Virus record (IMG/VR): IMGVR_UViG_3300016476_001281
Origin: a virus
Lineage: Duplodnaviria; Heunggongvirae; Uroviricota; Caudoviricetes
Length of the DNA stretch: 64,000 bases
Reading direction: 5' to 3' (one strand)
The translations under genes were made by a program, and so were the position numbers. Below are positions 1 to 64,000 of the stretch, piece by piece. The notes below the pieces were generated by a model that was given only the letters and a program-made list of their open reading frames with translations, had not been told where the DNA came from and made no database searches. Each line of letters opens with the position of its first letter. The stretch's first letter is position 1.

Positions 1-351
1 TGTAAATCTTGTGATGGTTCAGGAAAAGACCTTTCATCTAAAATTGTTATTAGAGACAATGATGGTAAAGTATTGCAAATATTTGATGCAGAGGATGGGT
101 GTGATTTCTGTGAAGGAACAGGTAAAGACTATACAGGTAAAGCGTGTTCATTTTGTCAAGGACAAGGAAAAGTAGGTTTAACACCTTGTAAAACTTGTAA
201 AGGTGATAAACGTATTTTGGGTAAACAAAAGTTAAAAAACATCAAACTAACTGGTGATGAAACTAAGTTAGAAGCAATGGGTCACTACTCAAAAGATGAA
301 GTTGGTAAAATTGGTTATCTATTATTGTTTAAACAGCAATCCTCTGAATAA
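1..351 (+). CDS. CxxCxGxG zinc-finger repeat protein (DnaJ-type Cys-rich repeat-like), 5' partial
   Basis: Frame 1 is open from base 1 and the ORF runs out of the window upstream. Four CxxCxGxG-type repeats are present: CKSCDGSG, CDFCEGTG, CSFCQGQG and CKTCKGDK. Confidence 0.5.
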   Translation, partial: CKSCDGSGKDLSSKIVIRDNDGKVLQIFDAEDGCDFCEGTGKDYTGKACSFCQGQGKVGLTPCKTCKGDKRILGKQKLKNIKLTGDETKLEAMGHYSKDEVGKIGYLLLFKQQSSE

Positions 352-958
352 AAAGTGTAACTATATAAGGTTGCATATTGTTGTGAGGAACAGTTGAACC
401 TCCTGTGGTATTACCAGTTGATGTAGAACCAGCACCTCCTGTTATACTTGTTGCATATGAGCCCCATAGGTCATCAATTGCCTGCCAACCATATTGAGTT
501 GACCCACCACCTAAATTATTATCATTACCTCTTGGACGTGTATGACTATGTGGTGGCATTTCTGTAACTGATAATGTGTGTGTTTTATCACCACCTTGTT
601 TACCTTGACCACCAAGTTGTGCTAAAGTTGGATAATTAATAGGATCATAACCTATAGAAACATTACCTCTTTTATCTATAGTTCCATTTTTACCATTACA
701 TATAGCCCAACCATATCTTTCTCCTGTAGATTTACCTAAACCTTCATTGACACTATTTGGGTCAATTATAAAATTATCTGAAATATATTGAGCAGTACAA
801 GCAATTTCTTTAATATCACCTATTTGACCATATATTGCATTAACTATAGCTTCTTCAAGTTCTCTATGTTCTGATGCATCTATTGTATTAGGTGAACCAG
901 CTAATTTCTGACTAATTAAATCTAATAATTGTTCTCTTTTATATGTAGGTATGGCCAT
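329..958 (-). CDS. phage tail-collar domain protein (tail fibre-associated)
   Basis: Motif TEMPPHSHT matches the MPxHxH signature of the tail-collar domain, and NMQPYIV matches its C-terminal NMQPY motif. The gene is followed by giant structural genes. Confidence 0.6.
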   Translation of the reverse strand: MAIPTYKREQLLDLISQKLAGSPNTIDASEHRELEEAIVNAIYGQIGDIKEIACTAQYISDNFIIDPNSVNEGLGKSTGERYGWAICNGKNGTIDKRGNVSIGYDPINYPTLAQLGGQGKQGGDKTHTLSVTEMPPHSHTRPRGNDNNLGGGSTQYGWQAIDDLWGSYATSITGGAGSTSTGNTTGGSTVPHNNMQPYIVTLFIQRIAV

Positions 959-989
959 ATTATATTTTTTATTTTTATATATTATTTTT

Positions 990-3900
990 TTAATGTGAGT
1001 AATCTACAGAGTAATCTCCAGAATAATCTGGTGGTAATGCAATTGTTGTAAAAGATAAAACATCACCAAATGTTGTTGTTAAACCTAATGACTGACCACT
1101 TGTAGTAGTTTCCTGTGTAATTGCATATGTCTGATAATAATATGTTGTATTTGGTATTAAATCTGTAAGATTTCTTACCAAACTACCACTATTTGTTTGA
1201 GTATATACTATATTTGATTGTGATGTTGATGGTGTTGTAGAAGTACTAAGATAAAATCCACAAGAGCTTAAAATAATATTTCCTTGTATTGTAACATTAC
1301 CATTTATAGTTGCTGATGCAGTTCCTACATTTGTAGGTACATTTGTTACTACACTAAATGATGCAGTTATAATATTAATTGAAGATGGTAAACAAGCAAC
1401 ATTACCTATTTCAGTATTATTAATGGAATCTAATCCAATTGTAATGTTATCAATAAATACAAAATCTGAGTTTAGATAATCAATATTAGGTGCAACACCT
1501 TCATAAGGAACTTGAATACCTTTGTAAATATTAGCATCTTCAAAATATTTAAAAAATGGAATCATATCAGTCTCATACATCTTTATATTATCTAATACCA
1601 ACATAGATTGACTTGCACCCATATCACCATTACCTTGTATAGTCATCATTAAATCAGTCTTATTATAGAAATATTCATACTTCTTTTTAATAGTATTTGT
1701 ACCAAAACCATTATATCTATCTGCAGATGTTTTTTCAATTGAATCAAATCTAAATGAGTTTTGAACAGTTAGATGGTTTATATTTTGTGCAATTGGTAAA
1801 TAAGACATTCTTTTGTATATAGGTAAACTTTGTCCATTACCAAGAGGTTGAGATGCTATTTCATAATTAAGGTTATTAAGATGTAAAATAGGTATATCTA
1901 CAATTGGTGTGATATTAATTGAAGGATCATCAATATAATTTTTATATGTAGTAATCAATTTCCAATTACCTAATGTAGGATAAACATTTGTGTTATTTTG
2001 ATTATTTTGAATATATATAGTCCAAATTCCTTGAGTATTTGTATATTCATTTGTAAATAAATCTGATATATTTGTTGAATTTGAAGAATATCCAGTTGCT
2101 CCTATACCTAATTGTTTTTCCATAGAGAATGTACCACTATATGGTTGATTTCCTGTTGATAATAATCTTGTTGATGAGAAATCAAATATTGTATTTGTAA
2201 ATCTGGTTTGAGATGTTAAGCTAATTGGATTATTTATAAACCCATTGCTATTTTTTAAATTAATTATTTTATTGGCAGGTGATATTAAATTAATTATAAT
2301 ATTACCTAAATCTGAACCAGTACAATCCAAATTAATTTCAACCGCCAAGTTTATTAAATCATTTGCTAATATTGACAAACTTTGACTATAAGTACTTGTT
2401 ATTATTGTATTATTCAAAATTGATTGTGTTGCAACAACTGAAAGTGGTTCACTTATTGTTGTAATAATATCATATGGTTGTTGATTGGTTTGTTTAAAAC
2501 TATTATTAGATACACTATAAGTAACAACATCAAACTCAACAACACTATATCTTGATTTACTTACATTCACATTATTATTATTTAATACTGCTCCAGAATT
2601 AGTTGCAGTGATATATAATTCATTACCTGTGACTCCTGAGTCAATATAATTTTGTATAGTTGGTGAAAATAAAGATACATTATTAGAAGCATTATTAGTT
2701 GATATAATTGCCTCTGATCTATTAAACTTTAAGTGTTGGTCTAATGTATCATTTAACCCACTATTTCTATATGAGAATGTCCAACCAGCATTATAGAAAT
2801 TAGATATATTAGGTAGTGCAGGGTCAAATGGTTCATTAAAACTTGCAGCATCACCAATGAAGTCTGTAAACAATTTATATTTAGTTCCTAATTTATATAA
2901 ACCATAGTTTAAATCAAATGAATTTCTAAAACGTGATGCACTTGATAATACATCATAGGTTGGATAACCATATAAATTATTTCTACTCACTGATTTTCCA
3001 GTAAGAGGTTCATATGTTTTAAAATCTCTACCTATAGAAACTGATCTTGTTACATCATAATTTGTATCAATCCAAGAGTTAAAGCTAAATATACTTGATG
3101 AAATTGAACTTTCATTTGATTTTAATTTAGATCTATTTGTATCATAGAATTTGAAATTTTGAATAACTGCTGTTGCGGTATATCTTGTTACTTTACCAGG
3201 TTCTAGAACTTTTGTACCATTTGAAATGATGGCTTCTAAAAATTGTTTATCTATTGTAACATCATTTCCATTAACAGCCAAAACTCTTGTAATACCATTA
3301 TATCCTGCATTTAATAATGTAGGTGTATTATTTATTACAATTAAACCTTTTTCAATTATTATATAATCACCTGGTAGTAAACCATGTCCATTTCCAAACA
3401 CTAGTGTAGTATTATTATACTGACAATTATCAGTAGCTTTTATATCTGTAAAGTTAAATTCTGGATAATTAGAGTTAAAGTGTCCACCATTAAAGAAACC
3501 ATCAATCCAGTGTGTATTGAACATCTCTGTAATTTTTGGATAACCTTTAAATAAACCATTATTCCAAACACCTGAGAAGTAACCATTAAAGAAACCACCA
3601 GATAACCAAACATTTTTAGTTACTTTAATTTTATGATTTGGTGAATCCTTTTCAATTCTTCTATATGGGAAAGTAGTATCTAAACTAACTTCTATCCAAG
3701 TTAAATCAGTATCTATATCAGTTATAGTGTAATAGTCTCTAATTAATTTTCTATTTTCATTAATATCAATTGCAACAATATTACCAATTGCAACTTTATC
3801 ACCTACTTTAAATGATTTACAGGAATATGTAGAACCACTTATTTTTATTTTCCAAGATATATCATATGCATAAAGAACTGATGAGTAAACATCATCAAAA

Positions 3901-4991
3901 TCTCTTACTTCTGTATCATCTCTCCAACCATTATTCCAAACTCCATTTTCCCAAATACCAGCTCTAAAATAACCATTACCTATTTTTGATGATAAACTAT
4001 ATGTAACACCATTTGTAACAGATTGATATGTATATACAGAATTATCAATTTCAACATGTAAATCACTTACAGGTACTACTTGTAAATTATTTATAGGATT
4101 ATATCCACCCACAATTTTAATATTAGACAAACGACCAACATATGGGTATGTTCTAGGTCCTACCATACTAGGTATAAAAACTAGATACTTTTTAGTACCA
4201 TCAATATTAGTTGCAGATAAATTAACATCACTAAATGAACCACTAGCAGTAAGTGAGTGTATAGGATTACCCCAAGATGCAGTTTTACCAAACTTTAAAT
4301 CATTTTGATTAACTAAGTACATTTCAATCATATCATTTGAACTACCACCAATGGTTAAAAAGTCAAAATCTAAATTAAAAAAGTCATAATCTATTAAACT
4401 TGCTATATAATTATTTCTAGGTGATACCTCTTCAAGTCCAGAGCCAAAAACAGAATAAGATGGTGATATAACACTTGATGTAGATGAGAAGTACCAATTA
4501 TATGAACCAATATTATTGGTAACTTCATAACACCAACCATTTGGTTGTAATCTATGGTTAAGTGGTAAATTCAAATATCTAAACTCTCGATAACCATTAA
4601 TGAGAAAGTCAATCTCTCTCATTGTTGACTTAGTTATATAACTTGCAGTGAAAGTTTCAGGTGCACCATATCTAATAATATTTTTAGATAACTCAGTACT
4701 TATAGGATTTGCATAAGTATAAAATAGTACACCAGAAGTAGTATCAATATCTCTTGTCTCTGACGCCACTCCTGATTTAAAAGGTGCTGAGAATTTTATA
4801 GATAATGAAGATATTGAAGAACCAGTAACACTTGTTATAAATTGATAATTTTTATTTTGATTATATAAAAATTGATCATTAAATTCATTATCTATGTAAT
4901 AAAGACCATCTATTGGAAGTCTAGTTACCCCTAAATTAAATACATAATTCCAAGTAGGAATTGAGTTTCTATCAAAAAAATAATTTGTCAT
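990..4991 (-). CDS. giant virion structural protein (putative tail fibre/adhesin) with W-x-NG-x-[FW] repeats
   Basis: 1333 aa and rich in N, S, T and Y. Repeats include GIWENGVWNNGW and GGFFNGYFSGVWNNGLFKG. The same repeat family occurs in ORF 6971..11926. Confidence 0.5.
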   Translation of the reverse strand: MTNYFFDRNSIPTWNYVFNLGVTRLPIDGLYYIDNEFNDQFLYNQNKNYQFITSVTGSSISSLSIKFSAPFKSGVASETRDIDTTSGVLFYTYANPISTELSKNIIRYGAPETFTASYITKSTMREIDFLINGYREFRYLNLPLNHRLQPNGWCYEVTNNIGSYNWYFSSTSSVISPSYSVFGSGLEEVSPRNNYIASLIDYDFFNLDFDFLTIGGSSNDMIEMYLVNQNDLKFGKTASWGNPIHSLTASGSFSDVNLSATNIDGTKKYLVFIPSMVGPRTYPYVGRLSNIKIVGGYNPINNLQVVPVSDLHVEIDNSVYTYQSVTNGVTYSLSSKIGNGYFRAGIWENGVWNNGWRDDTEVRDFDDVYSSVLYAYDISWKIKISGSTYSCKSFKVGDKVAIGNIVAIDINENRKLIRDYYTITDIDTDLTWIEVSLDTTFPYRRIEKDSPNHKIKVTKNVWLSGGFFNGYFSGVWNNGLFKGYPKITEMFNTHWIDGFFNGGHFNSNYPEFNFTDIKATDNCQYNNTTLVFGNGHGLLPGDYIIIEKGLIVINNTPTLLNAGYNGITRVLAVNGNDVTIDKQFLEAIISNGTKVLEPGKVTRYTATAVIQNFKFYDTNRSKLKSNESSISSSIFSFNSWIDTNYDVTRSVSIGRDFKTYEPLTGKSVSRNNLYGYPTYDVLSSASRFRNSFDLNYGLYKLGTKYKLFTDFIGDAASFNEPFDPALPNISNFYNAGWTFSYRNSGLNDTLDQHLKFNRSEAIISTNNASNNVSLFSPTIQNYIDSGVTGNELYITATNSGAVLNNNNVNVSKSRYSVVEFDVVTYSVSNNSFKQTNQQPYDIITTISEPLSVVATQSILNNTIITSTYSQSLSILANDLINLAVEINLDCTGSDLGNIIINLISPANKIINLKNSNGFINNPISLTSQTRFTNTIFDFSSTRLLSTGNQPYSGTFSMEKQLGIGATGYSSNSTNISDLFTNEYTNTQGIWTIYIQNNQNNTNVYPTLGNWKLITTYKNYIDDPSINITPIVDIPILHLNNLNYEIASQPLGNGQSLPIYKRMSYLPIAQNINHLTVQNSFRFDSIEKTSADRYNGFGTNTIKKKYEYFYNKTDLMMTIQGNGDMGASQSMLVLDNIKMYETDMIPFFKYFEDANIYKGIQVPYEGVAPNIDYLNSDFVFIDNITIGLDSINNTEIGNVACLPSSINIITASFSVVTNVPTNVGTASATINGNVTIQGNIILSSCGFYLSTSTTPSTSQSNIVYTQTNSGSLVRNLTDLIPNTTYYYQTYAITQETTTSGQSLGLTTTFGDVLSFTTIALPPDYSGDYSVDYSH

Positions 4992-5025
4992 AAACTATAT
5001 ATTAAATTAAGTTTATTACTTATTA

Positions 5026-6429
5026 TTATGGGGCATAAAAACAATTTACTTGTTGTGTATTATACCAATTAGTCCATGCAGTTGTTTGATTACCAAACTC
5101 ATCATATCTTGTTGGCTCATTAGATACTACATATTTATTATGAACTAATATACCATTTGCATAATATGTATGATTACCTGATAACTCTAAATTATATGTT
5201 TTAACTTCTTTAGTAATTAACTCATTTATCTCAATAATTAAAACTTTATTATTATCTATATCAAGAAGTATATCATTAAATTCTATTTTTGATACTTCAA
5301 ATTCATAAATTTTCTTAGTAAGTTCTGGATTAAATGATGACCAACCTTTATCAACTACAAAATAAGGATGACAAGATGTAGATTTAATAATTGTACCATT
5401 TGATAACTTATATTCAATTATATCACTTCTTAAAGGACTTATAACCTTTTTAACTTCACCTAATTCTTGTATTTTCAATTCTTCATTATATGTAATTACT
5501 CTATCACCTACTTTTATATCTTCTATTAATTTAATAGACTTATCATACATAGAAATCTTAGTACCTTCAACAAAACAACAAAAATTTGATGAATTATTTG
5601 TAGGACAAACTACTAAGTAATCCTGAATGGAAGAAACAGAACCATTATTTCCTATTTTTACAAAATATGTATTAATATCTTCTGAAATTAAATAATATTT
5701 ATTGGCACCTATAAAAGGTGAAGACAATGTGTTTCCATTTAACACCTTGTATATTATGGTACCTATTGTTAATATACCATCATAATAAATTGGATAATAT
5801 AAACTAGCTTCACATAATAAATTGGTTGTACTGCTGACATTTGTTGAATAACCATCACTTATTAACTCACTTTTAATTGTTGATATTTCACAAGGTATAA
5901 CTTCACTTACCAGACCTAGTGTACTTACTCTACAATTCCAACTAGAACCATCTAATAATAATATTCTCCAATATCTATTAAACCCATTAAAAGTAGTATT
6001 ATCAGTTTTTCTAACTATATAGTTTATTGCTACCTGAGTTGCAGAATTATTATTAGTATCTAAAAGTATTATAGGATTTACTGGATTAAATGGGTGTGAA
6101 AGACATATAATACTTGAATCTGTTGAACAAGTTGCTGATATTAATACACTATCTGAACTAACACTTACAAATATCTCTTTATAAGGACTATACTGACCTA
6201 CACTATCCACAATTCTTATTCTAAAATAATGATCTATATATTGAGTTGGAGTGTGACTATAACTACCACCACCTGTTTTTACTGTATTTATACCATAAGT
6301 AGGATTATGATTAACAAAAATTGGTGGAGTTGACCAAGGTGAATTTGTAGATAATCTCCATTGTATTTGATATCCAGATATACCATTGTCATCTGTTGCA
6401 CCATTCCAAGTTAAGTTTATATTAGCCAT
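5026..6429 (-). CDS. FN3-domain structural protein with C-terminal Hint/intein-like (BIL-like) autoprocessing domain
   Basis: The N-terminus has an FN3-like NLTWNGATDDNGISGYQIQW. Residues about 285-431 carry intein blocks: block A CFVEGTKI, block B TSCH (TxxH), and a terminal NGILVHN followed by Lys. Confidence 0.55.
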   Translation of the reverse strand: MANINLTWNGATDDNGISGYQIQWRLSTNSPWSTPPIFVNHNPTYGINTVKTGGGSYSHTPTQYIDHYFRIRIVDSVGQYSPYKEIFVSVSSDSVLISATCSTDSSIICLSHPFNPVNPIILLDTNNNSATQVAINYIVRKTDNTTFNGFNRYWRILLLDGSSWNCRVSTLGLVSEVIPCEISTIKSELISDGYSTNVSSTTNLLCEASLYYPIYYDGILTIGTIIYKVLNGNTLSSPFIGANKYYLISEDINTYFVKIGNNGSVSSIQDYLVVCPTNNSSNFCCFVEGTKISMYDKSIKLIEDIKVGDRVITYNEELKIQELGEVKKVISPLRSDIIEYKLSNGTIIKSTSCHPYFVVDKGWSSFNPELTKKIYEFEVSKIEFNDILLDIDNNKVLIIEINELITKEVKTYNLELSGNHTYYANGILVHNKYVVSNEPTRYDEFGNQTTAWTNWYNTQQVNCFYAP

Positions 6430-6955
6430 TTTTATTATTTAGTTTTAGAGGATTAGAATATATAAATCCTTCATTAATTAGTTTTTTTTGTTTATTACTA
6501 GGAAAAACACTTTCCATTTCCCATAAATTATCACTTATCTGTTTAATGTTTTTATATTGTTTGTTCACTTCACCATCAACAATCCATTTATCTGATATTA
6601 TATACAATTTTGTCTTTTTCAAATCTCCAGGTTTCATATTAGCATAAATAGGTAAATCTTCAAACCATAAAATATCAAAAAAAACATTGTATTTTTCTAT
6701 ACCTAATTTAGTACCTTCATATATTAACTTTTCAATACTATATAAATCATCACCATTTTTAGTTAATATTATATCAATATCTGATGTATGATTTTTTCTT
6801 CCATTTATTTTTTCTAAAAATCCACCAACTAAATAAATATCAAATTTTTCTGTCTCATCTATTTTAAAAAAATCTTCTTTCCAATTATTAAATATTTCTT
6901 CTGTTGGCCAAACCCATTTTACATCTTTTATTATACTACCATATTCTATTATCAT
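6422..6955 (-). CDS. hypothetical protein (possible minimal nucleotidyltransferase fold)
   Basis: The segment LVGGFLEKINGRKNHTSDIDIIL resembles the G[GS]...DxD motif of pol-beta-type nucleotidyltransferases. The match is weak. Confidence 0.3.
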   Translation of the reverse strand: MIIEYGSIIKDVKWVWPTEEIFNNWKEDFFKIDETEKFDIYLVGGFLEKINGRKNHTSDIDIILTKNGDDLYSIEKLIYEGTKLGIEKYNVFFDILWFEDLPIYANMKPGDLKKTKLYIISDKWIVDGEVNKQYKNIKQISDNLWEMESVFPSNKQKKLINEGFIYSNPLKLNNKNG

Positions 6956-6970
6956 AATTTTATACTATTT

Positions 6971-9900
6971 TTAACCTTGATATTGAATAAACCCACCATC
7001 ATTTGGACTTGGTGATGGACTTGGACTTGGTGATGGACTTGGACTTGGTGATGGACTTGGTGATGGACTTGGACTTGGTGATGGACTTGGACTAGGTGAT
7101 GCACTTGGTCCCAATTCACTAAATGTTGCAGTTGAATTCCAATATGGATTACTATCAGTACCTGCAATAAATCCACCCCATTGAGTTACATCTGATGAGT
7201 TATTATCACTTAATGATTCATCATAGAATATATTCCAAACATGTACAGAAGATGTACCTGTATATGACATACCATTATGTAAAATCTGTAAAACATAATC
7301 ATCAGTAACAGAACCTGTTGCACTTAAATTAAAGTAAGAACCATTCCAGTTTCCATTTCTCCATAATCCATTTTCCCAGAATACATTATATGCATTCATA
7401 TAATTAACTATACCATTTTTCCAAATCATACCAGTTGCTGTACCTGAAACAAATGTACCATTATCCCAAGTAGAGATGTTAAACTCTCCACCATCAAATA
7501 TACCATTCTTCCAAGAACAAGAACTATCAAAATTAAATGATAGTAATTGATTAACATCATATGACCTTAAAACATATGGGTTAAATGCACTTGATAAAAA
7601 TTTACCATTTTCAAATGTACCACCTAACCAAACTGAATTATTCATCTCACCACTTGGGTGTGAGAATGTACCACCTAACCAAAGTATATTTTTGAAAACT
7701 GCCTTATTTACAACTTTTGTAGTATCATTGGCTCTTTTTAAATTAGTATATATTTTTTTATCAGTAATGTATTTATCTTTAATATCTGTTACATAACCAT
7801 TTCTCCATAATCCATAATGTCTTTTAGGACTTTGTGCAAATGATTGTGCAAAATTATTTGGATTGGATTGTGATGGTATTGAAGGGGTTCCACCAATAGC
7901 AATATCTCCACTTCCTAAAAATTCACCAAATGAAAATACCCCATTATTCCAAACTCTACCTTTAAATTGTCCACCATTAAATTCTCCATCAAACCAAGTA
8001 GAGTTAGTAGCAGTGTTTGCATTACCAAACTCACCTCCATTAAATATACCATATTCCCAAGAATAGGTTTCTTTTTGACCCAAACCACTATCAGGACCTA
8101 TAGCAACACCTGCATTAAATCCATAATTAGATAAGAATTTACCTCCATTAAATATACCATCTTTCCATTTAGAACTATCTTTAAACTCACCTCCATTAAA
8201 TATCCCATAACTCCAAGTTGCAGAGTTTAATACATTTTGATTATCATTGGTTCCAAATACACCTGAATTGAATATACCATCATTCCAAGATATTAATGAG
8301 TTAGAAATACCATTATATTTCTCTGAAACTATTTTAGAGTTTTCCACAACTGCATAATTAATAGTACCATTATAGAACCAAGTTGAATCCATTGGTATTG
8401 ACTTATCACCAATTAGACCATTATTAAATACTCCATTATAGAATTTAGAATAGTAAAACTTACCTCCACTAAATACTCCATTTTCCCAATCACTTTTGAA
8501 AAATTCACCATTTAAGAAACTACCATTTTGCCAAGAAAATCTTGAATTTGTTTCTTTACCTCTCATATAATATCTGGTTTTAATATCTTGTTTATAATTA
8601 AATAATGTACTATTATCAAAACTTCTTGAGTTATAAAATAAACCATCACTAAATGTACCATTTATCCAAATTGATTCTTTAACTAATCCATTTCTAAAAT
8701 CACCACCATTCCAAATAGAATCATATAATATACCATTATCCCATATATCTGTACCACCAACAATAGATGAGTTCATATAAGTTGCCTTAGATAAAATATT
8801 AGAGTTATTTGAGAATAATGTATCAATAAATATTAGGTTTTTTAACTTTTTAATGTTATTAAAATCTTTATCACTTACATCAAAAGATTCATCTCTTAAT
8901 AATGAGTTTGTAATATATGCTCTTTTAAAGATACCTGTAATTAATCTAGATTTATTAAATTTAGTTTTGTGTAAATAACCATATTTATTTTCTGCATTTA
9001 ATGTTAAAAATAAACCACCTGGTAACAATGAAGGTAATCCTATTATTGATTTTAATTCAAGTTGTTGAGTTGTACCATTTATAAGTCTTTTCACTTTATA
9101 TGCATCTGGTAATCTTGTTAAAGAACCTGTTACACTTGTAATTTGTATTACTGCATCATTATTACCACCATTTAATGTAACTAAGTCACCAATTTGATAG
9201 CCTAATCCTGGATTAGATACAGTAGATGAAATTAAAACCCCACCATCCAATATAGTATCAATTGAAAATGTTGTTGTTATAATAGGCTCAGGTGTATTAT
9301 TAACACTAACATGTAATACTTCTAAAACATCACCTACATTATAATTAGAACCTGGATTAGATATATTTATGTTTGTTATAGAATATGGTGGTGTATTATC
9401 TACATTTATTAAAACTTCTAAACCACTACCAACTCTTGTACCATTTTGATATACAACATTTGTTTGTCTTGTTGTATATCCTTGTGATGCATAGTAATAA
9501 TTATTAATATTATCTGGTGTAAATGAATAACCAGTAACTGCACCAATAGTAGAAGCCTGTAAATTAATAGTTAATCCTGTTCCTGAACCACCAGTTGTAG
9601 TTATAACTGAACTTGTATAACCAGAACCTGTATTAATTATAGCAAATCCTGTAGTAGTAACTTTACCTCTTGTATCATAATCAACTGCATTTAAAAACAC
9701 AATACTATCATCTTCAAAATAATCAAGCTCTACTTCACTTGCAACACCTAAATTAGATATTGTATTTGTAAGTGAAAGAGTATCTGGGTCTGATGTAAAT
9801 GATAGATTATATAAACCACCACCATTATCTATATCTTTAGTTATATTGTTGTCATTACTATAATTTATATGATTACCACTATTCCAATTTGAATTTTCAA

Positions 9901-11926
9901 ATATACCACTTTCAAAATCCGAATTAACAATATATGCTTCTGAAAAATCTAATATACCTGTTCCTAAAAATGTATCATTGAAATTTTTAGCATAAGGTTT
10001 ATTAGTTGCTAGTTCAAAAACATTTCTAATAAAAATATCAACAGAGTAATAATCTTTATTTTTAGGATCACGTAATACATTACCACTAGTAATATCAAAA
10101 GAATATCTATACTCATTTTCTTTAGGTGTAGAAACAAATGCATTATATTCAACCGCCATTTTTGTAAATCCTTTACCATCAGATAAATCAATATCTATAT
10201 ACTCTCTCCAAGGACCTATTCTAAATTTAGTATCAAAGAAGTTTACTAATTCACCTGAATTATTATTAATTTTAATTCCTTTAATATAAAAAGTATCTTT
10301 TAATTTAAACTTTTCATAACTTCTTTTATTAATATAGAACTTATAAACTTTATGGGTTTGATTAACATCTGTACTATAAGTAAACTCATCATAATCAAGA
10401 ACCTTAATTATATTATCACTTATATAATTTGAATTTAAGAATAATGAAGACTTATAATGAGAGTTAACAGATTTAACTTTATTAAATCTTGAATTAATAG
10501 CTCTTGAGTTTCTAATCTCTGTATTTTCAATATTTGCATTTATAAATTTACAATTATCAAAAAGTGCCTTATTTACAGTAACACCACTTATATTGTTAAA
10601 TCTACTATCTAAATATTGTTTATCCACAATACCCTTTACATAGTCTTCAACTATTGAATATGTTGCATTACTACTAAGTAATGAATTGGTTACATTACCA
10701 TTATTTATAACTGCATTTTGAATATCTGAATTGATAACAAAATTATATCCATAACCATTATTATCAGGATTATTAACTTTTTGATAAGGTAAACCATAAG
10801 GTGCAGATGCTGTTGCCGCAGAATAATCAAATTCAGCAAAATAACTTTCTGGTTGACTATAAAATGAGTTCATTATACCAGTCTGCCATATTGTATTTAA
10901 TAGTGTTCCTGAATTCCAAGTTGCAGTTTGACTATTCCAAATTATTCTCTCATCATTACTTCCATAAAGTCCACCATTCCATTGACCATCAAATTTACCT
11001 CTTCTAAAATTAGACTTAGTAATTATTGGTGGATTATTATTCTCATGTTTAACATTAATTACCCAACTATAAGTTCCTATTATTGAATTAAATTCCCATT
11101 TATAAACAGAATCTTCTTTAAACTCAAATCCATTGTTTGTAAAACTACCATTTAATATAAGTAACTTATCATTTGAATAAGTAGCAGCTTCTGAATATGA
11201 ACCTGACATTACATCAGTAGTTATATTTTTCCAACTATAAGTTCCATTTTTAATAAAGAAACCTGGACCACTAGTTAAACCCTGTGTTTCACCCCAGTCA
11301 GAAATACCATCAAAATTACTTCTATCAGTATAAATAATATTATTATGATTTGGATTAAACTTGAAATCTGTAGTTGTACCAACAACATTAGTGGTAATTT
11401 GTCTATTTACATGCATGAAATCATTTTGATCATTAATATAATAAACTTTAATGAAGTCATCAAAAACATCTTGATTTTGAGATGTTTCACTTGAAGGTAA
11501 CCATCCACGTCCAGCAAACTCTATATCCAATACAATTCTACATTGATCAATAAATAAAACTTTATATCCATCTCTACCTTTCTTGTACTTATCCTCTTTA
11601 ATTAATAAGTTACTATCATAAGCACCATTAATAATAAATACTTTATCACCTACATTAAATCCTGAGTTTACTTCTGTATAGAATAAAGTATATTCAATAC
11701 CTGATATAGTATAAGGTTCTACCCAGTTCAATAATCTTGGACTACTTGGATTTCCATATCTAAAATTCACAATAGTTTCATCTATTGGATTAGGTAATGT
11801 TTTTAGAAAATCATACCCTACTAAATTAATACCTGAACCTATTTCAGACAATTCTTCTGTTGTTAGAAGATAAGGTTTGGTGATTATATTTTTTTTAATT
11901 ATATTTGCTGATGAAAATGTACTCAT
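6971..11926 (-). CDS. giant virion structural protein with ~20 W-x-NG-x-F-x-GG-x-F repeats and C-terminal (SP)15 linker
   Basis: 1651 aa. It contains repeated motifs such as DGIFNGGKF, NGVFSGGKF and YGIFNGGEF. The C-terminus is ...GPSA(SP)15NDGGFIQYQG. Confidence 0.55.
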   Translation of the reverse strand: MSTFSSANIIKKNIITKPYLLTTEELSEIGSGINLVGYDFLKTLPNPIDETIVNFRYGNPSSPRLLNWVEPYTISGIEYTLFYTEVNSGFNVGDKVFIINGAYDSNLLIKEDKYKKGRDGYKVLFIDQCRIVLDIEFAGRGWLPSSETSQNQDVFDDFIKVYYINDQNDFMHVNRQITTNVVGTTTDFKFNPNHNNIIYTDRSNFDGISDWGETQGLTSGPGFFIKNGTYSWKNITTDVMSGSYSEAATYSNDKLLILNGSFTNNGFEFKEDSVYKWEFNSIIGTYSWVINVKHENNNPPIITKSNFRRGKFDGQWNGGLYGSNDERIIWNSQTATWNSGTLLNTIWQTGIMNSFYSQPESYFAEFDYSAATASAPYGLPYQKVNNPDNNGYGYNFVINSDIQNAVINNGNVTNSLLSSNATYSIVEDYVKGIVDKQYLDSRFNNISGVTVNKALFDNCKFINANIENTEIRNSRAINSRFNKVKSVNSHYKSSLFLNSNYISDNIIKVLDYDEFTYSTDVNQTHKVYKFYINKRSYEKFKLKDTFYIKGIKINNNSGELVNFFDTKFRIGPWREYIDIDLSDGKGFTKMAVEYNAFVSTPKENEYRYSFDITSGNVLRDPKNKDYYSVDIFIRNVFELATNKPYAKNFNDTFLGTGILDFSEAYIVNSDFESGIFENSNWNSGNHINYSNDNNITKDIDNGGGLYNLSFTSDPDTLSLTNTISNLGVASEVELDYFEDDSIVFLNAVDYDTRGKVTTTGFAIINTGSGYTSSVITTTGGSGTGLTINLQASTIGAVTGYSFTPDNINNYYYASQGYTTRQTNVVYQNGTRVGSGLEVLINVDNTPPYSITNINISNPGSNYNVGDVLEVLHVSVNNTPEPIITTTFSIDTILDGGVLISSTVSNPGLGYQIGDLVTLNGGNNDAVIQITSVTGSLTRLPDAYKVKRLINGTTQQLELKSIIGLPSLLPGGLFLTLNAENKYGYLHKTKFNKSRLITGIFKRAYITNSLLRDESFDVSDKDFNNIKKLKNLIFIDTLFSNNSNILSKATYMNSSIVGGTDIWDNGILYDSIWNGGDFRNGLVKESIWINGTFSDGLFYNSRSFDNSTLFNYKQDIKTRYYMRGKETNSRFSWQNGSFLNGEFFKSDWENGVFSGGKFYYSKFYNGVFNNGLIGDKSIPMDSTWFYNGTINYAVVENSKIVSEKYNGISNSLISWNDGIFNSGVFGTNDNQNVLNSATWSYGIFNGGEFKDSSKWKDGIFNGGKFLSNYGFNAGVAIGPDSGLGQKETYSWEYGIFNGGEFGNANTATNSTWFDGEFNGGQFKGRVWNNGVFSFGEFLGSGDIAIGGTPSIPSQSNPNNFAQSFAQSPKRHYGLWRNGYVTDIKDKYITDKKIYTNLKRANDTTKVVNKAVFKNILWLGGTFSHPSGEMNNSVWLGGTFENGKFLSSAFNPYVLRSYDVNQLLSFNFDSSCSWKNGIFDGGEFNISTWDNGTFVSGTATGMIWKNGIVNYMNAYNVFWENGLWRNGNWNGSYFNLSATGSVTDDYVLQILHNGMSYTGTSSVHVWNIFYDESLSDNNSSDVTQWGGFIAGTDSNPYWNSTATFSELGPSASPSPSPSPSPSPSPSPSPSPSPSPSPSPSPSPNDGGFIQYQG
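7004..7099. repeat. hexamer microsatellite (GGACTT/GGTGAT)n encoding (Ser-Pro)15
   Basis: Tandem 6-bp units on the plus strand are read on the minus strand as agtcca/tcacca, giving SPSP.... The alternative frame produces the spurious VHHQVQ ORF. Confidence 0.85.
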
Positions 11927-12005
11927 TAACTATGATTGCCTTTTTAGTATATATAAAAAATTTAATAGTCTAAACTATTTTTAATTATCTTTATACAATA
12001 TAAAT

Positions 12006-12722
12006 ATGACAGAAAGAAAGAAAATATTAGTGTTCTCAGGTGCTGGGGTTTCTAAGGAAAGTGGAATTGAAACTTTCAGAGATTCCAAGGATAGTTTATG
12101 GAATAACTACAAGATTGAAGATGTTGCAACTATTGATGCCTGGAGAAGAAACAAAGAAGTTGTATTAGACTTCTACAATGAAAGGAGAAAACAATTAAAA
12201 ATAGTTCAACCAAATAAAGCACATGAATTACTTGCAAAACTTGAAGAATATTTTGATGTAACCATTGCAACACAAAATGTTGATGATTTACATGAGAAAG
12301 CAGGTTCAACTAATGTAATTCATTTACATGGTGAGTTGGCTAAAGTTAGGTCAACACTTGACCCTAAATTAGTATATAATTGGACTGAGGACTTAAACCT
12401 TGGAGATAAATGTGATAAAGGTTCTCAAATGAGACCTCACATTGTTTGGTTTGGTGAAGGACTTAATGAAAAAGATATTAATGATGCAGTACAAGCTGCA
12501 AAAGAATGTGATATTTGTATTGTTATTGGAACTTCTATGCAAGTTTCACCTGCAAATGAAATTCCTTTCCTTACAAAATACAATACTTTAATTTACTATG
12601 TGGACCCAGGAGATAAAGACTTTTATGTTCCTGAGTTTAGAGAATTAGAATTTAAACATATCCAAGAACCTGCAACAACAGGTATGGAAAAATTATATAA
12701 TGAACTAACTAAACAATTATAA
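12006..12722 (+). CDS. Sir2-family NAD-dependent protein deacylase / ADP-ribosyltransferase (CobB-like)
   Basis: Sirtuin motifs are present: GAGVSKESGIETFR, TQNVDDLHEKAG, HLHGEL, IVWFGE and VIGTSMQVSPA. Confidence 0.75.
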   Translation: MTERKKILVFSGAGVSKESGIETFRDSKDSLWNNYKIEDVATIDAWRRNKEVVLDFYNERRKQLKIVQPNKAHELLAKLEEYFDVTIATQNVDDLHEKAGSTNVIHLHGELAKVRSTLDPKLVYNWTEDLNLGDKCDKGSQMRPHIVWFGEGLNEKDINDAVQAAKECDICIVIGTSMQVSPANEIPFLTKYNTLIYYVDPGDKDFYVPEFRELEFKHIQEPATTGMEKLYNELTKQL

Positions 12723-12725
12723 AAT

Positions 12726-12986
12726 ATGAATGAAAAGTGGAAAGATCTAAATAAAATTTTTAGAAATGATTATTACAAAGATGATAAATACCATTCCTAT
12801 GATAAATTACTAAAAGAATTAGGTTCTTCTTATAGTATTGATGATTTATTAGGTGGTTATAAAATTAGTGATTGGATAACTTATAAAACTAAAAAAGAGG
12901 AAACTCCTCAAGAAAAAGAAGCAAGGTTGTTAAGAGAAAAGGCACAAGCCAGAGAAGCTAAAATTGATCAAATACTTAAAAAATAA
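12726..12986 (+). CDS. hypothetical protein
   Basis: 86-aa ORF located 4 nt after the Sir2 gene. Confidence 0.4.
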   Translation: MNEKWKDLNKIFRNDYYKDDKYHSYDKLLKELGSSYSIDDLLGGYKISDWITYKTKKEETPQEKEARLLREKAQAREAKIDQILKK

Positions 12987-13164
12987 TCTATGAAGGTTGG
13001 AAATGATTTTGACTTTGTAATTAAGAATTACTATAAAAATCTTAATATTGCAGCAAAAGCAAACAAAAGGAAAACTAAGATACTTAATATAATGTCTAAT
13101 AATAAAAATATTGAGAGATTAAAAACTGTATCTTAATATATACTTTATAAAAATAAAAGATAAT

Positions 13165-13731
13165 ATGAATTTACAAGAATTATTAGATAAGTGGAATATC
13201 AAATGTGATATTAATACTGTTTTAGCAATGTGGAATGAGTCACATCGTTCTTACCATACATTAAATCACTTAAATGATTTAATTGACCAAATTAATGAGA
13301 ATACTCATGTTTGGTCTGAAAAAGAATATGAGAAGTTATTAATCACTGCTCTTTTTCATGATTGTGTTTATGATCCAATGAAACAAGATAATGAAGAAAA
13401 ATCAGCTGAGTTCTTCTTAGAATGTTGTCAAGATAAATCAAATAAAGATATTCAAGACATCAAACAGATGATTTTAGATACTAAAACTCATGAAGCAAGT
13501 AGTAGATTATCAAGTAACTTTATTCAATTTGATATGAATGTTATTACAAATGGAAACTATGAACAATTACTTGACTGGGAAAAAGGTATTCATGAAGAGT
13601 ATAAAGCTTATGGTGATTTGTATAAAGAAGGTAGAATTAAATTTTTAGAATCTTTATTAGACAAACATCCATATGTTTACAACTCTGCAAACCTTTCTAA
13701 CCTAATTGAGTATGTAAAAACCAATTACTAA
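13165..13731 (+). CDS. HD-domain-like phosphohydrolase
   Basis: The pattern H..YHTLNH followed about 30 aa later by ALFHDCVYDP fits the H...HD metal-binding signature. Preceded by a TTAATATATAcT box at about 13134. Confidence 0.45.
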   Translation: MNLQELLDKWNIKCDINTVLAMWNESHRSYHTLNHLNDLIDQINENTHVWSEKEYEKLLITALFHDCVYDPMKQDNEEKSAEFFLECCQDKSNKDIQDIKQMILDTKTHEASSRLSSNFIQFDMNVITNGNYEQLLDWEKGIHEEYKAYGDLYKEGRIKFLESLLDKHPYVYNSANLSNLIEYVKTNY

Positions 13732-14135
13732 TGATTGAACAAAAATTAACTAATTTAATTGAGTCAATAGAAGTTTATGGATTTTCACGTAAAGTAACTA
13801 GATTTGTAATTACTAAAACCAAAAAAGAGGGTTATAATGATTCAATCTTTATTCAACTTGAATTTTTATCAGATACAGGATCAATCCAGATTGATAAATT
13901 CTACAATAAATGGTATTTTAGATTTTACAATAAGTTTATTGAAGAGTTTACTAATTCAGATGAAGAGTATTTATCTATGAGGGATAATAATACAGAAATA
14001 AATTTTTATAATACTTGGTTAAATAAATTAACCTATGATACAAGAGGTATTTACATTTTATGCAATTTAGATGAATTGAAATCTTTTCTACGTGATAAAA
14101 CAATAAATAGTATATTAAAAAAAACCACTCAATGA
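13731..14135 (+). CDS. hypothetical protein
   Basis: 134-aa ORF whose stop codon lies inside a terminator hairpin. Confidence 0.4.
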   Translation: MIEQKLTNLIESIEVYGFSRKVTRFVITKTKKEGYNDSIFIQLEFLSDTGSIQIDKFYNKWYFRFYNKFIEEFTNSDEEYLSMRDNNTEINFYNTWLNKLTYDTRGIYILCNLDELKSFLRDKTINSILKKTTQ

Positions 14136-14147
14136 GTGGTTTTTTTC
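14122..14147 (+). terminator. rho-independent terminator
   Basis: Hairpin CCACTCA-A-TGAGTGG followed by TTTTTTT. Confidence 0.6.
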
Positions 14148-14183
14148 TTTTTAAACTTAAATACTATTATTACATATAATAAT

Positions 14184-14474
14184 ATGGAACATACTAAATC
14201 ATCTTTTTCATTTACATCAAAAAATGAAAATTGGCAAGTAGATTATACTTATCAAATTAAAACTTACTACTCAAAAGATTACTCTGAACTAAAAGCAACT
14301 GTTTATCTAAACAATGAAATATATTGGGATTTTGATGGAGTACCTAATACTAAAACAGATAATCCAACTAAAACTCAAGCTAAGGAAATTATTACAGTGG
14401 CAAGAAGATTATATAAAGAAGCATACAAATTACGTGATGATAGAGATAAAAAACTAAATAAGTTAGGTATCTAA
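14184..14474 (+). CDS. hypothetical protein
   Basis: Internal ATG chosen as start (MEHTKSS...). The longer reading would start inside the terminator. Confidence 0.35.
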   Translation: MEHTKSSFSFTSKNENWQVDYTYQIKTYYSKDYSELKATVYLNNEIYWDFDGVPNTKTDNPTKTQAKEIITVARRLYKEAYKLRDDRDKKLNKLGI

Positions 14475-15196
14475 TAATTCATAATTATCCACTCTGTTCC
14501 CATTATAGTTTTCTTAAACTCAAATCTACAATCTGGATATAACTCTCTCAATCCATCAAAGTTATAATAACTTAGTAGAAATCTACCTTGAATATTATTC
14601 AACATTTCTGCCAATTCTAAATGTGATTTCTCACAAAACTCATGATTGATATAATAGGTTTCTTTACCTTTATATGGTGGATCAACATAGAAGAATGTTT
14701 CAGGTGAATCATACTTATCAATTATGTCTTTATAATCAGTATTATAAATATTTGTTATCCTATCTATTTTTGGTTTATAAGCTCTATGTTTCATCTTAAA
14801 TATCTCAAACTCTCTATTTCCTTTCCAACTATCCTTACCTATTTCATATGGGTTAGAACAAGTTAAAACTACTAACCATTGTAGAGCTAATAACACATCA
14901 TCTTTAGTAGTAACAATACCTTTTAATGAGAACTTATAAAATTCTTCATCTACTTTAGTTGATTTAACTAAATCAATAAAATCTTTATTTGATTGTAATT
15001 GACAGAATAGATTATAGTTTAAATGATTGATGTCATTGTAAATAAAGTCAACATGAGAAAAATCATCAAAGTCTAAAGAAAAGAAAACACCAAACATGCC
15101 TCCAAATGGTTCCACATAAGTAGATATATCATTTGGTATGTTTGGTGTTATAAATTGAGAAAATTTTGTCTTCTCACCAATATATGGAACTAACAT
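14471..15196 (-). CDS. DNA N6-adenine methyltransferase (Dam-like, D12 class)
   Basis: VEPFGGMFGV matches the FxGxG AdoMet-binding motif (E. coli Dam has VEPFVGAGSVF). A DPPY catalytic motif is present as VDPPYKG. Confidence 0.7.
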   Translation of the reverse strand: MLVPYIGEKTKFSQFITPNIPNDISTYVEPFGGMFGVFFSLDFDDFSHVDFIYNDINHLNYNLFCQLQSNKDFIDLVKSTKVDEEFYKFSLKGIVTTKDDVLLALQWLVVLTCSNPYEIGKDSWKGNREFEIFKMKHRAYKPKIDRITNIYNTDYKDIIDKYDSPETFFYVDPPYKGKETYYINHEFCEKSHLELAEMLNNIQGRFLLSYYNFDGLRELYPDCRFEFKKTIMGTEWIIMNY

Positions 15197-15199
15197 ATA

Positions 15200-16309
15200 T
15201 TATTTTTTAAATTCTTTTTTATCAGATGAAATATAAAATTTATCAAAGTCATAATATTTATCATAAACTTCTCTAACTTTTTTAAGAGTTACTTCATCTA
15301 AGATGTCATATACAGACCAACCTTTTGGATTGATATATTGACTAACAGCTGCATATCTGTTAATATCATCTTTCTGCCTTCTTACACCATAGTATTCTTT
15401 AACAAGATTAAATCTTTCTTTAGTTAAATACTTATCAGGGTTAGTTATTACAGTTTTAACTGCATCAACAACTTCATTAAAGTTTTTATTTGAAGTTAAT
15501 GTTGCAATATTATTTATACCTTTATCATTAACTCTTGACTGATAACAATGAATGTAATAAACCAATCCTTTCTTCTCTCTTACTTCTTGGTATAAAGGAG
15601 ATTTTAATCCTAAAGACAACATTGCATTGATAAAGTGAACATATGCAAAATCTTCTTGAATTACTGGTGATAATATTGAAATAGAAGTTTTATCCTTAAA
15701 ATCATTATTCAATTCCATAGGAACATCATGGTTTCCAAAACTAACATCTTTTACAATAACTCTTTCCTGAAACTCAATACTTTTATCTTTAAATTCTTTA
15801 TGTTTAGAAACATTGATAATTTTTGTTGGTTTAGCATATTGTAATTCAAAGAAATTAAGACAATCCATAAATTTAAGATTTTCTAAATCTTGTCTTAAAC
15901 CAATTGGTGAATAGTCATTGAATAGTTTTCTTGAAAGATTTAACATATGAGATTGTGTTTGATCATTAAAAGAATCCATATATTCTTCTAATACAATTTT
16001 TCTTTCATTTTCAAATTGTTCCTTGGTGATATTAAATGTAGTTAGTAAATCTACAAATTTCTTTTTCCATTTATTAACTTTCTCATCAAGTCCAGTTAAA
16101 TAGAATACAATTTCATTGGAAGAAGTATAGGCATTCCAATCAATACCATCTTTGTCAAAATCTTCTTGTAAGTGATCAAATGATTTACAAACCAAGTGTT
16201 CCATTAAGTGTGATATGCCATACCATCCTGGTTTTTCTAAATTAGTTGAACCTTCATAAACTACATAAAAACCTGACAGGTCTGTTTGACTTTTTAAATT
16301 TATTATCAT
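15200..16309 (-). CDS. M16-family (insulinase/pitrilysin-like) zinc peptidase-like protein
   Basis: The inverted zinc-binding motif HxxEH appears in the typical context GISHLMEHLVCK near the N-terminus. Confidence 0.5.
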   Translation of the reverse strand: MIINLKSQTDLSGFYVVYEGSTNLEKPGWYGISHLMEHLVCKSFDHLQEDFDKDGIDWNAYTSSNEIVFYLTGLDEKVNKWKKKFVDLLTTFNITKEQFENERKIVLEEYMDSFNDQTQSHMLNLSRKLFNDYSPIGLRQDLENLKFMDCLNFFELQYAKPTKIINVSKHKEFKDKSIEFQERVIVKDVSFGNHDVPMELNNDFKDKTSISILSPVIQEDFAYVHFINAMLSLGLKSPLYQEVREKKGLVYYIHCYQSRVNDKGINNIATLTSNKNFNEVVDAVKTVITNPDKYLTKERFNLVKEYYGVRRQKDDINRYAAVSQYINPKGWSVYDILDEVTLKKVREVYDKYYDFDKFYISSDKKEFKK

Positions 16310-16353
16310 ATTAAAATTGTTTTAGTAAATTATATGATTTAAAAATATAAAGT

Positions 16354-17202
16354 TTATTTTAACAACTTAGGTGCGTTAATAAAATATTGTTTGTCAGATT
16401 CACAATGAATAAAAAATTCATCATTAGTTATATCATATTCAATAAAAGGGTAAATTTCTAAGAATTTAACTAATATATTATTAACTTCTTCAATAGAAGT
16501 ATGTAAATCTTCCGATATTTTCTTAGTAAATATAAGTATTCTATCTTCTTCTATAATAACATAATCTTTGATTTTTAATCTATCAAAAAGGTCAGACCAA
16601 TTATTAATTAATTCTATACAAAATCCTTTACTTGCTTCTTCTTCAAATTCTTTTTGATTTACACCTGATTGTGCCATCATAAGTTGACCATATTTAGTTT
16701 TATGATAACCATATGAATATCTAATAATTGCTTCTTCTGGATAATCTTTTATACTAGACCAAGAAGGACCACCTAACTCAATTCTGTTATAATCTAATCC
16801 TAATCTTTTTACAGTAAAATATAAATAAGTATCAATATCACCATTTTGACTATCAAGTGGACTTTGGTGTATTTCAACAAATATATCTTTATCACCTGAA
16901 TCTGATGCATATTTACCTACTAATTTGTCTGCTTCTTTTGAGAATATTTCTTTTATTACATCAAATGTAAAACCTTTTTCATCCATCAATCTTTGATGTT
17001 CTCTATAATCTTCCTCTGGGTCTTGGTCTTCTTTTTTACACAATGTTGAGTAATTAGGACCATCACTAAAAACATCTAAAATAGTATCAATCCAATCAGC
17101 TCTTAGTTGTTTAATTTCATCTACTGTATAAGATTTTTTAGAACTATGGTCAAAGTAATCCTCTATACTCTCATTAACAAATTGTCTATATCTTTTTATC
17201 AT
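16354..17202 (-). CDS. hypothetical protein
   Basis: 282-aa ORF in the same operon as the primase and peptidase genes. Confidence 0.4.
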   Translation of the reverse strand: MIKRYRQFVNESIEDYFDHSSKKSYTVDEIKQLRADWIDTILDVFSDGPNYSTLCKKEDQDPEEDYREHQRLMDEKGFTFDVIKEIFSKEADKLVGKYASDSGDKDIFVEIHQSPLDSQNGDIDTYLYFTVKRLGLDYNRIELGGPSWSSIKDYPEEAIIRYSYGYHKTKYGQLMMAQSGVNQKEFEEEASKGFCIELINNWSDLFDRLKIKDYVIIEEDRILIFTKKISEDLHTSIEEVNNILVKFLEIYPFIEYDITNDEFFIHCESDKQYFINAPKLLK

Positions 17203-17218
17203 AACATATATATTAAAT

Positions 17219-18226
17219 TTAGAAATCTCTATTTTTTAAATAGTTTATAAAGTTAAAAGAATCATCAACTTTTAAATCTATCATATCATTAGTTATTTCA
17301 ATTTCATTAAACTCATCTATTCCTTTATACTTTTGAAAGTAATGTTCTGCAGGATCCTTACCAATTCTACTTATTACAACTTTAGTATCTATTCTATAGT
17401 GTTCAAAAAAGTCCCTTAAAATTGCAGAAACTCTAAAGCCAACATTATCATTATCAGAAACTATTACTATGTTTGATGGTTTTTTCTCAAGTATCTTATA
17501 TAATTGTATTGAACTCCACATTGCACTTGAACAACTTGTTGATTTTTTACCAAGTTTTCTTAATGCCATCATATCAAATATACCTTCTGTTAACCAAATC
17601 TCTTCATTTGGATTTATATTGTCTAAACCCCAAACTGGTATGTCAGGACATGCTAATGAATATTTTAATGTTTTAGTTCTTGGTGGATCAAATTTATCAG
17701 CTAAATTATCTTTACCTATGTTTAATTTTCTAATAGCACAATTTACTAACTTACCATTTTCAAAAAGAGGAATAATAATACCACCATTTTCAATACCATC
17801 ATTTAAAAATTGTTTTAATACTGGGTGTGATGTTGCACCAATCATTTTAAGATGTTCTAAGTCAACAATTGAAGATAAACCTAATAACTTATATTCTAAA
17901 ATAGTTTGTTCACCTATACCTCTATTAGATAGATATTCAAACTCATCTTCACTAAAGTTTCCTAAATTTTCTAAGATTAAACTGGTTAATTTTTCTAAGT
18001 CATTAGGTGTAACTATCACATCATCAGCAGTTGAGTTTAATTCATTAATATTTACTTCAACCATTCTATTATCATTTGAAATTTTATCCTTAATTTTGTC
18101 CAAGATTTTTTCAATGTTAATTATTTTTAATGGATTCATATCAGTAGGCAGAAAGTTTTTAACTACACCATTTACTGAACGATTGTTGTAAAGTATAAAA
18201 CCTAATTCTTCAATTGTATATTTCAT
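17219..18226 (-). CDS. Toprim-domain DNA primase-like protein
   Basis: Toprim motifs are present: E..EG..D (WLTEGIFDMMAL) and DxD (IVIVSDNDNVG). Confidence 0.55.
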   Translation of the reverse strand: MKYTIEELGFILYNNRSVNGVVKNFLPTDMNPLKIINIEKILDKIKDKISNDNRMVEVNINELNSTADDVIVTPNDLEKLTSLILENLGNFSEDEFEYLSNRGIGEQTILEYKLLGLSSIVDLEHLKMIGATSHPVLKQFLNDGIENGGIIIPLFENGKLVNCAIRKLNIGKDNLADKFDPPRTKTLKYSLACPDIPVWGLDNINPNEEIWLTEGIFDMMALRKLGKKSTSCSSAMWSSIQLYKILEKKPSNIVIVSDNDNVGFRVSAILRDFFEHYRIDTKVVISRIGKDPAEHYFQKYKGIDEFNEIEITNDMIDLKVDDSFNFINYLKNRDF

Positions 18227-18295
18227 GAATAATTATATAAAAAAAATTTTGTGATGATTAATAAAATGTATATATTTGTACTCTAAATTAAAAAA

Positions 18296-18910
18296 ATGAT
18301 AAAAGTAGGACTTTCAGGAAATAGATACTCAGGTAAAACCAGAGTTGCAGACTTATTTAAACAAATAGGTATTCCTGTATTTGATGCAGATACTATTTTA
18401 AGATTTATACTAAACTACAATTGGGAGTTATTAGGTGAGATTAAAGAAGAATTAGGAAGTGACATCTTCCAAGGCGACTACTTAAATTTCAGAGAAATTA
18501 AAAACCCAAAAGTGTTCAACAAAGTTCTAAAGATGGTTGAACCAGATATTTTTAGATCATATGAAAGGTTCAATAAAAAACAAAATTCAATATACACTAT
18601 TTTCCATTCTTCAATCTTATTTGAAACAGGTTGGTATAAAGATATGGATAAAAACATTAGTGTATTTTCTTCACACACTGATAGAATTAAAAGATGTAAA
18701 AAACTTACAAATATGGGTTTATTGACAATAAATGATTTGTCAAAAACTGAAATGGATCCACTTGATAAAAATGAACTATCTGATTATGTAATACACAACT
18801 ATAATGAAGAAACATCTGCATTTGGTGATACTTTTACACAAACATGTAAAGTAGATCAAAAGATAATTGATATGTACCTATATAATGAAACTACTAAACA
18901 AGTAATATAA
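18296..18910 (+). CDS. P-loop nucleotide kinase (dephospho-CoA kinase CoaE-like)
   Basis: VGLSGNRYSGKTRVADLF...IPVFDADTI matches the CoaE pattern GLTGGIGSGKS...V.DAD. Preceded by TATATTTG, a TAnnTTTG -7 box, at about 18266. Confidence 0.5.
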   Translation: MIKVGLSGNRYSGKTRVADLFKQIGIPVFDADTILRFILNYNWELLGEIKEELGSDIFQGDYLNFREIKNPKVFNKVLKMVEPDIFRSYERFNKKQNSIYTIFHSSILFETGWYKDMDKNISVFSSHTDRIKRCKKLTNMGLLTINDLSKTEMDPLDKNELSDYVIHNYNEETSAFGDTFTQTCKVDQKIIDMYLYNETTKQVI

Positions 18911-19326
18911 TGAGAAAAGTAAGATTGAAATGTATTCAAAAGACAACAAATAAATTGACTTTTGTGAAATTACTGAAAGAAGTAACTGGTTATGGCTTGA
19001 AAGAATCAAAAGATATTGCAGATAATTTTGATTATGACATTAATAGAATTGTTGAGTTTGAAATATCATCAGATGTAAGTATTGAACAATTTAGAAAAGA
19101 CTTAAAGAATGTTGGTGGTGAATATGTAGTAAATGGTGGTCTTGTATTTGAAAGAGAATACAAAATACTAACATTAGGATTAGGAGAAAAAGAAGATTAT
19201 GTTGATTTTATATCAGAGAATTTAAACTTCTTTGATAATAAAGAAGATACAATTAAATTTATACTTAGTAAGTTAGAAAAAGAAGAACTATTAGAATTAA
19301 TAAAAAAATTAGATTATACATCATAA
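18910..19326 (+). CDS. ribosomal protein bL12 (L7/L12) C-terminal-domain-like protein
   Basis: KLTFVKLLKEVTGYGLKESKDIADN closely parallels the L7/L12 C-terminal domain [24 protein letters not shown]. Confidence 0.55.
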   Translation: MRKVRLKCIQKTTNKLTFVKLLKEVTGYGLKESKDIADNFDYDINRIVEFEISSDVSIEQFRKDLKNVGGEYVVNGGLVFEREYKILTLGLGEKEDYVDFISENLNFFDNKEDTIKFILSKLEKEELLELIKKLDYTS

Positions 19327-19329
19327 ATT

Positions 19330-19728
19330 ATGGCAAATGCACATGTACATTCTAAATCATCTGCAAGGAGATTTGGAGGACAATTAGAAGATTATTTAGA
19401 AATCCATATTAAAATGGATTGTTCAAAAGCTTATATCTCAGATAATAGACATAGAGCTTTAACTCATAATGCCTTTTGGATTCATGAAGTTATGATACCT
19501 ATTTTTGGGTACACTATTACTAACTCTGATGGAAAAGAAGTATCTGTGAAAGATATTTGTGAAATTCACATTCTTGAAGATTTTGGAATGAGATTTATTC
19601 CAACTGCACAAGATTATCTTGAACATATGGATTTTAAAGATTGGATGCAAAATGGTATTAAAGATTGTCCAGCATCATTCAAGAAACTAAAAGAAAAAGG
19701 TAATATTAAAAAAACAATGTTAGACTAA
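19330..19728 (+). CDS. hypothetical protein
   Basis: 132-aa ORF. Confidence 0.4.
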   Translation: MANAHVHSKSSARRFGGQLEDYLEIHIKMDCSKAYISDNRHRALTHNAFWIHEVMIPIFGYTITNSDGKEVSVKDICEIHILEDFGMRFIPTAQDYLEHMDFKDWMQNGIKDCPASFKKLKEKGNIKKTMLD

Positions 19729-20453
19729 TGATAGTAGTATGTAAAAAAGCAACAATAAAACTAGTCAAAGGGTTAGAATATAATTTAGTAGGATTAGATA
19801 ATGCAGATCCAACTAAAACAGGTTCAGTAAAAATTGAAGGTTTAGGTTGGTATACAGTTAATAACTTTGAAACAACTGATGGTAAACCTTTACCTAAAAT
19901 TGATATTGCCTTAAAAGTAAGTGAAAGAGAAATAATTAGTTTTGATGATTTATCTAAAGGTGATATTTTAATTTGTAAGACTGATAGTTATAAAACCTTA
20001 GTTAAAGGTGGAATGTATAGAATTGAAGAACTATCAAGCAATACTAAACAAATGACAGGTTGGAGTGGTAATTTATACACACATACTGAGAACTATGTTA
20101 AATTTGAAGGTATTACAAGAAAACTAATGTACAATAGTTGGAGATTTGAAAAACTACCTGTTGGTGATGCAAGAGAAATGGCACTTGAACAAGTTCTTTA
20201 TGATACACCTGATAAAGTAACCAAGACAGATTTTAGAAATAAAAGAAAGATTGAACACATTGAAAATAAAGAAAATGTACTAATGTCAATTTTATCTAAA
20301 TCTATATTAGATGAAAATAGACATAAGTTAAATATTACAGAATGGGCAGTAAGACAATTAGGTAGAAAGATGGATTTAGAAATGGATGATTATTCAGATT
20401 TAATGAATATGAAACTATCAGATATTTTAAAACTAATTGATAATAAAGAATAG
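19728..20453 (+). CDS. hypothetical protein
   Basis: 241-aa ORF. Confidence 0.4.
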   Translation: MIVVCKKATIKLVKGLEYNLVGLDNADPTKTGSVKIEGLGWYTVNNFETTDGKPLPKIDIALKVSEREIISFDDLSKGDILICKTDSYKTLVKGGMYRIEELSSNTKQMTGWSGNLYTHTENYVKFEGITRKLMYNSWRFEKLPVGDAREMALEQVLYDTPDKVTKTDFRNKRKIEHIENKENVLMSILSKSILDENRHKLNITEWAVRQLGRKMDLEMDDYSDLMNMKLSDILKLIDNKE

Positions 20454-20476
20454 AATATAAACATTAATATTAATAT

Positions 20477-20965
20477 ATGAACGTAGACAAATTTGAAAGA
20501 TTGAAACAAAAACAAGCTGAGATTCAGGCATTAAGAAAACAGATGTTGGAAGAATCAAACAAAATTTTTGGTGAGTTAACCAAAGAATTTTTTGATGAAA
20601 ATCCTAAATTGGAATCTTTTGCTTGGACACAATACACCCCATACTTCAATGATGGTGATACTTGTGAGTTCAGTGCAAACACTGATTACATTTATGTAAA
20701 TGGTGAGTACATTGAAGATTGTGATTGGTACCCAAAAACCAATATAACAACTTATGGAAGATGGAATTCTACTTTAAGAGTTTATGAGGGTAGAGTTGAA
20801 GAAGAAAATCCTGACTATGATGAAGATTTGGCAAGGGTAACAGATGAAATTAAGTTATTCTTATCTCATTTTGATGAAGACTTCTTCAAAGAACAATTTG
20901 GTGACCACAACATGGTTACAGTAACAAAAAGTGGTGTTGACACTGATTATTACGAACATGACTAA
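20477..20965 (+). CDS. hypothetical protein
   Basis: 162-aa acidic ORF. Confidence 0.4.
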   Translation: MNVDKFERLKQKQAEIQALRKQMLEESNKIFGELTKEFFDENPKLESFAWTQYTPYFNDGDTCEFSANTDYIYVNGEYIEDCDWYPKTNITTYGRWNSTLRVYEGRVEEENPDYDEDLARVTDEIKLFLSHFDEDFFKEQFGDHNMVTVTKSGVDTDYYEHD

Positions 20966-21021
20966 TTCAACAAAAGAAAATTAACAAAAATTATTAAAAA
21001 CAAAAATTAAAAACAAAAATT

Positions 21022-22926
21022 ATGGTATTAGACTTTTTAGCTAATTATTGGTGGGTTGCTCTTACCCTTGTATGTTTGGTAATGTACAAATTCATTTTAA
21101 GAGTATTTTTTGGTCTTGTAATTGTTCCTGAGAACAAAGTAGGACTTGTTACAAAGAAATTTGTACTTTTTGGTGCAAATAAGCAATTAAGTGGTGATAG
21201 AATTATTGCTACAAATGGAGAAGCAGGTTTCCAAGCAAAAATGCTTGAGACTGGATTACACTGGTTTATGTGGCCTTGGCAGTATTCTGTTGATATGCAA
21301 TCATTTATTGTTATTCCAGAAGGTCATATTGGATTAATTTCCGCAAAAGATGGTCAAGTTCCAGAAACAGGACGTATCTTAGGACGTAGAGTAGATTGTG
21401 AGGATTATCAAGATGCTGAAGCTTTCTTAAAAAATGGTGGTCAAAAAGGTCGTCAAGCTTCATATATCACAAATGGTAGTTATAAAATCAATACTTTACT
21501 ATTTGAAGTATCAACTGTTAAACAAGCTCATATTCAAGAGAATATGGTGGGTATTGTTACAACATTAGATGGTGAACCACTTGAAGCTGGACAAATATCT
21601 GGTAAATCAGTAGATGGACACAATAACTTCCAAGACTTTAATAAGTTCTTAGAACAAGGTGGTAATCGTGGTTTACAACAACAAGTAATACTTGCAGGAT
21701 CTTATAACTTAAACCCTTGGGCTGTTCAAGTAGAAGAAGTAGAAATGACTAACATTCCAATTGGTACAGTTGGTGTTGTTATCTCTTATGTTGGTGAAGA
21801 AGGAGTTGATGTAACTGGTGCAAACTTTAAACATGGTAACTTAGTATCTAAAGGTCAAAAAGGTGTTTGTATTGAGCCACTTGGTCCAGGTAAATACCCG
21901 ATTAACCCAAGAACTACTAAAATTGAAATTGTCCCTACAACTAACCTTGTACTTAACTGGGCAAATGCAAGAACTGAGTCTCATAACTTAGATAAAGGAT
22001 TAAGTACAATTACTGTTCGTTCTAAAGATGGTTTCCCATTCAACTTAGATGTTTCTCAAATTATCCACATTCCAATGACAGAAGCACCTAAAGTAATTGC
22101 ACGTTTTGGTAATATGAATAACCTTGTATCACAAGTTCTTGAACCAACAATTGGTAACTATTTCAGAAACTCTGCACAAGACCAAGATGTTATCTCTTTC
22201 TTAACAACACGTAAAGAAAGACAAGAATCTGCAAAAACTCACATTTCAACAGTTCTTGAAGAATACAATGTACATGCAGTAGATACACTTATTGGAGATA
22301 TTACTCCACCAGAATCATTAATGAAAACATTAACTGATCGTAAAATTGCAGAAGAACAACAAGTAACATTTGAGACTCAGAAAAAAGCTCAAGTACAACG
22401 TCAGTCTCTTGAAAAAGAAACAGCAATTGCTGATATGCAAGGTGAAGTAGTAAAAGCAGACCAAGGTGTTCAAATCTCTGAGAGATTGGCTGATGCTGCA
22501 GTTAAGAAATCAACAGGGGATGCTCGTTCAGTAAAAATTGCAGCTGAGGCTAATGCTGAGGCTACAAAATTAAATGCAGAAGCAGAAGCAACAAGAAAAA
22601 CTCTTATTGGTGAAGCAGAAGCAAATGCTATCTTAGCAGTAGGTAAATCTACAGCAGAAGCATACAAATTGGCAGTAGATGCAATGGGTAAAGATAACTT
22701 TACAACATTCAAAGTAACAGAAGAGATTGGTAAAGGTAAAGTGAAAATTATGCCAGACTTATTAATCAATGGTAATGGAACAGGTGGTAATGGTTCATTA
22801 GATGGATTACTTGGAATGCAAATCATGGATATGATGGGTAAAGGTATGAAACAACCAACAACCAATGTAATTGACACTCCTGCAGTAGTTGAAGATACTA
22901 ATGACAAAAAATCTTCTAAAAAGTAA
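21022..22926 (+). CDS. SPFH/band-7 flotillin-like membrane protein (YqiK-like)
   Basis: The N-terminus has a TM helix. The C-terminus has an Ala/Glu-rich flotillin-type repeat region: AAEANAEATKLNAEAEATRKTLIGEAEANA. Confidence 0.45.
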   Translation: MVLDFLANYWWVALTLVCLVMYKFILRVFFGLVIVPENKVGLVTKKFVLFGANKQLSGDRIIATNGEAGFQAKMLETGLHWFMWPWQYSVDMQSFIVIPEGHIGLISAKDGQVPETGRILGRRVDCEDYQDAEAFLKNGGQKGRQASYITNGSYKINTLLFEVSTVKQAHIQENMVGIVTTLDGEPLEAGQISGKSVDGHNNFQDFNKFLEQGGNRGLQQQVILAGSYNLNPWAVQVEEVEMTNIPIGTVGVVISYVGEEGVDVTGANFKHGNLVSKGQKGVCIEPLGPGKYPINPRTTKIEIVPTTNLVLNWANARTESHNLDKGLSTITVRSKDGFPFNLDVSQIIHIPMTEAPKVIARFGNMNNLVSQVLEPTIGNYFRNSAQDQDVISFLTTRKERQESAKTHISTVLEEYNVHAVDTLIGDITPPESLMKTLTDRKIAEEQQVTFETQKKAQVQRQSLEKETAIADMQGEVVKADQGVQISERLADAAVKKSTGDARSVKIAAEANAEATKLNAEAEATRKTLIGEAEANAILAVGKSTAEAYKLAVDAMGKDNFTTFKVTEEIGKGKVKIMPDLLINGNGTGGNGSLDGLLGMQIMDMMGKGMKQPTTNVIDTPAVVEDTNDKKSSKK

Positions 22927-22946
22927 TAATAACTTTTTATAATACT

Positions 22947-22978
22947 AAAACCTCTATTGAAAAATAGAGGTTTTTTTA
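22947..22978 (+). terminator. rho-independent terminator
   Basis: Hairpin CCTCTATT-gaaa-AATAGAGG followed by TTTTTTT. Confidence 0.65.
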
Positions 22979-23002
22979 TTTCTATTTTTTAATATATAGT
23001 TT

Positions 23003-23431
23003 ATGAAGTATATTAAATTGTATGAAAATTTAAGACAACCAACTTATAAAAGAGGTGAGATAATCATTTGGTCTGACAACGTTAAGAATAAAGATGTTGA
23101 CTATGATTTTGCCAAAGTATTATTTAAAAGATTGGGACTTGAATTAGTAGGTGAACCTTATGATGGTGGATTTTTAGTTAAATGTGAACCAGGTAAAGAA
23201 GTAGAAACTGCTGAAAAAGTATTAGCTAAGTTTCCTGAATTTTTTGATAGTTATGAAAGAGAAGATATTAGACAACCTTTTATATGGAATAAAATTGAAC
23301 AAATAACTGATAAGGTTTCTGGTCTTGAAGATTTCTTTGATAAATTAGATAAGAAATTTGTTAATGTAAAGAAGTTTAATGATTATGTTGATTACATCAT
23401 TAAAGACCTTGAAGAATTAAAAATAAAATAA
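23003..23431 (+). CDS. hypothetical protein
   Basis: 142-aa ORF with a TTTTAATATATAG box ending 3 nt before the ATG. Confidence 0.4.
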   Translation: MKYIKLYENLRQPTYKRGEIIIWSDNVKNKDVDYDFAKVLFKRLGLELVGEPYDGGFLVKCEPGKEVETAEKVLAKFPEFFDSYEREDIRQPFIWNKIEQITDKVSGLEDFFDKLDKKFVNVKKFNDYVDYIIKDLEELKIK

Positions 23432-23435
23432 AAAT

Positions 23436-24194
23436 ATGCAATACTTACAAACATTTGAACAATTAAATGAATCTAATAAAAATGAACTTGTTAAGAAATT
23501 ATTAGAAAAATTTTCTAAATTAGATATAAATAAACTTAAAAAAATATTAGATCCTTATAAAGATACATTAAAAAAATATTATGATAAATATTCAAAAGAT
23601 AATGTTGTTGATGTACAATTAATCTATAATGATTTAAAAAGATTTAGTTTTACAAGTGAAAGATATAGTTGGGAAGAACCAGAAGATTATGCAGATGATA
23701 CTTCTAATAATATAATTTTAAGAATATTATATAAAGTATTTGTTAGATTTCCAAAAAATATTGTTACAGGAATATGGGAAATTTTTAAAGAAACTGTTAT
23801 TGAATTGTTTCAAGAAGGTGAGTATTTTATGGGGTCATTAATGTCAATAATTTGGGTTATTGCAGCTATATTAGCATTTGTTATTTCAGTTTATACATTT
23901 CAATTTGTAGATATGTCATTTAATGGATTGGAAAAGGGTACAATAACAAGTGAACTTACTTTTACACCAGCACATAATCAACCAATAGTAAATACTGTAA
24001 GTAATGGTAAAACAACATATACCTACACAACATACATTTGGGTTCCTGATACATGGACTGCACAAGTTACTGGTGATAATGGTAGAGTAGAAGATTGGTC
24101 AACAACTAACTCAAATTTAGTAGATCATGTAAAGAAGGGTGATCATATAAAAAATGATCAAAATTGGACTTGGACATTCACTGAAAAAAGATAA
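23436..24194 (+). CDS. hypothetical membrane protein
   Basis: 252 aa with a central TM helix (SLMSIIWVIAAILAFVISVYTF). Confidence 0.4.
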   Translation: MQYLQTFEQLNESNKNELVKKLLEKFSKLDINKLKKILDPYKDTLKKYYDKYSKDNVVDVQLIYNDLKRFSFTSERYSWEEPEDYADDTSNNIILRILYKVFVRFPKNIVTGIWEIFKETVIELFQEGEYFMGSLMSIIWVIAAILAFVISVYTFQFVDMSFNGLEKGTITSELTFTPAHNQPIVNTVSNGKTTYTYTTYIWVPDTWTAQVTGDNGRVEDWSTTNSNLVDHVKKGDHIKNDQNWTWTFTEKR

Positions 24195-24197
24195 TAA

Positions 24198-24231
24198 AAA
24201 AACCTCATATAAAAATATGAGGTTTTTTGTT
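24198..24231. terminator. bidirectional rho-independent terminator between convergent genes
   Basis: Hairpin CCTCATAT-aaaa-ATATGAGG flanked by an A-run upstream and a T-run downstream. Confidence 0.6.
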
Positions 24232-24241
24232 TGAATTAGTA

Positions 24242-25333
24242 TTAACCCAATGTTAAGAAGATTTTACGTGAACTTCTATCAACTGATAAAACTTTCACTC
24301 TAATATCTTGTCCAGATGTAAACTTCTTACCAAGTTTCTCCATTTCTGATGTGTGGATTAATCCAACTGTTTCATCATCTAAGATAACTAAAGTACCAAA
24401 TTGTTTAACATCTTTCACTCTACCTTCAATCAACTGACCATTTTTGATAGTGTCCCACAAAGTTTCTCTCAAAACTTGAGTAAGGATAATCTTATCTTTA
24501 ATGATTTCTTTGATGTAGAACTCAATTTCTTGTCCTGGTTTAATTTCAGTTATTCTGTTTTGCCACTCTTCTGTTACATTAGCTTTGTGGATCATACCAG
24601 TTAAACATTCATTAAACTCAACAAAGATACCAAATGGTGTAGTACCAGTAACTCTACCAGAGTAAAGAGTATTGAACTCAAGATTCCCAATTTCATCAGG
24701 AATTAAACTTTGTAGATACTTTCTACGACTTACAATGTAAGTTCCTTCATGTTCAGAGAATGACTCAACCATTACTTGGAAAGTGTCTCCAATAATAGAA
24801 CTTGGGTCATAAAGTTTGTTGATACCAGCTAAGGTATTAGGCATAAATGCTGGAAGAGTAACTCCACCATTTGTCAACTCTACATCGTAACCTGCAGGGT
24901 TTAAAGCTCTAATATAAGCAGTTACTGATTCTCCTTCCTCTAAAGACTTCATATTTTCATGAGCAATAGATTCATACAAAGAAGCAATACTTCCTTTGAT
25001 AAAGTAGGTACTTTGAACTACCTCTGTGATTAACAAATCAACCTCATCTCCAATTTCAATAGAGTTAAGATATTTTGCTTCATTTGGTTTGTTCTCAATA
25101 CGAACATCATCTTTGTAACCAACAACACTGAACACAAATTGATTTGACATCATACCAATATAGGTAGATCTCACTACTGAACCAGCAGTAGGTGTCTCTA
25201 TTTGAATAGAGTCATAAAGTGAATCAAGGTATTTATCTTGTAACTTTTGTCCTCTTTTATATGTATCATCTGCATATAAAAGGTCAAAGTCTGGGTTACC
25301 TAATTCTGGGTTTAAAATTTCATTTTGCGTCAT
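24242..25333 (-). CDS. multi-S1-domain RNA-binding protein (ribosomal protein bS1-like)
   Basis: Repeated S1 folds are present, for example GRVKDVKQFGTLVILDDETVGLIHTSEM...VKVLSVDRSSRKIFLTLG and GRVTGTTPFGIFVEFNECLTGMIHKANV. Confidence 0.55.
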   Translation of the reverse strand: MTQNEILNPELGNPDFDLLYADDTYKRGQKLQDKYLDSLYDSIQIETPTAGSVVRSTYIGMMSNQFVFSVVGYKDDVRIENKPNEAKYLNSIEIGDEVDLLITEVVQSTYFIKGSIASLYESIAHENMKSLEEGESVTAYIRALNPAGYDVELTNGGVTLPAFMPNTLAGINKLYDPSSIIGDTFQVMVESFSEHEGTYIVSRRKYLQSLIPDEIGNLEFNTLYSGRVTGTTPFGIFVEFNECLTGMIHKANVTEEWQNRITEIKPGQEIEFYIKEIIKDKIILTQVLRETLWDTIKNGQLIEGRVKDVKQFGTLVILDDETVGLIHTSEMEKLGKKFTSGQDIRVKVLSVDRSSRKIFLTLG

Positions 25334-25385
25334 ATTTATTTAATTTAAGTGTTTAAGTTTTATTAGTAAAATTGAAAAAGTTTAA

Positions 25386-25733
25386 TTATTTCAATCTTTT
25401 TATTTTATTTTTTATCATATAATCTCTGAGTTTTGCAGCTTCTTCAAAATTTTCATTCTTGATAAGAATATCCATTTTCTCATTGGCTTCCTTAGTAATC
25501 TCTTCTACAGACTTTTTAGATTTCTTAACATCCAAAATTGAGTTGTAAAACTCATTCATTTCTGTTATATCTGTAAAATACTTATTGTTTTCTAATTTAT
25601 CTGATTTTGCTATTTTATTATAGAAATCTTTAGTCAGTGCAGAGTTATCTATTAGATACTTAGCAAGATGATAAGGTCTATTCTTAAATAGTTTTAGAAA
25701 ATTTACTAGATTATTTTGAAATTCTTCATTCAT
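25386..25733 (-). CDS. small UVR-domain-containing protein
   Basis: The C-terminal FEEAAKLRDYMIKNK matches the UVR motif (FEEAAxLRD) found in UvrB, UvrC and McsA. Confidence 0.35.
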   Translation of the reverse strand: MNEEFQNNLVNFLKLFKNRPYHLAKYLIDNSALTKDFYNKIAKSDKLENNKYFTDITEMNEFYNSILDVKKSKKSVEEITKEANEKMDILIKNENFEEAAKLRDYMIKNKIKRLK

Positions 25734-25763
25734 AACTTTTTTATGAAATTGAATTAAGTAAGT

Positions 25764-26453
25764 TTATATTTTCTCAAATAAAATATTGAAAAAATAATCA
25801 AATCTATAAGTTGAACTTGGTTTCTCCTGATTAAAAGTAACCTTAATAGAAGACTGATCAAACTCAGTTTCAGTCTGTAACTTAGTTAAAAGGTTAGAGT
25901 TATTAATAATATTTTTACTCCACTCATTTTTGTATCTTAATACATTTTGATTTCTCAAATCTATATAATTTACATATAATTGAATACCTTTAAATTTATA
26001 TCTACTAAGAATATTGTAGTTTATATAACTTTTAATTGCAGTATCAACATTAGAATAAATGTTCATATCACTTTTTATACCTTCAAATGTTCTATACTTT
26101 TTAAGTGTAGCAAATAAGTAATTAGTTATTATAGTTTCCAAATCTATTGTTAATATCCATCTTGTGTTATTATCTAATTGATATTTTGGTTGAGCAGGAT
26201 CCAAAACTAAAGTATGATTGTTTTGTTTATCTAAAGAAGAAGAATAAACAATAGAAGCCAATGATGATTCAATTGAAAAATCTAATTGTTCACCATTTTG
26301 ATTTTGATAGTAGATTATATCTAATGTATCTATACTTATACTATCTTCTATTTCTAACATCTTTGCACCAAAAAATGTACTTTCTTCAAGCATGTTTAGT
26401 GTTCCATAAACTGCTTTAGTTTGATACTCTGGTGATATATAACTTCTTCTCAT
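25764..26453 (-). CDS. hypothetical protein (structural module)
   Basis: 229-aa ORF upstream of the giant structural genes. Confidence 0.35.
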   Translation of the reverse strand: MRRSYISPEYQTKAVYGTLNMLEESTFFGAKMLEIEDSISIDTLDIIYYQNQNGEQLDFSIESSLASIVYSSSLDKQNNHTLVLDPAQPKYQLDNNTRWILTIDLETIITNYLFATLKKYRTFEGIKSDMNIYSNVDTAIKSYINYNILSRYKFKGIQLYVNYIDLRNQNVLRYKNEWSKNIINNSNLLTKLQTETEFDQSSIKVTFNQEKPSSTYRFDYFFNILFEKI

Positions 26454-26461
26454 TTTTTCTT

Positions 26462-29400
26462 TTAATTTGATGGTCCAATATTTGTTGGTATTGTAATAGG
26501 TATTACTATATTATTGTTATTTACAACATTTTCATCTATTGTATATTTATCTAAGTAATCCTTATTTGATTTTGATAAAGATGTCTCTAAATAGTATTTT
26601 AAGTCCCAAGTTGATGAGAATATTAAAAAGTCATAGATAGAATAACCAAACTCATCTAACATTGGATAAATAGATTTCTCATCTTCATTATCTTTTAGTT
26701 TTAGAATACTTCCTTTTCTATTTATTTTTCTAACTTTTCTTTCCTTAATAATACCAAAGTTTGTTAATGTAGTATCAAATAAATAATTACCTACCTTTTT
26801 ATATTCATAATCTCTCTTAAACAATTCTATATCATAGAATAGTGGCATATAATAACCACTAAATCTATAAATAGTATCTTTTAAGATATTTTTTGAACCA
26901 TGATAATTTTCTGTAACTTTTGGTGCAAACTGATTTTCAATTATATTAACACCAACTGGATTATCATTATAATAATTCAACTGATTAATATTTAATATCT
27001 TACCCTTTTCAAGTTTATTAACAGGATTTAATGTGTTAGGTAGATAAATAGGTCTTTTTAATAAAGATTGTATTTTAACATCTAAACTATCAGGCCCTTC
27101 ACATTTTATTATATATGGTAAATCAACTATATTATTAGTATAACTATACTTTTTAATAGTATTGTCTTCATCAATAACCACATAAGAAACATAATCAGTA
27201 AATCCATATTTATTAGTTATATCATTGATTGCACTAATAAAGTTAGTAGCTGTTAATTTTTTATATAACTCATTATAAAGGTCATCTCTATTTGTAGATG
27301 CAACATTAGTATAAGTATTATCAGATATATTTATATTAACTAATATATTCTTCCACTTTTTATTTATATAAATTATAATACCATTATCAAGAGTTGAACT
27401 ATTACTAAAATTTGTTGCTTTATAATACTTATCATTCAATAGAATAATTGGATTTTTATCAACACCATAGTTAAAATTAGTATCTGGAACTAAACTATAT
27501 TGTCTTTCCCATCCAGCAAAAACTCCAGGCTCTAAACCAGGTAATATTTCAGTAAATATTATTGAAGGTCTTGATAATTCTACTATATCAATAGTATCAA
27601 TAATACCATTTATAAATGTTGTATTTTTATATAATACATTATTATGTACTATATATGACAATGGGTTATATTTTTTGGTAGGATTCCAAATCTCAACTAT
27701 TTTCCAATTAAATGAATCATTAGTTGGTATAGTAGATTCTGTTTTTTCCCATACAAGAGTATTAGTAATTTGATTTTCTTTATTATTATCAGTTAATGAG
27801 ATATAATAAAAATCTTCACCTGTGTTATAAACTACTTCATTTTTAGAATAAGTATTTTCATAGACAAATGGTTTAATTGTTTCTATATCAACCCATTTAT
27901 TTTGATAAGGATGATATTTATTATCACTAGTATTTGATATATAAACTTTATTGTTATACATAACAATACTTCCTGTTCCATAATTTGTGGTACTATTTGT
28001 AGGTGGTAACCAAAAATCTATACCACCTTCTATAGTTGTTCTCTCCCAATACTCACCTGAATTATAAACATGAGGCATATTTGAATCACCAGACCAAAAT
28101 ATTGTTGGATTATCTATATCATTATAAATAGTCCAACCTTGATTATTTGGACAAGATAAAATACCATCAATTGTTGGACCACAAGGACCTAAGTTACCTG
28201 ATGTTAGATTTTGATATAAAATATCATCAAATACAACAAATGAACCAGATGGATAAGATTTATCCATTTTCCATTCATCAATTATATCCCATTCTAAATT
28301 ATTTGAAGATTGTGTTAATGATCCTGTATTTGTAACACTCCAATCATTATCAGATAATAAAACAGATAATTTATAATCTTCAAAATCATTATTTGATGAT
28401 ATATTAATTTTATCAATTTGATTATTTGAGTTTAGATTAACTCCTTCTACTTTATAAATTTCAAATCTAATACCTCTAAATAAACTATGATTAGGTACAG
28501 AATCATCACCAACATTAAAATATGAATATTTTTTAGTATTTTTCTTAATATCACCATTTAAAAATTGTGTTTGTTTACTAAAGAAATAAGAAAAATAATC
28601 ATATGAATAAGTACCAACATTTAAGTATTTCTCTAAATCAAACTTAAATGTAGTATCAATAGAATTATCATCATTGAAATTCTCAACATGTAATGTATGA
28701 TGTAAGTATGATGATGTAGCAGAATTTATTGTATAGAAATAATCTAAATTTCTTTCAATTCTTTTTGGATGAATATCAAAAACATTTGTAGTTCTATTAT
28801 AATCTTCAAATATCAAAGAGTTATTTAATAAGTAAGGCATATCATTTCCTGATATAGAATTTTGAAAACCAAATCTACAATAAACTGGGTTTTTTCTCCA
28901 TATCTCAGATAAATTACCTGTTGTATCATCAATTTTGAAAGTTTCATAATTAGCAGTATATTCAGATGACACAGGAATTTTAACAACTTCATTTTTATAA
29001 ACAAAGTCATCTAAATCTCTTGGATCATTCTTACTTGTTAAATCTTCAAAATACATTTTTGTCTCATCTGTATTAGTAAGTTCTGTTAACTTCTCATACT
29101 CATATTTAGAATACTCAGTATCAACTAATCTATCATCAAAATCTTTAATATCAGTAAGTTTCAATTTATAAATATTAAAGATTGTAGGTGGATTATTAAA
29201 ATCAACTATTGTATTGACTGTTTTCTCAATACCATTTACTTTATAAGTATAACTATTTTCATTAAATTGAAATGAATAATCACTATTAACATATATTGAA
29301 TTGGTTGAGCCAATCAAGTTATGATAAACACCATCTATATTAATTAACCAAATATCAGCATCTTCAAACTCATCAATTACAACTGGGTTACTACTCATAT

Positions 29401-30697
29401 CAACTAATTGATTGTTTTTAATCTCACCAAAGTTTTGATTAAAATCAGAGTATGTCATACCTGTAAAATCAAAATCTGATATTATCTTATATTTAGTAAC
29501 AATAACATCACCATAATTCTCAACTGCAGATTTTGTATTTGTAGTTAAATCTTTAGTATTAACTATCTTTACTGTAGATGCTTTCTTAGATGAACTAAAA
29601 CCTAAGTCTCTTTCCATTCTATAGTCAGATGTATTACCTTTAGTATTTTTAATCTTAATTAATTGATTAGTAATGGTTTCAGTATATTGTTCTACTTTGT
29701 AGTATTTACCTTTATACTCTATATAAAAAGGTTTTTTATCTGTCCATATTTCAGTAAAAGGATAATCTTCACTTTCAGAGTATATAACATTATCTACAAT
29801 TTTAATATCACTTTTCAAAGGAACTGGAATATAAGATGATATTGTAGTTACTAACTCTAAATCATCTAAATAAAATCCATAATATCTATTTATAGACCAT
29901 TTTCTTTTTTGTTCTGGTGTAGAAGGTGTATCATCAAATAAGAATGATAAATTAAGTATATTAGGAAAAACAACTTTATTATTTTTGTATGAATCAAATA
30001 CAAACTTCTCAAGTTCAAATATTTCTTTCTCTTCATCTAAAATATCATCAATAAATAATGACTTAGATGTATAACCACCATTTTGATAATCTATACCATT
30101 CCATCTACAAAACTCAAGACTTCTAAAGTCAATTTCAAGTGGTGCATCTGGAAAATACTTATTATCAATAAAATTAGTATGTAACCATTCACCTAATACA
30201 CTTTCTTTAGTTAAGTCAAATAACTTAACAGTTTTTAATTTCTTAATTATCTCTGTTTTAAAATTAACAGGAGTTAGTGTTCCAATACCTGGTCCATCTA
30301 CTCTAAATATAATAAAATTCTTTGGAAGGCCTGTTTTAGTAATATAAAGAGGTGCAAAGTATTCATACTCTTCTGAGTAGTTTTTATTATCTATAATATT
30401 TCTTGCACCATAGTTATACAACTCATCATACTGATAAGCAAAATCATTTGACATTGTTTCTACATCATTCTCATATTTTATACTATATGCTGTCTCTGCT
30501 GGTAAATCTTTATAAAAATAAGGTATTAACTCATCATAATAATTACTCTTATTAAATGAGATTTTTTTAAATTTATCAAAAGATAAATTCATATTTGAAT
30601 CAATACTATCTAAACTTAACTTGTAGTTAGTATCAATCATTATTTTTATATTAGTTGTTAAACCAACATTGGTTCTTAATATGGCAAATGATTTCAA
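26462..30697 (-). CDS. giant virion structural protein
   Basis: 1411 aa, rich in N, Y, S and T, in the same minus-strand operon as ORF 30707..33907. Confidence 0.45.
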   Translation of the reverse strand: MKSFAILRTNVGLTTNIKIMIDTNYKLSLDSIDSNMNLSFDKFKKISFNKSNYYDELIPYFYKDLPAETAYSIKYENDVETMSNDFAYQYDELYNYGARNIIDNKNYSEEYEYFAPLYITKTGLPKNFIIFRVDGPGIGTLTPVNFKTEIIKKLKTVKLFDLTKESVLGEWLHTNFIDNKYFPDAPLEIDFRSLEFCRWNGIDYQNGGYTSKSLFIDDILDEEKEIFELEKFVFDSYKNNKVVFPNILNLSFLFDDTPSTPEQKRKWSINRYYGFYLDDLELVTTISSYIPVPLKSDIKIVDNVIYSESEDYPFTEIWTDKKPFYIEYKGKYYKVEQYTETITNQLIKIKNTKGNTSDYRMERDLGFSSSKKASTVKIVNTKDLTTNTKSAVENYGDVIVTKYKIISDFDFTGMTYSDFNQNFGEIKNNQLVDMSSNPVVIDEFEDADIWLINIDGVYHNLIGSTNSIYVNSDYSFQFNENSYTYKVNGIEKTVNTIVDFNNPPTIFNIYKLKLTDIKDFDDRLVDTEYSKYEYEKLTELTNTDETKMYFEDLTSKNDPRDLDDFVYKNEVVKIPVSSEYTANYETFKIDDTTGNLSEIWRKNPVYCRFGFQNSISGNDMPYLLNNSLIFEDYNRTTNVFDIHPKRIERNLDYFYTINSATSSYLHHTLHVENFNDDNSIDTTFKFDLEKYLNVGTYSYDYFSYFFSKQTQFLNGDIKKNTKKYSYFNVGDDSVPNHSLFRGIRFEIYKVEGVNLNSNNQIDKINISSNNDFEDYKLSVLLSDNDWSVTNTGSLTQSSNNLEWDIIDEWKMDKSYPSGSFVVFDDILYQNLTSGNLGPCGPTIDGILSCPNNQGWTIYNDIDNPTIFWSGDSNMPHVYNSGEYWERTTIEGGIDFWLPPTNSTTNYGTGSIVMYNNKVYISNTSDNKYHPYQNKWVDIETIKPFVYENTYSKNEVVYNTGEDFYYISLTDNNKENQITNTLVWEKTESTIPTNDSFNWKIVEIWNPTKKYNPLSYIVHNNVLYKNTTFINGIIDTIDIVELSRPSIIFTEILPGLEPGVFAGWERQYSLVPDTNFNYGVDKNPIILLNDKYYKATNFSNSSTLDNGIIIYINKKWKNILVNINISDNTYTNVASTNRDDLYNELYKKLTATNFISAINDITNKYGFTDYVSYVVIDEDNTIKKYSYTNNIVDLPYIIKCEGPDSLDVKIQSLLKRPIYLPNTLNPVNKLEKGKILNINQLNYYNDNPVGVNIIENQFAPKVTENYHGSKNILKDTIYRFSGYYMPLFYDIELFKRDYEYKKVGNYLFDTTLTNFGIIKERKVRKINRKGSILKLKDNEDEKSIYPMLDEFGYSIYDFLIFSSTWDLKYYLETSLSKSNKDYLDKYTIDENVVNNNNIVIPITIPTNIGPSN

Positions 30698-30706
30698 TAT
30701 GATTTA

Positions 30707-33700
30707 TTATTTTTTACTTGTTGATGAGTAATCATCTATATAAGCAGGTCCACCACCTATATTATTGAATTTTCTAACTGCAACTTTATTTCTATTTAAG
30801 TTAAATTTAAGTGTAAATGTAAATGGTCTATTTTCAGATTCATTCTCTACAAAGAACTTTAATTTCTTAACATGTTTAACTGTTTGAGTTGAATTATTCA
30901 AATCAATATATTGATAGTTTAATCCATTTTGACTACTATCCAATGAGTTCATTTTGAAGTAAATATTCAAAGGAACTATTATAGAGTTTTTATCACCTGC
31001 TGCAACTGTGTGAATTTTATCACTATTTACTTCTTGAATACTTTCAAGGTCTTTAACAACTGGATGTATTGTTGTTAAGAACTTAGTTGTTGATGCAACT
31101 GATACTGTAGTATCATTCCATTTTGTAGGATCTAATAATGATTTATTATTACCAATAAATGCCAATATTGATGCCTCATTATATCCAAGGTTATATTCTG
31201 TAGATGATAATACACTTGTAACTGAGTTTGAGTTATCTACATTAAATGAATTACCAATATTCTCAGATAATTTGGAAACTGTTGTTTGTGTAACAGAGTC
31301 ATAATTAACCATCCAAATAAATTGATTATCAAGTTGAGTTCTTGTTTGACCACTTACATCAACTGTTTTTAATTCATCTTGGTTATTTACCCAGAAAGTT
31401 TGTGGTGCAGTTGAGTTATAAACTGTTCCACTGCCATCAACATAATTTCTATTTGATAATAATCCAAGAACTGACTCAGTAGCCTTATTTCTAAACTTAA
31501 CAACAAAGTCTTTAATAACATAGATATTGTTTTGATAAACTCTACCTGTTGGAACTCCTGTTGCAGTATATGTATCTAAATAATCTTCACATTCAACATT
31601 GAATGTAGTTTCAGAACCATTTGATATAACAAACTCTTGATTATTTCTAAGTACAATAATTTCGAGTTCACCTTTAGCTCTTTTGATTTTCTCTTCTAAT
31701 GCAGTAATTCTATCAGTTAGTGATTTTATATAAGTATATAAGTCTAATGAAACTCCATTCTCATCTTGAAATCCTGAAAGAACTTTCTTAGCTTCATGAT
31801 GATAAGTAACATTATTAACAGTTACTGTATCTGATAAATGTTCATCTAAACCTTTAGCTGATAACTCAGCATTCATACTTGTTTTTAAGTCTTCCTTAGT
31901 AGCTTCTCTTAATATAAAATCTGTTTCATTAAGAACTGTATTTAAGTCATCTGGGAAATCCACTGTCAATATATCTGACCAATCTGATTCAATTGGTGCT
32001 TCTGGCCAACCTACTTCTGATATTGATTTAATTCTAAACTCAATTCTTTCATTAGGTAAAATAGGTAAATCAATTTGATTTATATTAGGTGTATCAGCTG
32101 ATGTTACATCTTCAATTTCCCAAGTGTATTCACCAGTAGTACTATTATAAACTCTTTTTCTTGCATCTGTTTTATATTCAGTCCAGTTAGAGAAAGCAGC
32201 CTTACTTTGAGAATCTGTAATTGAATAAGTTTCAACTGGTGATTCTTTACCATCTTTACTTACTTTTCTATATTGAACTCTAAATTGTACAATCTCTTGA
32301 GGTCTTGTTCCTGTTGTAATAACAGCAGAAGGAATATTCCAGAAACCTCTTACATTAAATTGTGGGTTAACTTTAGTTTTAGGGTCTTTAGAAAGATCAA
32401 TAATCTCTTGAGTTACTGATGCAAGTAATTTACTTTTACTATCTTTTTTAGATACTAATCCTTCAATCTCTAATTCTGCTTGTTTCTTAGCAGATGCAGA
32501 TTTATATTTAGTAAACTTAGCTGATTTATTTCTTGATAAAATTGCTTCTTGTATTTGTTGTATCTCTGACTTTAATGATAACTGATAGTTATGTTTTTGT
32601 TTAACTAAGTTAGAATCTGGAGAATCAGTAAGGTGTTTATTAATTTGAACAACCTTGAAGTTATCACCACTTAATGCAGGTGCAACTGGAGTACCACCTA
32701 ATACATTGGGAGTTTTCTTAGCTACTAAATCTTGTAACACAACACCATAATCATAAACATAATCAATATAGAATTGTTCCATTGATAAACCATTTGCAGT
32801 AGAAGTTGAATCTAATCTTAAATCATTTGTATAATAACCTGTACCTAAACTCCATTTCTTTGCAACTAAATGATTATCAGTATTGATTGGTTTAATAAAA
32901 AGAACATTTCTTTCATTGTACCCAACACTCACTCTACATTTCTTAGTATAAATTACATCAGAGTAGATTTTTAATGTACCAATACCAACTGGAATTGGTT
33001 CAATACCTTCTAATCTTTCTACTCTAACTCTTGGGTTACTTTCCACTGTAGAAACTTCTATAACTTTATATTTAGTAGATGATTTAGCAGTATTGATAAT
33101 TAATTCATCACCAACTGCTAATTGTTTAGTTTGACCTGCATCAACTACTAAATATTCAAGTGTATCTAATACATACCAAAGTTTTCTATTTAATCTATCC
33201 TCTTGTATTCTTAATACACTGAATTGACCATCATATAATAAGTTATTAGGTTCTAAATCAAAAATCTGTTCATCAAATTTAGGATTAATTGCATTTAAAA
33301 CACCTGTAGTAGTTTTATGCCAGTTTTCAAATTCAGAAATAATAATATTAGCATTTCCTCTAAATAATTCATTATATGAATTTAAAGCAGATTGACCATT
33401 AGTAGTTAATGAACCATCAGCATTTTTCTCAAAATCAACAATATATCTTCTTACTAAACATTTTCTTACATTATCTTCAATTTTATTTGAAAGGTCTAAC
33501 TCAACAGAAACCATTGGATCCATTAAAGAATCAAAGAACCAGTTTGGACTTGACTTAAATGTAGATATAAAACCAATACTACTTATAGGAGTAGGGTCTC
33601 TATTCAAATCTACAGTAACTAACTTTTTGTATTTATTTTGTGTAGTTGTTTGAATTAAAGAACCAGTACTATCAACACTATATAGTGAATTTATATTATT

Positions 33701-33907
33701 ATTCAATCTATCAATCTCACCTTTCAATGAAGTGAAAGAAGGCATAGTAAAGTTTCTTAATATACCATTCTCATCATATATTTGAAGATTAACTGATGAT
33801 TCTGTAGTAGTTGTTAGAGAACTAATTTTAGATAGTATCTCAACTATGTTTTTATTGTAAGTTATTATTTGGTCTGCTACCTTTGGAAATGAACTTTGAA
33901 TTGCCAT
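30707..33907 (-). CDS. giant virion structural protein
   Basis: 1066 aa with a central predicted coiled-coil segment (LTDRITALEEKIKRAKGELE). Confidence 0.45.
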   Translation of the reverse strand: MAIQSSFPKVADQIITYNKNIVEILSKISSLTTTTESSVNLQIYDENGILRNFTMPSFTSLKGEIDRLNNNINSLYSVDSTGSLIQTTTQNKYKKLVTVDLNRDPTPISSIGFISTFKSSPNWFFDSLMDPMVSVELDLSNKIEDNVRKCLVRRYIVDFEKNADGSLTTNGQSALNSYNELFRGNANIIISEFENWHKTTTGVLNAINPKFDEQIFDLEPNNLLYDGQFSVLRIQEDRLNRKLWYVLDTLEYLVVDAGQTKQLAVGDELIINTAKSSTKYKVIEVSTVESNPRVRVERLEGIEPIPVGIGTLKIYSDVIYTKKCRVSVGYNERNVLFIKPINTDNHLVAKKWSLGTGYYTNDLRLDSTSTANGLSMEQFYIDYVYDYGVVLQDLVAKKTPNVLGGTPVAPALSGDNFKVVQINKHLTDSPDSNLVKQKHNYQLSLKSEIQQIQEAILSRNKSAKFTKYKSASAKKQAELEIEGLVSKKDSKSKLLASVTQEIIDLSKDPKTKVNPQFNVRGFWNIPSAVITTGTRPQEIVQFRVQYRKVSKDGKESPVETYSITDSQSKAAFSNWTEYKTDARKRVYNSTTGEYTWEIEDVTSADTPNINQIDLPILPNERIEFRIKSISEVGWPEAPIESDWSDILTVDFPDDLNTVLNETDFILREATKEDLKTSMNAELSAKGLDEHLSDTVTVNNVTYHHEAKKVLSGFQDENGVSLDLYTYIKSLTDRITALEEKIKRAKGELEIIVLRNNQEFVISNGSETTFNVECEDYLDTYTATGVPTGRVYQNNIYVIKDFVVKFRNKATESVLGLLSNRNYVDGSGTVYNSTAPQTFWVNNQDELKTVDVSGQTRTQLDNQFIWMVNYDSVTQTTVSKLSENIGNSFNVDNSNSVTSVLSSTEYNLGYNEASILAFIGNNKSLLDPTKWNDTTVSVASTTKFLTTIHPVVKDLESIQEVNSDKIHTVAAGDKNSIIVPLNIYFKMNSLDSSQNGLNYQYIDLNNSTQTVKHVKKLKFFVENESENRPFTFTLKFNLNRNKVAVRKFNNIGGGPAYIDDYSSTSKK

Positions 33908-33979
33908 TATTCTAAAATGATTTTTTATTATATATTAATTTTTGTTTATTCTTTAAGTTTTATTTTGTATATTTGTGTA

Positions 33980-34225
33980 ATGAAAATATATGATGTAACA
34001 TTTAATGATGGTGGCTGGTATAGTTCCGGTGGTAGACCAAGTTTTAGAGTGGTTGCTGAAAACAAACAAGCAGCTATTGATAAAGTATTAGAAGAACATC
34101 CTTCTTATAAAACAGGATATGATGTTTGGGCAACTGAGTTCAAAATAGAAGGATATGTCATAAAAGTTTATGACAAGAAAACATACAAAAGAGATAAAAA
34201 ATTAAATAAACTATTAGATAAATAA
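33980..34225 (+). CDS. hypothetical protein
   Basis: Internal ATG chosen as start (MKIYDVTFNDGGWY). Preceded by a TATATTTG -7 box. Confidence 0.4.
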   Translation: MKIYDVTFNDGGWYSSGGRPSFRVVAENKQAAIDKVLEEHPSYKTGYDVWATEFKIEGYVIKVYDKKTYKRDKKLNKLLDK

Positions 34226-34227
34226 TT

Positions 34228-34545
34228 ATGGGATTAGATATTAAAAGAAACAAAGCTGGGTTATATAAAGTTAAAAGTACTATCTCTGATGAAAAGTTAG
34301 GTAAATATATGACTGAGGATGAAATTAAAAAAATGTTAATTGAAAGAGCTTACTTCAAATTTGTTGAAGAAGTAATTAAAATTGACTTAGAATTTCCAAG
34401 TGGATATTACATAAATGATAAGATACAAATTGTAGAAGATAAACATTGTGCAGGTGGTCAGTTTATTCTATCTAATTGGAATAAAGAAAATGTAATCGAA
34501 GATAAATACAAAGAAATTTGTAACAGACTTCAAATTGAATTGTAA
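34228..34545 (+). CDS. hypothetical protein
   Basis: 105-aa ORF. Confidence 0.4.
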   Translation: MGLDIKRNKAGLYKVKSTISDEKLGKYMTEDEIKKMLIERAYFKFVEEVIKIDLEFPSGYYINDKIQIVEDKHCAGGQFILSNWNKENVIEDKYKEICNRLQIEL

Positions 34546-34775
34546 TGTTTAAAGTTGGTGATAAAGTAATAGTTACTAAAAGTATAAGTAAAATCTATAA
34601 TGAGAAAGCAGTTGTAACTCATATAGGAGAAAGGTTCTATAGAGTTTGTAGGTCTGAAAATAAAGATGATAGACATGATGATTATTGTAATATATTTTAC
34701 AATCATAGTGGTGAGAGTATTGAATTAGATTTACAAGAAATTAGAAATGATAAACTAAAAAATTTGGGTATATAG
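34545..34775 (+). CDS. hypothetical protein
   Basis: 76-aa ORF. Confidence 0.35.
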   Translation: MFKVGDKVIVTKSISKIYNEKAVVTHIGERFYRVCRSENKDDRHDDYCNIFYNHSGESIELDLQEIRNDKLKNLGI

Positions 34776-34794
34776 TAAAATAGTTGTATATTTG
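34763..34794 (+). promoter_or_regulatory. Bacteroidetes-type sigma-A promoter (-33 TTTG / -7 TATATTTG)
   Basis: TTTG at 34763-34766 and TATATTTG at 34787-34794 are separated by 20 nt. The ligA ATG is at 34810. Confidence 0.5.
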
Positions 34795-34809
34795 TAAAAA
34801 ATAAAAAGT

Positions 34810-36684
34810 ATGATAGATAGAATTGTAGCAAAATTAGAAGAAGCAAACTTGGCATATAGAACTGGTAATTCAATTATGTCTGATAAAGAATATGATGAAA
34901 TGGTTGATTTACTTTATTCTTATGATCCTGAGAATGAATTTTTCTCTAAAGTAGGTTTAGAAGTAATTGATGAAACAAGAAAATCTAAATTACCAATTGA
35001 CATGGCTTCTATGAATAAAATCAAAACCATGGAAGAAATTCATAGTTGGCTAAGATTAAAAGGTATTAATCCAAATACTGAACTTGTTGCTACACCTAAG
35101 TTTGATGGTCTTTCTTTATGTCAAGATGAAATCAATACTGGTACTTGGACCAGAGGTGATGGTACTTATGGCCAAAAGTCAGATGAACACTACAAACTAA
35201 TTCAAAATCATTTATATGAAGATATATATGAAAATGGTAATCCATTTGGTCCTATAGAATTTTCATATACTTATGGTGAAGTTATTATGCCTAAGAAAAC
35301 ATTTTTAGAGAAATACTCTTTAGATGCAGGTACTGGTGACTTTGCAAATCCTAGAAACTTGGTTGCAGGTTTACTTAACTCAAAAGAAGTAACTGAACCA
35401 TTAAAAGATTGTCAATACATTAAATATGGTGGTATTCCAAATGAAGGTATTACATTCTCTACAAAATCAGAAATCCTTGATGCTTTAAATTATAGCCAAA
35501 GAGTTGGTGTTAATTATCATGTTTGTAAGGCAAATGAACTTACAGAAGAATTACTTATTGATTTATTCCACCAATGGTCAGTTGACTATGAAATTGATGG
35601 TATTATTCTTGAAGTAAATGATTTGTCATTACAGGATAGTTTAGGTCGTGAAACATCTTCAAATAATCCTTGTTGGGCAAGAGCATTCAAACATGATAGT
35701 TTTGAACAAAGAGCTGAAACTACAATCTTGGCAATTGAAGATAATATCTCAAAACAAGGTTTAATCAAACCTGTGGCTATTATTGAACCTATTAAATTAG
35801 ATGGTGTAACTGTTTCAAGATGTACACTTAACAACTATAAGTTTGTTAAAGAAAATGGTTTAGGAGTTGGTGCAAAAGTTGTTATCAAAAGAAGTGGTAT
35901 GGTTATTCCTAAAATTGTTGAAGTTTTAGAATCTGTTGATTTTGTTATGCCTACTATTGAAGGTGTTGAGATTGGATGGAATGAAGCAGGTGTAGAGTTA
36001 ATTACTTTAACTGAAACTGATGAACAAAAATTAAAACAAATTGTTGCTTTCTTTGAAATTTTAGAAGCAGACAATGTTGGTGAAGGTGTTATCACTCAAT
36101 TATGGGATGCTGGTTTCAAAACTATTGAATCAGTATTAAAAGCAACTAAAGCTGACTTAGAATCAATTGATCGTTTTGGTAAAAGAAAAGCAACTATTGT
36201 TTTTGACTCTATTAGAAAAGCAACTACAAATGTTGAGTTATCTAAATTACAACATGCTACAGGTTTCTTCAAAGGACTTGGTAGTAAAAAATTGGCTCTT
36301 TTAGAGTTTGATGAAAAACCTACATTAGAACAAGTTATGTCAATTGAAGGATTTGCTGAGATTTCTGCTAAATCTTACTTGGATAGTTATGATAAATTTT
36401 ATACTTTTATCAAAGAATTACCAATCACTATTGCTGAAAAAGTAGAAGCTGTACAAGTTGGTGATGATTTAGTAGGCAAGTCATTTGTATTCACTGGAGT
36501 AAGAAGAGCAGACTTAGAAGAAGTTATTACTTCAAGAGGTGGTAAAATTGGTTCATCTGTATCAAAAACAACTACTCACCTTGTAATGAAAGCTAAAGGT
36601 TCTGGTTCAAGTAAAGAAACAAAAGCAATCAGTTTAGGAGTAACAATTCTTACTGTTGCTGAATTAGAAGATATGTTAAAATAA
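34810..36684 (+). CDS. ligA: NAD-dependent DNA ligase
   Basis: Adenylation motif KxDG (ATPKFDGLSL). The length and domain order fit LigA, and the C-terminus is BRCT-like (GKSFVFTGV...). Confidence 0.9.
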   Translation: MIDRIVAKLEEANLAYRTGNSIMSDKEYDEMVDLLYSYDPENEFFSKVGLEVIDETRKSKLPIDMASMNKIKTMEEIHSWLRLKGINPNTELVATPKFDGLSLCQDEINTGTWTRGDGTYGQKSDEHYKLIQNHLYEDIYENGNPFGPIEFSYTYGEVIMPKKTFLEKYSLDAGTGDFANPRNLVAGLLNSKEVTEPLKDCQYIKYGGIPNEGITFSTKSEILDALNYSQRVGVNYHVCKANELTEELLIDLFHQWSVDYEIDGIILEVNDLSLQDSLGRETSSNNPCWARAFKHDSFEQRAETTILAIEDNISKQGLIKPVAIIEPIKLDGVTVSRCTLNNYKFVKENGLGVGAKVVIKRSGMVIPKIVEVLESVDFVMPTIEGVEIGWNEAGVELITLTETDEQKLKQIVAFFEILEADNVGEGVITQLWDAGFKTIESVLKATKADLESIDRFGKRKATIVFDSIRKATTNVELSKLQHATGFFKGLGSKKLALLEFDEKPTLEQVMSIEGFAEISAKSYLDSYDKFYTFIKELPITIAEKVEAVQVGDDLVGKSFVFTGVRRADLEEVITSRGGKIGSSVSKTTTHLVMKAKGSGSSKETKAISLGVTILTVAELEDMLK

Positions 36685-37016
36685 TGTATAAAATAATGGA
36701 TAAACAAAAGAGTGCATTTTATAATGGTATAACATTTGTTGATATTGATGAACAAATTAATTTACCAACAGATTTTGAAACAGATAGAATACCCAATAAA
36801 GGTGATGTAATGAGTTTCAAAAGTATCATTGGTAATGATACAACTTATCATCACTGTGTTGTTTTATATGTATATGATCAAAGAACTATTTTATCTCAAC
36901 CTATTGAAGATGGTGAAATTTTCTCAACATCAATATATGTAGTTACTAAGAAAATTGAACCTGAATTAGGTGAACTAACATGGAAATCTGTATTAAATAA
37001 TCTAAATTGGTTATAA
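36684..37016 (+). CDS. hypothetical protein
   Basis: 110-aa ORF. Confidence 0.4.
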   Translation: MYKIMDKQKSAFYNGITFVDIDEQINLPTDFETDRIPNKGDVMSFKSIIGNDTTYHHCVVLYVYDQRTILSQPIEDGEIFSTSIYVVTKKIEPELGELTWKSVLNNLNWL

Positions 37017-37017
37017 T

Positions 37018-37320
37018 ATGAATGAAGAGTTAGAATTACACTTGGATAATATGATTCAGAATATGAAAGAAATGACTGAAATTCTTAAAAGATATAATGA
37101 TAATCATAGAGGTGAAGATTTTGGTACAGTCAGATTTTATAAAGGTGTTGAAGATGGTATCTTAGATAACATGATTAATGCAGATGAAAAACAATTTAAT
37201 ACTATAATGACTGCTTATAAGTTTAGATACTATAAGGAGTTTAATACAGATAAAGAAGCACTCAGAAATGAGGTAACAAGAAGAATTAGAGAAAAAAAGT
37301 TAAATAAATTAATAGATTAA
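37018..37320 (+). CDS. hypothetical protein
   Basis: 100-aa ORF. Confidence 0.4.
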   Translation: MNEELELHLDNMIQNMKEMTEILKRYNDNHRGEDFGTVRFYKGVEDGILDNMINADEKQFNTIMTAYKFRYYKEFNTDKEALRNEVTRRIREKKLNKLID

Positions 37321-37324
37321 AATT

Positions 37325-37738
37325 ATGTGGGCATTCATAGGAGGATTTTTAATAGGTGGATTATTGATAGGACTATTAGGATTTTTTATTGGTAGATCTG
37401 GTGAAGAAAAGGATTCAAACAAAGAGGAAACCAAAAAAGATGAAGTTAAATATCTTAGAAGAGGTATTTGGGAAAATACTTATAGTGCAGGTTCAGGTGA
37501 TAAAAAGAAGGACTTTGAAGTACAATTTGAATTAGGTGAGATTGAATCAACTTCAACTAAGTCTAAAGTTGTTGTTATATCATTATCATGTTCAAAGTCA
37601 GAGTATAATGATAAGGTCTACAAAAAGAAATTAAGTGAAATGGTAGATAATACTTGGATGGTATCATCAGATATTGAATGGATTGATGATACTGCCAAAG
37701 TTAGAAATGATAAAATAGATCAAATATTAAATAGTTAA
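37325..37738 (+). CDS. hypothetical membrane-anchored protein
   Basis: N-terminal TM helix (WAFIGGFLIGGLLIGLLGFFIG). Confidence 0.4.
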   Translation: MWAFIGGFLIGGLLIGLLGFFIGRSGEEKDSNKEETKKDEVKYLRRGIWENTYSAGSGDKKKDFEVQFELGEIESTSTKSKVVVISLSCSKSEYNDKVYKKKLSEMVDNTWMVSSDIEWIDDTAKVRNDKIDQILNS

Positions 37739-37739
37739 G

Positions 37740-38315
37740 ATGATAAGTAAAGAAATTTTTAAATTAGAAAAAGAACAGGAAGATTTTACAAAAATGTTCT
37801 ACAATGGTAAAGTTATTAAATGTTTAGTGGCACCTTACCATACAGCTCAATACTTTGAGCAAAACCTGGAATGGGCAGATAATATTTATGTTTTTCCAGA
37901 GAACTCTATTCCAAGAGATAGGTTGGCTTCAATTATTAGCATGATTGTAAATGGACCAAAACAAGAAACTATAATCATTACAACAAGTAATGAAATTATT
38001 ACACAAATGATTGGTGATAATGTAAGAGTTTTCACTGAAGCAGGGAATATTGTACCTTGTCCTATTAAGTGTTTAATGGCTAATATTCATGACATTAGAT
38101 ACAATCTCTTAGAAAATAAAGAGTTTAAAGACGGTAAAGGTTTTAATGTTAGTAACTTTGGTGAAGGATTTGTACGGTCTTTGATTGATAAAATTAATAC
38201 TTCTGAGAAGTCAAAAGAGAACTATGACTTATTCAAAAGTAGAATTGAATTGGTTGGTGAAGATGTTATTAGAGTTGCATTAATGAACACTTTAGAAAGA
38301 AAATATGATAGATAG
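37740..38315 (+). CDS. hypothetical protein
   Basis: 191-aa ORF. Confidence 0.4.
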   Translation: MISKEIFKLEKEQEDFTKMFYNGKVIKCLVAPYHTAQYFEQNLEWADNIYVFPENSIPRDRLASIISMIVNGPKQETIIITTSNEIITQMIGDNVRVFTEAGNIVPCPIKCLMANIHDIRYNLLENKEFKDGKGFNVSNFGEGFVRSLIDKINTSEKSKENYDLFKSRIELVGEDVIRVALMNTLERKYDR

Positions 38316-39027
38316 CCAATTTTTTTATGACTGGGAAGAAAGGTCATATACTATAGAGAAATCTGTATTAGATAAAGTTAAAAGTCTTCAAGGTAAAGTT
38401 GAAGAGTCTGGCTACTATGAAGATATGGTAAAGTGGTATTTTGATGGTACTGATGAAGAACTACAAGACTTGTGGATCACAATGCAATTTTTGGCAATTA
38501 CAGCAGAGCCTAATAGTGAATTAATTACTAAGTATAATCTTACTGAGAAAAAGTATCTTGTTAACTTAATGAGACAATTATATCTTGATGCAGATACAGA
38601 TGATGATGGTGAAGAAGGTAATTGTGTAATGATGGGTTATAAAAGACCATTTGGTAATTCTCATGTTGAAGGTGATGTAAGAGAAGAGTTAGAAATCTGT
38701 GGTGTAATTGAGAAAAAAGATGAAGAAGATGAAGACTATGATGATTATTTAGATGATTATGATTATGGAATAGAAAGAGAAGTTCTAAAAGAATTTGCTA
38801 ACTTTATAATTGATTTCTTTGCTGGTGGATTTGAAGTAAGATGGTATAGTTTTGAGAAACCTAAAGAAGTTTTAGGACAAAGAAAAATACCTGACTATGA
38901 AAGCATAGAGAAATTCTATAAATCACATGGTATGGATAGAATACATTCTCATATGACAAAGTGGAAACCTGCAAAGTCAGAGTTAAGAGCAATTGTATTA
39001 GATAAATTATTAGATAATGATGTATAA
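38305..39027 (+). CDS. hypothetical acidic protein
   Basis: 240 aa with Asp/Glu-rich stretches. Confidence 0.4.
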   Translation: MIDSQFFYDWEERSYTIEKSVLDKVKSLQGKVEESGYYEDMVKWYFDGTDEELQDLWITMQFLAITAEPNSELITKYNLTEKKYLVNLMRQLYLDADTDDDGEEGNCVMMGYKRPFGNSHVEGDVREELEICGVIEKKDEEDEDYDDYLDDYDYGIEREVLKEFANFIIDFFAGGFEVRWYSFEKPKEVLGQRKIPDYESIEKFYKSHGMDRIHSHMTKWKPAKSELRAIVLDKLLDNDV

Positions 39028-39631
39028 ATTAAAAGATGGTGATATAGTTAAAATTTTACCAATAGTAAAAAAGAAAGGTGGTTTCTCAGCTGTAGAACAA
39101 CTAAATGGATTTTTTATAGGTGAGAAGATAATCTATGATACACCAGAGAACTACCTAAAAGTAGCTTTAAATAAGAAATTCTTTATTGATAATAGCACTG
39201 AATTAAATCCTTTAAGAGTTAAGATAAATAAGACTGCACTTTGTATTTTTCATGAAGGTGAAATAAAATTTACATTAGTTGGTAAAAAAATTTTAGATAT
39301 AATAGTAGCAGGATATAAATTTGATCCAAGGACTAATTATCAATTAAAAGTAAATATTGAAATGGTACAAACAGGTGTTGGTCATTTCCCATCATTTGAC
39401 AAATCTGAAATTATTCAACAAGAGTGGGATAAACCCAATATTGATATTGATAATCAAGAGGCATGGTTTGAATGGTTAAGAGCCAATCAACCATTCTATA
39501 TTGAAGATTATGTTGAAAAGAATAATGTATATAAAAACATTGATATTCTTAAAAAAGAAGGACTTAGTGATTATATACAAGAAATAATTGCAGAAAATAG
39601 AGAGAAAAAAATAAATCAAGTATTAACTTAA
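39017..39631 (+). CDS. hypothetical protein
   Basis: 204-aa ORF. Confidence 0.4.
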   Translation: MMYKLKDGDIVKILPIVKKKGGFSAVEQLNGFFIGEKIIYDTPENYLKVALNKKFFIDNSTELNPLRVKINKTALCIFHEGEIKFTLVGKKILDIIVAGYKFDPRTNYQLKVNIEMVQTGVGHFPSFDKSEIIQQEWDKPNIDIDNQEAWFEWLRANQPFYIEDYVEKNNVYKNIDILKKEGLSDYIQEIIAENREKKINQVLT

Positions 39632-39641
39632 AATTAAAAAT

Positions 39642-40157
39642 ATGGGATGTGACATACATTTCTTTGTTGAAAGATATTCAACAGATAAAGATTATGAAGG
39701 ACCTAAGAGTGTTCTGGAAGAAAGAAATAGTAAACTATTAGAAGTTTTAGAAGTTGAATCTGAACCAAGATGGATTACTGCAGATAGTTGGGAATACATT
39801 GATGAAGAAGAAGATTATTCTTACTGGTCTGTTGTAAGAACTAAAAGATTTTACTCTGGTAGAAACTATTATCTATTTGATGTTTTAGCAGGTGTTAGAG
39901 GCTACAATGATAATAATAAGATAAGTAAACCCAGAGGTGTTCCTGATGATGCATCAGATGCTTACAAAGAACAACTAAAACAATGGAATGGTGATTGTCA
40001 CTCAATGTCTTACTTTACACTAAAAGAATTATTAGATGTTGATTGGTCAAAATATGAAACTGAATACCTTTCAGAGTTTTTTGAAACAATTGAAAAAATG
40101 AAAAAGTTAGATTCTGATCCTGAAAAAGTTAGGTGTGTATTCTTCTTTGACAATTAA
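39642..40157 (+). CDS. hypothetical protein
   Basis: 171-aa ORF. Confidence 0.4.
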   Translation: MGCDIHFFVERYSTDKDYEGPKSVLEERNSKLLEVLEVESEPRWITADSWEYIDEEEDYSYWSVVRTKRFYSGRNYYLFDVLAGVRGYNDNNKISKPRGVPDDASDAYKEQLKQWNGDCHSMSYFTLKELLDVDWSKYETEYLSEFFETIEKMKKLDSDPEKVRCVFFFDN

Positions 40158-40288
40158 AAAGTATAAAAAACATAGAGGACTAATCAAACTTTATATATAC
40201 TTTGTAATATAAATTGTTACAATATAAGGCAATCAAATAAAATCAAAAGCAATTGGCAGCAAGTCAACAAAAAAATAAAAAGCAATTA

Positions 40289-40891
40289 ATGGTATCAACG
40301 GCCCCAATGATGTTCAGTGAACAAGAAGTAATTTTTAAAGAAAGAACAGGTAAAGACTTTTCAACACTTTACCAAAAGTATTACCCAAAACTAATCTACT
40401 TTACAGCAAAAATCTGTAAAGATGTGCAAAAAGCAGAAGACATTTCTACAGAGTCTTTTATAATTGCACTAGAAAAAATAGACAAGTATGATAAAGAGAA
40501 AGCTCAATTTTCAACTTGGTTATTTACAATAGCAAGAAATCTTGCATTACAAGACTTAAAAATAGAAAATAGAAGTATCTCATTAGACATTGAGTTTGAT
40601 GATGAAGGAACTACTCTAAAAGACTTTATACAAGAAACTGAAAGTAATGAAGCAGTTTATGATGTGTATAGTAGAAAAGCTGATGTCTTAAAGAAACACA
40701 TTTCTGAATTGAAAGAACCTTACAGAACAGTTATTGAAATGAGAGAAATTGATGGAATGTCTTATAAAGATATTGCAGATAAATTAGATAAGAACCTATC
40801 TACTATAAAATCTCAAATTAGAAATGGTCGTCATATTCTAATGGAGCAGTCTAAGAAAGAATTTTTAGAAATAGATGAAATGTATTTATAA
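40289..40891 (+). CDS. sigma-70 family RNA polymerase sigma factor (ECF-like)
   Basis: Region 2-like YYPKLIYFTAK...FSTWLFTIARNLALQDLK and region 4 HTH-like EMREIDGMSYKDIADKLDKNLSTIKSQI. Internal ATG chosen as start. Confidence 0.7.
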   Translation: MVSTAPMMFSEQEVIFKERTGKDFSTLYQKYYPKLIYFTAKICKDVQKAEDISTESFIIALEKIDKYDKEKAQFSTWLFTIARNLALQDLKIENRSISLDIEFDDEGTTLKDFIQETESNEAVYDVYSRKADVLKKHISELKEPYRTVIEMREIDGMSYKDIADKLDKNLSTIKSQIRNGRHILMEQSKKEFLEIDEMYL

Positions 40892-40892
40892 C

Positions 40893-41075
40893 ATGACAAA
40901 TTATATACCAATTATAGGATTATCTATTTTAGCAATAGGTGCTTTATATAAAGTTATAACTAAAAAAGATGTGACTGAAAGTAAAAAAGAAACAAAGAGT
41001 TCTTATAAACAAACATCTGGTAGATTTATAAATGATCATATGGCAGATGTAATGAACATTAAAAAGAAAAAATAA
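40893..41075 (+). CDS. small membrane protein
   Basis: Single TM helix (IPIIGLSILAIGALYKVI). Confidence 0.3.
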   Translation: MTNYIPIIGLSILAIGALYKVITKKDVTESKKETKSSYKQTSGRFINDHMADVMNIKKKK

Positions 41076-42331
41076 TGAATATAGAACAATTAGCAAAAAA
41101 TGCTATTGACAGAATTAAAACCACTTGGGGTCTTCCTCAAAGTGGTTTTATTGCTGGAGGGGCTATTGCAAATATAATATGGGAACAAGTATCAGGTAAT
41201 AAAGCTATTGTCAATGATATTGATGTTTTTTTATTTGATGGTATATTAGAAAAATTAGTACAAGATAAATCACAAACTCTTTTTGAACATTCTATCAAAG
41301 AAGATATTTGGTATGAAGATTATAATGGTATTGCCTTTATGACTAAAGAAAAAGATTTCTATTGTATAACAGAATCTACTAAAGATGGTATGTTCAACTA
41401 TATAAAATATAAATCTAATTCACCTGAACCAAGAATAGTAATTGATTCATTTGATATTAATTGTACTGCAATTGGATATTCAATAGATGATGATAAATTT
41501 TATTGGACAGAAGAATTTGAAAATTTTATAAAAACAGGTGTGTTAAGAGTTACTAATGTTAAGACACCTTCTCATACAGTATTAAGAATAATCAAAAAAG
41601 CAGATGAATTAAATGCTACTCTTACTGACTTTGAATTAAATATCTTACAATATGCTTTAAGTGAAAATGTTCATTTAAGTCCATATAAAGTTAGATTTCA
41701 AGAAAGATATTTGGATATATTTGTTAAGTATATTGATAAATTAAGTGAGTTCTTTTATTTACAAAAAGATGTTCAATGTATTGAATGGCTCAGAGTTTCA
41801 CAAAACAAAGATGTTAAACTTTGGAAGTTAGTATCTAGTAATCAAAGAGTATTTGAAGATAAAAACCTATCAGATTTAAAAGCAGATAATTATTTATTCT
41901 ATATTAGAAATATTTATAGTAATAAAAATCAAAATCTAAAATTAATTTGGGAAAACTTACATTATTTTTATGATACACCAGATTATGTTGATAAAGAAGT
42001 AAGTGAAGAAGATATTAAACTTCTTTCAAGATTTGTTTACAATGCACCTAATGCAATATCTAATCTAAAAGGTCTAAAGTTATCAGAACAGATTAATCTT
42101 GTAAAGAAACTTCTTGAAGTGTATAAGGATGACCCTATAATTGCAATATCTGTATTAGAAAAGAATAAGTTAGATAAAGATATTGAGTTAGATGAACAAA
42201 CTAAATTACTACTTGAATTATCTGTTAGAAAAGAAATTGTTAATGATACAAAAGGTAAAGTAGGTAGAATACTGGAAGAAGTATCTGAAACAGATGATAA
42301 AGAAGTTATAGATAAACTTTTCACAATATAA
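41075..42331 (+). CDS. putative pol-beta-superfamily nucleotidyltransferase (CCA-adding / poly(A) polymerase-like head motif)
   Basis: GGAIANIIWEQVSGNKAIVNDIDVFL resembles the head motif GGxVRDxLLG...DxDxx of tRNA nucleotidyltransferases. The match is weak. Confidence 0.3.
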   Translation: MNIEQLAKNAIDRIKTTWGLPQSGFIAGGAIANIIWEQVSGNKAIVNDIDVFLFDGILEKLVQDKSQTLFEHSIKEDIWYEDYNGIAFMTKEKDFYCITESTKDGMFNYIKYKSNSPEPRIVIDSFDINCTAIGYSIDDDKFYWTEEFENFIKTGVLRVTNVKTPSHTVLRIIKKADELNATLTDFELNILQYALSENVHLSPYKVRFQERYLDIFVKYIDKLSEFFYLQKDVQCIEWLRVSQNKDVKLWKLVSSNQRVFEDKNLSDLKADNYLFYIRNIYSNKNQNLKLIWENLHYFYDTPDYVDKEVSEEDIKLLSRFVYNAPNAISNLKGLKLSEQINLVKKLLEVYKDDPIIAISVLEKNKLDKDIELDEQTKLLLELSVRKEIVNDTKGKVGRILEEVSETDDKEVIDKLFTI

Positions 42332-42362
42332 TGAATATAAACAAAAATATAAATATAAAATT

Positions 42363-42686
42363 ATGGCAACAAATGCAGTAGAATTAACAACTTCAACTTA
42401 TGGAGAATTTATCAAAAATGAATATGTATTAGTTGATGTTTGGGCACCTTGGTGCGGTCCATGCAGACAAATTTCACCAATTGTGGATCAAATCTCTTTA
42501 GAGTTTATGGAACAATTACAAGTTGGTAAATTAAATGCAGATGAAAACAGAGACATTCTTGTTGAATTAGGTGTTAGAAATATCCCAACATTATTACTTT
42601 TCAAAAATGGAGAAGTTATTGAAAGAAGTGTTGGTATGACAACTAAAGAAAAATTAGCTGAATTGATTAACACTCACTTAAACTAA
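42363..42686 (+). CDS. trxA: thioredoxin
   Basis: Active site WAPWCGPCRQI with a thioredoxin-like length of 107 aa. Confidence 0.85.
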   Translation: MATNAVELTTSTYGEFIKNEYVLVDVWAPWCGPCRQISPIVDQISLEFMEQLQVGKLNADENRDILVELGVRNIPTLLLFKNGEVIERSVGMTTKEKLAELINTHLN

Positions 42687-42687
42687 T

Positions 42688-43188
42688 TTGATGGAACCAA
42701 CAGAATATTTATTTGAACTAATTAATAAATCAAATATATCTCTATTAGGTTACACATTTAAAGAAGAAAGAATTAAAGATGAAATTATTTCTAAAGTTTC
42801 TCATATTGAGTTACCAGAAATAAATTCATCTTTTTCTATGCTTTCTTATATAAGAGATTCTAAAATTGATACAATATTAGATAATAAAACTGAAACACCA
42901 ACTCATTTTTTATTAGACATCAATAATTTTATGGTAGGTAGAGGTGAAATAAGTAGAGCTAATGTAATAAATAATGCACTAAGAGAAATTGCTATGCAAT
43001 TAATAGATACTAATTTTAAACTATTAATCACTTGTCCAATATACAATAATGCAGGTAATGATGAATACAATTTCAGTGGTGGTAATACAGGATTATATAT
43101 GGCTGACTTTGTGGGAATAATTAGAGAAGATAGAGTAAGAATAATGAAAAACCGTTATGGTATGCATCAAATAGATATAAAATTATAA
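42688..43188 (+). CDS. hypothetical protein
   Basis: 166-aa ORF. Confidence 0.4.
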   Translation: MMEPTEYLFELINKSNISLLGYTFKEERIKDEIISKVSHIELPEINSSFSMLSYIRDSKIDTILDNKTETPTHFLLDINNFMVGRGEISRANVINNALREIAMQLIDTNFKLLITCPIYNNAGNDEYNFSGGNTGLYMADFVGIIREDRVRIMKNRYGMHQIDIKL

Positions 43189-44256
43189 TATTTCTTTTTT
43201 TAAAATACTTTCTATATTATTAATATCCTTATAATTTATTTCAACTAACTTTATATTATTTAATTTACAATACTCTCTTTTGATATTATCTCTTTTAATA
43301 ATTTCATCAAATTCATTTACACCACCAAAACAATCTACTGGTTCATAATGTTGTCTACCATTAAACTCTATACAAGTATTATAATCAATAAGATAAAAAT
43401 CAAAAGGAAGTTTATTTTTATAAACACATCCTATAAATTTTTTCTGTGATATGAATTTTATATTATTTTCTATTAGAAATTTTCTAACTTTTATCTCACC
43501 TTTACTTTCCCTACATATTGGACAACCCGAACCTGAGAAATGATTAGTTGGTTTTTGTTCAAAAACTCCATGTTTTTTACATATTATTTTTATTGGTATA
43601 TTAAATTTTTTATAATCAGATAAAGAATAATCATATTTATTATTATGAATATCATTTGATTTTTTTTCAAAATCATCAAAATTAAAAATTCTACCACCAC
43701 ATTTTTGACAACCTGAACCACTCAAATGGTTCATAACTTTTTGACTAAATTTACCATGTTTACTACACTCAATATCAATATAGTCACTATATAAATATTT
43801 ATCTCTATCTAAATTATATTTATATCTATCTTTATGTTTGGCCTTAAATATCTTCAATAATTTATCTTTACTACTAAATTTACCACCACATTTTGGACAA
43901 CCCAATCCTCTTAAATGACCTCCTGCATTTTGTTCAAAAATTCCATGTTTTCTACATATTATTTTTACCTTATCTCTATTTCTCTCATAATTGACTAATG
44001 AATAATCATATTTATCATTGTGTATTATTTTTGACCTTTTTATAAATTCATCATTTGTCAAAGATTTTTTACCCTTTGTACATTTTGTACAACCACCACC
44101 TCTTTTATGATGGTGTGGAGTTTGACTAAAAATTCCATGTTTTCTACATATAATATTAACTTTTGTTGTATTATTTATATAGTTAACTAATGAGTAATCA
44201 TATAAATCATCATGCACTTTCTTAAATTGTTCAATAACTTTTTCATTACTATTCAT
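43183..44256 (-). CDS. putative homing/nicking endonuclease: four Zn-ribbon repeat modules plus a C-terminal Vsr/DUF559-like (PD-(D/E)xK) domain
   Basis: Four repeats of about 50 aa of the form KYDYSL.NY....IIC.KHG.F.Q....H..G.GC.KC. The C-terminus carries IEFNGRQHY...KRDNIKREYC...IKLVEI, resembling the Vsr-like endonuclease fold. Confidence 0.45.
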   Translation of the reverse strand: MNSNEKVIEQFKKVHDDLYDYSLVNYINNTTKVNIICRKHGIFSQTPHHHKRGGGCTKCTKGKKSLTNDEFIKRSKIIHNDKYDYSLVNYERNRDKVKIICRKHGIFEQNAGGHLRGLGCPKCGGKFSSKDKLLKIFKAKHKDRYKYNLDRDKYLYSDYIDIECSKHGKFSQKVMNHLSGSGCQKCGGRIFNFDDFEKKSNDIHNNKYDYSLSDYKKFNIPIKIICKKHGVFEQKPTNHFSGSGCPICRESKGEIKVRKFLIENNIKFISQKKFIGCVYKNKLPFDFYLIDYNTCIEFNGRQHYEPVDCFGGVNEFDEIIKRDNIKREYCKLNNIKLVEINYKDINNIESILKKEIL

Positions 44257-44284
44257 ATAATCTATATATAAAAAATAATTAATT

Positions 44285-44719
44285 ATGATAATAAGTAATA
44301 AAAAGGCATACTATTCATATAATATACTTGAGGAATTTGAAGCCGGTGTTGTATTGGTTGGTAGTGAAGTAAAATCAATCAGGATGGGTAATGTTACTTT
44401 AGCAGATTCTTTCATTTATTTAAAAGATGGTGAAGTATGGTTAAAGAATATGAATGTTGCAAGATATAAGTCTTCACATCCATTAACTAAACATGATGAG
44501 AACAGAGATAAGAAATTACTTTTAAATAGAAAGGAAATCAATAGAATAGAAAGAAAATTACAAGATAAAGGAACAACTGCTATACCTTTAAGTATTTTTT
44601 TAAAAAAGAATAGAATTAAGATTAAAATTGGTGTAGCAACTGGGAAAAAACTTTATGATAAAAGAAATTCTATAAAGGAGAAAGACCTAAGAAGAGAACA
44701 ACAAAGAAATATAGCTTAA
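44285..44719 (+). CDS. smpB: SsrA-binding protein SmpB
   Basis: KKAYYSYNILEEFEAGVVLVGSEVKSIRMGNVTLADSFIYLKDGEVWLKNMNVARYK...DKKLLLNRKEI aligns with the conserved SmpB core. Confidence 0.8.
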   Translation: MIISNKKAYYSYNILEEFEAGVVLVGSEVKSIRMGNVTLADSFIYLKDGEVWLKNMNVARYKSSHPLTKHDENRDKKLLLNRKEINRIERKLQDKGTTAIPLSIFLKKNRIKIKIGVATGKKLYDKRNSIKEKDLRREQQRNIA

Positions 44720-45069
44720 TGAAAAATAACATAGAAGACTTTTTTGATAAACTACATAGTTCAGGTAGTGAAGAAGAAGTAATAGAAAACTTAAAAAGGA
44801 TTATCAAAAGTTTCAATGTATCTACATACAAAGAAAAACTTATGAGTAATCCTTATTTTAGTTTATTGATAAATGAAATCAAAGGTGATATATTATTTGA
44901 GATAGGTTTAATCAGAGATAATATAGAAAGTGAAATAAGAGGTATAGATGATGCATTAAGTAAACCAATTAGTGTAAATGATTTTAACAGACTAAAAGAC
45001 TTAAAAAGGGAATGTATGGGTTTGCTTTATGAGATAAATGATAGAATTAATGATTTAATATTACTTTAA
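44719..45069 (+). CDS. hypothetical protein
   Basis: 116-aa ORF. Confidence 0.4.
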   Translation: MKNNIEDFFDKLHSSGSEEEVIENLKRIIKSFNVSTYKEKLMSNPYFSLLINEIKGDILFEIGLIRDNIESEIRGIDDALSKPISVNDFNRLKDLKRECMGLLYEINDRINDLILL

Positions 45070-46662
45070 CATACTATTAATAAATCTCTCAATTATATCT
45101 AACTTTTCCATTGTTTCATCATATTCTTCCTCTACACCATCACAATAACTAATATATTTTTTTATACCACCAGTTTCAAAATTACCTAAAATATCTTGAT
45201 AACAAGTAGATAATTTATTTTTAGAATCAAACATAAAGTTAAGTATGGTGTCAAGTTTATATCTAATACCTAATAAATCATGTATATTTTCAATATCAGT
45301 ATTAAGAATATAATTATTAATATTTTCTCCTATTTTTAATACTCTTTGTACAATAGCTATAAGTTTCTCATCACCTGAGTTAAGTACAGCATCTAAATTT
45401 TCTTTATATATTTTAGTATATTGATTAGAAGATTTTTTATAATTACTAAATTCTGATATAACTCTATTAAAATAATATTCTTGATCATATTCAGGTTCAG
45501 TAATAAGACAATATATAGGTTCAATAATATTAGTTAATGCACTTGCATTATTACGAGAGTACATATGAATTAAAATAAATTTATGACAATTTATACTATT
45601 TACTAAATTACCTAATTTAGAGAAGTCAATTGTTTCTTTTTCTATTCCAAATTTATTAATCAATTTACTCATATAATTGTTAATATTAATCTGTTTTATA
45701 TCATAATCTGACATAAGAGCAGTTGCACCTTTTCTTGCACCCTCTCTACTTCTTTTAATACTATAAGTATCAGGAATAGAAAGTAATCTGTCTAAATAAA
45801 GAATAATTGCAAAATCTGAATCTTTAATAACATCTTTAATACTAAATTGATTATGAAGATTCCAATCTATAACATCACCATCATTATTCATAGGTTTATT
45901 ATAATCTGCTAAATTAGGTCTGTGTTTAACATCATCAGCTTTATTTTCTTGTCTTAATTCCTGTTTATCCTTAATATAAAGATGTAATTTAAAATGGTCT
46001 CCATCTGCTTCAAAGTTATTACTGATAATACGTCCTAATCTAAAATTATATGAATAATTATTAGCAAAATCAGGTCTATTATCAGGTGAAACACTATCAC
46101 TTTTATAATCATTATAAATAAAAATTGCATCATTATCAACAAATATCTGACCTTTAGCTATTCTTCTTTCCTTTGAACTTTTATCACCTAAGGTACACAA
46201 TACTGTATCACCTGTTTTTAATTTCATATAATCCAACACTGATACTAACTTACCTTTTGTTATACCCAATTCATCTTTAATATACTCTAATTGTTCTTCA
46301 TTAAAATCAGAATTTTTAGTAGAGTAGTCATTTTTTAATGGTATATAAGGTGTTCTTAAATCACTTACTGCAGTTTTACCTAAAAATCCTTTTTCAAGAG
46401 AAAACCAAAATTTAATACAATAAATATCAAGTCTATTATTAATAGGTTTAGTATTCTTAACTTTAATTGCCTTTGAGGTCTTATAATACTTTATATCATC
46501 TTCACTAATCTTTGAGATAGGGAAGTCATAATCTTTCATTAGCTTTTTTAATTCATTAGAAAAACTATTGGCACTATACTGGTCTACATTTTTTGTTAAG
46601 AACTTAATTGCACTTGTAATCACTTGTGATTCATATGCCTCAAACAATTTAATATATTTCAT
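45061..46662 (-). CDS. hypothetical protein
   Basis: 533-aa ORF. Confidence 0.4.
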   Translation of the reverse strand: MKYIKLFEAYESQVITSAIKFLTKNVDQYSANSFSNELKKLMKDYDFPISKISEDDIKYYKTSKAIKVKNTKPINNRLDIYCIKFWFSLEKGFLGKTAVSDLRTPYIPLKNDYSTKNSDFNEEQLEYIKDELGITKGKLVSVLDYMKLKTGDTVLCTLGDKSSKERRIAKGQIFVDNDAIFIYNDYKSDSVSPDNRPDFANNYSYNFRLGRIISNNFEADGDHFKLHLYIKDKQELRQENKADDVKHRPNLADYNKPMNNDGDVIDWNLHNQFSIKDVIKDSDFAIILYLDRLLSIPDTYSIKRSREGARKGATALMSDYDIKQININNYMSKLINKFGIEKETIDFSKLGNLVNSINCHKFILIHMYSRNNASALTNIIEPIYCLITEPEYDQEYYFNRVISEFSNYKKSSNQYTKIYKENLDAVLNSGDEKLIAIVQRVLKIGENINNYILNTDIENIHDLLGIRYKLDTILNFMFDSKNKLSTCYQDILGNFETGGIKKYISYCDGVEEEYDETMEKLDIIERFINSMLK

Positions 46663-46980
46663 AACATATATATTAAAATAATTTTTTCAAATTAAAACTT
46701 TTTAGTATATTTGCATAACAATAATGAGTTACTAAGGTTGACAACATAGAATAAATTAAAAAGTCACATAATCTTAGTAATGTTTATGGTAGTAAGTAGC
46801 TAACAAATAAGTTAACATCTTTGATAAAATTAGTGAACTACCTTGTATTTATAATATATGAAAAAGTAAAGATGTTAGTATTGAAATTGTGATGGTGATA
46901 GATACTACAATTATTTATGACAAATAGTATAAGTTATTAGAATATAGAGAATAACTTATCAAAATTAAAACCAACACTAT

Positions 46981-47133
46981 GAAGAAATAAACTGCGCAGA
47001 ATGGTAACACTGCGAAACCAAGGACACAAATCCATTAAAAGGTAATCCCAAGTGATTAGATCATAAAAGTTAAGGTTAGGCTCTCGGATTCCGGCCATAC
47101 TTAACAGGCGTTCCACCCTCTTCATATTTTTTT
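46981..47133. ncRNA. candidate structured non-coding RNA of unknown class (GC-richer island in a 530-nt intergenic gap)
   Basis: Nested helices include CGCAG...CTGCG, GTTAAG...CTTAAC (6 bp) enclosing GGC...GCC, and GGA-cacaaa-TCC. The segment ends in a T-run. The only ORF here uses GC-rich codons (cgc, ctg, gcc, cga) that are atypical for this genome. Confidence 0.35.
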
Positions 47134-47164
47134 AGAAAAATTAGGTAGATTAAAATAATAGCTG

Positions 47165-47172
47165 TACTTTTG
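47165..47172 (+). promoter_or_regulatory. Bacteroidetes -7 box TACTTTTG upstream of the yqeY-like gene
   Basis: Matches TAnnTTTG about 20 nt before the ATG at 47193. Confidence 0.4.
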
Positions 47173-47192
47173 CAGTATAAAAATTAGAAATT

Positions 47193-47597
47193 ATGAATTT
47201 AAAAGAAAAAATTAGCAAAGACTACATGACTGCATTTAAAGAAAAAAATACAGTTGTAAAAAACTTACTTTCAGTTGTAAAAGGTGAAATCCAAACTATT
47301 GAAAAAAATACTGGTGTTGATTGTCTTTCTGATGCAGAGGTAATCAAAATCCTTAATAAAACTGCAAAATCTTTAAATGAAGTTATTGCAACAAGTGGTG
47401 ATGAAGAATCTAAATTACAATTAACAATTGTAGAAGCATTACTTCCAGCTTCTTTAACAAGAGAAGATATTGTTGCTAAAGTAAATGAAATTGTAGCATC
47501 TGGTGTAACTAATGTTGGTGGTATTATGAAAGAATTTGCAACTTTACAAGTTGATAGAAAAGTAGTATCAGAAGTTATCAAAGAAGTATTAGCATAA
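47193..47597 (+). CDS. yqeY: GatB/YqeY-domain protein
   Basis: The whole 134-aa protein parallels the YqeY family: MNLKEKISKDYMTAFKEKN...LSDAEVIKILNK...EALLPASLTREDIVAKVNEIVASG...MKEFATLQVDRKVVSEVIKEVL. Confidence 0.7.
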   Translation: MNLKEKISKDYMTAFKEKNTVVKNLLSVVKGEIQTIEKNTGVDCLSDAEVIKILNKTAKSLNEVIATSGDEESKLQLTIVEALLPASLTREDIVAKVNEIVASGVTNVGGIMKEFATLQVDRKVVSEVIKEVLA

Positions 47598-47599
47598 TT

Positions 47600-47890
47600 A
47601 TGGTAAGTATAAAAGAGGTTAGTTTTTATGATTTACTAATAAATAGTATTAAAGATTTAAAAGGTTATACTTTTATTGAAATTAAAGAAGATGCTGATGC
47701 ATCTGCACTTATAGTAAATTATCCCACAAAAGAAGAATTTGAGGTTGATTTCATATTCAATGTAAATGGAGCAACTCCAAGAGTTAAAAATGATAATTAT
47801 GAATATCTGATTGATGGAGAATATGAATACATAGACTTCAATAATGTTTACTTTTTTAAAGATGGTAAATCTACAATATCAGGTTGGTAA
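47600..47890 (+). CDS. hypothetical protein
   Basis: 96-aa ORF. Confidence 0.4.
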   Translation: MVSIKEVSFYDLLINSIKDLKGYTFIEIKEDADASALIVNYPTKEEFEVDFIFNVNGATPRVKNDNYEYLIDGEYEYIDFNNVYFFKDGKSTISGW

Positions 47891-47910
47891 TAAAATAAAA
47901 ATAAAAAATT

Positions 47911-48396
47911 ATGTATATAGTTTGGAGAGAACCATTCAAAAACTCTTTCTCTGAGACACAAGGTGATGGTTACTTTGTGTCTTATAGAGATAAGTGTTCT
48001 GATAACTATTCAAAGAATTGGTATGATGCTAAAAAGTATAAAACTATAGTTCCTGCAATGACAAGACTTGGTTTAACTTGTCCAAAAGATCTAACATCTT
48101 TAGAACACTTTTTTAGAATAAACAAAATAGATCAAACATCATACAATAGAGATAAAGTTTTATCTGACATATTAGATACTGAAAATGAAGTAAGTATTAA
48201 TTTTAGTAAAGGTAGAATTGATAAGATTGATGATAATGGATTTATCAGTAGTGCTGATGAAGATATTTTAGAATATCTTAATAAGATAATCAATACTAAT
48301 CTAAAAAAGAAAGTAAAAATAAAACTTTGTGATTTAGAAAGAAGTTATCAAGAACCTAAAAAAAGTGGAGTTGATACTTGGGAAGGATTTTATTAA
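47911..48396 (+). CDS. hypothetical protein
   Basis: 161-aa ORF. Confidence 0.4.
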   Translation: MYIVWREPFKNSFSETQGDGYFVSYRDKCSDNYSKNWYDAKKYKTIVPAMTRLGLTCPKDLTSLEHFFRINKIDQTSYNRDKVLSDILDTENEVSINFSKGRIDKIDDNGFISSADEDILEYLNKIINTNLKKKVKIKLCDLERSYQEPKKSGVDTWEGFY

Positions 48397-48402
48397 TTGG
48401 CA

Positions 48403-48588
48403 CTAAAAGTTTTAAAGTCTTTCACTTTTGTTGGAAGACCACCTGTGTCAACACCTTTAGTCCATTCATCATTGAATACCCATTTTTTATCTTTGGGTGC
48501 ATTCTTTTTTGATTTGTACTTTTTACGCATTGCAAAAATGTATTTAAGCTGTGATTTTGAACGAACTGGCATAAACTATATATAAAAA
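48403..48588 (-). CDS. small highly basic protein (tentative; nucleic-acid-binding?)
   Basis: Minus-strand reading MPVRSKSQLKYIFAMRKKYKSKKNAPKDKKW... is 61 aa. It is Lys-rich with genome-typical codons. The plus-strand ORF 48397..48585 is hydrophobic and low-complexity, so it is probably spurious. Confidence 0.25.
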
Positions 48589-48673
48589 ATAAAAAACATT
48601 AAAATGGGGTCATTTTTATTAGGGATATTTGTAGGATATATTCTTTGGGGAACTAAAAAAAATTAGAAATATA

Positions 48674-48704
48674 TTTGGTGGATTAAAAACAAGTTGTATC
48701 TTTG
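48674..48704 (+). promoter_or_regulatory. Bacteroidetes-type sigma-A promoter (-33 TTTG / -7 TATCTTTG)
   Basis: TTTG at 48674-48677 and TATCTTTG at 48697-48704 are separated by 19 nt. No long ORF follows, so it may drive the sORF/tRNA region. Confidence 0.4.
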
Positions 48705-48892
48705 TAAAAAATAAAAACAGGACAAGATGGTGTTTACTACCATTATTCAGAAGTTTGTAAACTTTTGAGACTAAAAGAAAAAGAAATAAAAGAAAAATTG
48801 AAAAAAAATTAAAATAAATTTGGTAGATAAGTAAACTTTTTTTACTTTTGTACTATAAAAATAACAAAAAAAACAAAAAGAGAGAAAAAAAC

Positions 48893-48904
48893 TTTAATAT
48901 ATAG
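48893..48904 (+). promoter_or_regulatory. conserved phage box TTTAATATATAG (candidate late promoter)
   Basis: A TTAATATATA(A/G) box found about 8 times in the window, always within 1-21 nt of a start codon. Confidence 0.45.
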
Positions 48905-48909
48905 AAATA

Positions 48910-49011
48910 ATGAGAACAACTTTTAAACATACAAGCTTTAGTAAATCGTTCAAGTGGTTTAGCCACAAGTTCGGATGTATGAGTATGTCTAAAAGTTCTC
49001 AAATGAAATAG
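48910..49011 (+). CDS. small ORF (33 aa, Ser/Lys-rich) in a promoter-sORF-terminator mini-cassette
   Basis: Encodes MRTTFKHTSFSKSFKWFSHKFGCMSMSKSSQMK. It lies between the conserved box and a terminator and is paralogous to the sORF at 50073. Confidence 0.3.
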   Translation: MRTTFKHTSFSKSFKWFSHKFGCMSMSKSSQMK

Positions 49012-49053
49012 GTGTTGATTTAGCTTAGAGAGAATAATAGAAAACATAAACAG

Positions 49054-49090
49054 AAACCCGAACTTAAAACAAAGTTTGGGTTTTTTTATT
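49054..49090 (+). terminator. rho-independent terminator
   Basis: Hairpin CCCGAACTT-aaaacaa-AAGTTTGGG followed by TTTTTTT. Confidence 0.65.
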
Positions 49091-49096
49091 TTACAC

Positions 49097-49169
49097 TCTC
49101 TCGAAGCTCATGTGGACGGGCACTCAGCTTTTAACCGAGGGGTAGTGGGTTCGAGGCCCATCGGGAGAA
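49097..49169 (+). tRNA. tRNA-Lys(UUU), tentative (one mismatch in anticodon stem)
   Basis: Acceptor TCTCTCG/CGGGAGA, T-arm GTGGG-TTCGAGG-CCCAT, anticodon loop CTTTTAA. Confidence 0.5.
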
Positions 49170-49174
49170 CAAAT

Positions 49175-49260
49175 ACAGATTAGCATAATGGTATGCACCA
49201 GGTCTCCAAAACCTTGGCACCTTAGGGTGGTAGGAAAGAGTTCGATTCTCTTAATCTGTG
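49175..49260 (+). tRNA. tRNA-like, 86 nt: Trp-type anticodon loop (CCA) with an extra 4-bp variable-arm hairpin
   Basis: Acceptor ACAGATT/AATCTGT, D-stem GCAT/ATGC, anticodon loop CTCCAAA, T-arm AAGAG-TTCGATT-CTCTT. The extra hairpin is CACC-ttag-GGTG. Confidence 0.4.
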
Positions 49261-49267
49261 CAAAAAA

Positions 49268-49340
<73 letters not shown>

Positions 49341-49350
49341 CAGAAATATG

Positions 49351-49438
49351 GTGTTTGTAACCGGTAAAGGCAGCCGACCAGATTGTGGATCTGGAATGAA
49401 TTAATTTTCTAATGCAGGTTCGAATCCCGTCTTACACC
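49351..49438 (+). tRNA. tRNA-His-like (anticodon arm CCAGA-TTGTGGA-TCTGG, GUG) with ~19-nt insertion; possible pseudo/variant
   Basis: The 3' end GCAGG-TTCGAAT-CCCGT-CTTACAC-C is near-identical to tRNA-His at 49855. The 5' acceptor pairs poorly, and there is an extra AATGAATTAATTTTCTAAT segment. Confidence 0.35.
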
Positions 49439-49444
49439 CAACAA

Positions 49445-49517
49445 GGAGCTGTGGCAGATGTGGTCATTGCGCTGGACTGAAAATCCAGAGGAACGGGATC
49501 GTAACCCGTCGGCTCCA
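49445..49517 (+). tRNA. tRNA-Phe(GAA), variant T-loop
   Basis: Acceptor GGAGCTG/CGGCTCC, anticodon arm CTGGA-CTGAAAA-TCCAG, T-arm ACGGG-ATCGTAA-CCCGT. Confidence 0.6.
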
Positions 49518-49524
49518 CAAATAT

Positions 49525-49596
49525 GCAGATTTAGCTGAGACGGTTTAGCGTAGGAGTGAAGTCCCTAAGAGATCGGTTCGATTCCGATAATCTGCA
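49525..49596 (+). tRNA. tRNA, anticodon loop GTGAAGT (GAA-like; isotype uncertain)
   Basis: Acceptor GCAGATT/AATCTGC (perfect), D-stem GCTG/TAGC, anticodon stem TAGGA/CCCTA with an A-C mismatch, T-arm ATCGG-TTCGATT-CCGAT. Confidence 0.5.
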
Positions 49597-49605
49597 CAAG
49601 TATAT

Positions 49606-49676
49606 ACGTCATTGGTGAAATGGTATCATCCTGGTCTCCAAAACCAGTGTTCCAGGTTCGAGTCCTGGATGGCGTG
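49606..49676 (+). tRNA. tRNA-Trp(CCA)
   Basis: Acceptor ACGTCAT/ATGGCGT, anticodon arm CTGGT-CTCCAAA-ACCAG, T-arm CCAGG-TTCGAGT-CCTGG. Confidence 0.7.
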
Positions 49677-49682
49677 CAATAT

Positions 49683-49767
49683 TCCCTCTTAGCTCAGTTG
49701 GTTTGCATTAGCTTAGAGCACCTGACTTTTAATCAGGGGGTCGTAGGTTCGAATCCTACAGGGGGAA
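49683..49767 (+). tRNA. tRNA-Lys(UUU) with ~12-nt D-loop expansion
   Basis: Acceptor TCCCTCT/AGGGGGA, D region GCTCAGTTGG-tttgcattagct-TAGAGC, anticodon arm CCTGA-CTTTTAA-TCAGG, T-arm GTAGG-TTCGAAT-CCTAC. Confidence 0.5.
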
Positions 49768-49778
49768 CAAATAAATTT

Positions 49779-49852
49779 GACTTCGTAGCTCAGTTGGTAG
49801 TAGCACCTCACTTTTAATGAGGGGGTCGTGGGTTCGAGTCCCACCGGGGTCA
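49779..49852 (+). tRNA. tRNA-Lys(UUU)
   Basis: Acceptor GACTTCG/CGGGGTC, anticodon arm CCTCA-CTTTTAA-TGAGG, T-arm GTGGG-TTCGAGT-CCCAC. It is a tandem paralogue of 49683. Confidence 0.75.
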
Positions 49853-49854
49853 CT

Positions 49855-49928
49855 GTGTAGGTAGCTTAATTGGTCAAAGCACTTGGTTGTGAGCCAAGGG
49901 ATTGCGGGTTCAAGTCCCGTCTTACACC
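49855..49928 (+). tRNA. tRNA-His(GUG)
   Basis: Acceptor GTGTAGG/CTTACAC, D-stem GCTT/AAGC, anticodon arm CTTGG-TTGTGAG-CCAAG, T-arm GCGGG-TTCAAGT-CCCGT, discriminator C. Confidence 0.8.
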
Positions 49929-49934
49929 CAAATT

Positions 49935-50024
49935 AGTCTGATGATATAGTGGCATTATTTGGTCGTCGATCCAGTTTACTGGGGTATCTTCGGCAGAACA
50001 CAGGTTCGATTCCTGTTCAGACTA
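49935..50024 (+). tRNA. tRNA-like, 90 nt; internal fold unresolved (one possible fold has anticodon UUA with a pyrimidine at position 37)
   Basis: Perfect acceptor AGTCTGA/TCAGACT and T-arm ACAGG-TTCGATT-CCTGT. The interior holds a tight hairpin TCCAG-ttta-CTGGG and about 17 extra nt. Confidence 0.4.
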
Positions 50025-50056
50025 CTAAGTAAAAAAGTAAAAACAAAAGAATAAAA

Positions 50057-50070
50057 TTTTAATATATAAG
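50057..50070 (+). promoter_or_regulatory. conserved phage box TTTTAATATATAAG (candidate late promoter)
   Basis: Same box as 48893, 50435 and 22987. It ends 2 nt before the ATG at 50073. Confidence 0.45.
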
Positions 50071-50072
50071 TT

Positions 50073-50150
50073 ATGAAAACAATTATAAGTACATCGTCAA
50101 GTTCTTCAAGTCGCTCAAGTAAATTGAGGGAGGTTCTTGTGTATTCATAA
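50073..50150 (+). CDS. small ORF (25 aa, Ser-rich) in the second promoter-sORF-terminator mini-cassette
   Basis: Encodes MKTIISTSSSSSSRSSKLREVLVYS. The cassette architecture is paralogous to that at 48910. Confidence 0.3.
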   Translation: MKTIISTSSSSSSRSSKLREVLVYS

Positions 50151-50173
50151 TTTTTTAAGTAAAAAGTTATTTG

Positions 50174-50209
50174 AAACCCTTGAACCAAAAGTTCAAGGGT
50201 TTTTTTTAT
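50174..50209 (+). terminator. rho-independent terminator
   Basis: Hairpin CCCTTGAAC-caaaa-GTTCAAGGG followed by TTTTTTTT. Confidence 0.7.
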
Positions 50210-50210
50210 T

Positions 50211-50296
50211 GGTTCTATAGTTTAATTGGATAAAACACCTGGTTACGACCCAGGAGACAGGAATGCTTAGTGTAGGTTCGAATCCTACTGGAATCA
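50211..50296 (+). tRNA. tRNA-Arg(ACG) with an unusually long (~17-nt) variable region
   Basis: Acceptor GGTTCTA/TGGAATC, D-stem GTTT/AAAC, anticodon arm CCTGG-TTACGAC-CCAGG, T-arm GTAGG-TTCGAAT-CCTAC. Confidence 0.55.
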
Positions 50297-50303
50297 CAAA
50301 TAT

Positions 50304-50386
50304 GGAGGGTACCGTCAAGGTGGCAAACTGGGCTTGAACCCCAGGGGTGCGGGTAACTGCACGGGATTCGATTTCTCTACCCTCTT
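50304..50386 (+). tRNA. tRNA-Ser(UGA), type II
   Basis: Acceptor GGAGGGT/ACCCTCT, anticodon arm CTGGG-CTTGAAC-CCCAG, variable arm TGC-gggtaact-GCA, T-loop TTCGATT. Confidence 0.7.
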
Positions 50387-50434
50387 CAAAAATTATTATT
50401 GTTCAATTTGTTTTAGAACTTTTTCACTTTTTTA

Positions 50435-50448
50435 TTTTAATATATAAG
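50435..50448 (+). promoter_or_regulatory. conserved phage box TTTTAATATATAAG upstream of the HNH endonuclease gene
   Basis: Identical 14-mer to the box at 50057. The ATG follows 18 nt downstream. Confidence 0.45.
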
Positions 50449-50466
50449 TTAAAAATTATTAAAATT

Positions 50467-51135
50467 ATGAAAGAAAAAATTATAGAATTGAGAAAAAGTG
50501 GATTATCATATAATAAAATAGCAGATATACTAGGATGTTCAAAAGGCACAATATCATATCATTGTAGTAATGAAAATTTACAAAGTCCAATTTTAAAAAT
50601 AAGTGATGAATTAATAGAAAATATTAAAAATGATAGCAAATTAAAAATAAAAGAAATTGCCAAAAAGTATAATGTTAGTGAAAGTACTGTAAGTAAATAT
50701 TCATTACCAAAATATTCTAAAAAAGAATATAAAAAATGTAGTAATTGTGGAGAGGTTGCAAAAAATAAATATTGTTCTAATAAGTGTTCACAAGAGTATA
50801 AACACAAAGAAGCATACTATGATTTTTTAAATAATAATCATGATTATTGTAGAGGAAATTATACACCTAAAGCATTTAAAGATTTTTTTATAAAAGAACA
50901 AAATAATAAATGTTCTATATGTGAAATAGAACCTGTTTGGATGGATAAGAAGTTAATATTTGTAATTGATCATATTGATGGTGATGCTTCTAACAATTTA
51001 AGAAGTAATATAAGAATGATATGTCCTAATTGTGATTCACAAACTGATACATTCAAATCAAAAAATAAAAACTCAAAAAGAAGAAATTATTGGAAAGAAA
51101 AAATTATAAATAATTTAGTAAATAATAGTGAATAA
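50467..51135 (+). CDS. HNH homing endonuclease with N-terminal helix-turn-helix, inserted in the tRNA cluster
   Basis: The N-terminus has an HTH (LRKSGLSYNKIADILGCSKGTISYH). The C-terminal HNH motif is CSICE...VIDHIDGDASNNLRSNIRMICPNCDSQTD. The start is the internal ATG after the conserved box. The upstream part of the tracked ORF overlaps tRNA-Ser. Confidence 0.7.
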   Translation: MKEKIIELRKSGLSYNKIADILGCSKGTISYHCSNENLQSPILKISDELIENIKNDSKLKIKEIAKKYNVSESTVSKYSLPKYSKKEYKKCSNCGEVAKNKYCSNKCSQEYKHKEAYYDFLNNNHDYCRGNYTPKAFKDFFIKEQNNKCSICEIEPVWMDKKLIFVIDHIDGDASNNLRSNIRMICPNCDSQTDTFKSKNKNSKRRNYWKEKIINNLVNNSE

Positions 51136-51212
51136 ACCATGATGGTGATTGGGTCTGCCTGGAAAGCAGTACGTACGTTTATATGTATAGGGTTCGATTC
51201 CCTTGTTCACTG
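51127..51212 (+). tRNA. tRNA-Ser(GGA), type II; 5' end overlaps the HNH stop codon
   Basis: Acceptor AGTGAAT/GTTCACT (the AGTGAATAA includes the stop codon), anticodon arm CTGC-CTGGAAA-GCAG, variable arm TAC...GTA, T-arm AGGG-TTCGATT-CCCT. Confidence 0.55.
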
Positions 51213-51221
51213 CTACATAAT

Positions 51222-51307
51222 GGAGAGTAAACCTTGATGGTGAGAGGGTCCGCCTGCTAAGCGTGAGGGTCGGGAAACTGACTGGGGTTCGATTCCCCTG
51301 CTCTCCT
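51222..51307 (+). tRNA. tRNA-Ser(GCU), type II; CCA encoded
   Basis: Acceptor GGAGAGT/GCTCTCC with discriminator T and an encoded CCA. The anticodon loop is CTGCTAA, the same loop sequence as E. coli tRNA-Ser(GCU). Variable arm GTC...GAC, T-loop TTCGATT. Confidence 0.6.
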
Positions 51308-51315
51308 CCAAATGA

Positions 51316-51348
51316 AAAAGACTTTGAGAAATCAAAGTCTTTTTTTAT
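51316..51348. terminator. bidirectional rho-independent terminator
   Basis: Hairpin AGACTTTGA-gaaa-TCAAAGTCT flanked by A-runs and T-runs. It lies between the tRNA array (plus strand) and the fibre operon (minus strand). Confidence 0.7.
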
Positions 51349-54212
51349 TATGTTAACTCAATCCAAGTTGTATCTGGACAAAAATATAACATAGGATAGA
51401 AATTATTCTTGTTTATACAATATCCAATAACTCTTACTATTTCACCTGAACCAGTTGGGGCAATTTCTGTAAATTCTCCACCTGTTCCCAAATATTGAAC
51501 ATTACCATAATCAGCCATATCAGTATAACTTGTATCAGTAAAACTAACATATCCTCTCAATAACATACCATCATCACTTGATGTACCTAATGCAATTGCC
51601 AATAATCCATTTGCCAATCCAGTATTATCAGCTTCTTTCCACTCAATACTATCAAATGCAGTTTTATCTAATACATAAATTTTACCAATTGTAAGACCAG
51701 TAGTATCACCAAAATAAACAATTTCTCCTGAACTACCTGGAGTATCAGGAAGAGTATATGTTTTGTGACCTTTTATTTCTAACTCACAATTAGGATTAGT
51801 AACACCACCAATACCTACATTTCCTTTAAGTATAGTTTTAGTTATATTATCATTACCTAATGTAACAGAGTTTGAACCATTACCTAATGCAGTTGCACCT
51901 ATAACAATCTCATTAATTTGATTTGAACTAAATGAATTTGCATTATATCCAATATATATAGAGTCATTTGTATCTAATAAATTATAATAAGAACCTGCAT
52001 TTTTTCCTAATGCAACATTACGTGAACCACTTCTTAACTCATATAATGATGAATGACCTATTGCAGTATTATCAGTACCTGCACTTTTAATAGTACCAGT
52101 ATTTATTGAAAACCCTGAACCACCTGGTGGTAGTTGATATGTTTGAAAACCAGTCTGTATACCAAATACAATAGTTGAATCTGGAATAACACTTCCTGAC
52201 CAAGTTAAAGTAACTGAACTAACAGTACCACCTGCACCTACAACTATAGTAACTTGTGGATAATCAGAAGTGCTATTACCTGGGTAATAATTTGTACCAC
52301 CTATACCAAATAGAACAATGTTTGAATATGTACCTGGTGTATAACCACTACCTGGTGAGAATGTTGCTGCAAGTGTTTCTAATCTTGTTGTATTATTTCT
52401 CAATGATAAAGAACCAATTGCAGTATTATAATTACCTGTATTATTTTTATATAATGTATTATAACCAATACTTACATTATCATTATTAATTGTATTATTA
52501 TAAGATGATCTTTCACCAATTGAAACATTATTATATCCAGTTGTATTATAAAAAAAAGATTGAAATCCAATTGAAGTATTTGAATAACCAGTTGTGTTAT
52601 AATAAGATGCTCTATTACCTAAGGCAACATTATTATAACCTGTAGTATTTGAATTAAGTGTGTAAAAACCAAGTGCTGAATTTTCTGACCCTGTTACATT
52701 TGAAAGTAATGCATTATAACCTAATCCTGTATTATAACTACCAGTTGTATTTGATAATAAAGAACCTGCCCCTAATCCTATATTATAATTACCTGTTAAT
52801 AATAAACTTATACCTACTTCAAATCCACTTCCTGTGCCACCTAAGAAAGCATTATTTATTGTCATTCTGGTAGAATAATCTTGAAAACCTGAGCCTAAAT
52901 AAGTACCTGTAATTGAGGTAACAACACCAGTTCCATCAACTACAATTGTTACATTAGGGTATGATATTGCTGTACTTCCAGTTGCATAGATTAATGGAAC
53001 ATTTGAATATGTACCTGGTACATAACCACTACCTTGGTTTGTTATTGAAAATGAATTTATTGTTGTAGTATTAGAGTATAAAGATTGATACCCAATTGCA
53101 AGATTATTACTACCTATAGTGTTACTAAATAATGTGTTATAACCAATTGCAAGATTACTACTTGATGAAACTGCATTATATTGTGAATTACCACCAATTG
53201 CAATATTGTATGAACTAGTTTTTAAACTTCTTAATGAATTAATTCCAATTCCAATATTATATTGTCCTGATGTATTTTGATTTAATACTTGATGACCTAA
53301 TGCAGTATTATATGAACCACTTAAATTAGACATTAATGCTTGTTGACCTATTGCAGTATTAAAAGAACCAGTTGTATTTACAGATAAAGCACTTGCACCA
53401 AATGCAGTATTTCTATTACCTGATGTATTAAGACCTAAAGTCATAAATCCAAATGCAGTATTAGTAGAAATATTACCTCTACCTCTATTATAAACATAAC
53501 CATTTTCATCAACCACCAATGATACGGTTCCACCTGATGATGAAACAATAAATCTATCATTTGAATCTACAGATTGAGTACCAACTCTTAAAATACCTGT
53601 TCTTACAGTTGAGTAAGTTCCAATTATTACATCACCTGATACAGTAGCACCACTTGTTGTAGTTATAAACTTAAACTCACCCATTGACTCATCCCATATG
53701 AATGCTTGTGTATCTGAACTTCCTCTGTTAACAAATAAACCTGCATCATATGTAGGTGTACCTGATTGTGAACCAGCCAATAAAATTATTGGATCTTTAA
53801 CTAATAAGTTTTGACTACTAATAGTTGATGTTGTACCTATAACTTGTAAGTTTCCATTGATTACAACTGTGTCACCATTATCTGTAATGTTACTATTTCC
53901 TAATGTAGATGAGTTTGTCCATTTTGGTATTGTATTTGCAACACCATAACCATTACCACTTATACCTACTGGACTCCAATGTGATACATTAGTTGCATCA
54001 GAACCTGCTAAATAATAGATTGTTCCTGTACTTGTTTCTAATAATAAACTATATCCAGTTCTATATTTTTCTGGAATAGATGTATATTCTGAAATCAAAG
54101 CTGGACTACTAAAAGTAGCTATACTTCTTAATCCACCTTTAACATCATTTATATCTACAATTGGATAAAGTAAATTGTTATGTTGTAATAAATCACCAAA
54201 TTGAATACTCAT
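51348..54212 (-). CDS. tail fibre protein with YadA-head-like repeats (N-[TS]-A-[IL]-G-x-x-[AS]-L)
   Basis: 954 aa with dozens of degenerate 7-14-aa repeats (NTAIGYQSLYSNTTGS, NTALGHQVLNQNTSG). The first ~85 aa are shared with ORF 54250..57555. Confidence 0.55.
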   Translation of the reverse strand: MSIQFGDLLQHNNLLYPIVDINDVKGGLRSIATFSSPALISEYTSIPEKYRTGYSLLLETSTGTIYYLAGSDATNVSHWSPVGISGNGYGVANTIPKWTNSSTLGNSNITDNGDTVVINGNLQVIGTTSTISSQNLLVKDPIILLAGSQSGTPTYDAGLFVNRGSSDTQAFIWDESMGEFKFITTTSGATVSGDVIIGTYSTVRTGILRVGTQSVDSNDRFIVSSSGGTVSLVVDENGYVYNRGRGNISTNTAFGFMTLGLNTSGNRNTAFGASALSVNTTGSFNTAIGQQALMSNLSGSYNTALGHQVLNQNTSGQYNIGIGINSLRSLKTSSYNIAIGGNSQYNAVSSSSNLAIGYNTLFSNTIGSNNLAIGYQSLYSNTTTINSFSITNQGSGYVPGTYSNVPLIYATGSTAISYPNVTIVVDGTGVVTSITGTYLGSGFQDYSTRMTINNAFLGGTGSGFEVGISLLLTGNYNIGLGAGSLLSNTTGSYNTGLGYNALLSNVTGSENSALGFYTLNSNTTGYNNVALGNRASYYNTTGYSNTSIGFQSFFYNTTGYNNVSIGERSSYNNTINNDNVSIGYNTLYKNNTGNYNTAIGSLSLRNNTTRLETLAATFSPGSGYTPGTYSNIVLFGIGGTNYYPGNSTSDYPQVTIVVGAGGTVSSVTLTWSGSVIPDSTIVFGIQTGFQTYQLPPGGSGFSINTGTIKSAGTDNTAIGHSSLYELRSGSRNVALGKNAGSYYNLLDTNDSIYIGYNANSFSSNQINEIVIGATALGNGSNSVTLGNDNITKTILKGNVGIGGVTNPNCELEIKGHKTYTLPDTPGSSGEIVYFGDTTGLTIGKIYVLDKTAFDSIEWKEADNTGLANGLLAIALGTSSDDGMLLRGYVSFTDTSYTDMADYGNVQYLGTGGEFTEIAPTGSGEIVRVIGYCINKNNFYPMLYFCPDTTWIELT

Positions 54213-54249
54213 TTCTTGTTAATTATTTTTTCTTATTTTATATATTATA

Positions 54250-57200
54250 TTATACCACCACCATCAAAACATTTGAAAGAGTTTGATATATATCACCAGG
54301 AACTAATCCACCAGATATTGCAGCACCATTACTTGCATATTGTGGCACATTACCTATATTTATTGTTCCTCTTAATTGTGTTTTTGTTATTGTACTTGCA
54401 CCTAAAGTAACAGAGTTTGAACCTGAACCAGTTGCACCATGTCCAATTACTATTTGATTAGTTTGATTATCTGAATTTGCTCTAGTATCAGTTCCTATAA
54501 AAATAGATGTATTAGAATTTGTTAATCCATTTACATTAATGTCATACATACCTGCAGATGAACCTATTACAATATTACTACTACCTGTTGTATTAAAACG
54601 TAATGCACTACTTCCTATAGAAGTATTTCCATTACCAGTTACATTTTCAACTAATGCATCCATACCTAATGTGGTATTATAATTACCTGTTGTATTTTTA
54701 TTTAAAGTTCTATAACCAACAGCTACATTTTGTGAACCTGTTGTATTAAAACGTAATGATTGATATCCAATTGCAGTATTATAATAACTTTGAGTTGCAG
54801 AAGCTAATGTTAGATTACCAATTGCAATATTTAAAATACCATCTTTGTTATTTACCAATGCAGAGTAACCAATTCCAATATTGTTTGAACCTGTTATATT
54901 ATTAGTCATTGATTGATATCCAATTGCAACATTTTCATAACCTATTGTATTACTAAGCAAAACATTATTACCTATCCCAATATTTCTTGAACCTGTTGTA
55001 TTATAATACATTGATTGATATCCAATTGCAGTATTATTAGTTGCAGATGATAATGCAGAAATACTAACAGAGAAAGTAACACCAGTTCCTAAATTTGCAC
55101 CCATTATTGTTGTAGTATCACTAAAACCAGTACCATATGTTTCTAAAGTTGCTGTACTAACTGTTCCACCTGAACCAACATAAATAGTTATTATTGGGTA
55201 TGTTACTGCAGTAGATCCTGAGATATATGATAATTGAATACTTGAGAATGTGCTACTTGCAGTATATCCTGAACCTCCATTTACAATATTTAATGATGAA
55301 ACAGTAGATGTACTATTAAGTAATGCAGAAGAACCAATGGCTGTATTATAATTACCAATTGTATTATTATACAGAGATTGATGACCTATTGCAATATTTT
55401 CAGAACCTGTTTTATTTTTATATAATGTAGTTAAACCTACTGCAATATTTTTACCACCAGTTGTATTATTATACAATGAGTAATTTCCTAAACCTGTGTT
55501 ATAAATACCAGTTGTATTAAAACGCAATGATTGATATCCAAATGCAACACTTTCATTTACAGTACTTGAATACAATGCCTGGTAACCAAAGGCAGTATTA
55601 TTTAATGAAGCAGTTGCTGTTAATAATGCTTGATATCCATATATGGTATTTGAAATACCTTTACTTTGATTATAAACACTACCATTTGGGTCTATAACTA
55701 ATGCAGTAACTAAACTTGAACCAGTTGTAGCTCTTGTTGATATTTTAATACCACCTGCAGTACTTACATTATTCCATCCTTGTGCATAACCTGATATTAT
55801 AGCATATCTATGTGAAGTATTATATGGATCACCTGCAAATGGTTGACCTTGTGCAGAAAAAGCTAACTCTGATAAAAGAGTAGAAGCACCACTATTACTT
55901 GAATTATATAAATCCAACATAACATTTGAACCAGTAGTAGATGATGATGTACCACCATGTATAAATAGTTTTGAACCACTCATTGCAGTTGCACCATTTA
56001 TTATAGTAGTACCTGATATATTAACTCTCATTCTTTCTTGTAATTGTCCAGTTAATACACCATATTCATCTGAATAACCTGCTCTGAATACTATATCAGA
56101 TGCATTATTTGTAAAGTAAATACCTGATCTAACATTACCATGATTAAGAGAAGCACCTTGAAGACCACTAACTAAAGTACCATCTGTGCTACCTACTATA
56201 AATGTAAGTAAATTAGGATTTGAAGTATTAGGACCATAACTAGAAGTACCTTGTCCAATTATAAATACACCTTGTACTGAACCAGGACCAACAGCATCAT
56301 AATTATTATCTCCTAATATTATTTGACCACCATTTAAAACTTTTAGTAATTGAGTTTTTGAACTATTCTCAACTAATAAACTACTATCATATGAACTTGA
56401 TGTACCTGTTATATGCAATGATGCAGAACCTGTAGTAGTTCCTATAGTAATAATTCCATTATTATTAATTTCAAATATACTATTACTATTACTCCAAGTT
56501 GCACCAGTACCTACAACCTTCATTATACTTGAAGTAGTACCCTTGACAAATAATGTACTTGTTAAATTACTTAAATTTCCAATACTAACAAACTGTTTAG
56601 TAGTATCTAATGTCATTGTTATATTACCAGTATTACTAGAACGTGTATTATTAGTAAATTTTATCACACTATTTGTTGCAGCAGAAAAAAACTCTAAACC
56701 AGATTTCATTCCTGAATTACCACCACCATCAAATATAACTGACCCTGATACTTGTGTAACATTAGTATAAAAGAAATTAGTTACTTCTGCATTACCATAT
56801 ACTTTAAGTGACATTGATGGATTTATTAGACCACCAATACTTACTTGACCACTCTCATTAACAACTAATGAATTTGTACCACCAGAAGATGAAACTAAAA
56901 ATCTACTATTACTTGCAGTTCCTGTACCAACTGATAAAGAACCTGTTCTTACATTAGAATAAGTACCAATAGAAACATTACCCATGGTAGTTGAACTACT
57001 TGTTGTAGAGAAAAATGAAAACTCACTTGAAGATTCATCCCAAATCAATGCTTGTGTATCACCAGTTCCTCTATTAACAAATAAACCAGCATCATATAAA
57101 GGTGTTGATTGTGAACCTGCTAATAAGATAATTGGATCTTTAACTAATAAGTTTTCACTAACAATAGTTGAACTTGTACCAATAATTGTAAGATTACCAT

Positions 57201-57555
57201 TAATAGTTACTGTATCACCATTATCACTAATAATACTATCACCTAAAGATGTTGAACTTGTCCATTTTGGAATACTATTAGTTGTACCTGATGCAGATAA
57301 TCCACTACCTGTTAATGTCCAACTTGTTGTAACTGTTGCATCAGTTCCTGATAGATAATAATGTTGATTTGTACTTGTTACAATTAAATTAGTGTAATTT
57401 TGTTTTAGTTTCTCAGGTATATCATTAAATGCATTGTATAATTCAGTATTATCAAATGTAGTAATAGTTCTTATACCACCCTTAACATCTTCAACATCCA
57501 CAATAGGGAAAAGTGGATTATTATGTTTTAAATTATCACCGTATGTTATACTCAT
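54250..57555 (-). CDS. tail fibre protein paralogue (shared N-terminal anchor, divergent repeat/C-terminal region)
   Basis: The N-terminus MSITYGDNLKHNNPLFPIVDVEDVKGG parallels MSIQFGDLLQHNNLLYPIVDINDVKGG of the downstream gene. The same NTAIG repeat family is present. Confidence 0.55.
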   Translation of the reverse strand: MSITYGDNLKHNNPLFPIVDVEDVKGGIRTITTFDNTELYNAFNDIPEKLKQNYTNLIVTSTNQHYYLSGTDATVTTSWTLTGSGLSASGTTNSIPKWTSSTSLGDSIISDNGDTVTINGNLTIIGTSSTIVSENLLVKDPIILLAGSQSTPLYDAGLFVNRGTGDTQALIWDESSSEFSFFSTTSSSTTMGNVSIGTYSNVRTGSLSVGTGTASNSRFLVSSSGGTNSLVVNESGQVSIGGLINPSMSLKVYGNAEVTNFFYTNVTQVSGSVIFDGGGNSGMKSGLEFFSAATNSVIKFTNNTRSSNTGNITMTLDTTKQFVSIGNLSNLTSTLFVKGTTSSIMKVVGTGATWSNSNSIFEINNNGIITIGTTTGSASLHITGTSSSYDSSLLVENSSKTQLLKVLNGGQIILGDNNYDAVGPGSVQGVFIIGQGTSSYGPNTSNPNLLTFIVGSTDGTLVSGLQGASLNHGNVRSGIYFTNNASDIVFRAGYSDEYGVLTGQLQERMRVNISGTTIINGATAMSGSKLFIHGGTSSSTTGSNVMLDLYNSSNSGASTLLSELAFSAQGQPFAGDPYNTSHRYAIISGYAQGWNNVSTAGGIKISTRATTGSSLVTALVIDPNGSVYNQSKGISNTIYGYQALLTATASLNNTAFGYQALYSSTVNESVAFGYQSLRFNTTGIYNTGLGNYSLYNNTTGGKNIAVGLTTLYKNKTGSENIAIGHQSLYNNTIGNYNTAIGSSALLNSTSTVSSLNIVNGGSGYTASSTFSSIQLSYISGSTAVTYPIITIYVGSGGTVSTATLETYGTGFSDTTTIMGANLGTGVTFSVSISALSSATNNTAIGYQSMYYNTTGSRNIGIGNNVLLSNTIGYENVAIGYQSMTNNITGSNNIGIGYSALVNNKDGILNIAIGNLTLASATQSYYNTAIGYQSLRFNTTGSQNVAVGYRTLNKNTTGNYNTTLGMDALVENVTGNGNTSIGSSALRFNTTGSSNIVIGSSAGMYDINVNGLTNSNTSIFIGTDTRANSDNQTNQIVIGHGATGSGSNSVTLGASTITKTQLRGTINIGNVPQYASNGAAISGGLVPGDIYQTLSNVLMVVV

Positions 57556-57558
57556 ATA

Positions 57559-60228
57559 TTATGTTGTTGTTATTGTTACTGTTGTTACATTACCCCAAGT
57601 ATTATCTGCATTTGCAACATATACATAATAAGGTAATGAATTACCACTTAATGTTGTAATAGTTAAAGTGCTAGTTGCTCTTGTAAAAGCACCAAGTGAG
57701 TTTATAGCAGAACCTATATATGTTAATGATGTAAGAACTCCTAATGTAGAAGGATATGCAAATACTAATCTTGAACCAGCACCACCATCACTTGCAACAA
57801 ATGTTTGTGCTTTTCCACCAAGCTTATAATTACCAAGTCCTTCAATTTGACTCGCAGTTAAACCATCAACATCAACTTGTGATATATTTGATGATACTGG
57901 ACCAACATTCAAATACCCATAATAAAATAAGTAGCTAAATGTTATTTTTGTATTAACTGATAAACTATCACTTCCTGTTGCAGCAATTACTTGTGAACCT
58001 GATACAATTAAACCTGTTTTTGGTTTAGTTATTGTTGTTGTATAAGTAGTGTTAGTTGCTATATTAGCAATAGATAAAGTTGCACTAACTACTGGGTATG
58101 TTGTACCAGTAAATGTAAAATTACCTGTTCTTGTTGTAGGTGTAGAGAAACCAGTAGTTGCAGCAGGAATACTACTTGTACCAGTAAATGATACTTTACA
58201 ACCAACTGGTACAGTAACATTGTTTGATGTACTAAATGTTCCTATAGTTACTCCATCAATTGCAGTAGGTCCAAATGGTGTTGTACCATCATACTTAAAT
58301 ATATTCCATCTTGATGTAATTACTGGTGTAACTAATGAAGTTGCAGCTAAATCTATTTCAACTTGTTGATTATTAATTTTACCCATTAACTTTGATGGTG
58401 TTGTACTTGGTAAATCTCCTTGAAATACTAATCCACTCTCAGGAGTAAATGAAGTTGATAATCTATCATATTTAAAGTTATCAAACACTAAATTATCTTG
58501 TGATATAGCTGTTGAGCTTGGTAAGTTATATTGTGCAGATAGATTGTTCATAGTAATATTAGTTTGTAAAGAACCTCTAAAATTAATATTCTCATTATAT
58601 GAGTTTATGATATTTTGAGAACCAATACCTTTATTATTACTAATATCATAGATATTACCCCATTGAAATGCCTTAATAGGATGATAAAGAGAATTAATAG
58701 CTAAGAATGTATCAATATTTGATTTACTTGTACTAACTATATTTGTATTTCCTTCATTTCTATAAACTATTCTATTATTCTTCCAATCATATTTAATCTT
58801 ATCATATGATACTGAATAATTAATTTCATCAAATTGTACTTGTGACCAATTAACACCACTTAAAGAGAATATATTTGATGGTGTACCTGTTACTCCATTT
58901 ATACTAGTCCAAGTATAACCACCCCAAATTACTTTACTACCAATTGAATAAGATGATGATGTACTAAATATACCAAATCCTGTAGTAAGTTGGTCATATT
59001 TTGGATTATAGAATTTACCTATACCTTCTTCATTTAATATACCATTTGAATTTGTTGTTAAGTAAATTTCAGTTCCACCATATAGTGAAATATCTGCATC
59101 TGTTATAACATAAGTTGTATCAACTTCAAAAGTTCCATTTAGTAATACAAATGTAGCATAATCTAAAGTAACTAAATTTAGTGTAGCAGATACACCACCC
59201 CAAGTTACATTCCCAGAACCATCAGTTTTTAATACTTGTCCAATAGTACCATCATTAGAAGGTAATTTATATGCATTATTAACATTAACATTATTACCAA
59301 GATACACAGTATTATCTTCTGTTGCAATTAAATTTTGTCCACCAATAACAACTGAGTTTTTAATACTTGCAGTTGCAGTTGAATTTCTAGTTGAAACATA
59401 TGTAATTCCAGTATCTACATCAGGTGTACTTGATGCAGTTGCACTATCTTTTATAAATATACCATTCTGTGTAAATATAACAGAACTTGTTGATGATATT
59501 AAACCTATAACATTATTATCATTATATGAGATAACATCATTATTTTCAGTAAATTTAATTTGTCCTGATCCTTTTGAACCTTTTATTACTTTACCATCTT
59601 GAATTATTAAATAAGGAACATAAACAGAATTGTTTTCAGTTGCATTTATATTTTGACCACCAATAACAACAGTATTAACAAGACCAGAATCAATAGTAGA
59701 ATTGTCAGTTGAAATCAATGCAGATAATTTAGCACCTGCACCTGATGATAATTGACCAAATTGTAATGTAGATAAATTGTTTAGTAATAATTCATATGAG
59801 TTTGTACTTAAAGTTTGTTTATTAGTGTCAGACCATTTAGTAGTTATACCATCATTATCTATTCTAAAACTTTTACTAACACCATTTCCTAAAATAGCAT
59901 TTCCTGAGTTTAAATATAAATATGATTCTACATAACCACCTTCATCAGTTGTCAATGATATTACACCACTATCCATTGATAATTTATTAGTTCCTTTTGT
60001 TATAGAACTATCCAAAATAATAGAATTTGTACCTGTAGAATTACCTAATCCTAAAGTTGTTGACAATGATGCACCACCACCTATTGTACCTATAATAGTA
60101 ACATTACCAAGGTAATCCATTTGTGATAGCAAATCTGTATTTACATCATATCCTACTACATAACCACCTTGTTCAGGAAGTTCAATTGTACTAAAATCTA
60201 TTTTTTCACCAAAGACAACTAAAGCCAT
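57559..60228 (-). CDS. tail fibre-like structural protein (third gene of the tandem fibre operon)
   Basis: 889 aa, rich in G, S, T and N. The reverse complement of 60250-60261 carries the TTAATATATAAG box about 21 nt upstream of the ATG. Confidence 0.45.
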   Translation of the reverse strand: MALVVFGEKIDFSTIELPEQGGYVVGYDVNTDLLSQMDYLGNVTIIGTIGGGASLSTTLGLGNSTGTNSIILDSSITKGTNKLSMDSGVISLTTDEGGYVESYLYLNSGNAILGNGVSKSFRIDNDGITTKWSDTNKQTLSTNSYELLLNNLSTLQFGQLSSGAGAKLSALISTDNSTIDSGLVNTVVIGGQNINATENNSVYVPYLIIQDGKVIKGSKGSGQIKFTENNDVISYNDNNVIGLISSTSSVIFTQNGIFIKDSATASSTPDVDTGITYVSTRNSTATASIKNSVVIGGQNLIATEDNTVYLGNNVNVNNAYKLPSNDGTIGQVLKTDGSGNVTWGGVSATLNLVTLDYATFVLLNGTFEVDTTYVITDADISLYGGTEIYLTTNSNGILNEEGIGKFYNPKYDQLTTGFGIFSTSSSYSIGSKVIWGGYTWTSINGVTGTPSNIFSLSGVNWSQVQFDEINYSVSYDKIKYDWKNNRIVYRNEGNTNIVSTSKSNIDTFLAINSLYHPIKAFQWGNIYDISNNKGIGSQNIINSYNENINFRGSLQTNITMNNLSAQYNLPSSTAISQDNLVFDNFKYDRLSTSFTPESGLVFQGDLPSTTPSKLMGKINNQQVEIDLAATSLVTPVITSRWNIFKYDGTTPFGPTAIDGVTIGTFSTSNNVTVPVGCKVSFTGTSSIPAATTGFSTPTTRTGNFTFTGTTYPVVSATLSIANIATNTTYTTTITKPKTGLIVSGSQVIAATGSDSLSVNTKITFSYLFYYGYLNVGPVSSNISQVDVDGLTASQIEGLGNYKLGGKAQTFVASDGGAGSRLVFAYPSTLGVLTSLTYIGSAINSLGAFTRATSTLTITTLSGNSLPYYVYVANADNTWGNVTTVTITTT

Positions 60229-60249
60229 AATTAAATCTATATTATTTTG

Positions 60250-60261
60250 TATCTTATATAT
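60250..60261 (-). promoter_or_regulatory. conserved phage box TTAATATATAAG (minus strand) upstream of the fibre operon
   Basis: The reverse complement of 60247-60266 reads AATTAATATATAAGATACAA. Confidence 0.4.
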
Positions 60262-60269
60262 TAATTTTT

Positions 60270-60277
60270 TATATTTG
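60270..60277 (+). promoter_or_regulatory. Bacteroidetes -7 box TATATTTG (divergent from the fibre-operon promoter)
   Basis: TAnnTTTG lies 5 nt before the ATG at 60282. Confidence 0.4.
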
Positions 60278-60281
60278 TAAA

Positions 60282-60809
60282 ATGATTTTAACTAAAGAAC
60301 AAATAGAAGATAAAAGGAAAATAAGTAAATTAGTTACTTATAATGGTGATTTTATTAAAAAACACTATGAGAAATATGATTATCTAAAAGCTAATGTAAA
60401 TACTGGTAAATTCTTTCTATATGAAGTTACTGAAACAATAAAAAGAATTGAAGGTGATTATCAAGAAAGACTATACTATCCAAAACTTGGATTACATATT
60501 GATGATTATATGGTTGATATGGCTATTGAAGTTGAATGGGTTGATGTAAGAAGAACCTGGGAAAATAACACTCAATATGAATGGATATATGAAGGTGATG
60601 GAAAAACTTACAAAAGTTGGGCAGATGATCAAAGGTCAGAATTAAGAACTTGTATCTGTTGGGATGATTCAATGTATGTTTATGGAGTATGGGATGTTAA
60701 ACCAACGTGGAAAGAATTGAAATTAGCATATGAACAAACTCTTTGGTTCAGAAGAAGTGATGAAGAAATAAGAGACATAAAATTAAAAAGAATATTAGGA
60801 AATGTCTAG
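60282..60809 (+). CDS. hypothetical protein
   Basis: 175-aa ORF. Confidence 0.4.
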   Translation: MILTKEQIEDKRKISKLVTYNGDFIKKHYEKYDYLKANVNTGKFFLYEVTETIKRIEGDYQERLYYPKLGLHIDDYMVDMAIEVEWVDVRRTWENNTQYEWIYEGDGKTYKSWADDQRSELRTCICWDDSMYVYGVWDVKPTWKELKLAYEQTLWFRRSDEEIRDIKLKRILGNV

Positions 60810-61062
60810 TCAAGAAGTAATTGATAAAATAATTGAACTTAAACATCTTGGTATTAAAGAGCAACAATTTGAAGTATGTTCACACCTAAGAGATATTGAG
60901 AATGCATTTACTAATAGTAAGCATGCAAAAGTTCATATTGAACCTACAGAAGAAAATCTAAAAATAGAGCTTACTAAGATGCTTGAATATTTTAAAAAGT
61001 TTAATACAAAAAGTCAAGTAATTAGAGACATAAAATTAATGTTATTATTAGGTGAAATCTAA
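60802..61062 (+). CDS. hypothetical protein
   Basis: 86-aa ORF. Confidence 0.35.
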   Translation: MSSQEVIDKIIELKHLGIKEQQFEVCSHLRDIENAFTNSKHAKVHIEPTEENLKIELTKMLEYFKKFNTKSQVIRDIKLMLLLGEI

Positions 61063-61092
61063 AAATGGTTTCACTTTTTTTATATATAATCT

Positions 61093-61563
61093 ATGAAACA
61101 TTTGAGAAAATTTAATGAAGCAGTTACTACTGATATGTTGAAAAATACAACTCCTGGTAGAACTTGTTTTAGAGATACAAGAGAGAAAAAATCTTTATAT
61201 TCATCTAATGAATATAGACTATCAGGCTATCTATATGTATATGATTTCTCTGATGGTGGTAGAGTTTTTGCTGCTGTTCCTAAAGAATTAGCAAATGCGG
61301 TTAGTGGATCAGGTGTTGCAGGTTGTATTTGTAATCTAAAAGATATTGAAATACTTGAAAGGGAAACTCCTTGGACAGATGAATGTATTGAAAGTGAAGT
61401 TAAAAGTCAACAAAGAAGAGCTGAATCTGAAAAAGGAAAATATGAGTTAATTAAGAAGATTGAAGATGCATATGGTAAAGGTCTTACAGAAGCTGAATAT
61501 CAAGATATAGCTATAGAAATTGCAATAAATAGTACAATGAAAAAATTTAGGAATCAAAAATAA
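61093..61563 (+). CDS. hypothetical protein
   Basis: 156-aa ORF. Confidence 0.4.
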   Translation: MKHLRKFNEAVTTDMLKNTTPGRTCFRDTREKKSLYSSNEYRLSGYLYVYDFSDGGRVFAAVPKELANAVSGSGVAGCICNLKDIEILERETPWTDECIESEVKSQQRRAESEKGKYELIKKIEDAYGKGLTEAEYQDIAIEIAINSTMKKFRNQK

Positions 61564-61567
61564 TTTG

Positions 61568-61575
61568 TATCTTTG
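61568..61575 (+). promoter_or_regulatory. Bacteroidetes -7 box TATCTTTG
   Basis: TAnnTTTG lies 25 nt before the ATG at 61600. Confidence 0.35.
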
Positions 61576-61599
61576 TAGAAGAAAAATAAACTAAAAGTC

Positions 61600-61896
61600 A
61601 TGATTGATTGGAACAAAATAGATTATAACAAAGAGTTAAATATTGAACTAATTGAAGGTGAAAATGTAGTAACTATAACTGCAACCCTAGCAGAGTATGA
61701 ATGGAGTCCTCATAGAGTACCTGCTATAGCAGATATTAAAATACTTAAAACCAATGATGAAAGATTTATACCTGGTGACATTTTAAGATTTCCTATTATC
61801 ACTAAGGATGTTTCTGAACCATTTTTAGTATCTTGTCCAAGACCAGGCAAACCTTGTAATGAACTTAGATTAAAAGCTAAAATAGTTCTTAATTAA
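61600..61896 (+). CDS. hypothetical protein
   Basis: 98-aa ORF. Confidence 0.4.
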   Translation: MIDWNKIDYNKELNIELIEGENVVTITATLAEYEWSPHRVPAIADIKILKTNDERFIPGDILRFPIITKDVSEPFLVSCPRPGKPCNELRLKAKIVLN

Positions 61897-62252
61897 TACT
61901 TAGGTAAATTCATATCAGTAGTAATCTCAATCTTAAATCCAAATCCAGTATCTGAATCAGATCCATATCTTACTTCTGAATCATAACCATTTTGACCATT
62001 AAATGTAACAGGTTTAGGACCCATCATTTGTTGATGTCTCCTAATCTGTTCTTGTTTTAGTCTTGCTTCTTCTTGAGCAACCATTTGGTCAAAAGTTAAA
62101 CCTTGTTCTTTAGGTTGTTGAACTTGAGGTCTTGTTGAAAAACTTTGATCTACATTATACTTTCTAAGTAATTGTTCAGCTTCCCATCCTGATACTTCTA
62201 CTGGTTTACTTTCCTCTGATTGAGGTTCTATAATTCTTACTTCTGGTCTCAT
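61893..62252 (-). CDS. hypothetical protein
   Basis: 119-aa ORF convergent with the previous gene. Confidence 0.4.
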   Translation of the reverse strand: MRPEVRIIEPQSEESKPVEVSGWEAEQLLRKYNVDQSFSTRPQVQQPKEQGLTFDQMVAQEEARLKQEQIRRHQQMMGPKPVTFNGQNGYDSEVRYGSDSDTGFGFKIEITTDMNLPKY

Positions 62253-62974
62253 ACTACATTTTGTAATTTTATTCTCTTATAAACTGTTTTATTATTATCT
62301 CTAGGTACTGATATTATAATTGGTAATTTATTAACATCATAATTATATGTTTTAACAAAAACCCCTTTTTCTGTTTCTCCATAATTATCAAAATAATTGT
62401 TTAAAAACATTTTGGTTGAACCTTCAATACCATTATCACTAAATATTTTAATTATTTTATCTGCTAATTTTTTTTGATAATCAGGATTAATTGGTTCTTT
62501 AAGATAGATTCCTAATTCATTTCTATTATATGATGTATTCAACACTAAAATATCATCAACTTTTTCATCATCTATTAATCTAAGTAGATATTTCTTACCT
62601 ATTGTTATAGATAAATTGGTTGATGTCATTAACTTATCATTTAATAATAAAAAAGACAACTTAACATTACCTACTGTATTTACATTAGCTTTATAAGAGA
62701 TATTATTAAATCTACTTTCTATTTGTTGAACTGCAACATCAATATCTAAAAGTGCTTCTTGCCAAACTACACTCTTTTTAATATATTCATCTAACTTCCA
62801 AATAATATTAGTTGGTAATATTGTTTTTATCTCTATAAAAATCTCTTTATCTTTCTTTTCAATTATTACATTATAATCATCTGATAGATATGCAAATGTA
62901 TCATTTATGTAATTAAATAACATATCTTCCTCTGATACACTCTCATTAAATGTCAAAAATTTACTTATCATCAA
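62249..62974 (-). CDS. hypothetical protein
   Basis: 241-aa ORF. Confidence 0.4.
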   Translation of the reverse strand: MMISKFLTFNESVSEEDMLFNYINDTFAYLSDDYNVIIEKKDKEIFIEIKTILPTNIIWKLDEYIKKSVVWQEALLDIDVAVQQIESRFNNISYKANVNTVGNVKLSFLLLNDKLMTSTNLSITIGKKYLLRLIDDEKVDDILVLNTSYNRNELGIYLKEPINPDYQKKLADKIIKIFSDNGIEGSTKMFLNNYFDNYGETEKGVFVKTYNYDVNKLPIIISVPRDNNKTVYKRIKLQNVV

Positions 62975-63021
62975 CCTAAACTATATTTTGTACTATATAT
63001 ATTAAAATTATTTATTTATAA

Positions 63022-63876
63022 ATGAAGATTAAAAATGTATTAAGTTTATTTGATGGTATGTCCTGTGGACAAATTGCTTTAAACAAATTAGGTATTGAAT
63101 ATGAAAACTATTATGCATCTGAAATTGATGAAGCAGCAATGTCTGTAACACAACATAATTATCCAAATACTATTCAAATGGGTAGTATAACAGAATTAAA
63201 AAGTGTACAACTACCTAAAATAGATTTATTGTTTGGTGGATCACCTTGTCAATCTTTCTCAAATGCTGGTAATGGATCTGGATTTGATGGTAAATCAGGA
63301 TTATTCTATGAATATGTTAGATTACTTAAAGAATGTAAACCTACATACTTCTTACTTGAAAATGTTAAGATGAAAAAAGAATGGCAAGATATTATATCAG
63401 AAGAATTAGGAGTTCAACCTATAAAGATTAATTCAAATCTTGTAAGTGCTCAAAATAGAGAAAGACTTTATTGGACTAATATACCTGTTGTTGGTCAACC
63501 AGAAGATAAACAGATTTACATTGAAGATATACTTGATACTAACTTTGATGATAAATATTGGTTGAAAGAAAGAAATGCTCAATTACTTTCTAATAAAGTT
63601 AATATAGAAGGAGCACCTGATATTTGTTGTATTGATGTTTATAACAAGAAGTTTAAGAAAGATAGAAAAAGTCCTACATTAACTTTACCACATCACAATT
63701 CATTAAGATTATTACAAGATGGTAAGTTTAGAAAGCTAACACCAAATGAGTGTGAGAGATTACAAACAGTTCCTGTGGATTATACAAATACTGGAATAGC
63801 AGACATTCATAGATACTCTATGTTAGGTAATGGTTGGACAGTAGATGTAATTGCTTTTATTTTTTCTTTTATATAG
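63022..63876 (+). CDS. DNA (cytosine-5)-methyltransferase
   Basis: Motif I LFDGMSCG, motif IV GGSPCQSFSNAG (PCQ), motif VI ENV (LLENVKM) and motif X GNGWTV are all present. Confidence 0.8.
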   Translation: MKIKNVLSLFDGMSCGQIALNKLGIEYENYYASEIDEAAMSVTQHNYPNTIQMGSITELKSVQLPKIDLLFGGSPCQSFSNAGNGSGFDGKSGLFYEYVRLLKECKPTYFLLENVKMKKEWQDIISEELGVQPIKINSNLVSAQNRERLYWTNIPVVGQPEDKQIYIEDILDTNFDDKYWLKERNAQLLSNKVNIEGAPDICCIDVYNKKFKKDRKSPTLTLPHHNSLRLLQDGKFRKLTPNECERLQTVPVDYTNTGIADIHRYSMLGNGWTVDVIAFIFSFI

Positions 63877-64000
63877 ATTATGTACCTTTCATTACATTTT
63901 TTAACTTATCCATTTCCTTATCAACCTGGTCTAATTTAGCCTTAGAATCATTAAAAATAATTTCATACTGGTCAAAATTAATATTTTGACCCTTTATGTC

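Follow-up and report, generated by a model that had tools for sequence, protein, structure and literature searches.

Does a phage that carries ribosomal-protein-like genes, SmpB and a long row of tRNA genes use them to remodel the translation machinery of its host, and are its tRNAs made at all times? The question is raised by the window, a stretch of 64,000 nucleotides of a tailed phage (IMG/VR record IMGVR_UViG_3300016476_001281), in which an earlier note had described a dispersed translation toolkit (Table 1). The explanation that we consider probable, judging from the sequence, is that of a Mahaphage with a conserved dispersed toolkit, in which the tRNA array forms two leader-peptide transcription attenuators.

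The window is part of a huge phage of ~640 kb of the Mahaphage clade, as it is syntenic with the "Mahaphage" genomes LR745206.1 and LR756502.1 (635–642 kb). All toolkit genes are found in synteny in these two closest complete phages and their order is kept, and therefore the toolkit is real and selected and not a coincidence. The nearest relatives fall in the size class described by Al-Shayeb et al. (2020, Nature; PMC7162821), who covered this clade and its Bacteroidetes hosts and reported huge phages with S1, L7/L12, SmpB/tmRNA, a CCA-adding enzyme and tRNAs. Since the gene categories are the same as in the translation gene sets of these huge phages and of the Lak megaphages, the toolkit itself is already known for this clade, and the combination of SmpB with ribosome-binding proteins is not unusual here, contrary to the earlier note. 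The genes are indeed dispersed; between them lie genes for CoaE, an SPFH protein, an NAD-dependent DNA ligase, an ECF sigma factor and thioredoxin, and for large proteins without a Pfam family. The host probably belongs to the Bacteroidota. The ECF sigma factor is of the Bacteroidetes type, and the window contains 5 matches to the Bacteroidetes-type promoter pattern (0.73 expected; 5 reached in 0 of 100 shuffles); both agree with the hosts of the clade.

Table 1. Features of the translation toolkit and tRNA array (positions in the window).
Feature	Position	Strand	Basis or remark
Bacteroidetes-type promoter motif	18248-18280		upstream of CoaE/L12-like gene pair
bL12 C-terminal-domain protein, 138 aa	18910..19326	+	Pfam PF00542
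bS1-like protein, 363 aa, four S1 domains	24242..25333	-	Pfam S1
Nucleotidyltransferase, 418 aa	41075..42331	+	AF2 model, Foldseek
SmpB, full length	44285..44719	+	Pfam; includes C-terminal tail (GKKLYDKR...)
YqeY / GatB-C-terminal-like protein	47193..47597	+	Pfam PF09424 47.7 bits; PHROG 1460
Bacteroidetes-type promoter motif	48819..48852	+	TTTG-N21-TActTTTGTA; upstream of leader A
Leader A ORF	48910..49011	+	MRTTFKHTSFSKSFKWFSHKFGCMSMSKSSQMK, then stop; begins MRTTFKHTSFSKSFKWFSHKF; precedes Lys, Trp, Phe, His tRNAs
Antiterminator 5' strand A	48967..48974	+	aagttcgg, codons K20-F21-G22; pairs with ccgaactt
Intrinsic terminator A	49052..49092	+	14-bp stem at 49052-49085, T-run, -16.5 kcal/mol
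tRNA operon A	49097..50025	+	ARAGORN, Rfam, alignments with relatives
Lys-UUU	49097-49170	+	operon A
Trp-CCA, long variable arm	49175-49261	+	operon A
Phe-GAA	49268-49341	+	operon A
His-GUG, long variable arm	49351-49439	+	operon A
Phe-GAA	49445-49518	+	operon A
Phe-GAA	49525-49597	+	operon A
Trp-CCA	49606-49677	+	operon A
Lys-UUU, D-loop insertion	49683-49768	+	operon A
Lys-UUU	49779-49853	+	operon A
His-GUG	49855-49929	+	operon A
tRNA-like element	49935-50025	+	operon A
Leader B ORF	50073..50150	+	MKTIISTSSSSSSRSSKLREVLVYS, then stop; begins MKTIISTSSSSSSRSS; precedes Arg-ACG and three Ser tRNAs
Antiterminator 5' strand B	50131..50136	+	segment gaGGTTCtt; pairs with terminator 5' arm (gaacc)
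Intrinsic terminator B	50173..50207	+	13-bp stem and T8, -17.8 kcal/mol
tRNA operon B	50211..51310	+	ARAGORN, Rfam
Arg-ACG, long variable arm	50211-50297	+	operon B
Ser-UGA	50304-50387	+	operon B
HTH-HNH endonuclease gene, inserted	50467-51135	+	operon B; Pfam
Ser-GGA	51127-51213	+	operon B
Ser-GCU	51222-51310	+	operon B
Operon-end terminator	51314-51345	+	3' end of tRNA operon B

The gene identities first proposed from the letters alone were upheld by Pfam, structure and synteny for the L12-like, S1-like, SmpB and YqeY proteins. The bL12-like protein exceeds the cut-off for the Ribosomal_L12 C-terminal domain (PF00542, 29.7 bits against 25.9, residues 12-71) and scores 27 bits with TIGR00855 (cut-off 84). 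Its AF2 model (pLDDT 86.5) shows the L7/L12 CTD fold at residues ~2-74, with 1dd3/1ctf as the best Foldseek matches (probability 0.99), and four extra helices at 77-136; the motif TGYGLKESKDIA resembles a 12-residue sequence (letters not shown). It shares with bacterial bL12 (L7/L12) the fold of the factor-binding domain, 26-30% identity and the helix motif GLKE(A/S)KD. Unlike in the bacterial protein, this domain sits at the N-terminus, and a conserved 60-residue four-helix extension is present instead of the NTD and hinge. No N-terminal dimerisation / L10-binding domain and no hinge were found in the sequence, the AF2 model or by Foldseek, so canonical joining of the ribosomal stalk is not possible. 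The bS1-like protein (Pfam S1 83 bits, plus S1_RRP5) is collinear over residues 44-361 with residues 15-345 of E. coli bS1, that is, domains 1-4 (E = 2e-25), and its score with the rpsA equivalog (109) is far under the cut-off of 577. SmpB scores 181 bits in Pfam and lies above the cut-offs of both NCBIfam equivalogs (184.8 > 130; 174.9 > 119.1); its residues 2-142 align with SmpB of A. aeolicus (1p6v). The suggested CCA-adding-like enzyme is borne out by its predicted fold and not by Pfam, in which NTP_transf_6 alone appeared, below threshold (22.3 bits, cut-off 25), and PolyA_pol did not match. The fold predicted by AlphaFold (pLDDT 79, pTM 0.67) is that of a class II tRNA nucleotidyltransferase (CCA-adding / poly(A) polymerase), the top Foldseek matches in the PDB being 3wfr, 9kma, 5hc9 and 3h3a (E = 1.6e-6 to 1e-4). 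Among 25 homologues, its residues G28 G29 ... D48 x D50 do not vary; the search gave 830 homologues, some of them on contigs of 640-656 kb.

One possible, though rather doubtful, explanation of the locus is that the toolkit serves mainly to remodel host ribosomes and ribosome rescue, as the earlier note suggested: the S1- and L12-like proteins would replace host proteins or compete with them, SmpB would take over trans-translation, and the tRNAs would be expressed constitutively as compensation for AT-rich codon usage. In its favour, the proteins are genuine and conserved, the C-terminal tail is retained in SmpB and the factor-binding helix motif in the bL12 CTD, and remodelling has likewise been proposed for huge phages (PMC7162821). 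Against it stand the missing stalk-anchoring domain of the L12-like protein, the low rpsA score of the S1-like protein and the lack of a tmRNA. Whereas the published gene sets list SmpB/tmRNA, searches of the window and of the complete relative over all its 634,780 bp gave no tmRNA; in the explanation preferred here, the tmRNA used by the phage SmpB would have to come from the host. The bL12-CTD protein would then function away from the stalk or by means of its novel helical domain, a part in Shine-Dalgarno-independent initiation would fall to the bS1-like protein, and one in tRNA 3'-end repair or maturation to the nucleotidyltransferase.

The tRNA calls at 49097-51310 numbered 11 with ARAGORN at default settings, 13 with Rfam and 15 with relaxed ARAGORN, the last in line with the ~15 of the earlier note. 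The array holds Lys-UUU x3 and Phe-GAA x3, for which three and two to three copies had been given, as well as Trp-CCA x2, His-GUG x2, Arg-ACG, Ser-UGA, Ser-GGA, Ser-GCU and one tRNA-like element without a clear anticodon. The Ser tRNAs are contiguous in relatives without the HNH insertion. Because Trp, His, Arg-ACG and Ser tRNAs are included, there is no special weighting to AT-rich codons, as had been supposed, and the Trp, His and Arg-ACG tRNAs argue against constitutive AT-rich compensation. The set instead reflects grouping into operons, each matched to a leader peptide. The array, one of several in the phage, would thus be regulated and not constitutive cargo; it appears to consist of two attenuator-type operons, which is the novel part relative to the known toolkit. 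Remodelling leaves the leader and terminator units and their codon match unexplained, and the two explanations are compatible and not exclusive.

The leader and terminator before each tRNA cluster look like a switch that would make the tRNAs only when they are short. In leader A, Phe, Lys, His and Trp account for 14 of the 32 codons (P = 4e-5); homologues occur at 18 loci, with H7 F10 S11 K12 S13 K15 W16 F17 S18 invariant or nearly so, and the promoter motif upstream is kept in two relatives (L001 and L002). Leader B contains ten Ser codons (AGT, TCG, TCA, TCT) and one CGC Arg codon inside the Ser run (12/24 against 0.11 expected, P = 4e-6), and has homologues at 10 loci. Of the terminator-like sites on the + strand at 44-54 kb, the strongest three fall exactly behind leaders A and B and at the array end. 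The first tRNA starts 5 nt downstream of terminator A, and tRNA-Arg 3-4 nt downstream of terminator B; only 3-10 nt separate the T-run from the first tRNA, which leaves no room for a promoter between them. Across relatives the stems are 99.4% paired with compensatory changes in 9/10 pairs (A) and 100% paired with 6/11 (B).

The 5' arm of each terminator can pair alternatively with a segment of the leader. In type A, the partner lies at 49058-65, and MFE folding of the pre-terminator transcript yields the pairing for 18/18 relatives; the helix is 96.3% paired, compensatory changes affect 3/6 pairs, and 0/500 shuffles reach this level. The corresponding values for type B are 10/10 MFE folds, 81%, 3/8 and 2/500. 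In both types the antiterminator covariation rests on few divergent sequences; it is modest in type B and also in the copy that the window itself carries, whose duplex has 5 bp plus mismatches (-8.7 kcal/mol). In an alignment-free test of cognate versus swapped pairing, the cognate won for type A (3/5040); the value for type B was 170/5040. One relative (L030) has changed its leader to gaACTTGGt jointly with the terminator arm CCAAGT, and another (L014) keeps GTTCGG in a different reading frame.

The same arrangement extends over a whole genome. In LR745206.1 each of eight tRNA sets (H/F/W, K, R/S, E/Y, I/G, N/L/T/M/V/I/R, P/D, Q) is preceded by a leader of its own, and the true assignment of leaders to sets is the best of 40,320 permutations. 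The match reaches the codon level, with CGC before Arg-ACG and AGA before Arg-UCU, and with ATA before Ile-UAU and ATT before Ile-GAU. Codon enrichment is weaker in leader types D and E (P = 0.005 to 0.5), and in the Lys-only leader found in relatives the hairpin is not followed by a clear T-run. In Lak-A1, a Lak megaphage used as negative control, no leader and terminator units were found beside its 19 tRNAs, unlike in the window and LR745206.1.

From these features we infer that the leaders are translated and that ribosome stalling controls read-through. A promoter would drive a short ORF whose codons are those read by the downstream tRNAs, followed by an intrinsic terminator abutting the first tRNA. 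When the matching aminoacyl-tRNAs are plentiful, the ribosome would pass the leader and cover or unwind the segment able to pair with the terminator 5' arm, so that the terminator forms and the tRNA genes are off. When they are scarce, through heavy phage translation, host shut-off or possibly host anticodon nucleases, the ribosome would stall on the regulatory codons upstream of this segment, the antiterminator would form and RNA polymerase would read into the tRNA genes. The newly made tRNAs would relieve the stall and close the loop. The direction in which the switch works is likewise inferred, and the mechanism would require transcription and translation to be coupled tightly enough in the presumed Bacteroidota host. 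In type A the leader stop codon lies ~35 nt beyond the antiterminator 5' strand, and therefore the timing needs a lagging ribosome or an inner helix near the stop codon.

It is also conceivable, although unlikely, that the leaders serve as defence sensors, detecting host tRNAs cut by anticodon nucleases and turning on replacement tRNAs, some of which may escape the nucleases by their variable-arm insertions. Lys, His, Arg and Asp tRNAs are the classic targets of such nucleases, and phage tRNAs can counter tRNA-targeting defences. The array is rich in Lys-UUU, His-GUG and Arg-ACG; its Trp, His and Arg tRNAs carry variable-loop stem-loops of 13-14 nt that close relatives lack, and long-arm Lys tRNAs with compensatory changes occur in relatives. 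However, the LR745206.1 leaders cover essentially all amino acids, including ones not known as nuclease targets, and general supply control therefore fits better. Least credible is that the reading frames and hairpins have nothing to do with tRNA control: the ORFs would be chance frames or encode micropeptides, the hairpins would be ordinary terminators or insulators or would serve RNA processing, and the tRNAs would be reached by leaky read-through. Many short ORFs do arise in AT-rich intergenic DNA, the conserved N-termini (MKT/MRT) shared by the leaders may reflect a micropeptide function, some C-terminal residues are conserved too, and variable sites do not cluster at third codon positions (8, 10 and 10 variable columns). 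But this would account neither for the fit of eight leaders to their own tRNA sets and for the Arg and Ile codon choice, nor for leader A codons that are (nearly) invariant and stand for precisely H, F, S, K and W, a leader segment that covaries with the terminator arm despite changed frame or amino acids, and the 19 Lak-A1 tRNAs that lack such units.

The attenuator explanation can be compared with known regulatory systems. No published description of leader-gated phage tRNA operons was found, and the text of PMC7162821 nowhere mentions attenuation, leaders or terminators. No T-box was found here by Rfam, and no Rfam leader family was matched by the phage leaders, His_leader and Phe_leader lying far below threshold for leader B (E = 0.3-0.5). 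T-box riboswitches likewise sense the charging of a specific tRNA through a terminator/antiterminator choice, but they are conserved RNAs of ~200 nt that bind uncharged tRNA directly without translation, whereas the phage elements contain conserved ORFs. Ribosome-mediated leader-peptide attenuators of amino-acid operons (trpL, hisL, pheL, thrL, leuL, ilv; pheM for pheST) likewise combine a short ORF rich in regulatory codons with an intrinsic terminator directly upstream of the regulated genes; an antiterminator that excludes this terminator has its 5' strand shortly after the regulatory codons. A clear 1:2 'anti-antiterminator' helix was not seen in the phage leaders; in type B the stop follows the antiterminator strand by ~5 codons, the textbook geometry of leader-peptide attenuators. 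Whereas those attenuators regulate biosynthetic enzymes or synthetases, the phage system would regulate tRNAs, the sensed molecules themselves. Its leaders are multi-amino-acid (F/K/H/W; S/R; up to seven in relatives) and matched to the downstream tRNA mix, and, unlike the attenuators of amino-acid operons, the units are phage-encoded and repeated for nearly every tRNA cluster.

What is most informative in the flagged interval is that its tRNA operons are built like attenuators. The earlier note had counted about 15 tRNA genes, and the relaxed ARAGORN search agreed with this number (11 by default ARAGORN, 13 by Rfam and 15 by relaxed ARAGORN, all on the plus strand at 49097-51310). Reading of the array revealed a short ORF and then a strong, T-run-bearing hairpin ahead of every tRNA block (Table). 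The codons of these leader ORFs favour the amino acids of the tRNAs that follow: when compared with the window's own amino-acid usage, Phe, Lys, His and Trp account for 14 of the 32 codons of leader A (P = 4e-5), and Ser and Arg for 12 of the 24 codons of leader B (P = 4e-6). The top three plus-strand terminator-like sites between 44 and 54 kb are the two terminators and the hairpin at the end of the array. Since the gap between each terminator and its first tRNA is too small for a promoter, the tRNAs would be transcribed by read-through only. No T-box or other known riboswitch was matched by Rfam ahead of the tRNAs, and the curated leader RNA families gave only sub-threshold scores (24 bits for His_leader, where the threshold is 49, and 25 for Phe_leader, where it is 55, both at 50091-50209).

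Features of the window, ordered by position, followed by the leaders of the complete relative LR745206.1 and the tRNA sets behind them
Feature	Position	Strand	Description
bL12-like gene	18910-19326	+	Pfam PF00542 (Ribosomal_L12, C-terminal domain), 29.7 bits, cut-off 25.9
S1-like gene	24242-25333	-	Pfam S1 domains, 83 bits
Sigma factor gene	40253-40891		top score against Bacteroidetes ECF model
Nucleotidyltransferase gene	41075-42331	+	sub-threshold Pfam nucleotidyltransferase match only
Zinc-ribbon protein gene	43183-44256	-	357 aa, four KHGxFxQ...GxGCxxC repeats (DUF4379/DUF723)
SmpB gene	44285-44719	+	Pfam, 181 bits
YqeY gene	47193-47597	+	PF09424, 47.7 bits, cut-off 27
Leader A	48910-49011	+	encodes MRTTFKHTSFSKSFKWFSHKFGCMSMSKSSQMK
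Terminator A	49052-49085 and T-run	+	14-bp stem; first tRNA five bases on, at 49097
Operon A	from 49097	+	Lys, Trp, Phe, His, Phe, Phe, Trp, Lys, Lys, His
tRNA Trp-CCA	49175-49261	+	class-II-like variable arm
tRNA His-GUG	49351-49439	+	class-II-like variable arm
Third tRNA Lys-UUU	49683-49768	+	11-nt D-loop insertion
tRNA-like element	49935-50025		91 nt
Leader B	50073-50150	+	encodes MKTIISTSSSSSSRSSKLREVLVYS
Terminator B	50173-50203 and T8	+	13-bp stem; first tRNA 3-4 bases on, at 50211
Operon B	from 50211	+	Arg-ACG, Ser-UGA, HNH endonuclease gene, Ser-GGA, Ser-GCU
tRNA Arg-ACG	50211-50297	+	class-II-like variable arm
HTH + HNH endonuclease gene	50467-51135		between Ser-UGA and Ser-GGA
Array-end hairpin	51314-51345	+	terminator-like site
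LR745206.1 leader			MTTNSTHKNFSKSHKWFS...; tRNAs His, Phe, (Trp)
LR745206.1 leader			MKTKLKYKR; tRNAs four Lys
LR745206.1 leader			MKTINNTSKSSSRSSS...; tRNAs Arg-ACG, Ser
LR745206.1 leader			MNTITNIASYESYYEEG...; tRNAs Glu and Tyr
LR745206.1 leader			MKNLNNISIAVIGNGAGAI...; tRNAs Ile-UAU, Gly, Met, Gly
LR745206.1 leader			MTTMNLNMTMNLTLNVVNITLCNIR...; tRNAs Asn, Arg-UCU, Leu, Val, Ile, Thr, Met
LR745206.1 leader			...APVNPQPQDQDP...; tRNAs Pro and Asp
LR745206.1 leader			MTTTQQIQQQQINQTD; tRNAs three Gln

Every tRNA run was examined in the complete genome LR745206.1, a Mahaphage-type huge phage that is, with LR756502.1, the nearest complete relative of the window. This genome has eight leader and hairpin units ahead of eight tRNA sets, and the true assignment of leaders to sets is the top-scoring one (1 of 40,320 permutations). 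The match reaches the level of codons: as leader codon for Arg, CGC stands ahead of Arg-ACG and AGA ahead of Arg-UCU, and for Ile, ATA stands ahead of Ile-UAU and ATT ahead of Ile-GAU. Nothing like this architecture was found in a 49-kb stretch of the phage Lak-A1 that holds 19 tRNAs, so the design seems to be restricted to the subclade containing the window.

Thirty related loci were collected from IMG/VR by means of a YqeY anchor and a leader DNA pattern. They hold 18 distinct units of type A and 10 of type B, the counterparts of the units ahead of operons A and B. The terminator energies lie between -12 and -19 kcal/mol in all of these units. The terminator stem is paired in 99.4% of cells in type A, with double changes in 9 of its 10 pairs, and in 100% in type B, with double changes in 6 of 11. 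In leader A the sense codons H7, F10, S11, K12, S13, K15, W16, F17 and S18 are invariant or nearly so.

To assess alternative pairing, we folded the transcript that would be left free by a ribosome on the regulatory codons, with the polymerase just past the 5' arm of the terminator. The minimum-free-energy fold was the same long hairpin, in which a segment of the leader pairs with the terminator 5' arm, in all 18 type A and all 10 type B units. The type A segment is GTTCGG, located at the Phe-Gly codons. The pairing reads aagttcgg/ccgaactt in the window and attcga/tcgaat in L002 (LR756502.1 335000-384000). The leader of another related locus, L030, now reads gaACTTGGt (peptide E-L-G) and its terminator arm has jointly become CCAAGT, and GTTCGG is retained in locus L014 though the reading frame differs there. 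In an unfitted MAFFT alignment, 96.3% pairing was obtained for the antiterminator helix of type A, with compensatory changes in 3 of 6 pairs, and none of 500 shuffles was as good; the corresponding values for type B were 81%, 3 of 8 pairs and 2 of 500 shuffles. When cognate and swapped leader/terminator combinations were compared without an alignment, type A gave 3/5040 and type B 170/5040. The case for the predicted antiterminator is less strong in type B, including the window's own copy of this type. The relatives also carry a Lys-only leader (MKTKLKYKR and variants; L001 38136-38200, L002 38580-38650, and loci L010, L021 and L025), the hairpin of which begins at the stop codon, covaries between phages and has no clear T-run. 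If this unit is an attenuator, it must act otherwise, for example by the ribosome directly occluding the hairpin.

The units of the window share their anatomy with classical ribosome-mediated attenuation, namely a short ORF enriched in regulatory codons, a terminator and a mutually exclusive antiterminator. With a ribosome stalled at hungry codons, the antiterminator strand would stay exposed; with one that runs on, it would be covered. The stop codon of type B lies about 5 codons past the antiterminator strand, which is the textbook geometry. The type A ORF continues for about 12 codons past this strand, and an inner antiterminator helix has its 5' strand near the stop codon (gtattg/caatat in most relatives, tatgt/acata in the window's subgroup), which makes the timing argument less clean. 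From these sequence features we infer the direction of the switch, the translation of the leaders and the coupling in the host, and we consider it rather likely that the tRNA-operon attenuators work as proposed. That the clade of ~640-kb phages possesses a genome-wide attenuator regulon, in which each tRNA operon is switched on by the shortage of its own aminoacyl-tRNAs, is moderately probable.

Searches of freely accessible full texts, and a term search of Al-Shayeb et al. 2020 (PMC7162821), turned up no account of tRNA genes being controlled by leader peptides. If the proposal is true, the tRNAs govern their own transcription via the ribosome in a closed feedback loop, which would be the first case found of classical attenuation over tRNA genes and would add tRNA genes to the classes of target known for a textbook mechanism. 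Such a loop might provide tRNAs on demand or replace those destroyed by host defences. The role of phage tRNAs is debated; proposals include codon compensation, host shut-off and the evasion of tRNA-cleaving defences. A sensor written in leader codons would show that tRNA supply is regulated, one amino-acid group at a time. The question becomes directly testable. The leader and terminator units are modules of ~180 nt that are portable ahead of a reporter, and they would also give synthetic biology compact, programmable sensors of tRNA shortage. For annotation within this clade, the leader peptide would foretell the identity of odd downstream tRNAs.

A different reading of the interval, put forward in the earlier note, is that a dispersed set of translation genes would serve to remodel host ribosomes or ribosome rescue. 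This interpretation is partly supported. All five proteins were located by six-frame ORFs and Pfam, the nucleotidyltransferase below threshold, and the genes are dispersed, being separated by genes that have no link to translation (CoaE, an SPFH protein, NAD-dependent DNA ligase, an ECF sigma factor, thioredoxin and large proteins without a Pfam family). Judged by sequence, the toolkit genes are real and conserved. However, their combination is not as unusual as had been supposed: ribosomal proteins S1 and L7/L12, SmpB with tmRNA, a CCA-adding enzyme and as many as 67 tRNAs have been reported from huge phages (Al-Shayeb et al. 2020, PMC7162821). Because the same gene categories are listed there, the toolkit itself was already known and alone adds little to the 2020 publication.

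SmpB scores above both NCBIfam equivalog cut-offs (NF003843, 184.8 against 130; TIGR00086, 174.9 against 119.1), and its alignment to solved SmpB structures reaches residue 142, the C-terminal tail GKKLYDKR included. ARAGORN and Rfam detected no tmRNA in the window or in all 634,780 bp of LR745206.1, so that SmpB, if active, must use the tmRNA of the host. The tRNA-like element in the array was rejected as a tmRNA-like domain, as it has 91 nt, no G3:U70 and no Rfam match and cannot encode a tag. The YqeY match is full-length (residues 4-133 span PF09424 profile positions 1-143).

The ribosomal part of the remodelling reading is weakened by the bL12-like protein (138 aa), which has the claimed C-terminal domain but is not a canonical stalk protein. 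The fold of this domain is complete and placed N-terminally, from residue ~2 (AF2 pLDDT 86.5); the best Foldseek matches are 1dd3 and 1ctf (26-30% identity, probability 0.99), and the factor-binding helix motif of L12 is retained. The protein is without the N-terminal dimerisation and L10-binding (stalk-anchoring) domain and without the hinge, and the TIGR00855 equivalog gave 27 bits against a cut-off of 84, covering only model positions 65-123. A four-helix extension, kept in 93 homologues, takes the place of the stalk-anchoring parts. Its likeness to the L12 N-terminal domain is limited to an insignificant 2.3-bit stretch without a fold match, and a circularly permuted L12 is not supported on these grounds. 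A ClpS identity was dismissed, since the ClpS structures among the fold matches share just 8-16% identity with the protein, where those of bL12 share 26-30%, and since it carries the L12 helix motif. The S1-like protein is collinear over residues 44-361 with the first four domains of E. coli bS1 (15-345). It has four domains and not six, and scored 109 bits against the rpsA equivalog cut-off of 577. Some bacteria have four-domain S1 proteins.

The suggestion that the 418-aa nucleotidyltransferase is CCA-adding-like holds for its fold and catalytic motif but not for its sequence family. In a model with pLDDT 79, the top 12 Foldseek matches were all tRNA nucleotidyltransferases (E = 1.6e-6 to 1.2e-3), with a global TM of only 0.23-0.30, and matches to poly(A) polymerase I and TENT5 followed those to class II tRNA nucleotidyltransferases. 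The residues G28, G29, D48 and D50 of the Pol-beta catalytic motif GG...DxD are invariant in 25 homologues. There was no PDB sequence match and no PF01743 (Pfam PolyA_pol) match, and the RRD and EDxxR specificity motifs were not recognised by eye, although SFDINCTA looks like (RRD)FTINA. CCA-adding activity is therefore putative, and the label denotes a resemblance of the predicted model at the level of the fold. The zinc-ribbon gene adjoining SmpB has no counterpart in L001 and L002, and is probably a homing-endonuclease-like mobile insertion.

The G+C content of the window outside the tRNA array is 25-32%. No close DNA relative was found among GenBank phages, megablast of 40000-52000 returning just a 46-nt tRNA match. 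SmpB is nearest to those of the uncultured phage genomes LR745206.1 (634,780 bp; 68%) and LR756502.1 (642,428 bp; 60%), followed by the Lak megaphages (~47%). When 39 window ORFs were compared by tblastn with 49-kb stretches of these two genomes, gene order was kept over the whole region. The L12-like (36-37%), S1-like (60-65%), nucleotidyltransferase (46-51%), YqeY (59-62%) and SmpB genes are conserved there, and the tRNA array lies at the same position. The Mahaphage clade takes in all genomes >634 kb, and its predicted hosts are Bacteroidetes (Al-Shayeb et al. 2020, PMC7162821). Lak-like recoding of stop codons was rejected on account of long unbroken standard-code ORFs and the lack of a suppressor among the 59 tRNAs of LR745206.1.

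The sigma factor of the window scored highest against a Bacteroidetes ECF model (NCBIfam Sig70_bacteroi1), and the window has 5 copies of the Bacteroidetes promoter pattern TTTG-N17-23-TAnnTTTGTA where 0.73 would be expected, one of them 5' of the CoaE/L12-like pair and another 5' of the first tRNA leader. The ECF-type sigma factor and this pattern agree with a Bacteroidota host. A sigma-70 promoter scan gave 76 sites against 63 expected and is uninformative in such AT-rich DNA. The sigma factor gene lies directly upstream of the nucleotidyltransferase gene, an order retained in L001 and L002; a 66-aa ORF (40875-41075) lies between them in the window. A second motif of the Bacteroidetes type (48674-48706) precedes the leader A promoter by 145 nt and is followed by a 13-codon ORF (MVFTTIIQKFVNF) with no obvious terminator (region 48674-48770). 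The motif TTAATATATAAG is found at 50059-50070, 50437-50448 and 60253-60264 (minus strand), 2-20 nt ahead of several start codons. It precedes leader B and the HNH gene, a variant precedes leader A, and the places are the same in relatives. Over the window as a whole the motif shows no enrichment (8 copies, with 4.9 expected); it may belong to a phage promoter or initiation signal.

Several tRNAs of the array are unusual. The class I tRNAs Trp-CCA, His-GUG and Arg-ACG have 13-14-nt insertions in their variable loops that form small stem-loops and are not seen in the orthologues of related loci L005, L007 and L008. Long-arm Lys-UUU/CUU tRNAs occur in relatives (L001 38294-38559; L002 38662-38931), and the two strands of their arm stems have changed in a compensatory way (GAG/CTC, GAC/GTC, TACC/GGTA, GGAT/ATCC). 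Beside the long-arm tRNAs lie normal copies that share their anticodon. Serine mis-acylation of the Trp, His, Arg and Lys long-arm tRNAs was considered; by inspection, the discriminator bases are typical of the anticodon's amino acid. Nuclease evasion and recognition by a phage enzyme are possible explanations of the long arms. The D-loop insertion of the third Lys-UUU resembles a partial duplication of the D-arm, and the Rfam match to this gene does not begin until 49702, so that the gene may be a copy in decay. The tRNA-like element has a 7-bp acceptor stem, a canonical T-arm and no convincing anticodon arm, with no Rfam match at E <= 1. It is conserved in L003, L005 and L006, its internal hairpin covaries (ccag/ctgg against ccta/tagg, loop 3-7 nt), and ARAGORN labels it differently from phage to phage, as Asp, Leu or undetermined.

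Other elements lie within or outside the arrays of this group. A GOLLD RNA (Rfam RF02032, 287 bits) is located among the tRNA genes of LR745206.1 at 420,875-421,280 (L041 20875-21280), and a DUF805b RNA motif at 17,639-17,673 of the same genome. The array of LR756502.1 includes an ORF (L002 39240-39980) for a short, TrpRS/TyrRS-like protein of the class I synthetase type (~245 aa) with HIGN and KMSKS motifs, which the window does not have. The HNH gene inside operon B has ~70% DNA identity to that of the crAss-like phage cr116_1. Because the listed GTG-start ORF (50347-51135) overlaps a tRNA-Ser, its likely start is the ATG at 50467. The Ser tRNAs are contiguous in relatives without this gene.

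What the first reader, a model, noticed from the sequence alone, without database searches (positions are those of the whole stretch)
44285..47192. SmpB gene without a recognisable tmRNA; a GC-richer structured-RNA candidate lies 2.3 kb downstream
SmpB is normally an obligate partner of tmRNA (ssrA). I could find no tmRNA-like 5' GGGG acceptor or tag-reading-frame/tRNA-Ala-like 3' end anywhere in the window.

The 530-nt intergenic gap 46663-47192 is the only long gap without an ORF that has genome-typical codon usage. It contains a 150-nt island (46981-47133) with locally high GC, nested helices (GTTAAG/CTTAAC, CGCAG/CTGCG, GGC/GCC) and a terminal T-run.

Three explanations are possible:
- the phage SmpB acts on host tmRNA.
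- a divergent or permuted ssrA lies outside my recognition.
- the island is another phage ncRNA class; large ncRNAs such as ROOL and GOLLD are often phage-borne near tRNA genes.
Basis: seen in the sequence. Interest (0 to 1): 0.6.

Follow-up and report, generated by a model that had tools for sequence, protein, structure and literature searches.

The report
New structured RNA beside phage SmpB
The gap downstream of the phage SmpB gene holds a previously undescribed, roughly 415-base folded RNA found only in one lineage of very large phages. It is not a tmRNA and most likely acts as a regulatory leader for the translation-factor gene that follows it.

Summary
SmpB (44285-44719) is canonical. 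Neither the window nor the complete 635-kb genome of a relative (LR745206) has a tmRNA by ARAGORN or Rfam.

The element is larger than reported, about 46720-47134 on the + strand. It comprises:
- a Bacteroidetes-type -7 promoter box;
- a hairpin (P0);
- a pseudoknot module (46782-46881);
- two further hairpins;
- a five-way-junction module (46975-47134) closed by a 7-bp helix and followed by a U-run.

Both modules show strong covariation in about 50 distinct homologues. They match none of the 4227 Rfam families, and conserved-motif pattern scans found neither in 185,579 bacterial and archaeal genomes.

The RNA always lies between smpB and yqeY (or infC). Loci with only SmpB or only YqeY lack it. 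In one pair of near-identical phages, RNA and yqeY are present or absent together. Either module can occur alone, always ending in a helix plus U-run or a classic terminator just before the ORF.

Best reading: a new structured 5' leader or attenuator of the yqeY/infC unit. A trans-acting RNP with YqeY or SmpB is not excluded. A divergent tmRNA is not supported. Whether this SmpB uses host tmRNA remains open.

The parts
44285..44719 (+). smpB (144 aa), canonical SmpB with its C-terminal tail
   Evidence: Pfam PF01668 E=1e-53, residues 2-143. Matches PDB SmpB chains at E=1e-37.
46706..46713 (+). TATATTTG, a Bacteroidetes-type -7 promoter box (TAnnTTTG). It is the likely promoter of the RNA.
   Evidence: A TAnnTTTG box lies at the same relative position (about -280 from the hairpin-A motif) in 36 of 48 homologues. 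That this is the Bacteroidetes consensus rests on my own knowledge. Function is inferred.
46729..46780 (+). P0 hairpin: TTACTAAG (46729-46736) pairs with CTTAGTAA (46773-46780) and encloses a variable insert
   Evidence: Covarying by eye in the alignment (for example TCGTTAAGAC/GTCTTAACGA in L020, TACAAGAT/GTCTTGTA in L011). Not counted formally.
46782..46881 (+). 5' pseudoknot module. H1 is 46788-46793 with 46837-46842. H3 is 46799-46803 with 46830-46834. H2 (pseudoknot) is 46814-46822 with 46868-46876. The internal loop AAGUAG/GA(A) between H1 and H3 resembles a bulged-G (loop E) motif.
   Evidence: CM R1 scores 93.8 bits, E=2e-16. 89% of cells are paired, against 41-49% when partners are slid. 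12 of 20 pairs have compensatory changes, and 73 cells changed on both sides against 9-21 in controls. The loop E resemblance is my own recollection and was not tested.
46878..46905 (+). Hairpin F: GTATT/GATAC stem with an 18-nt partly conserved loop (..AAAUUGUGAUGGUGAUA)
   Evidence: The stem covaries by eye (GUGCUU/AAGUAC, GAUAUC/GAUAUC, GGUGUU/AACAUC). Not counted formally.
46930..46958 (+). Variable hairpin V (TAAGTTATT/AATAACTTA). It is lineage-specific and absent in LR745206 and many others.
   Evidence: Alignments.
46975..47134 (+). 3' five-way-junction module. Closing helix P is 46978-46984 with 47120-47126. Hairpin A is 46995-46999 with 47010-47014 (loop AAUGGUAACA). Hairpin B is 47022-47024 with 47031-47033. 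Hairpin C is 47052-47056 with 47060-47064. Hairpin D is 47069-47074 with 47100-47105 and encloses stem E, 47079-47082 with 47093-47096. The conserved single strands are AACCAAGG, CCAUUAAAAGGUAAUCC and ACAGRCGUUCC.
   Evidence: CM R2 scores 171 bits, E=3e-43. 97.5% of cells are paired against 38-54% when slid. 22 of 30 pairs are compensatory, and 162 cells changed on both sides against 8-34 in controls. Conserved U:G pairs (42/47 and 26/47 sequences) fix the + strand.
47127..47133 (+). U-run directly after the 3' strand of helix P. It is a putative termination or attenuation site.
   Evidence: Read from the sequence. A U-rich tract follows P in all homologues. The generic terminator scan does not call it, because the 'hairpin' is a 140-nt domain. 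Function is inferred.
47165..47172 (+). Second TAnnTTTG box (TACTTTTG), 20 nt before the yqeY start codon. It occurs in the window's own lineage; only L024/L044, upstream of infC, also have a box in this interval.
   Evidence: Found in 6 sequences of the window lineage plus L024/L044. Absent in the other ~40 homologues.
47193..47597 (+). yqeY-like gene (GatB/YqeY tRNA-binding domain family), the ORF that the RNA precedes
   Evidence: Pfam PF09424 E=2e-12. It lies directly downstream of the RNA in all arrangements except the infC type.

Best explanation
Window 46720-47134(+) encodes a member of a new, phage-restricted family of structured RNA. It has two separable modules: a 100-nt pseudoknot with a loop-E-like internal loop, and a 160-nt five-way junction.

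The RNA is transcribed from its own Bacteroidetes-type promoter. It forms the 5' part of the transcription unit that continues into yqeY, or into infC in some relatives.

Every architectural variant ends in a helix followed by a U-run 25-60 nt before yqeY (about 230 nt before infC). I therefore infer that it works as a cis-acting leader or attenuator. Folding of the module would close the terminal helix and stop transcription before the translation-factor gene. That folding would be stabilised by a still unknown ligand, most plausibly a translation-related factor such as YqeY itself, a tRNA or a small molecule. Failure to fold would let RNA polymerase read through.

Shown: conservation, structure, strand, position, modularity and absence of tmRNA features. 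Inferred: the promoter, termination and the ligand.

SmpB is a syntenic neighbour, not a demonstrated partner. With no phage tmRNA detectable, it presumably uses the host tmRNA.
For: 1. Real structured RNA.
- About 50 distinct homologues were collected from viral and metagenome contigs.
- Covariation statistics are strong for both modules.
- No ORF is present.
- U:G pairs fix the + strand.

2. New family.
- No Rfam hit at E<=10.
- Pattern scans with one conserved motif per module found nothing real in 185,579 bacterial and archaeal genomes.

3. Leader position.
- A TAnnTTTG box sits at a fixed distance upstream in 36/48 sequences.
- In about 40/48 sequences no such box lies between the RNA and the ORF. 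yqeY can then only be transcribed through the RNA.

4. Helix plus U-run just before the ORF in every variant.
- P plus U7 in the window.
- H2 plus U8 with the ATG 27 nt later in the PK-only L161.
- Classic terminators after the PK module in L089 and L115.

5. RNA and yqeY are gained or lost as one cassette between near-identical phages L095 and L096.

6. Not tied to SmpB alone. 39 of the 80 surveyed SmpB loci have neither the 3' module nor a tmRNA, and only one of them (L115) has the pseudoknot module. Many have no intergenic gap at all next to SmpB.
Against: - No alternative (antiterminator) pairing was identified, and no ligand is known.
- At about 415 nt the RNA is large for a leader. Its core is almost invariant across lineages whose SmpB proteins are only ~51-54% identical, which also fits a trans-acting RNA that contacts conserved machinery.
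- In the infC-type loci the ORF starts ~230 nt after the RNA. In LR745206 a 200-nt insert with a small ORF separates the RNA from yqeY.
- In the window's own lineage yqeY may have its own promoter (47165-47172), which would make the RNA a free-standing gene there.
- Co-occurrence with smpB and yqeY may partly reflect shared descent within one phage clade.
- The near-invariance of the hairpin-A loop is partly an ascertainment effect of the search pattern. Divergent members L096 and L192 have other loops.
Confidence: 0.5

Rival explanations
1. Trans-acting ribonucleoprotein RNA. The RNA is a stable non-coding RNA that assembles with the adjacent YqeY-like tRNA-binding protein, and possibly SmpB or phage bS21. 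It would act on the translation apparatus during infection, as a phage counterpart of large RNPs such as OLE. Its position upstream of yqeY would then reflect co-expression of partners, as with 6S RNA and ygfA.
For: - The RNA and yqeY form an indel cassette (L095/L096).
- The RNA is found only where smpB and yqeY or infC lie together.
- Its junction sequences are near-invariant despite ~50% protein divergence.
- All variants end in a terminator-like feature, as an sRNA gene would.
- The window lineage has a separate promoter box for yqeY.
- Literature: YqeY is reported, as preliminary evidence, to bind OLE RNA. yqeY and rpsU (bS21) often share an operon, and OLE carries an SD/anti-SD mimic bound by bS21 (PMC12054373).
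- The relative LR745206 encodes an S21-like protein.
- The 5' strand of H2 (AACACCUUU) resembles the 16S 3' tail. This comes from memory and is only a lead.
Against: - There is no direct evidence of binding.
- H2 covaries freely (AGUCUUU, CAUUCUU and others), so the SD/anti-SD likeness is not conserved.
- Most lineages leave no room for a yqeY promoter after the RNA.
- yqeY exists without the RNA in 52 of 80 viral loci, and with only one of the two modules in several others.
Confidence: 0.3
2. Highly divergent or rearranged tmRNA (ssrA). The RNA would be the SmpB partner. It would be charged and enter stalled ribosomes, with a short tag ORF such as CCA UUA AAA GGU AAU CCC AAG UGA (PLKGNPK*), whose stop codon lies in hairpin C.
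For: - It is always downstream of smpB on the same strand. In several loci it starts only ~50 nt after the smpB stop, like the bacterial smpB-ssrA arrangement.
- Its size, ~350-415 nt including a pseudoknot, is tmRNA-like.
- No other tmRNA exists in the window or in the 635-kb relative.
- The phage tRNA genes do not encode CCA, so a missing CCA is not an obstacle.
- Some substitutions in the mini-ORF look synonymous or conservative (PLRGKSK, PLKGNSK, PLKGKPK).
Against: - ARAGORN and all five Rfam tmRNA models give nothing, even at E<=10.
- The 5' and 3' ends do not pair.
- The only terminal helix (P) closes the 3' module. It has no conserved G:U at position 3 and is separated by a 14-nt strand from the nearest hairpin, so there is no acceptor/T-arm stack.
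- The mini-ORF is frame-shifted by 1-nt deletions in the whole smpB-adjacent group and is broken in L192.
- The 'tandem stop' in hairpin F has an in-frame TGA upstream in the window and is absent in L014 and L017.
- Either module can be lost.
- Related AT-rich phages L136 and L121 carry ordinary tmRNAs that ARAGORN finds at once.
Confidence: 0.05
3. Metabolite- or tRNA-sensing riboswitch. This is a specific version of the leader model. The five-way junction would be an aptamer for a small molecule or an uncharged tRNA. The pseudoknot module would be a second, tandem sensor.
For: - Conserved junction nucleotides with covarying helices are the classic aptamer signature.
- Closing helix P abuts a U-run.
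- The modules occur singly or in tandem upstream of the same gene, as tandem riboswitches do.
- The downstream genes and neighbours are translation-related: YqeY, IF3, an aaRS in LR745206 and a tRNA array.
Against: - There is no match to T-box or any riboswitch model.
- The UGGU in loop A, which could pair with an ACCA end, is not conserved in L096 or L192.
- No expression-platform alternative structure was found.
- No ligand can be inferred from one downstream gene family of unknown function.
Confidence: 0.15

Closest known systems
tmRNA (ssrA; Rfam RF00023, RF01849-RF01851, RF02544)
   Same: It is linked to smpB on the same strand. It has a similar overall length and contains an H-type pseudoknot. 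It is a GC-richer RNA island in an AT-rich genome.
   Different: It has no tRNA-like domain (no end-to-end acceptor stem, no G3:U70, no T-arm) and no conserved tag frame. Its modules are separable, it has no CM or ARAGORN score, and it sits as a leader before an ORF.
Structured leaders of translation-factor and ribosomal-protein operons (e.g. the L20 leader upstream of infC-rpmI-rplT; T-box leaders of aaRS genes)
   Same: It is a long, pseudoknot-containing 5' leader upstream of a translation gene (yqeY, or infC in some relatives). It ends in a helix plus U-run just before the ORF.
   Different: It has no sequence or CM similarity. It has no T-box sequence or specifier loop. The effector is unknown, and no antiterminator was identified.
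OLE RNA / OLE RNP of Bacillota
   Same: Both are large, highly conserved, multi-helix RNAs. The link is to a YqeY-family protein: gene adjacency here, reported preliminary binding for OLE (PMC12054373).
   Different: It is not homologous (no Rfam hit), is shorter (~415 nt against ~600 nt) and occurs in phages of predicted Bacteroidetes hosts. No OapA/B/C genes were looked for nearby, and binding is untested.
GOLLD and ROOL (large phage-associated RNAs near tRNA arrays)
   Same: It is a phage-borne large structured RNA lying 2 kb from a tRNA array.
   Different: It has no CM match in the window. A genuine GOLLD (287 bits) lies at a different locus of the relative LR745206, so this is a distinct RNA.

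Membership tests
tmRNA | Scores with a tmRNA covariance model or with ARAGORN (standard or permuted) | tested here: not met
   ARAGORN finds no tmRNA in the window, in 11 homologous loci or in the whole of LR745206. Rfam at gathering threshold and at E<=10 gives no tmRNA family.
tmRNA | tRNA-like domain: the 5' and 3' ends form a 7-bp acceptor stem with G3:U70, stacked on a T-arm | tested here: not met
   The RNA ends do not pair. Helix P closes only the 3' module. Its pair types vary with no fixed G:U, and a 14-nt strand separates it from hairpin D/E.
tmRNA | Tag reading frame with a conserved frame and C-terminal degron | tested here: not met
   The candidate frames (PLKGNPK*..KLCW**) are broken by 1-nt indels or internal stops in several lineages.
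tmRNA | Genomic linkage with smpB | tested here: met
   smpB lies upstream on the same strand in every locus with enough sequence. However, 39 of the 80 surveyed SmpB loci lack both the 3' module and a tmRNA, and only one of them (L115) has the pseudoknot module.
GOLLD / ROOL / 6S / RNase P RNA | Match to the Rfam covariance model | tested here: not met
   No match at E<=10 in 46500-47300. A true GOLLD was found only at L072 24875-25280 of LR745206.
T-box leader | Stem I with specifier loop, conserved T-box sequence with UGGN bulge, terminator/antiterminator | tested here: not met
   No RF00230 match. The UGGU in loop A is not conserved in L096 or L192.
Transcription-attenuating structured leader (riboswitch-like) | Promoter, then a conserved covarying structured domain, then a helix plus U-run, then an ORF on the same strand | tested here: met
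   All variants keep a helix plus U-run or a classic terminator 25-60 nt before yqeY, or about 230 nt before infC in that type.
Transcription-attenuating structured leader (riboswitch-like) | Mutually exclusive terminator and antiterminator folds, with a ligand-dependent switch | tested here: inconclusive
   No conserved alternative pairing was recognised in the alignments. The ligand is unknown, and biochemical tests are not possible with these tools.
OLE-like RNP (YqeY-binding large RNA) | Physical association of the RNA with a YqeY-family protein | not testable with these tools
   Only gene adjacency and the RNA+yqeY cassette indel are available. The OLE-YqeY link comes from the literature (PMC12054373).

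The most novel reading that the evidence does not exclude
The RNA is the scaffold of a phage-encoded translation-modulating ribonucleoprotein. It would be a stable ~415-nt RNA that binds the adjacent YqeY-like tRNA-binding protein, and perhaps SmpB or phage bS21. It would act on host ribosomes or on the ribosome-rescue pathway in a lineage of huge phages that carries SmpB but no tmRNA. That would make it a functional analogue of the OLE RNP, or a non-canonical SmpB partner.
Probability: 0.25. Interest if true: 0.85.

Novelty: new member of a known kind. Interest (0 to 1): 0.62.

Why it matters
Huge phages carry many translation genes, and how these are controlled is unknown. This element would be the first structured RNA family known so far only from that gene island. 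It has two covariation-supported modules, including a five-way junction with a near-invariant core. As a family it is unrelated to anything in Rfam.

If it is a leader, it would be a new regulatory RNA class whose ligand could show what these phages sense before switching on yqeY or infC. If it is a trans-acting RNA bound by YqeY or SmpB, it would give the widespread but uncharacterised YqeY family a defined RNA partner. It would also bear on why some phages keep SmpB without a tmRNA.

The work also gives a concrete result: a complete 635-kb phage genome has SmpB but no detectable tmRNA, while related AT-rich phages do encode one.

Tried and rejected
1. Recoded gene in the gap. Rejected: all six frames are full of TAA stops. 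The 62-aa minus-strand ORF (46937-47125) has no Pfam hit and is frame-shifted in LR745206.

2. Tandem stop codons (TGATAG, TGATAA, TAATAA) in the loop of hairpin F as the end of a tag ORF. Rejected: the window has an in-frame TGA upstream, the stops are absent in L014 and L017, and 1-nt length changes occur.

3. Mini-ORF PLKGNPK* ending in hairpin C. Rejected: it is frame-shifted in the smpB-adjacent group and lost in L192.

4. Permuted tmRNA with an internal ...CCA at 46972-46974. Rejected: the CCA is not conserved (TTCAAC, AACAAC) and no complementary 5' strand exists.

5. Resemblance of the stem E loop (GGUUCUCGGAUUUCGAC) to the tmRNA 5' motif GGAUUCGAC, recalled from memory. Rejected as homology: the segment forms a covarying hairpin (GGYU/RRCC) inside hairpin D.

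6. Hairpin A as a tRNA D-arm or T-box-like UGGN mimic. Weakened: the loop differs in L096 and L192, and its invariance elsewhere was imposed by my search pattern.

7. H2 as an SD/anti-SD mimic. Kept only as a lead, because H2 covaries freely.

8. Long-range pairings CCUUG/CAAGG and UUGGU/ACCAA between the modules. Rejected: not supported by the variants with AGAAGG.

9. Seven of the 17 viral pattern hits (L007, L008, L010, L012, L015, L018, L019) and the four bacterial pattern hits (L237-L240) were chance matches in coding DNA.

10. The L192 5' region (4380-4790) replaces the pseudoknot module. It matched no Rfam family.
Full report
**What is in the window**

The window is AT-rich phage DNA (27.8% GC). 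Its nearest annotated relatives are the 635-kb and 642-kb uncultured phages LR745206 and LR756502, at ~69% nucleotide identity over smpB. These belong to the Mahaphage clade and are predicted to infect Bacteroidetes (PMC7162821).

ORF 44285-44719(+) is a full-length canonical SmpB (PF01668, E=1e-53). It aligns with solved SmpB structures, C-terminal tail included.

ARAGORN and Rfam find a tRNA array at 49.1-51.3 kb but no tmRNA. A permissive Rfam scan of 46500-47300 returns only two chance-level matches. The gap 46663-47192 has no open frame under any stop-codon recoding.

**The island is part of a larger conserved RNA**

- LR745206 has the same gene order: smpB, a 123-aa ORF, a 555-aa ORF on the other strand, a gap, then yqeY.
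- The gap aligns at 70% identity over 346 nt. The flanking coding segments align at 66-69%.
- An exact 37-mer from the island recurs in four IMG/VR contigs.
- Pattern searches added 6 viral and 44 metagenome loci. This gave about 50 distinct sequences. Seven further viral hits were chance matches in coding DNA.

**Anatomy in window coordinates, + strand**

- A TAnnTTTG box at 46706-46713.
- Hairpin P0 at 46729-46780.
- A pseudoknot module at 46782-46881. H1 and H3 stack across an AAGUAG/GA(A) internal loop. H2 pairs the apical loop with a downstream strand.
- Hairpin F at 46878-46905.
- A lineage-specific hairpin V at 46930-46958.
- A five-way-junction module at 46975-47134, made of closing helix P, hairpins A, B and C, and hairpin D enclosing stem E.
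- A run of seven U at 47127-47133.

yqeY starts at 47193.

**Is the structure more than chance?**

For the pseudoknot module (28 sequences, MAFFT alignment not fitted to the structure):
- 89% of cells form standard pairs, against 41-49% when the 3' partners are slid by 1-3 columns.
- 12 of 20 pairs show compensatory changes.
- 73 cells changed on both sides, against 9-21 in the slid controls and 26 in shuffles.

For the 3' module (47 sequences aligned to covariance model R2):
- 97.5% of cells are paired, against 38-54% when slid.
- 22 of 30 pairs are compensatory, against 6-13.
- 162 cells changed on both sides, against 8-34.

That second alignment is fitted to the model, which favours the structure. 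The margin is large all the same. RNAalifold on the unfitted alignment independently recovered hairpins A, C and D, with 8 of 17 pairs compensatory.

Conserved U:G pairs (42/47 and 26/47 sequences) would be C:A mismatches on the other strand, so the + strand is the RNA. The single-sequence fold is only marginally better than shuffles. The case rests on comparative evidence.

**Is it a tmRNA?**

In favour:
- It lies downstream of smpB on the same strand in every locus that has enough upstream sequence.
- In a dozen loci it starts ~50 nt after the smpB stop codon.
- The complete LR745206 genome has 59 tRNAs but no tmRNA by ARAGORN or by Rfam across all 635 kb.
- The phage tRNA genes do not encode CCA, so a missing CCA would not exclude it.

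Against:
- No tmRNA model or ARAGORN signal appears in any homologue.
- The ends of the RNA do not pair.
- The only terminal helix, P, has no fixed G:U and is not stacked on a T-arm-like hairpin.
- The two candidate tag frames are not frame-conserved.
- The two modules can each be lost.
- Detection is not limited by base composition. The AT-rich phage contigs L136 and L121, whose SmpB is 46-52% identical to the window's, carry ordinary tmRNAs near smpB (~0.9 kb upstream in L136, ~5.3 kb in L121). These have a G3:U70 acceptor stem and ...AA tags.

I put the tmRNA reading at about 5%.

**What does the RNA travel with?**

I ran two anchored surveys of IMG/VR contigs.

Survey anchored on SmpB (293 viral loci, best 80 examined):
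- 18 loci, with SmpB 54-86% identical to the window's, have the 3' module; 17 of them also have the pseudoknot module.
- Four more (L089-L091, L115) have the pseudoknot module only.
- 23 loci have a canonical tmRNA; in 21 higher-GC ones (40-50% GC) it lies within ~200 nt after smpB. These are probably prophage ends in host ssrA.
- The remaining AT-rich loci have neither, and often no intergenic gap at all next to smpB.

Survey anchored on YqeY (85 loci, best 80 examined):
- The modules occur in 28 loci. Every one of these also has smpB upstream.
- 52 loci with yqeY but no smpB have no module.

So the RNA is confined to loci where smpB and yqeY (or infC) lie together, and it always sits between them. 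Part of this must reflect common descent within one clade. Two observations separate the neighbours:
- L095 and L096 are near-identical phages that both keep smpB. L096 has RNA plus yqeY as one ~650-nt cassette, and L095 has neither.
- In the L011 group yqeY is absent, and the RNA precedes infC by ~230 nt.

**Modularity and 3' ends**

- L089-L091 and L115 have only the pseudoknot module, followed by a textbook terminator.
- L161 and L162 have a yqeY 85-87% identical to the window's and only the pseudoknot module. There H2 is followed directly by U8, with the yqeY ATG 27 nt later.
- LR756502 (L006) and L192 have only the 3' module.
- In every architecture the RNA ends with a helix plus U-run. 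yqeY starts 25-60 nt further on, and infC ~230 nt further on in that type.
- A TAnnTTTG box lies at a fixed position upstream in 36/48 sequences. A second box between RNA and ORF exists only in the window's own lineage (47165-47172) and in L024/L044.
- In most lineages, therefore, yqeY can only be transcribed through the RNA.

**Interpretation**

The arrangement is promoter, conserved folded domain(s), terminal helix plus U-run, then ORF. This is the layout of a transcription-attenuating leader. I take that as the most likely mechanism (about 0.5). The effector is unknown.

Candidates are YqeY itself, tRNA or a metabolite. YqeY is a GatB-tail-type tRNA-binding domain; that description is established knowledge of the family and was not tested here. 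No antiterminator fold was found. That is the main gap in this model.

The main rival (about 0.3, and not exclusive) is a stable trans-acting RNA that forms an RNP with YqeY and/or SmpB. Three things make it worth testing:
- the near-invariant junction core;
- the cassette behaviour with yqeY;
- the report that YqeY is a (preliminary) partner of OLE RNA and is often co-operonic with bS21 (PMC12054373).

LR745206 does encode an S21-like protein.

**Novelty**

- Neither module matches any of 4227 Rfam families.
- Neither was found in 185,579 bacterial and archaeal species genomes; these were pattern scans with one conserved motif per module.
- Literature searches for SmpB or tmRNA in huge phages, and for yqeY-associated RNA motifs, found no description.
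- As a family it is new. As a kind of system (a structured leader or phage ncRNA) it is familiar, and no new mechanism has been shown.

Whether the phage SmpB works with host tmRNA remains open. It is the default by elimination.

**Caveats**

- The homologue set was gathered with sequence patterns from the 3' module and by anchoring on SmpB and YqeY. Members in other contexts or with divergent cores would have been missed, and the invariance of the hairpin-A loop is partly imposed by the pattern.
- The promoter and terminator assignments are consensus-based inferences.
- No expression data were available.
- The window's own complete genome was not available. The genome-wide absence of tmRNA is shown only for the relative LR745206.

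Noticed in passing
window 49097-51310: Dense tRNA array on the + strand. ARAGORN genes, with repeated Phe, Trp, His and Lys isoacceptors and several unusually long ones (86-89 nt, called Trp, His, Arg and Ser). Rfam calls two more (49702-49767, 51128-51211) that ARAGORN misses. None of the genes I read encodes CCA.
   Followed up: partly
L072 24875-25280 (LR745206, about 420,875-421,280): A full-length GOLLD RNA (287 bits, E=1e-80) lies beside tRNA genes in the 635-kb relative, at a locus unrelated to the smpB region. The window itself has no GOLLD.
   Followed up: no
L064 17639-17673 (LR745206): A DUF805b RNA motif scores just above the Rfam gathering score (38.2 against 35.6 bits).
   Followed up: no
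window 45061-46662 (-) and 44719-45069 (+): A 533-aa protein and a 116-aa protein have no Pfam family but are conserved (27-66% identity) in relatives. Together they look like an insertion between smpB and the RNA, because other lineages have smpB directly followed by the RNA.
   Followed up: partly
window 43183-44256 (-): A 357-aa protein is built of four or five repeats of a treble-clef zinc-finger-like unit (KHG.F....H..G.GC..C; weak DUF4379/DUF723 hits). Its C-terminal part is reminiscent of a small nuclease domain. Copies occur elsewhere in related contigs, so it is possibly a mobile homing-endonuclease-like gene.
   Followed up: no
window 48382-48572: A locally GC-richer stretch (0.34) is 86% identical to three related contigs, where it lies right after yqeY. 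It overlaps a lysine-rich 59-aa ORF on the minus strand (48393-48572). It is more conserved than its surroundings.
   Followed up: no
L192 4380-4790: In this contig the pseudoknot module is replaced by a different, GC-richer non-coding stretch (for example TGGGTGAAAATCCCACC) between the same promoter box and the 3' module. It matches no Rfam family.
   Followed up: partly
L136 4789-5142 and L121 185-659: AT-rich (28-29% GC) large phage contigs carry canonical tmRNA genes near smpB with unusual tags: DDTTTYRMAA and a 25-residue tag, AKVELSTWTVEDALAFVDGEYAVAA. Neither encodes CCA.
   Followed up: partly
No counterpart was found in the window.
   Followed up: no
L001 22968-23130 (LR745206): A ~200-nt insert between the RNA and yqeY contains a small ORF of about 52 aa (MMEIEWSEERLKSLYIGYCNMCSV...) that is absent from the window.
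   Followed up: no
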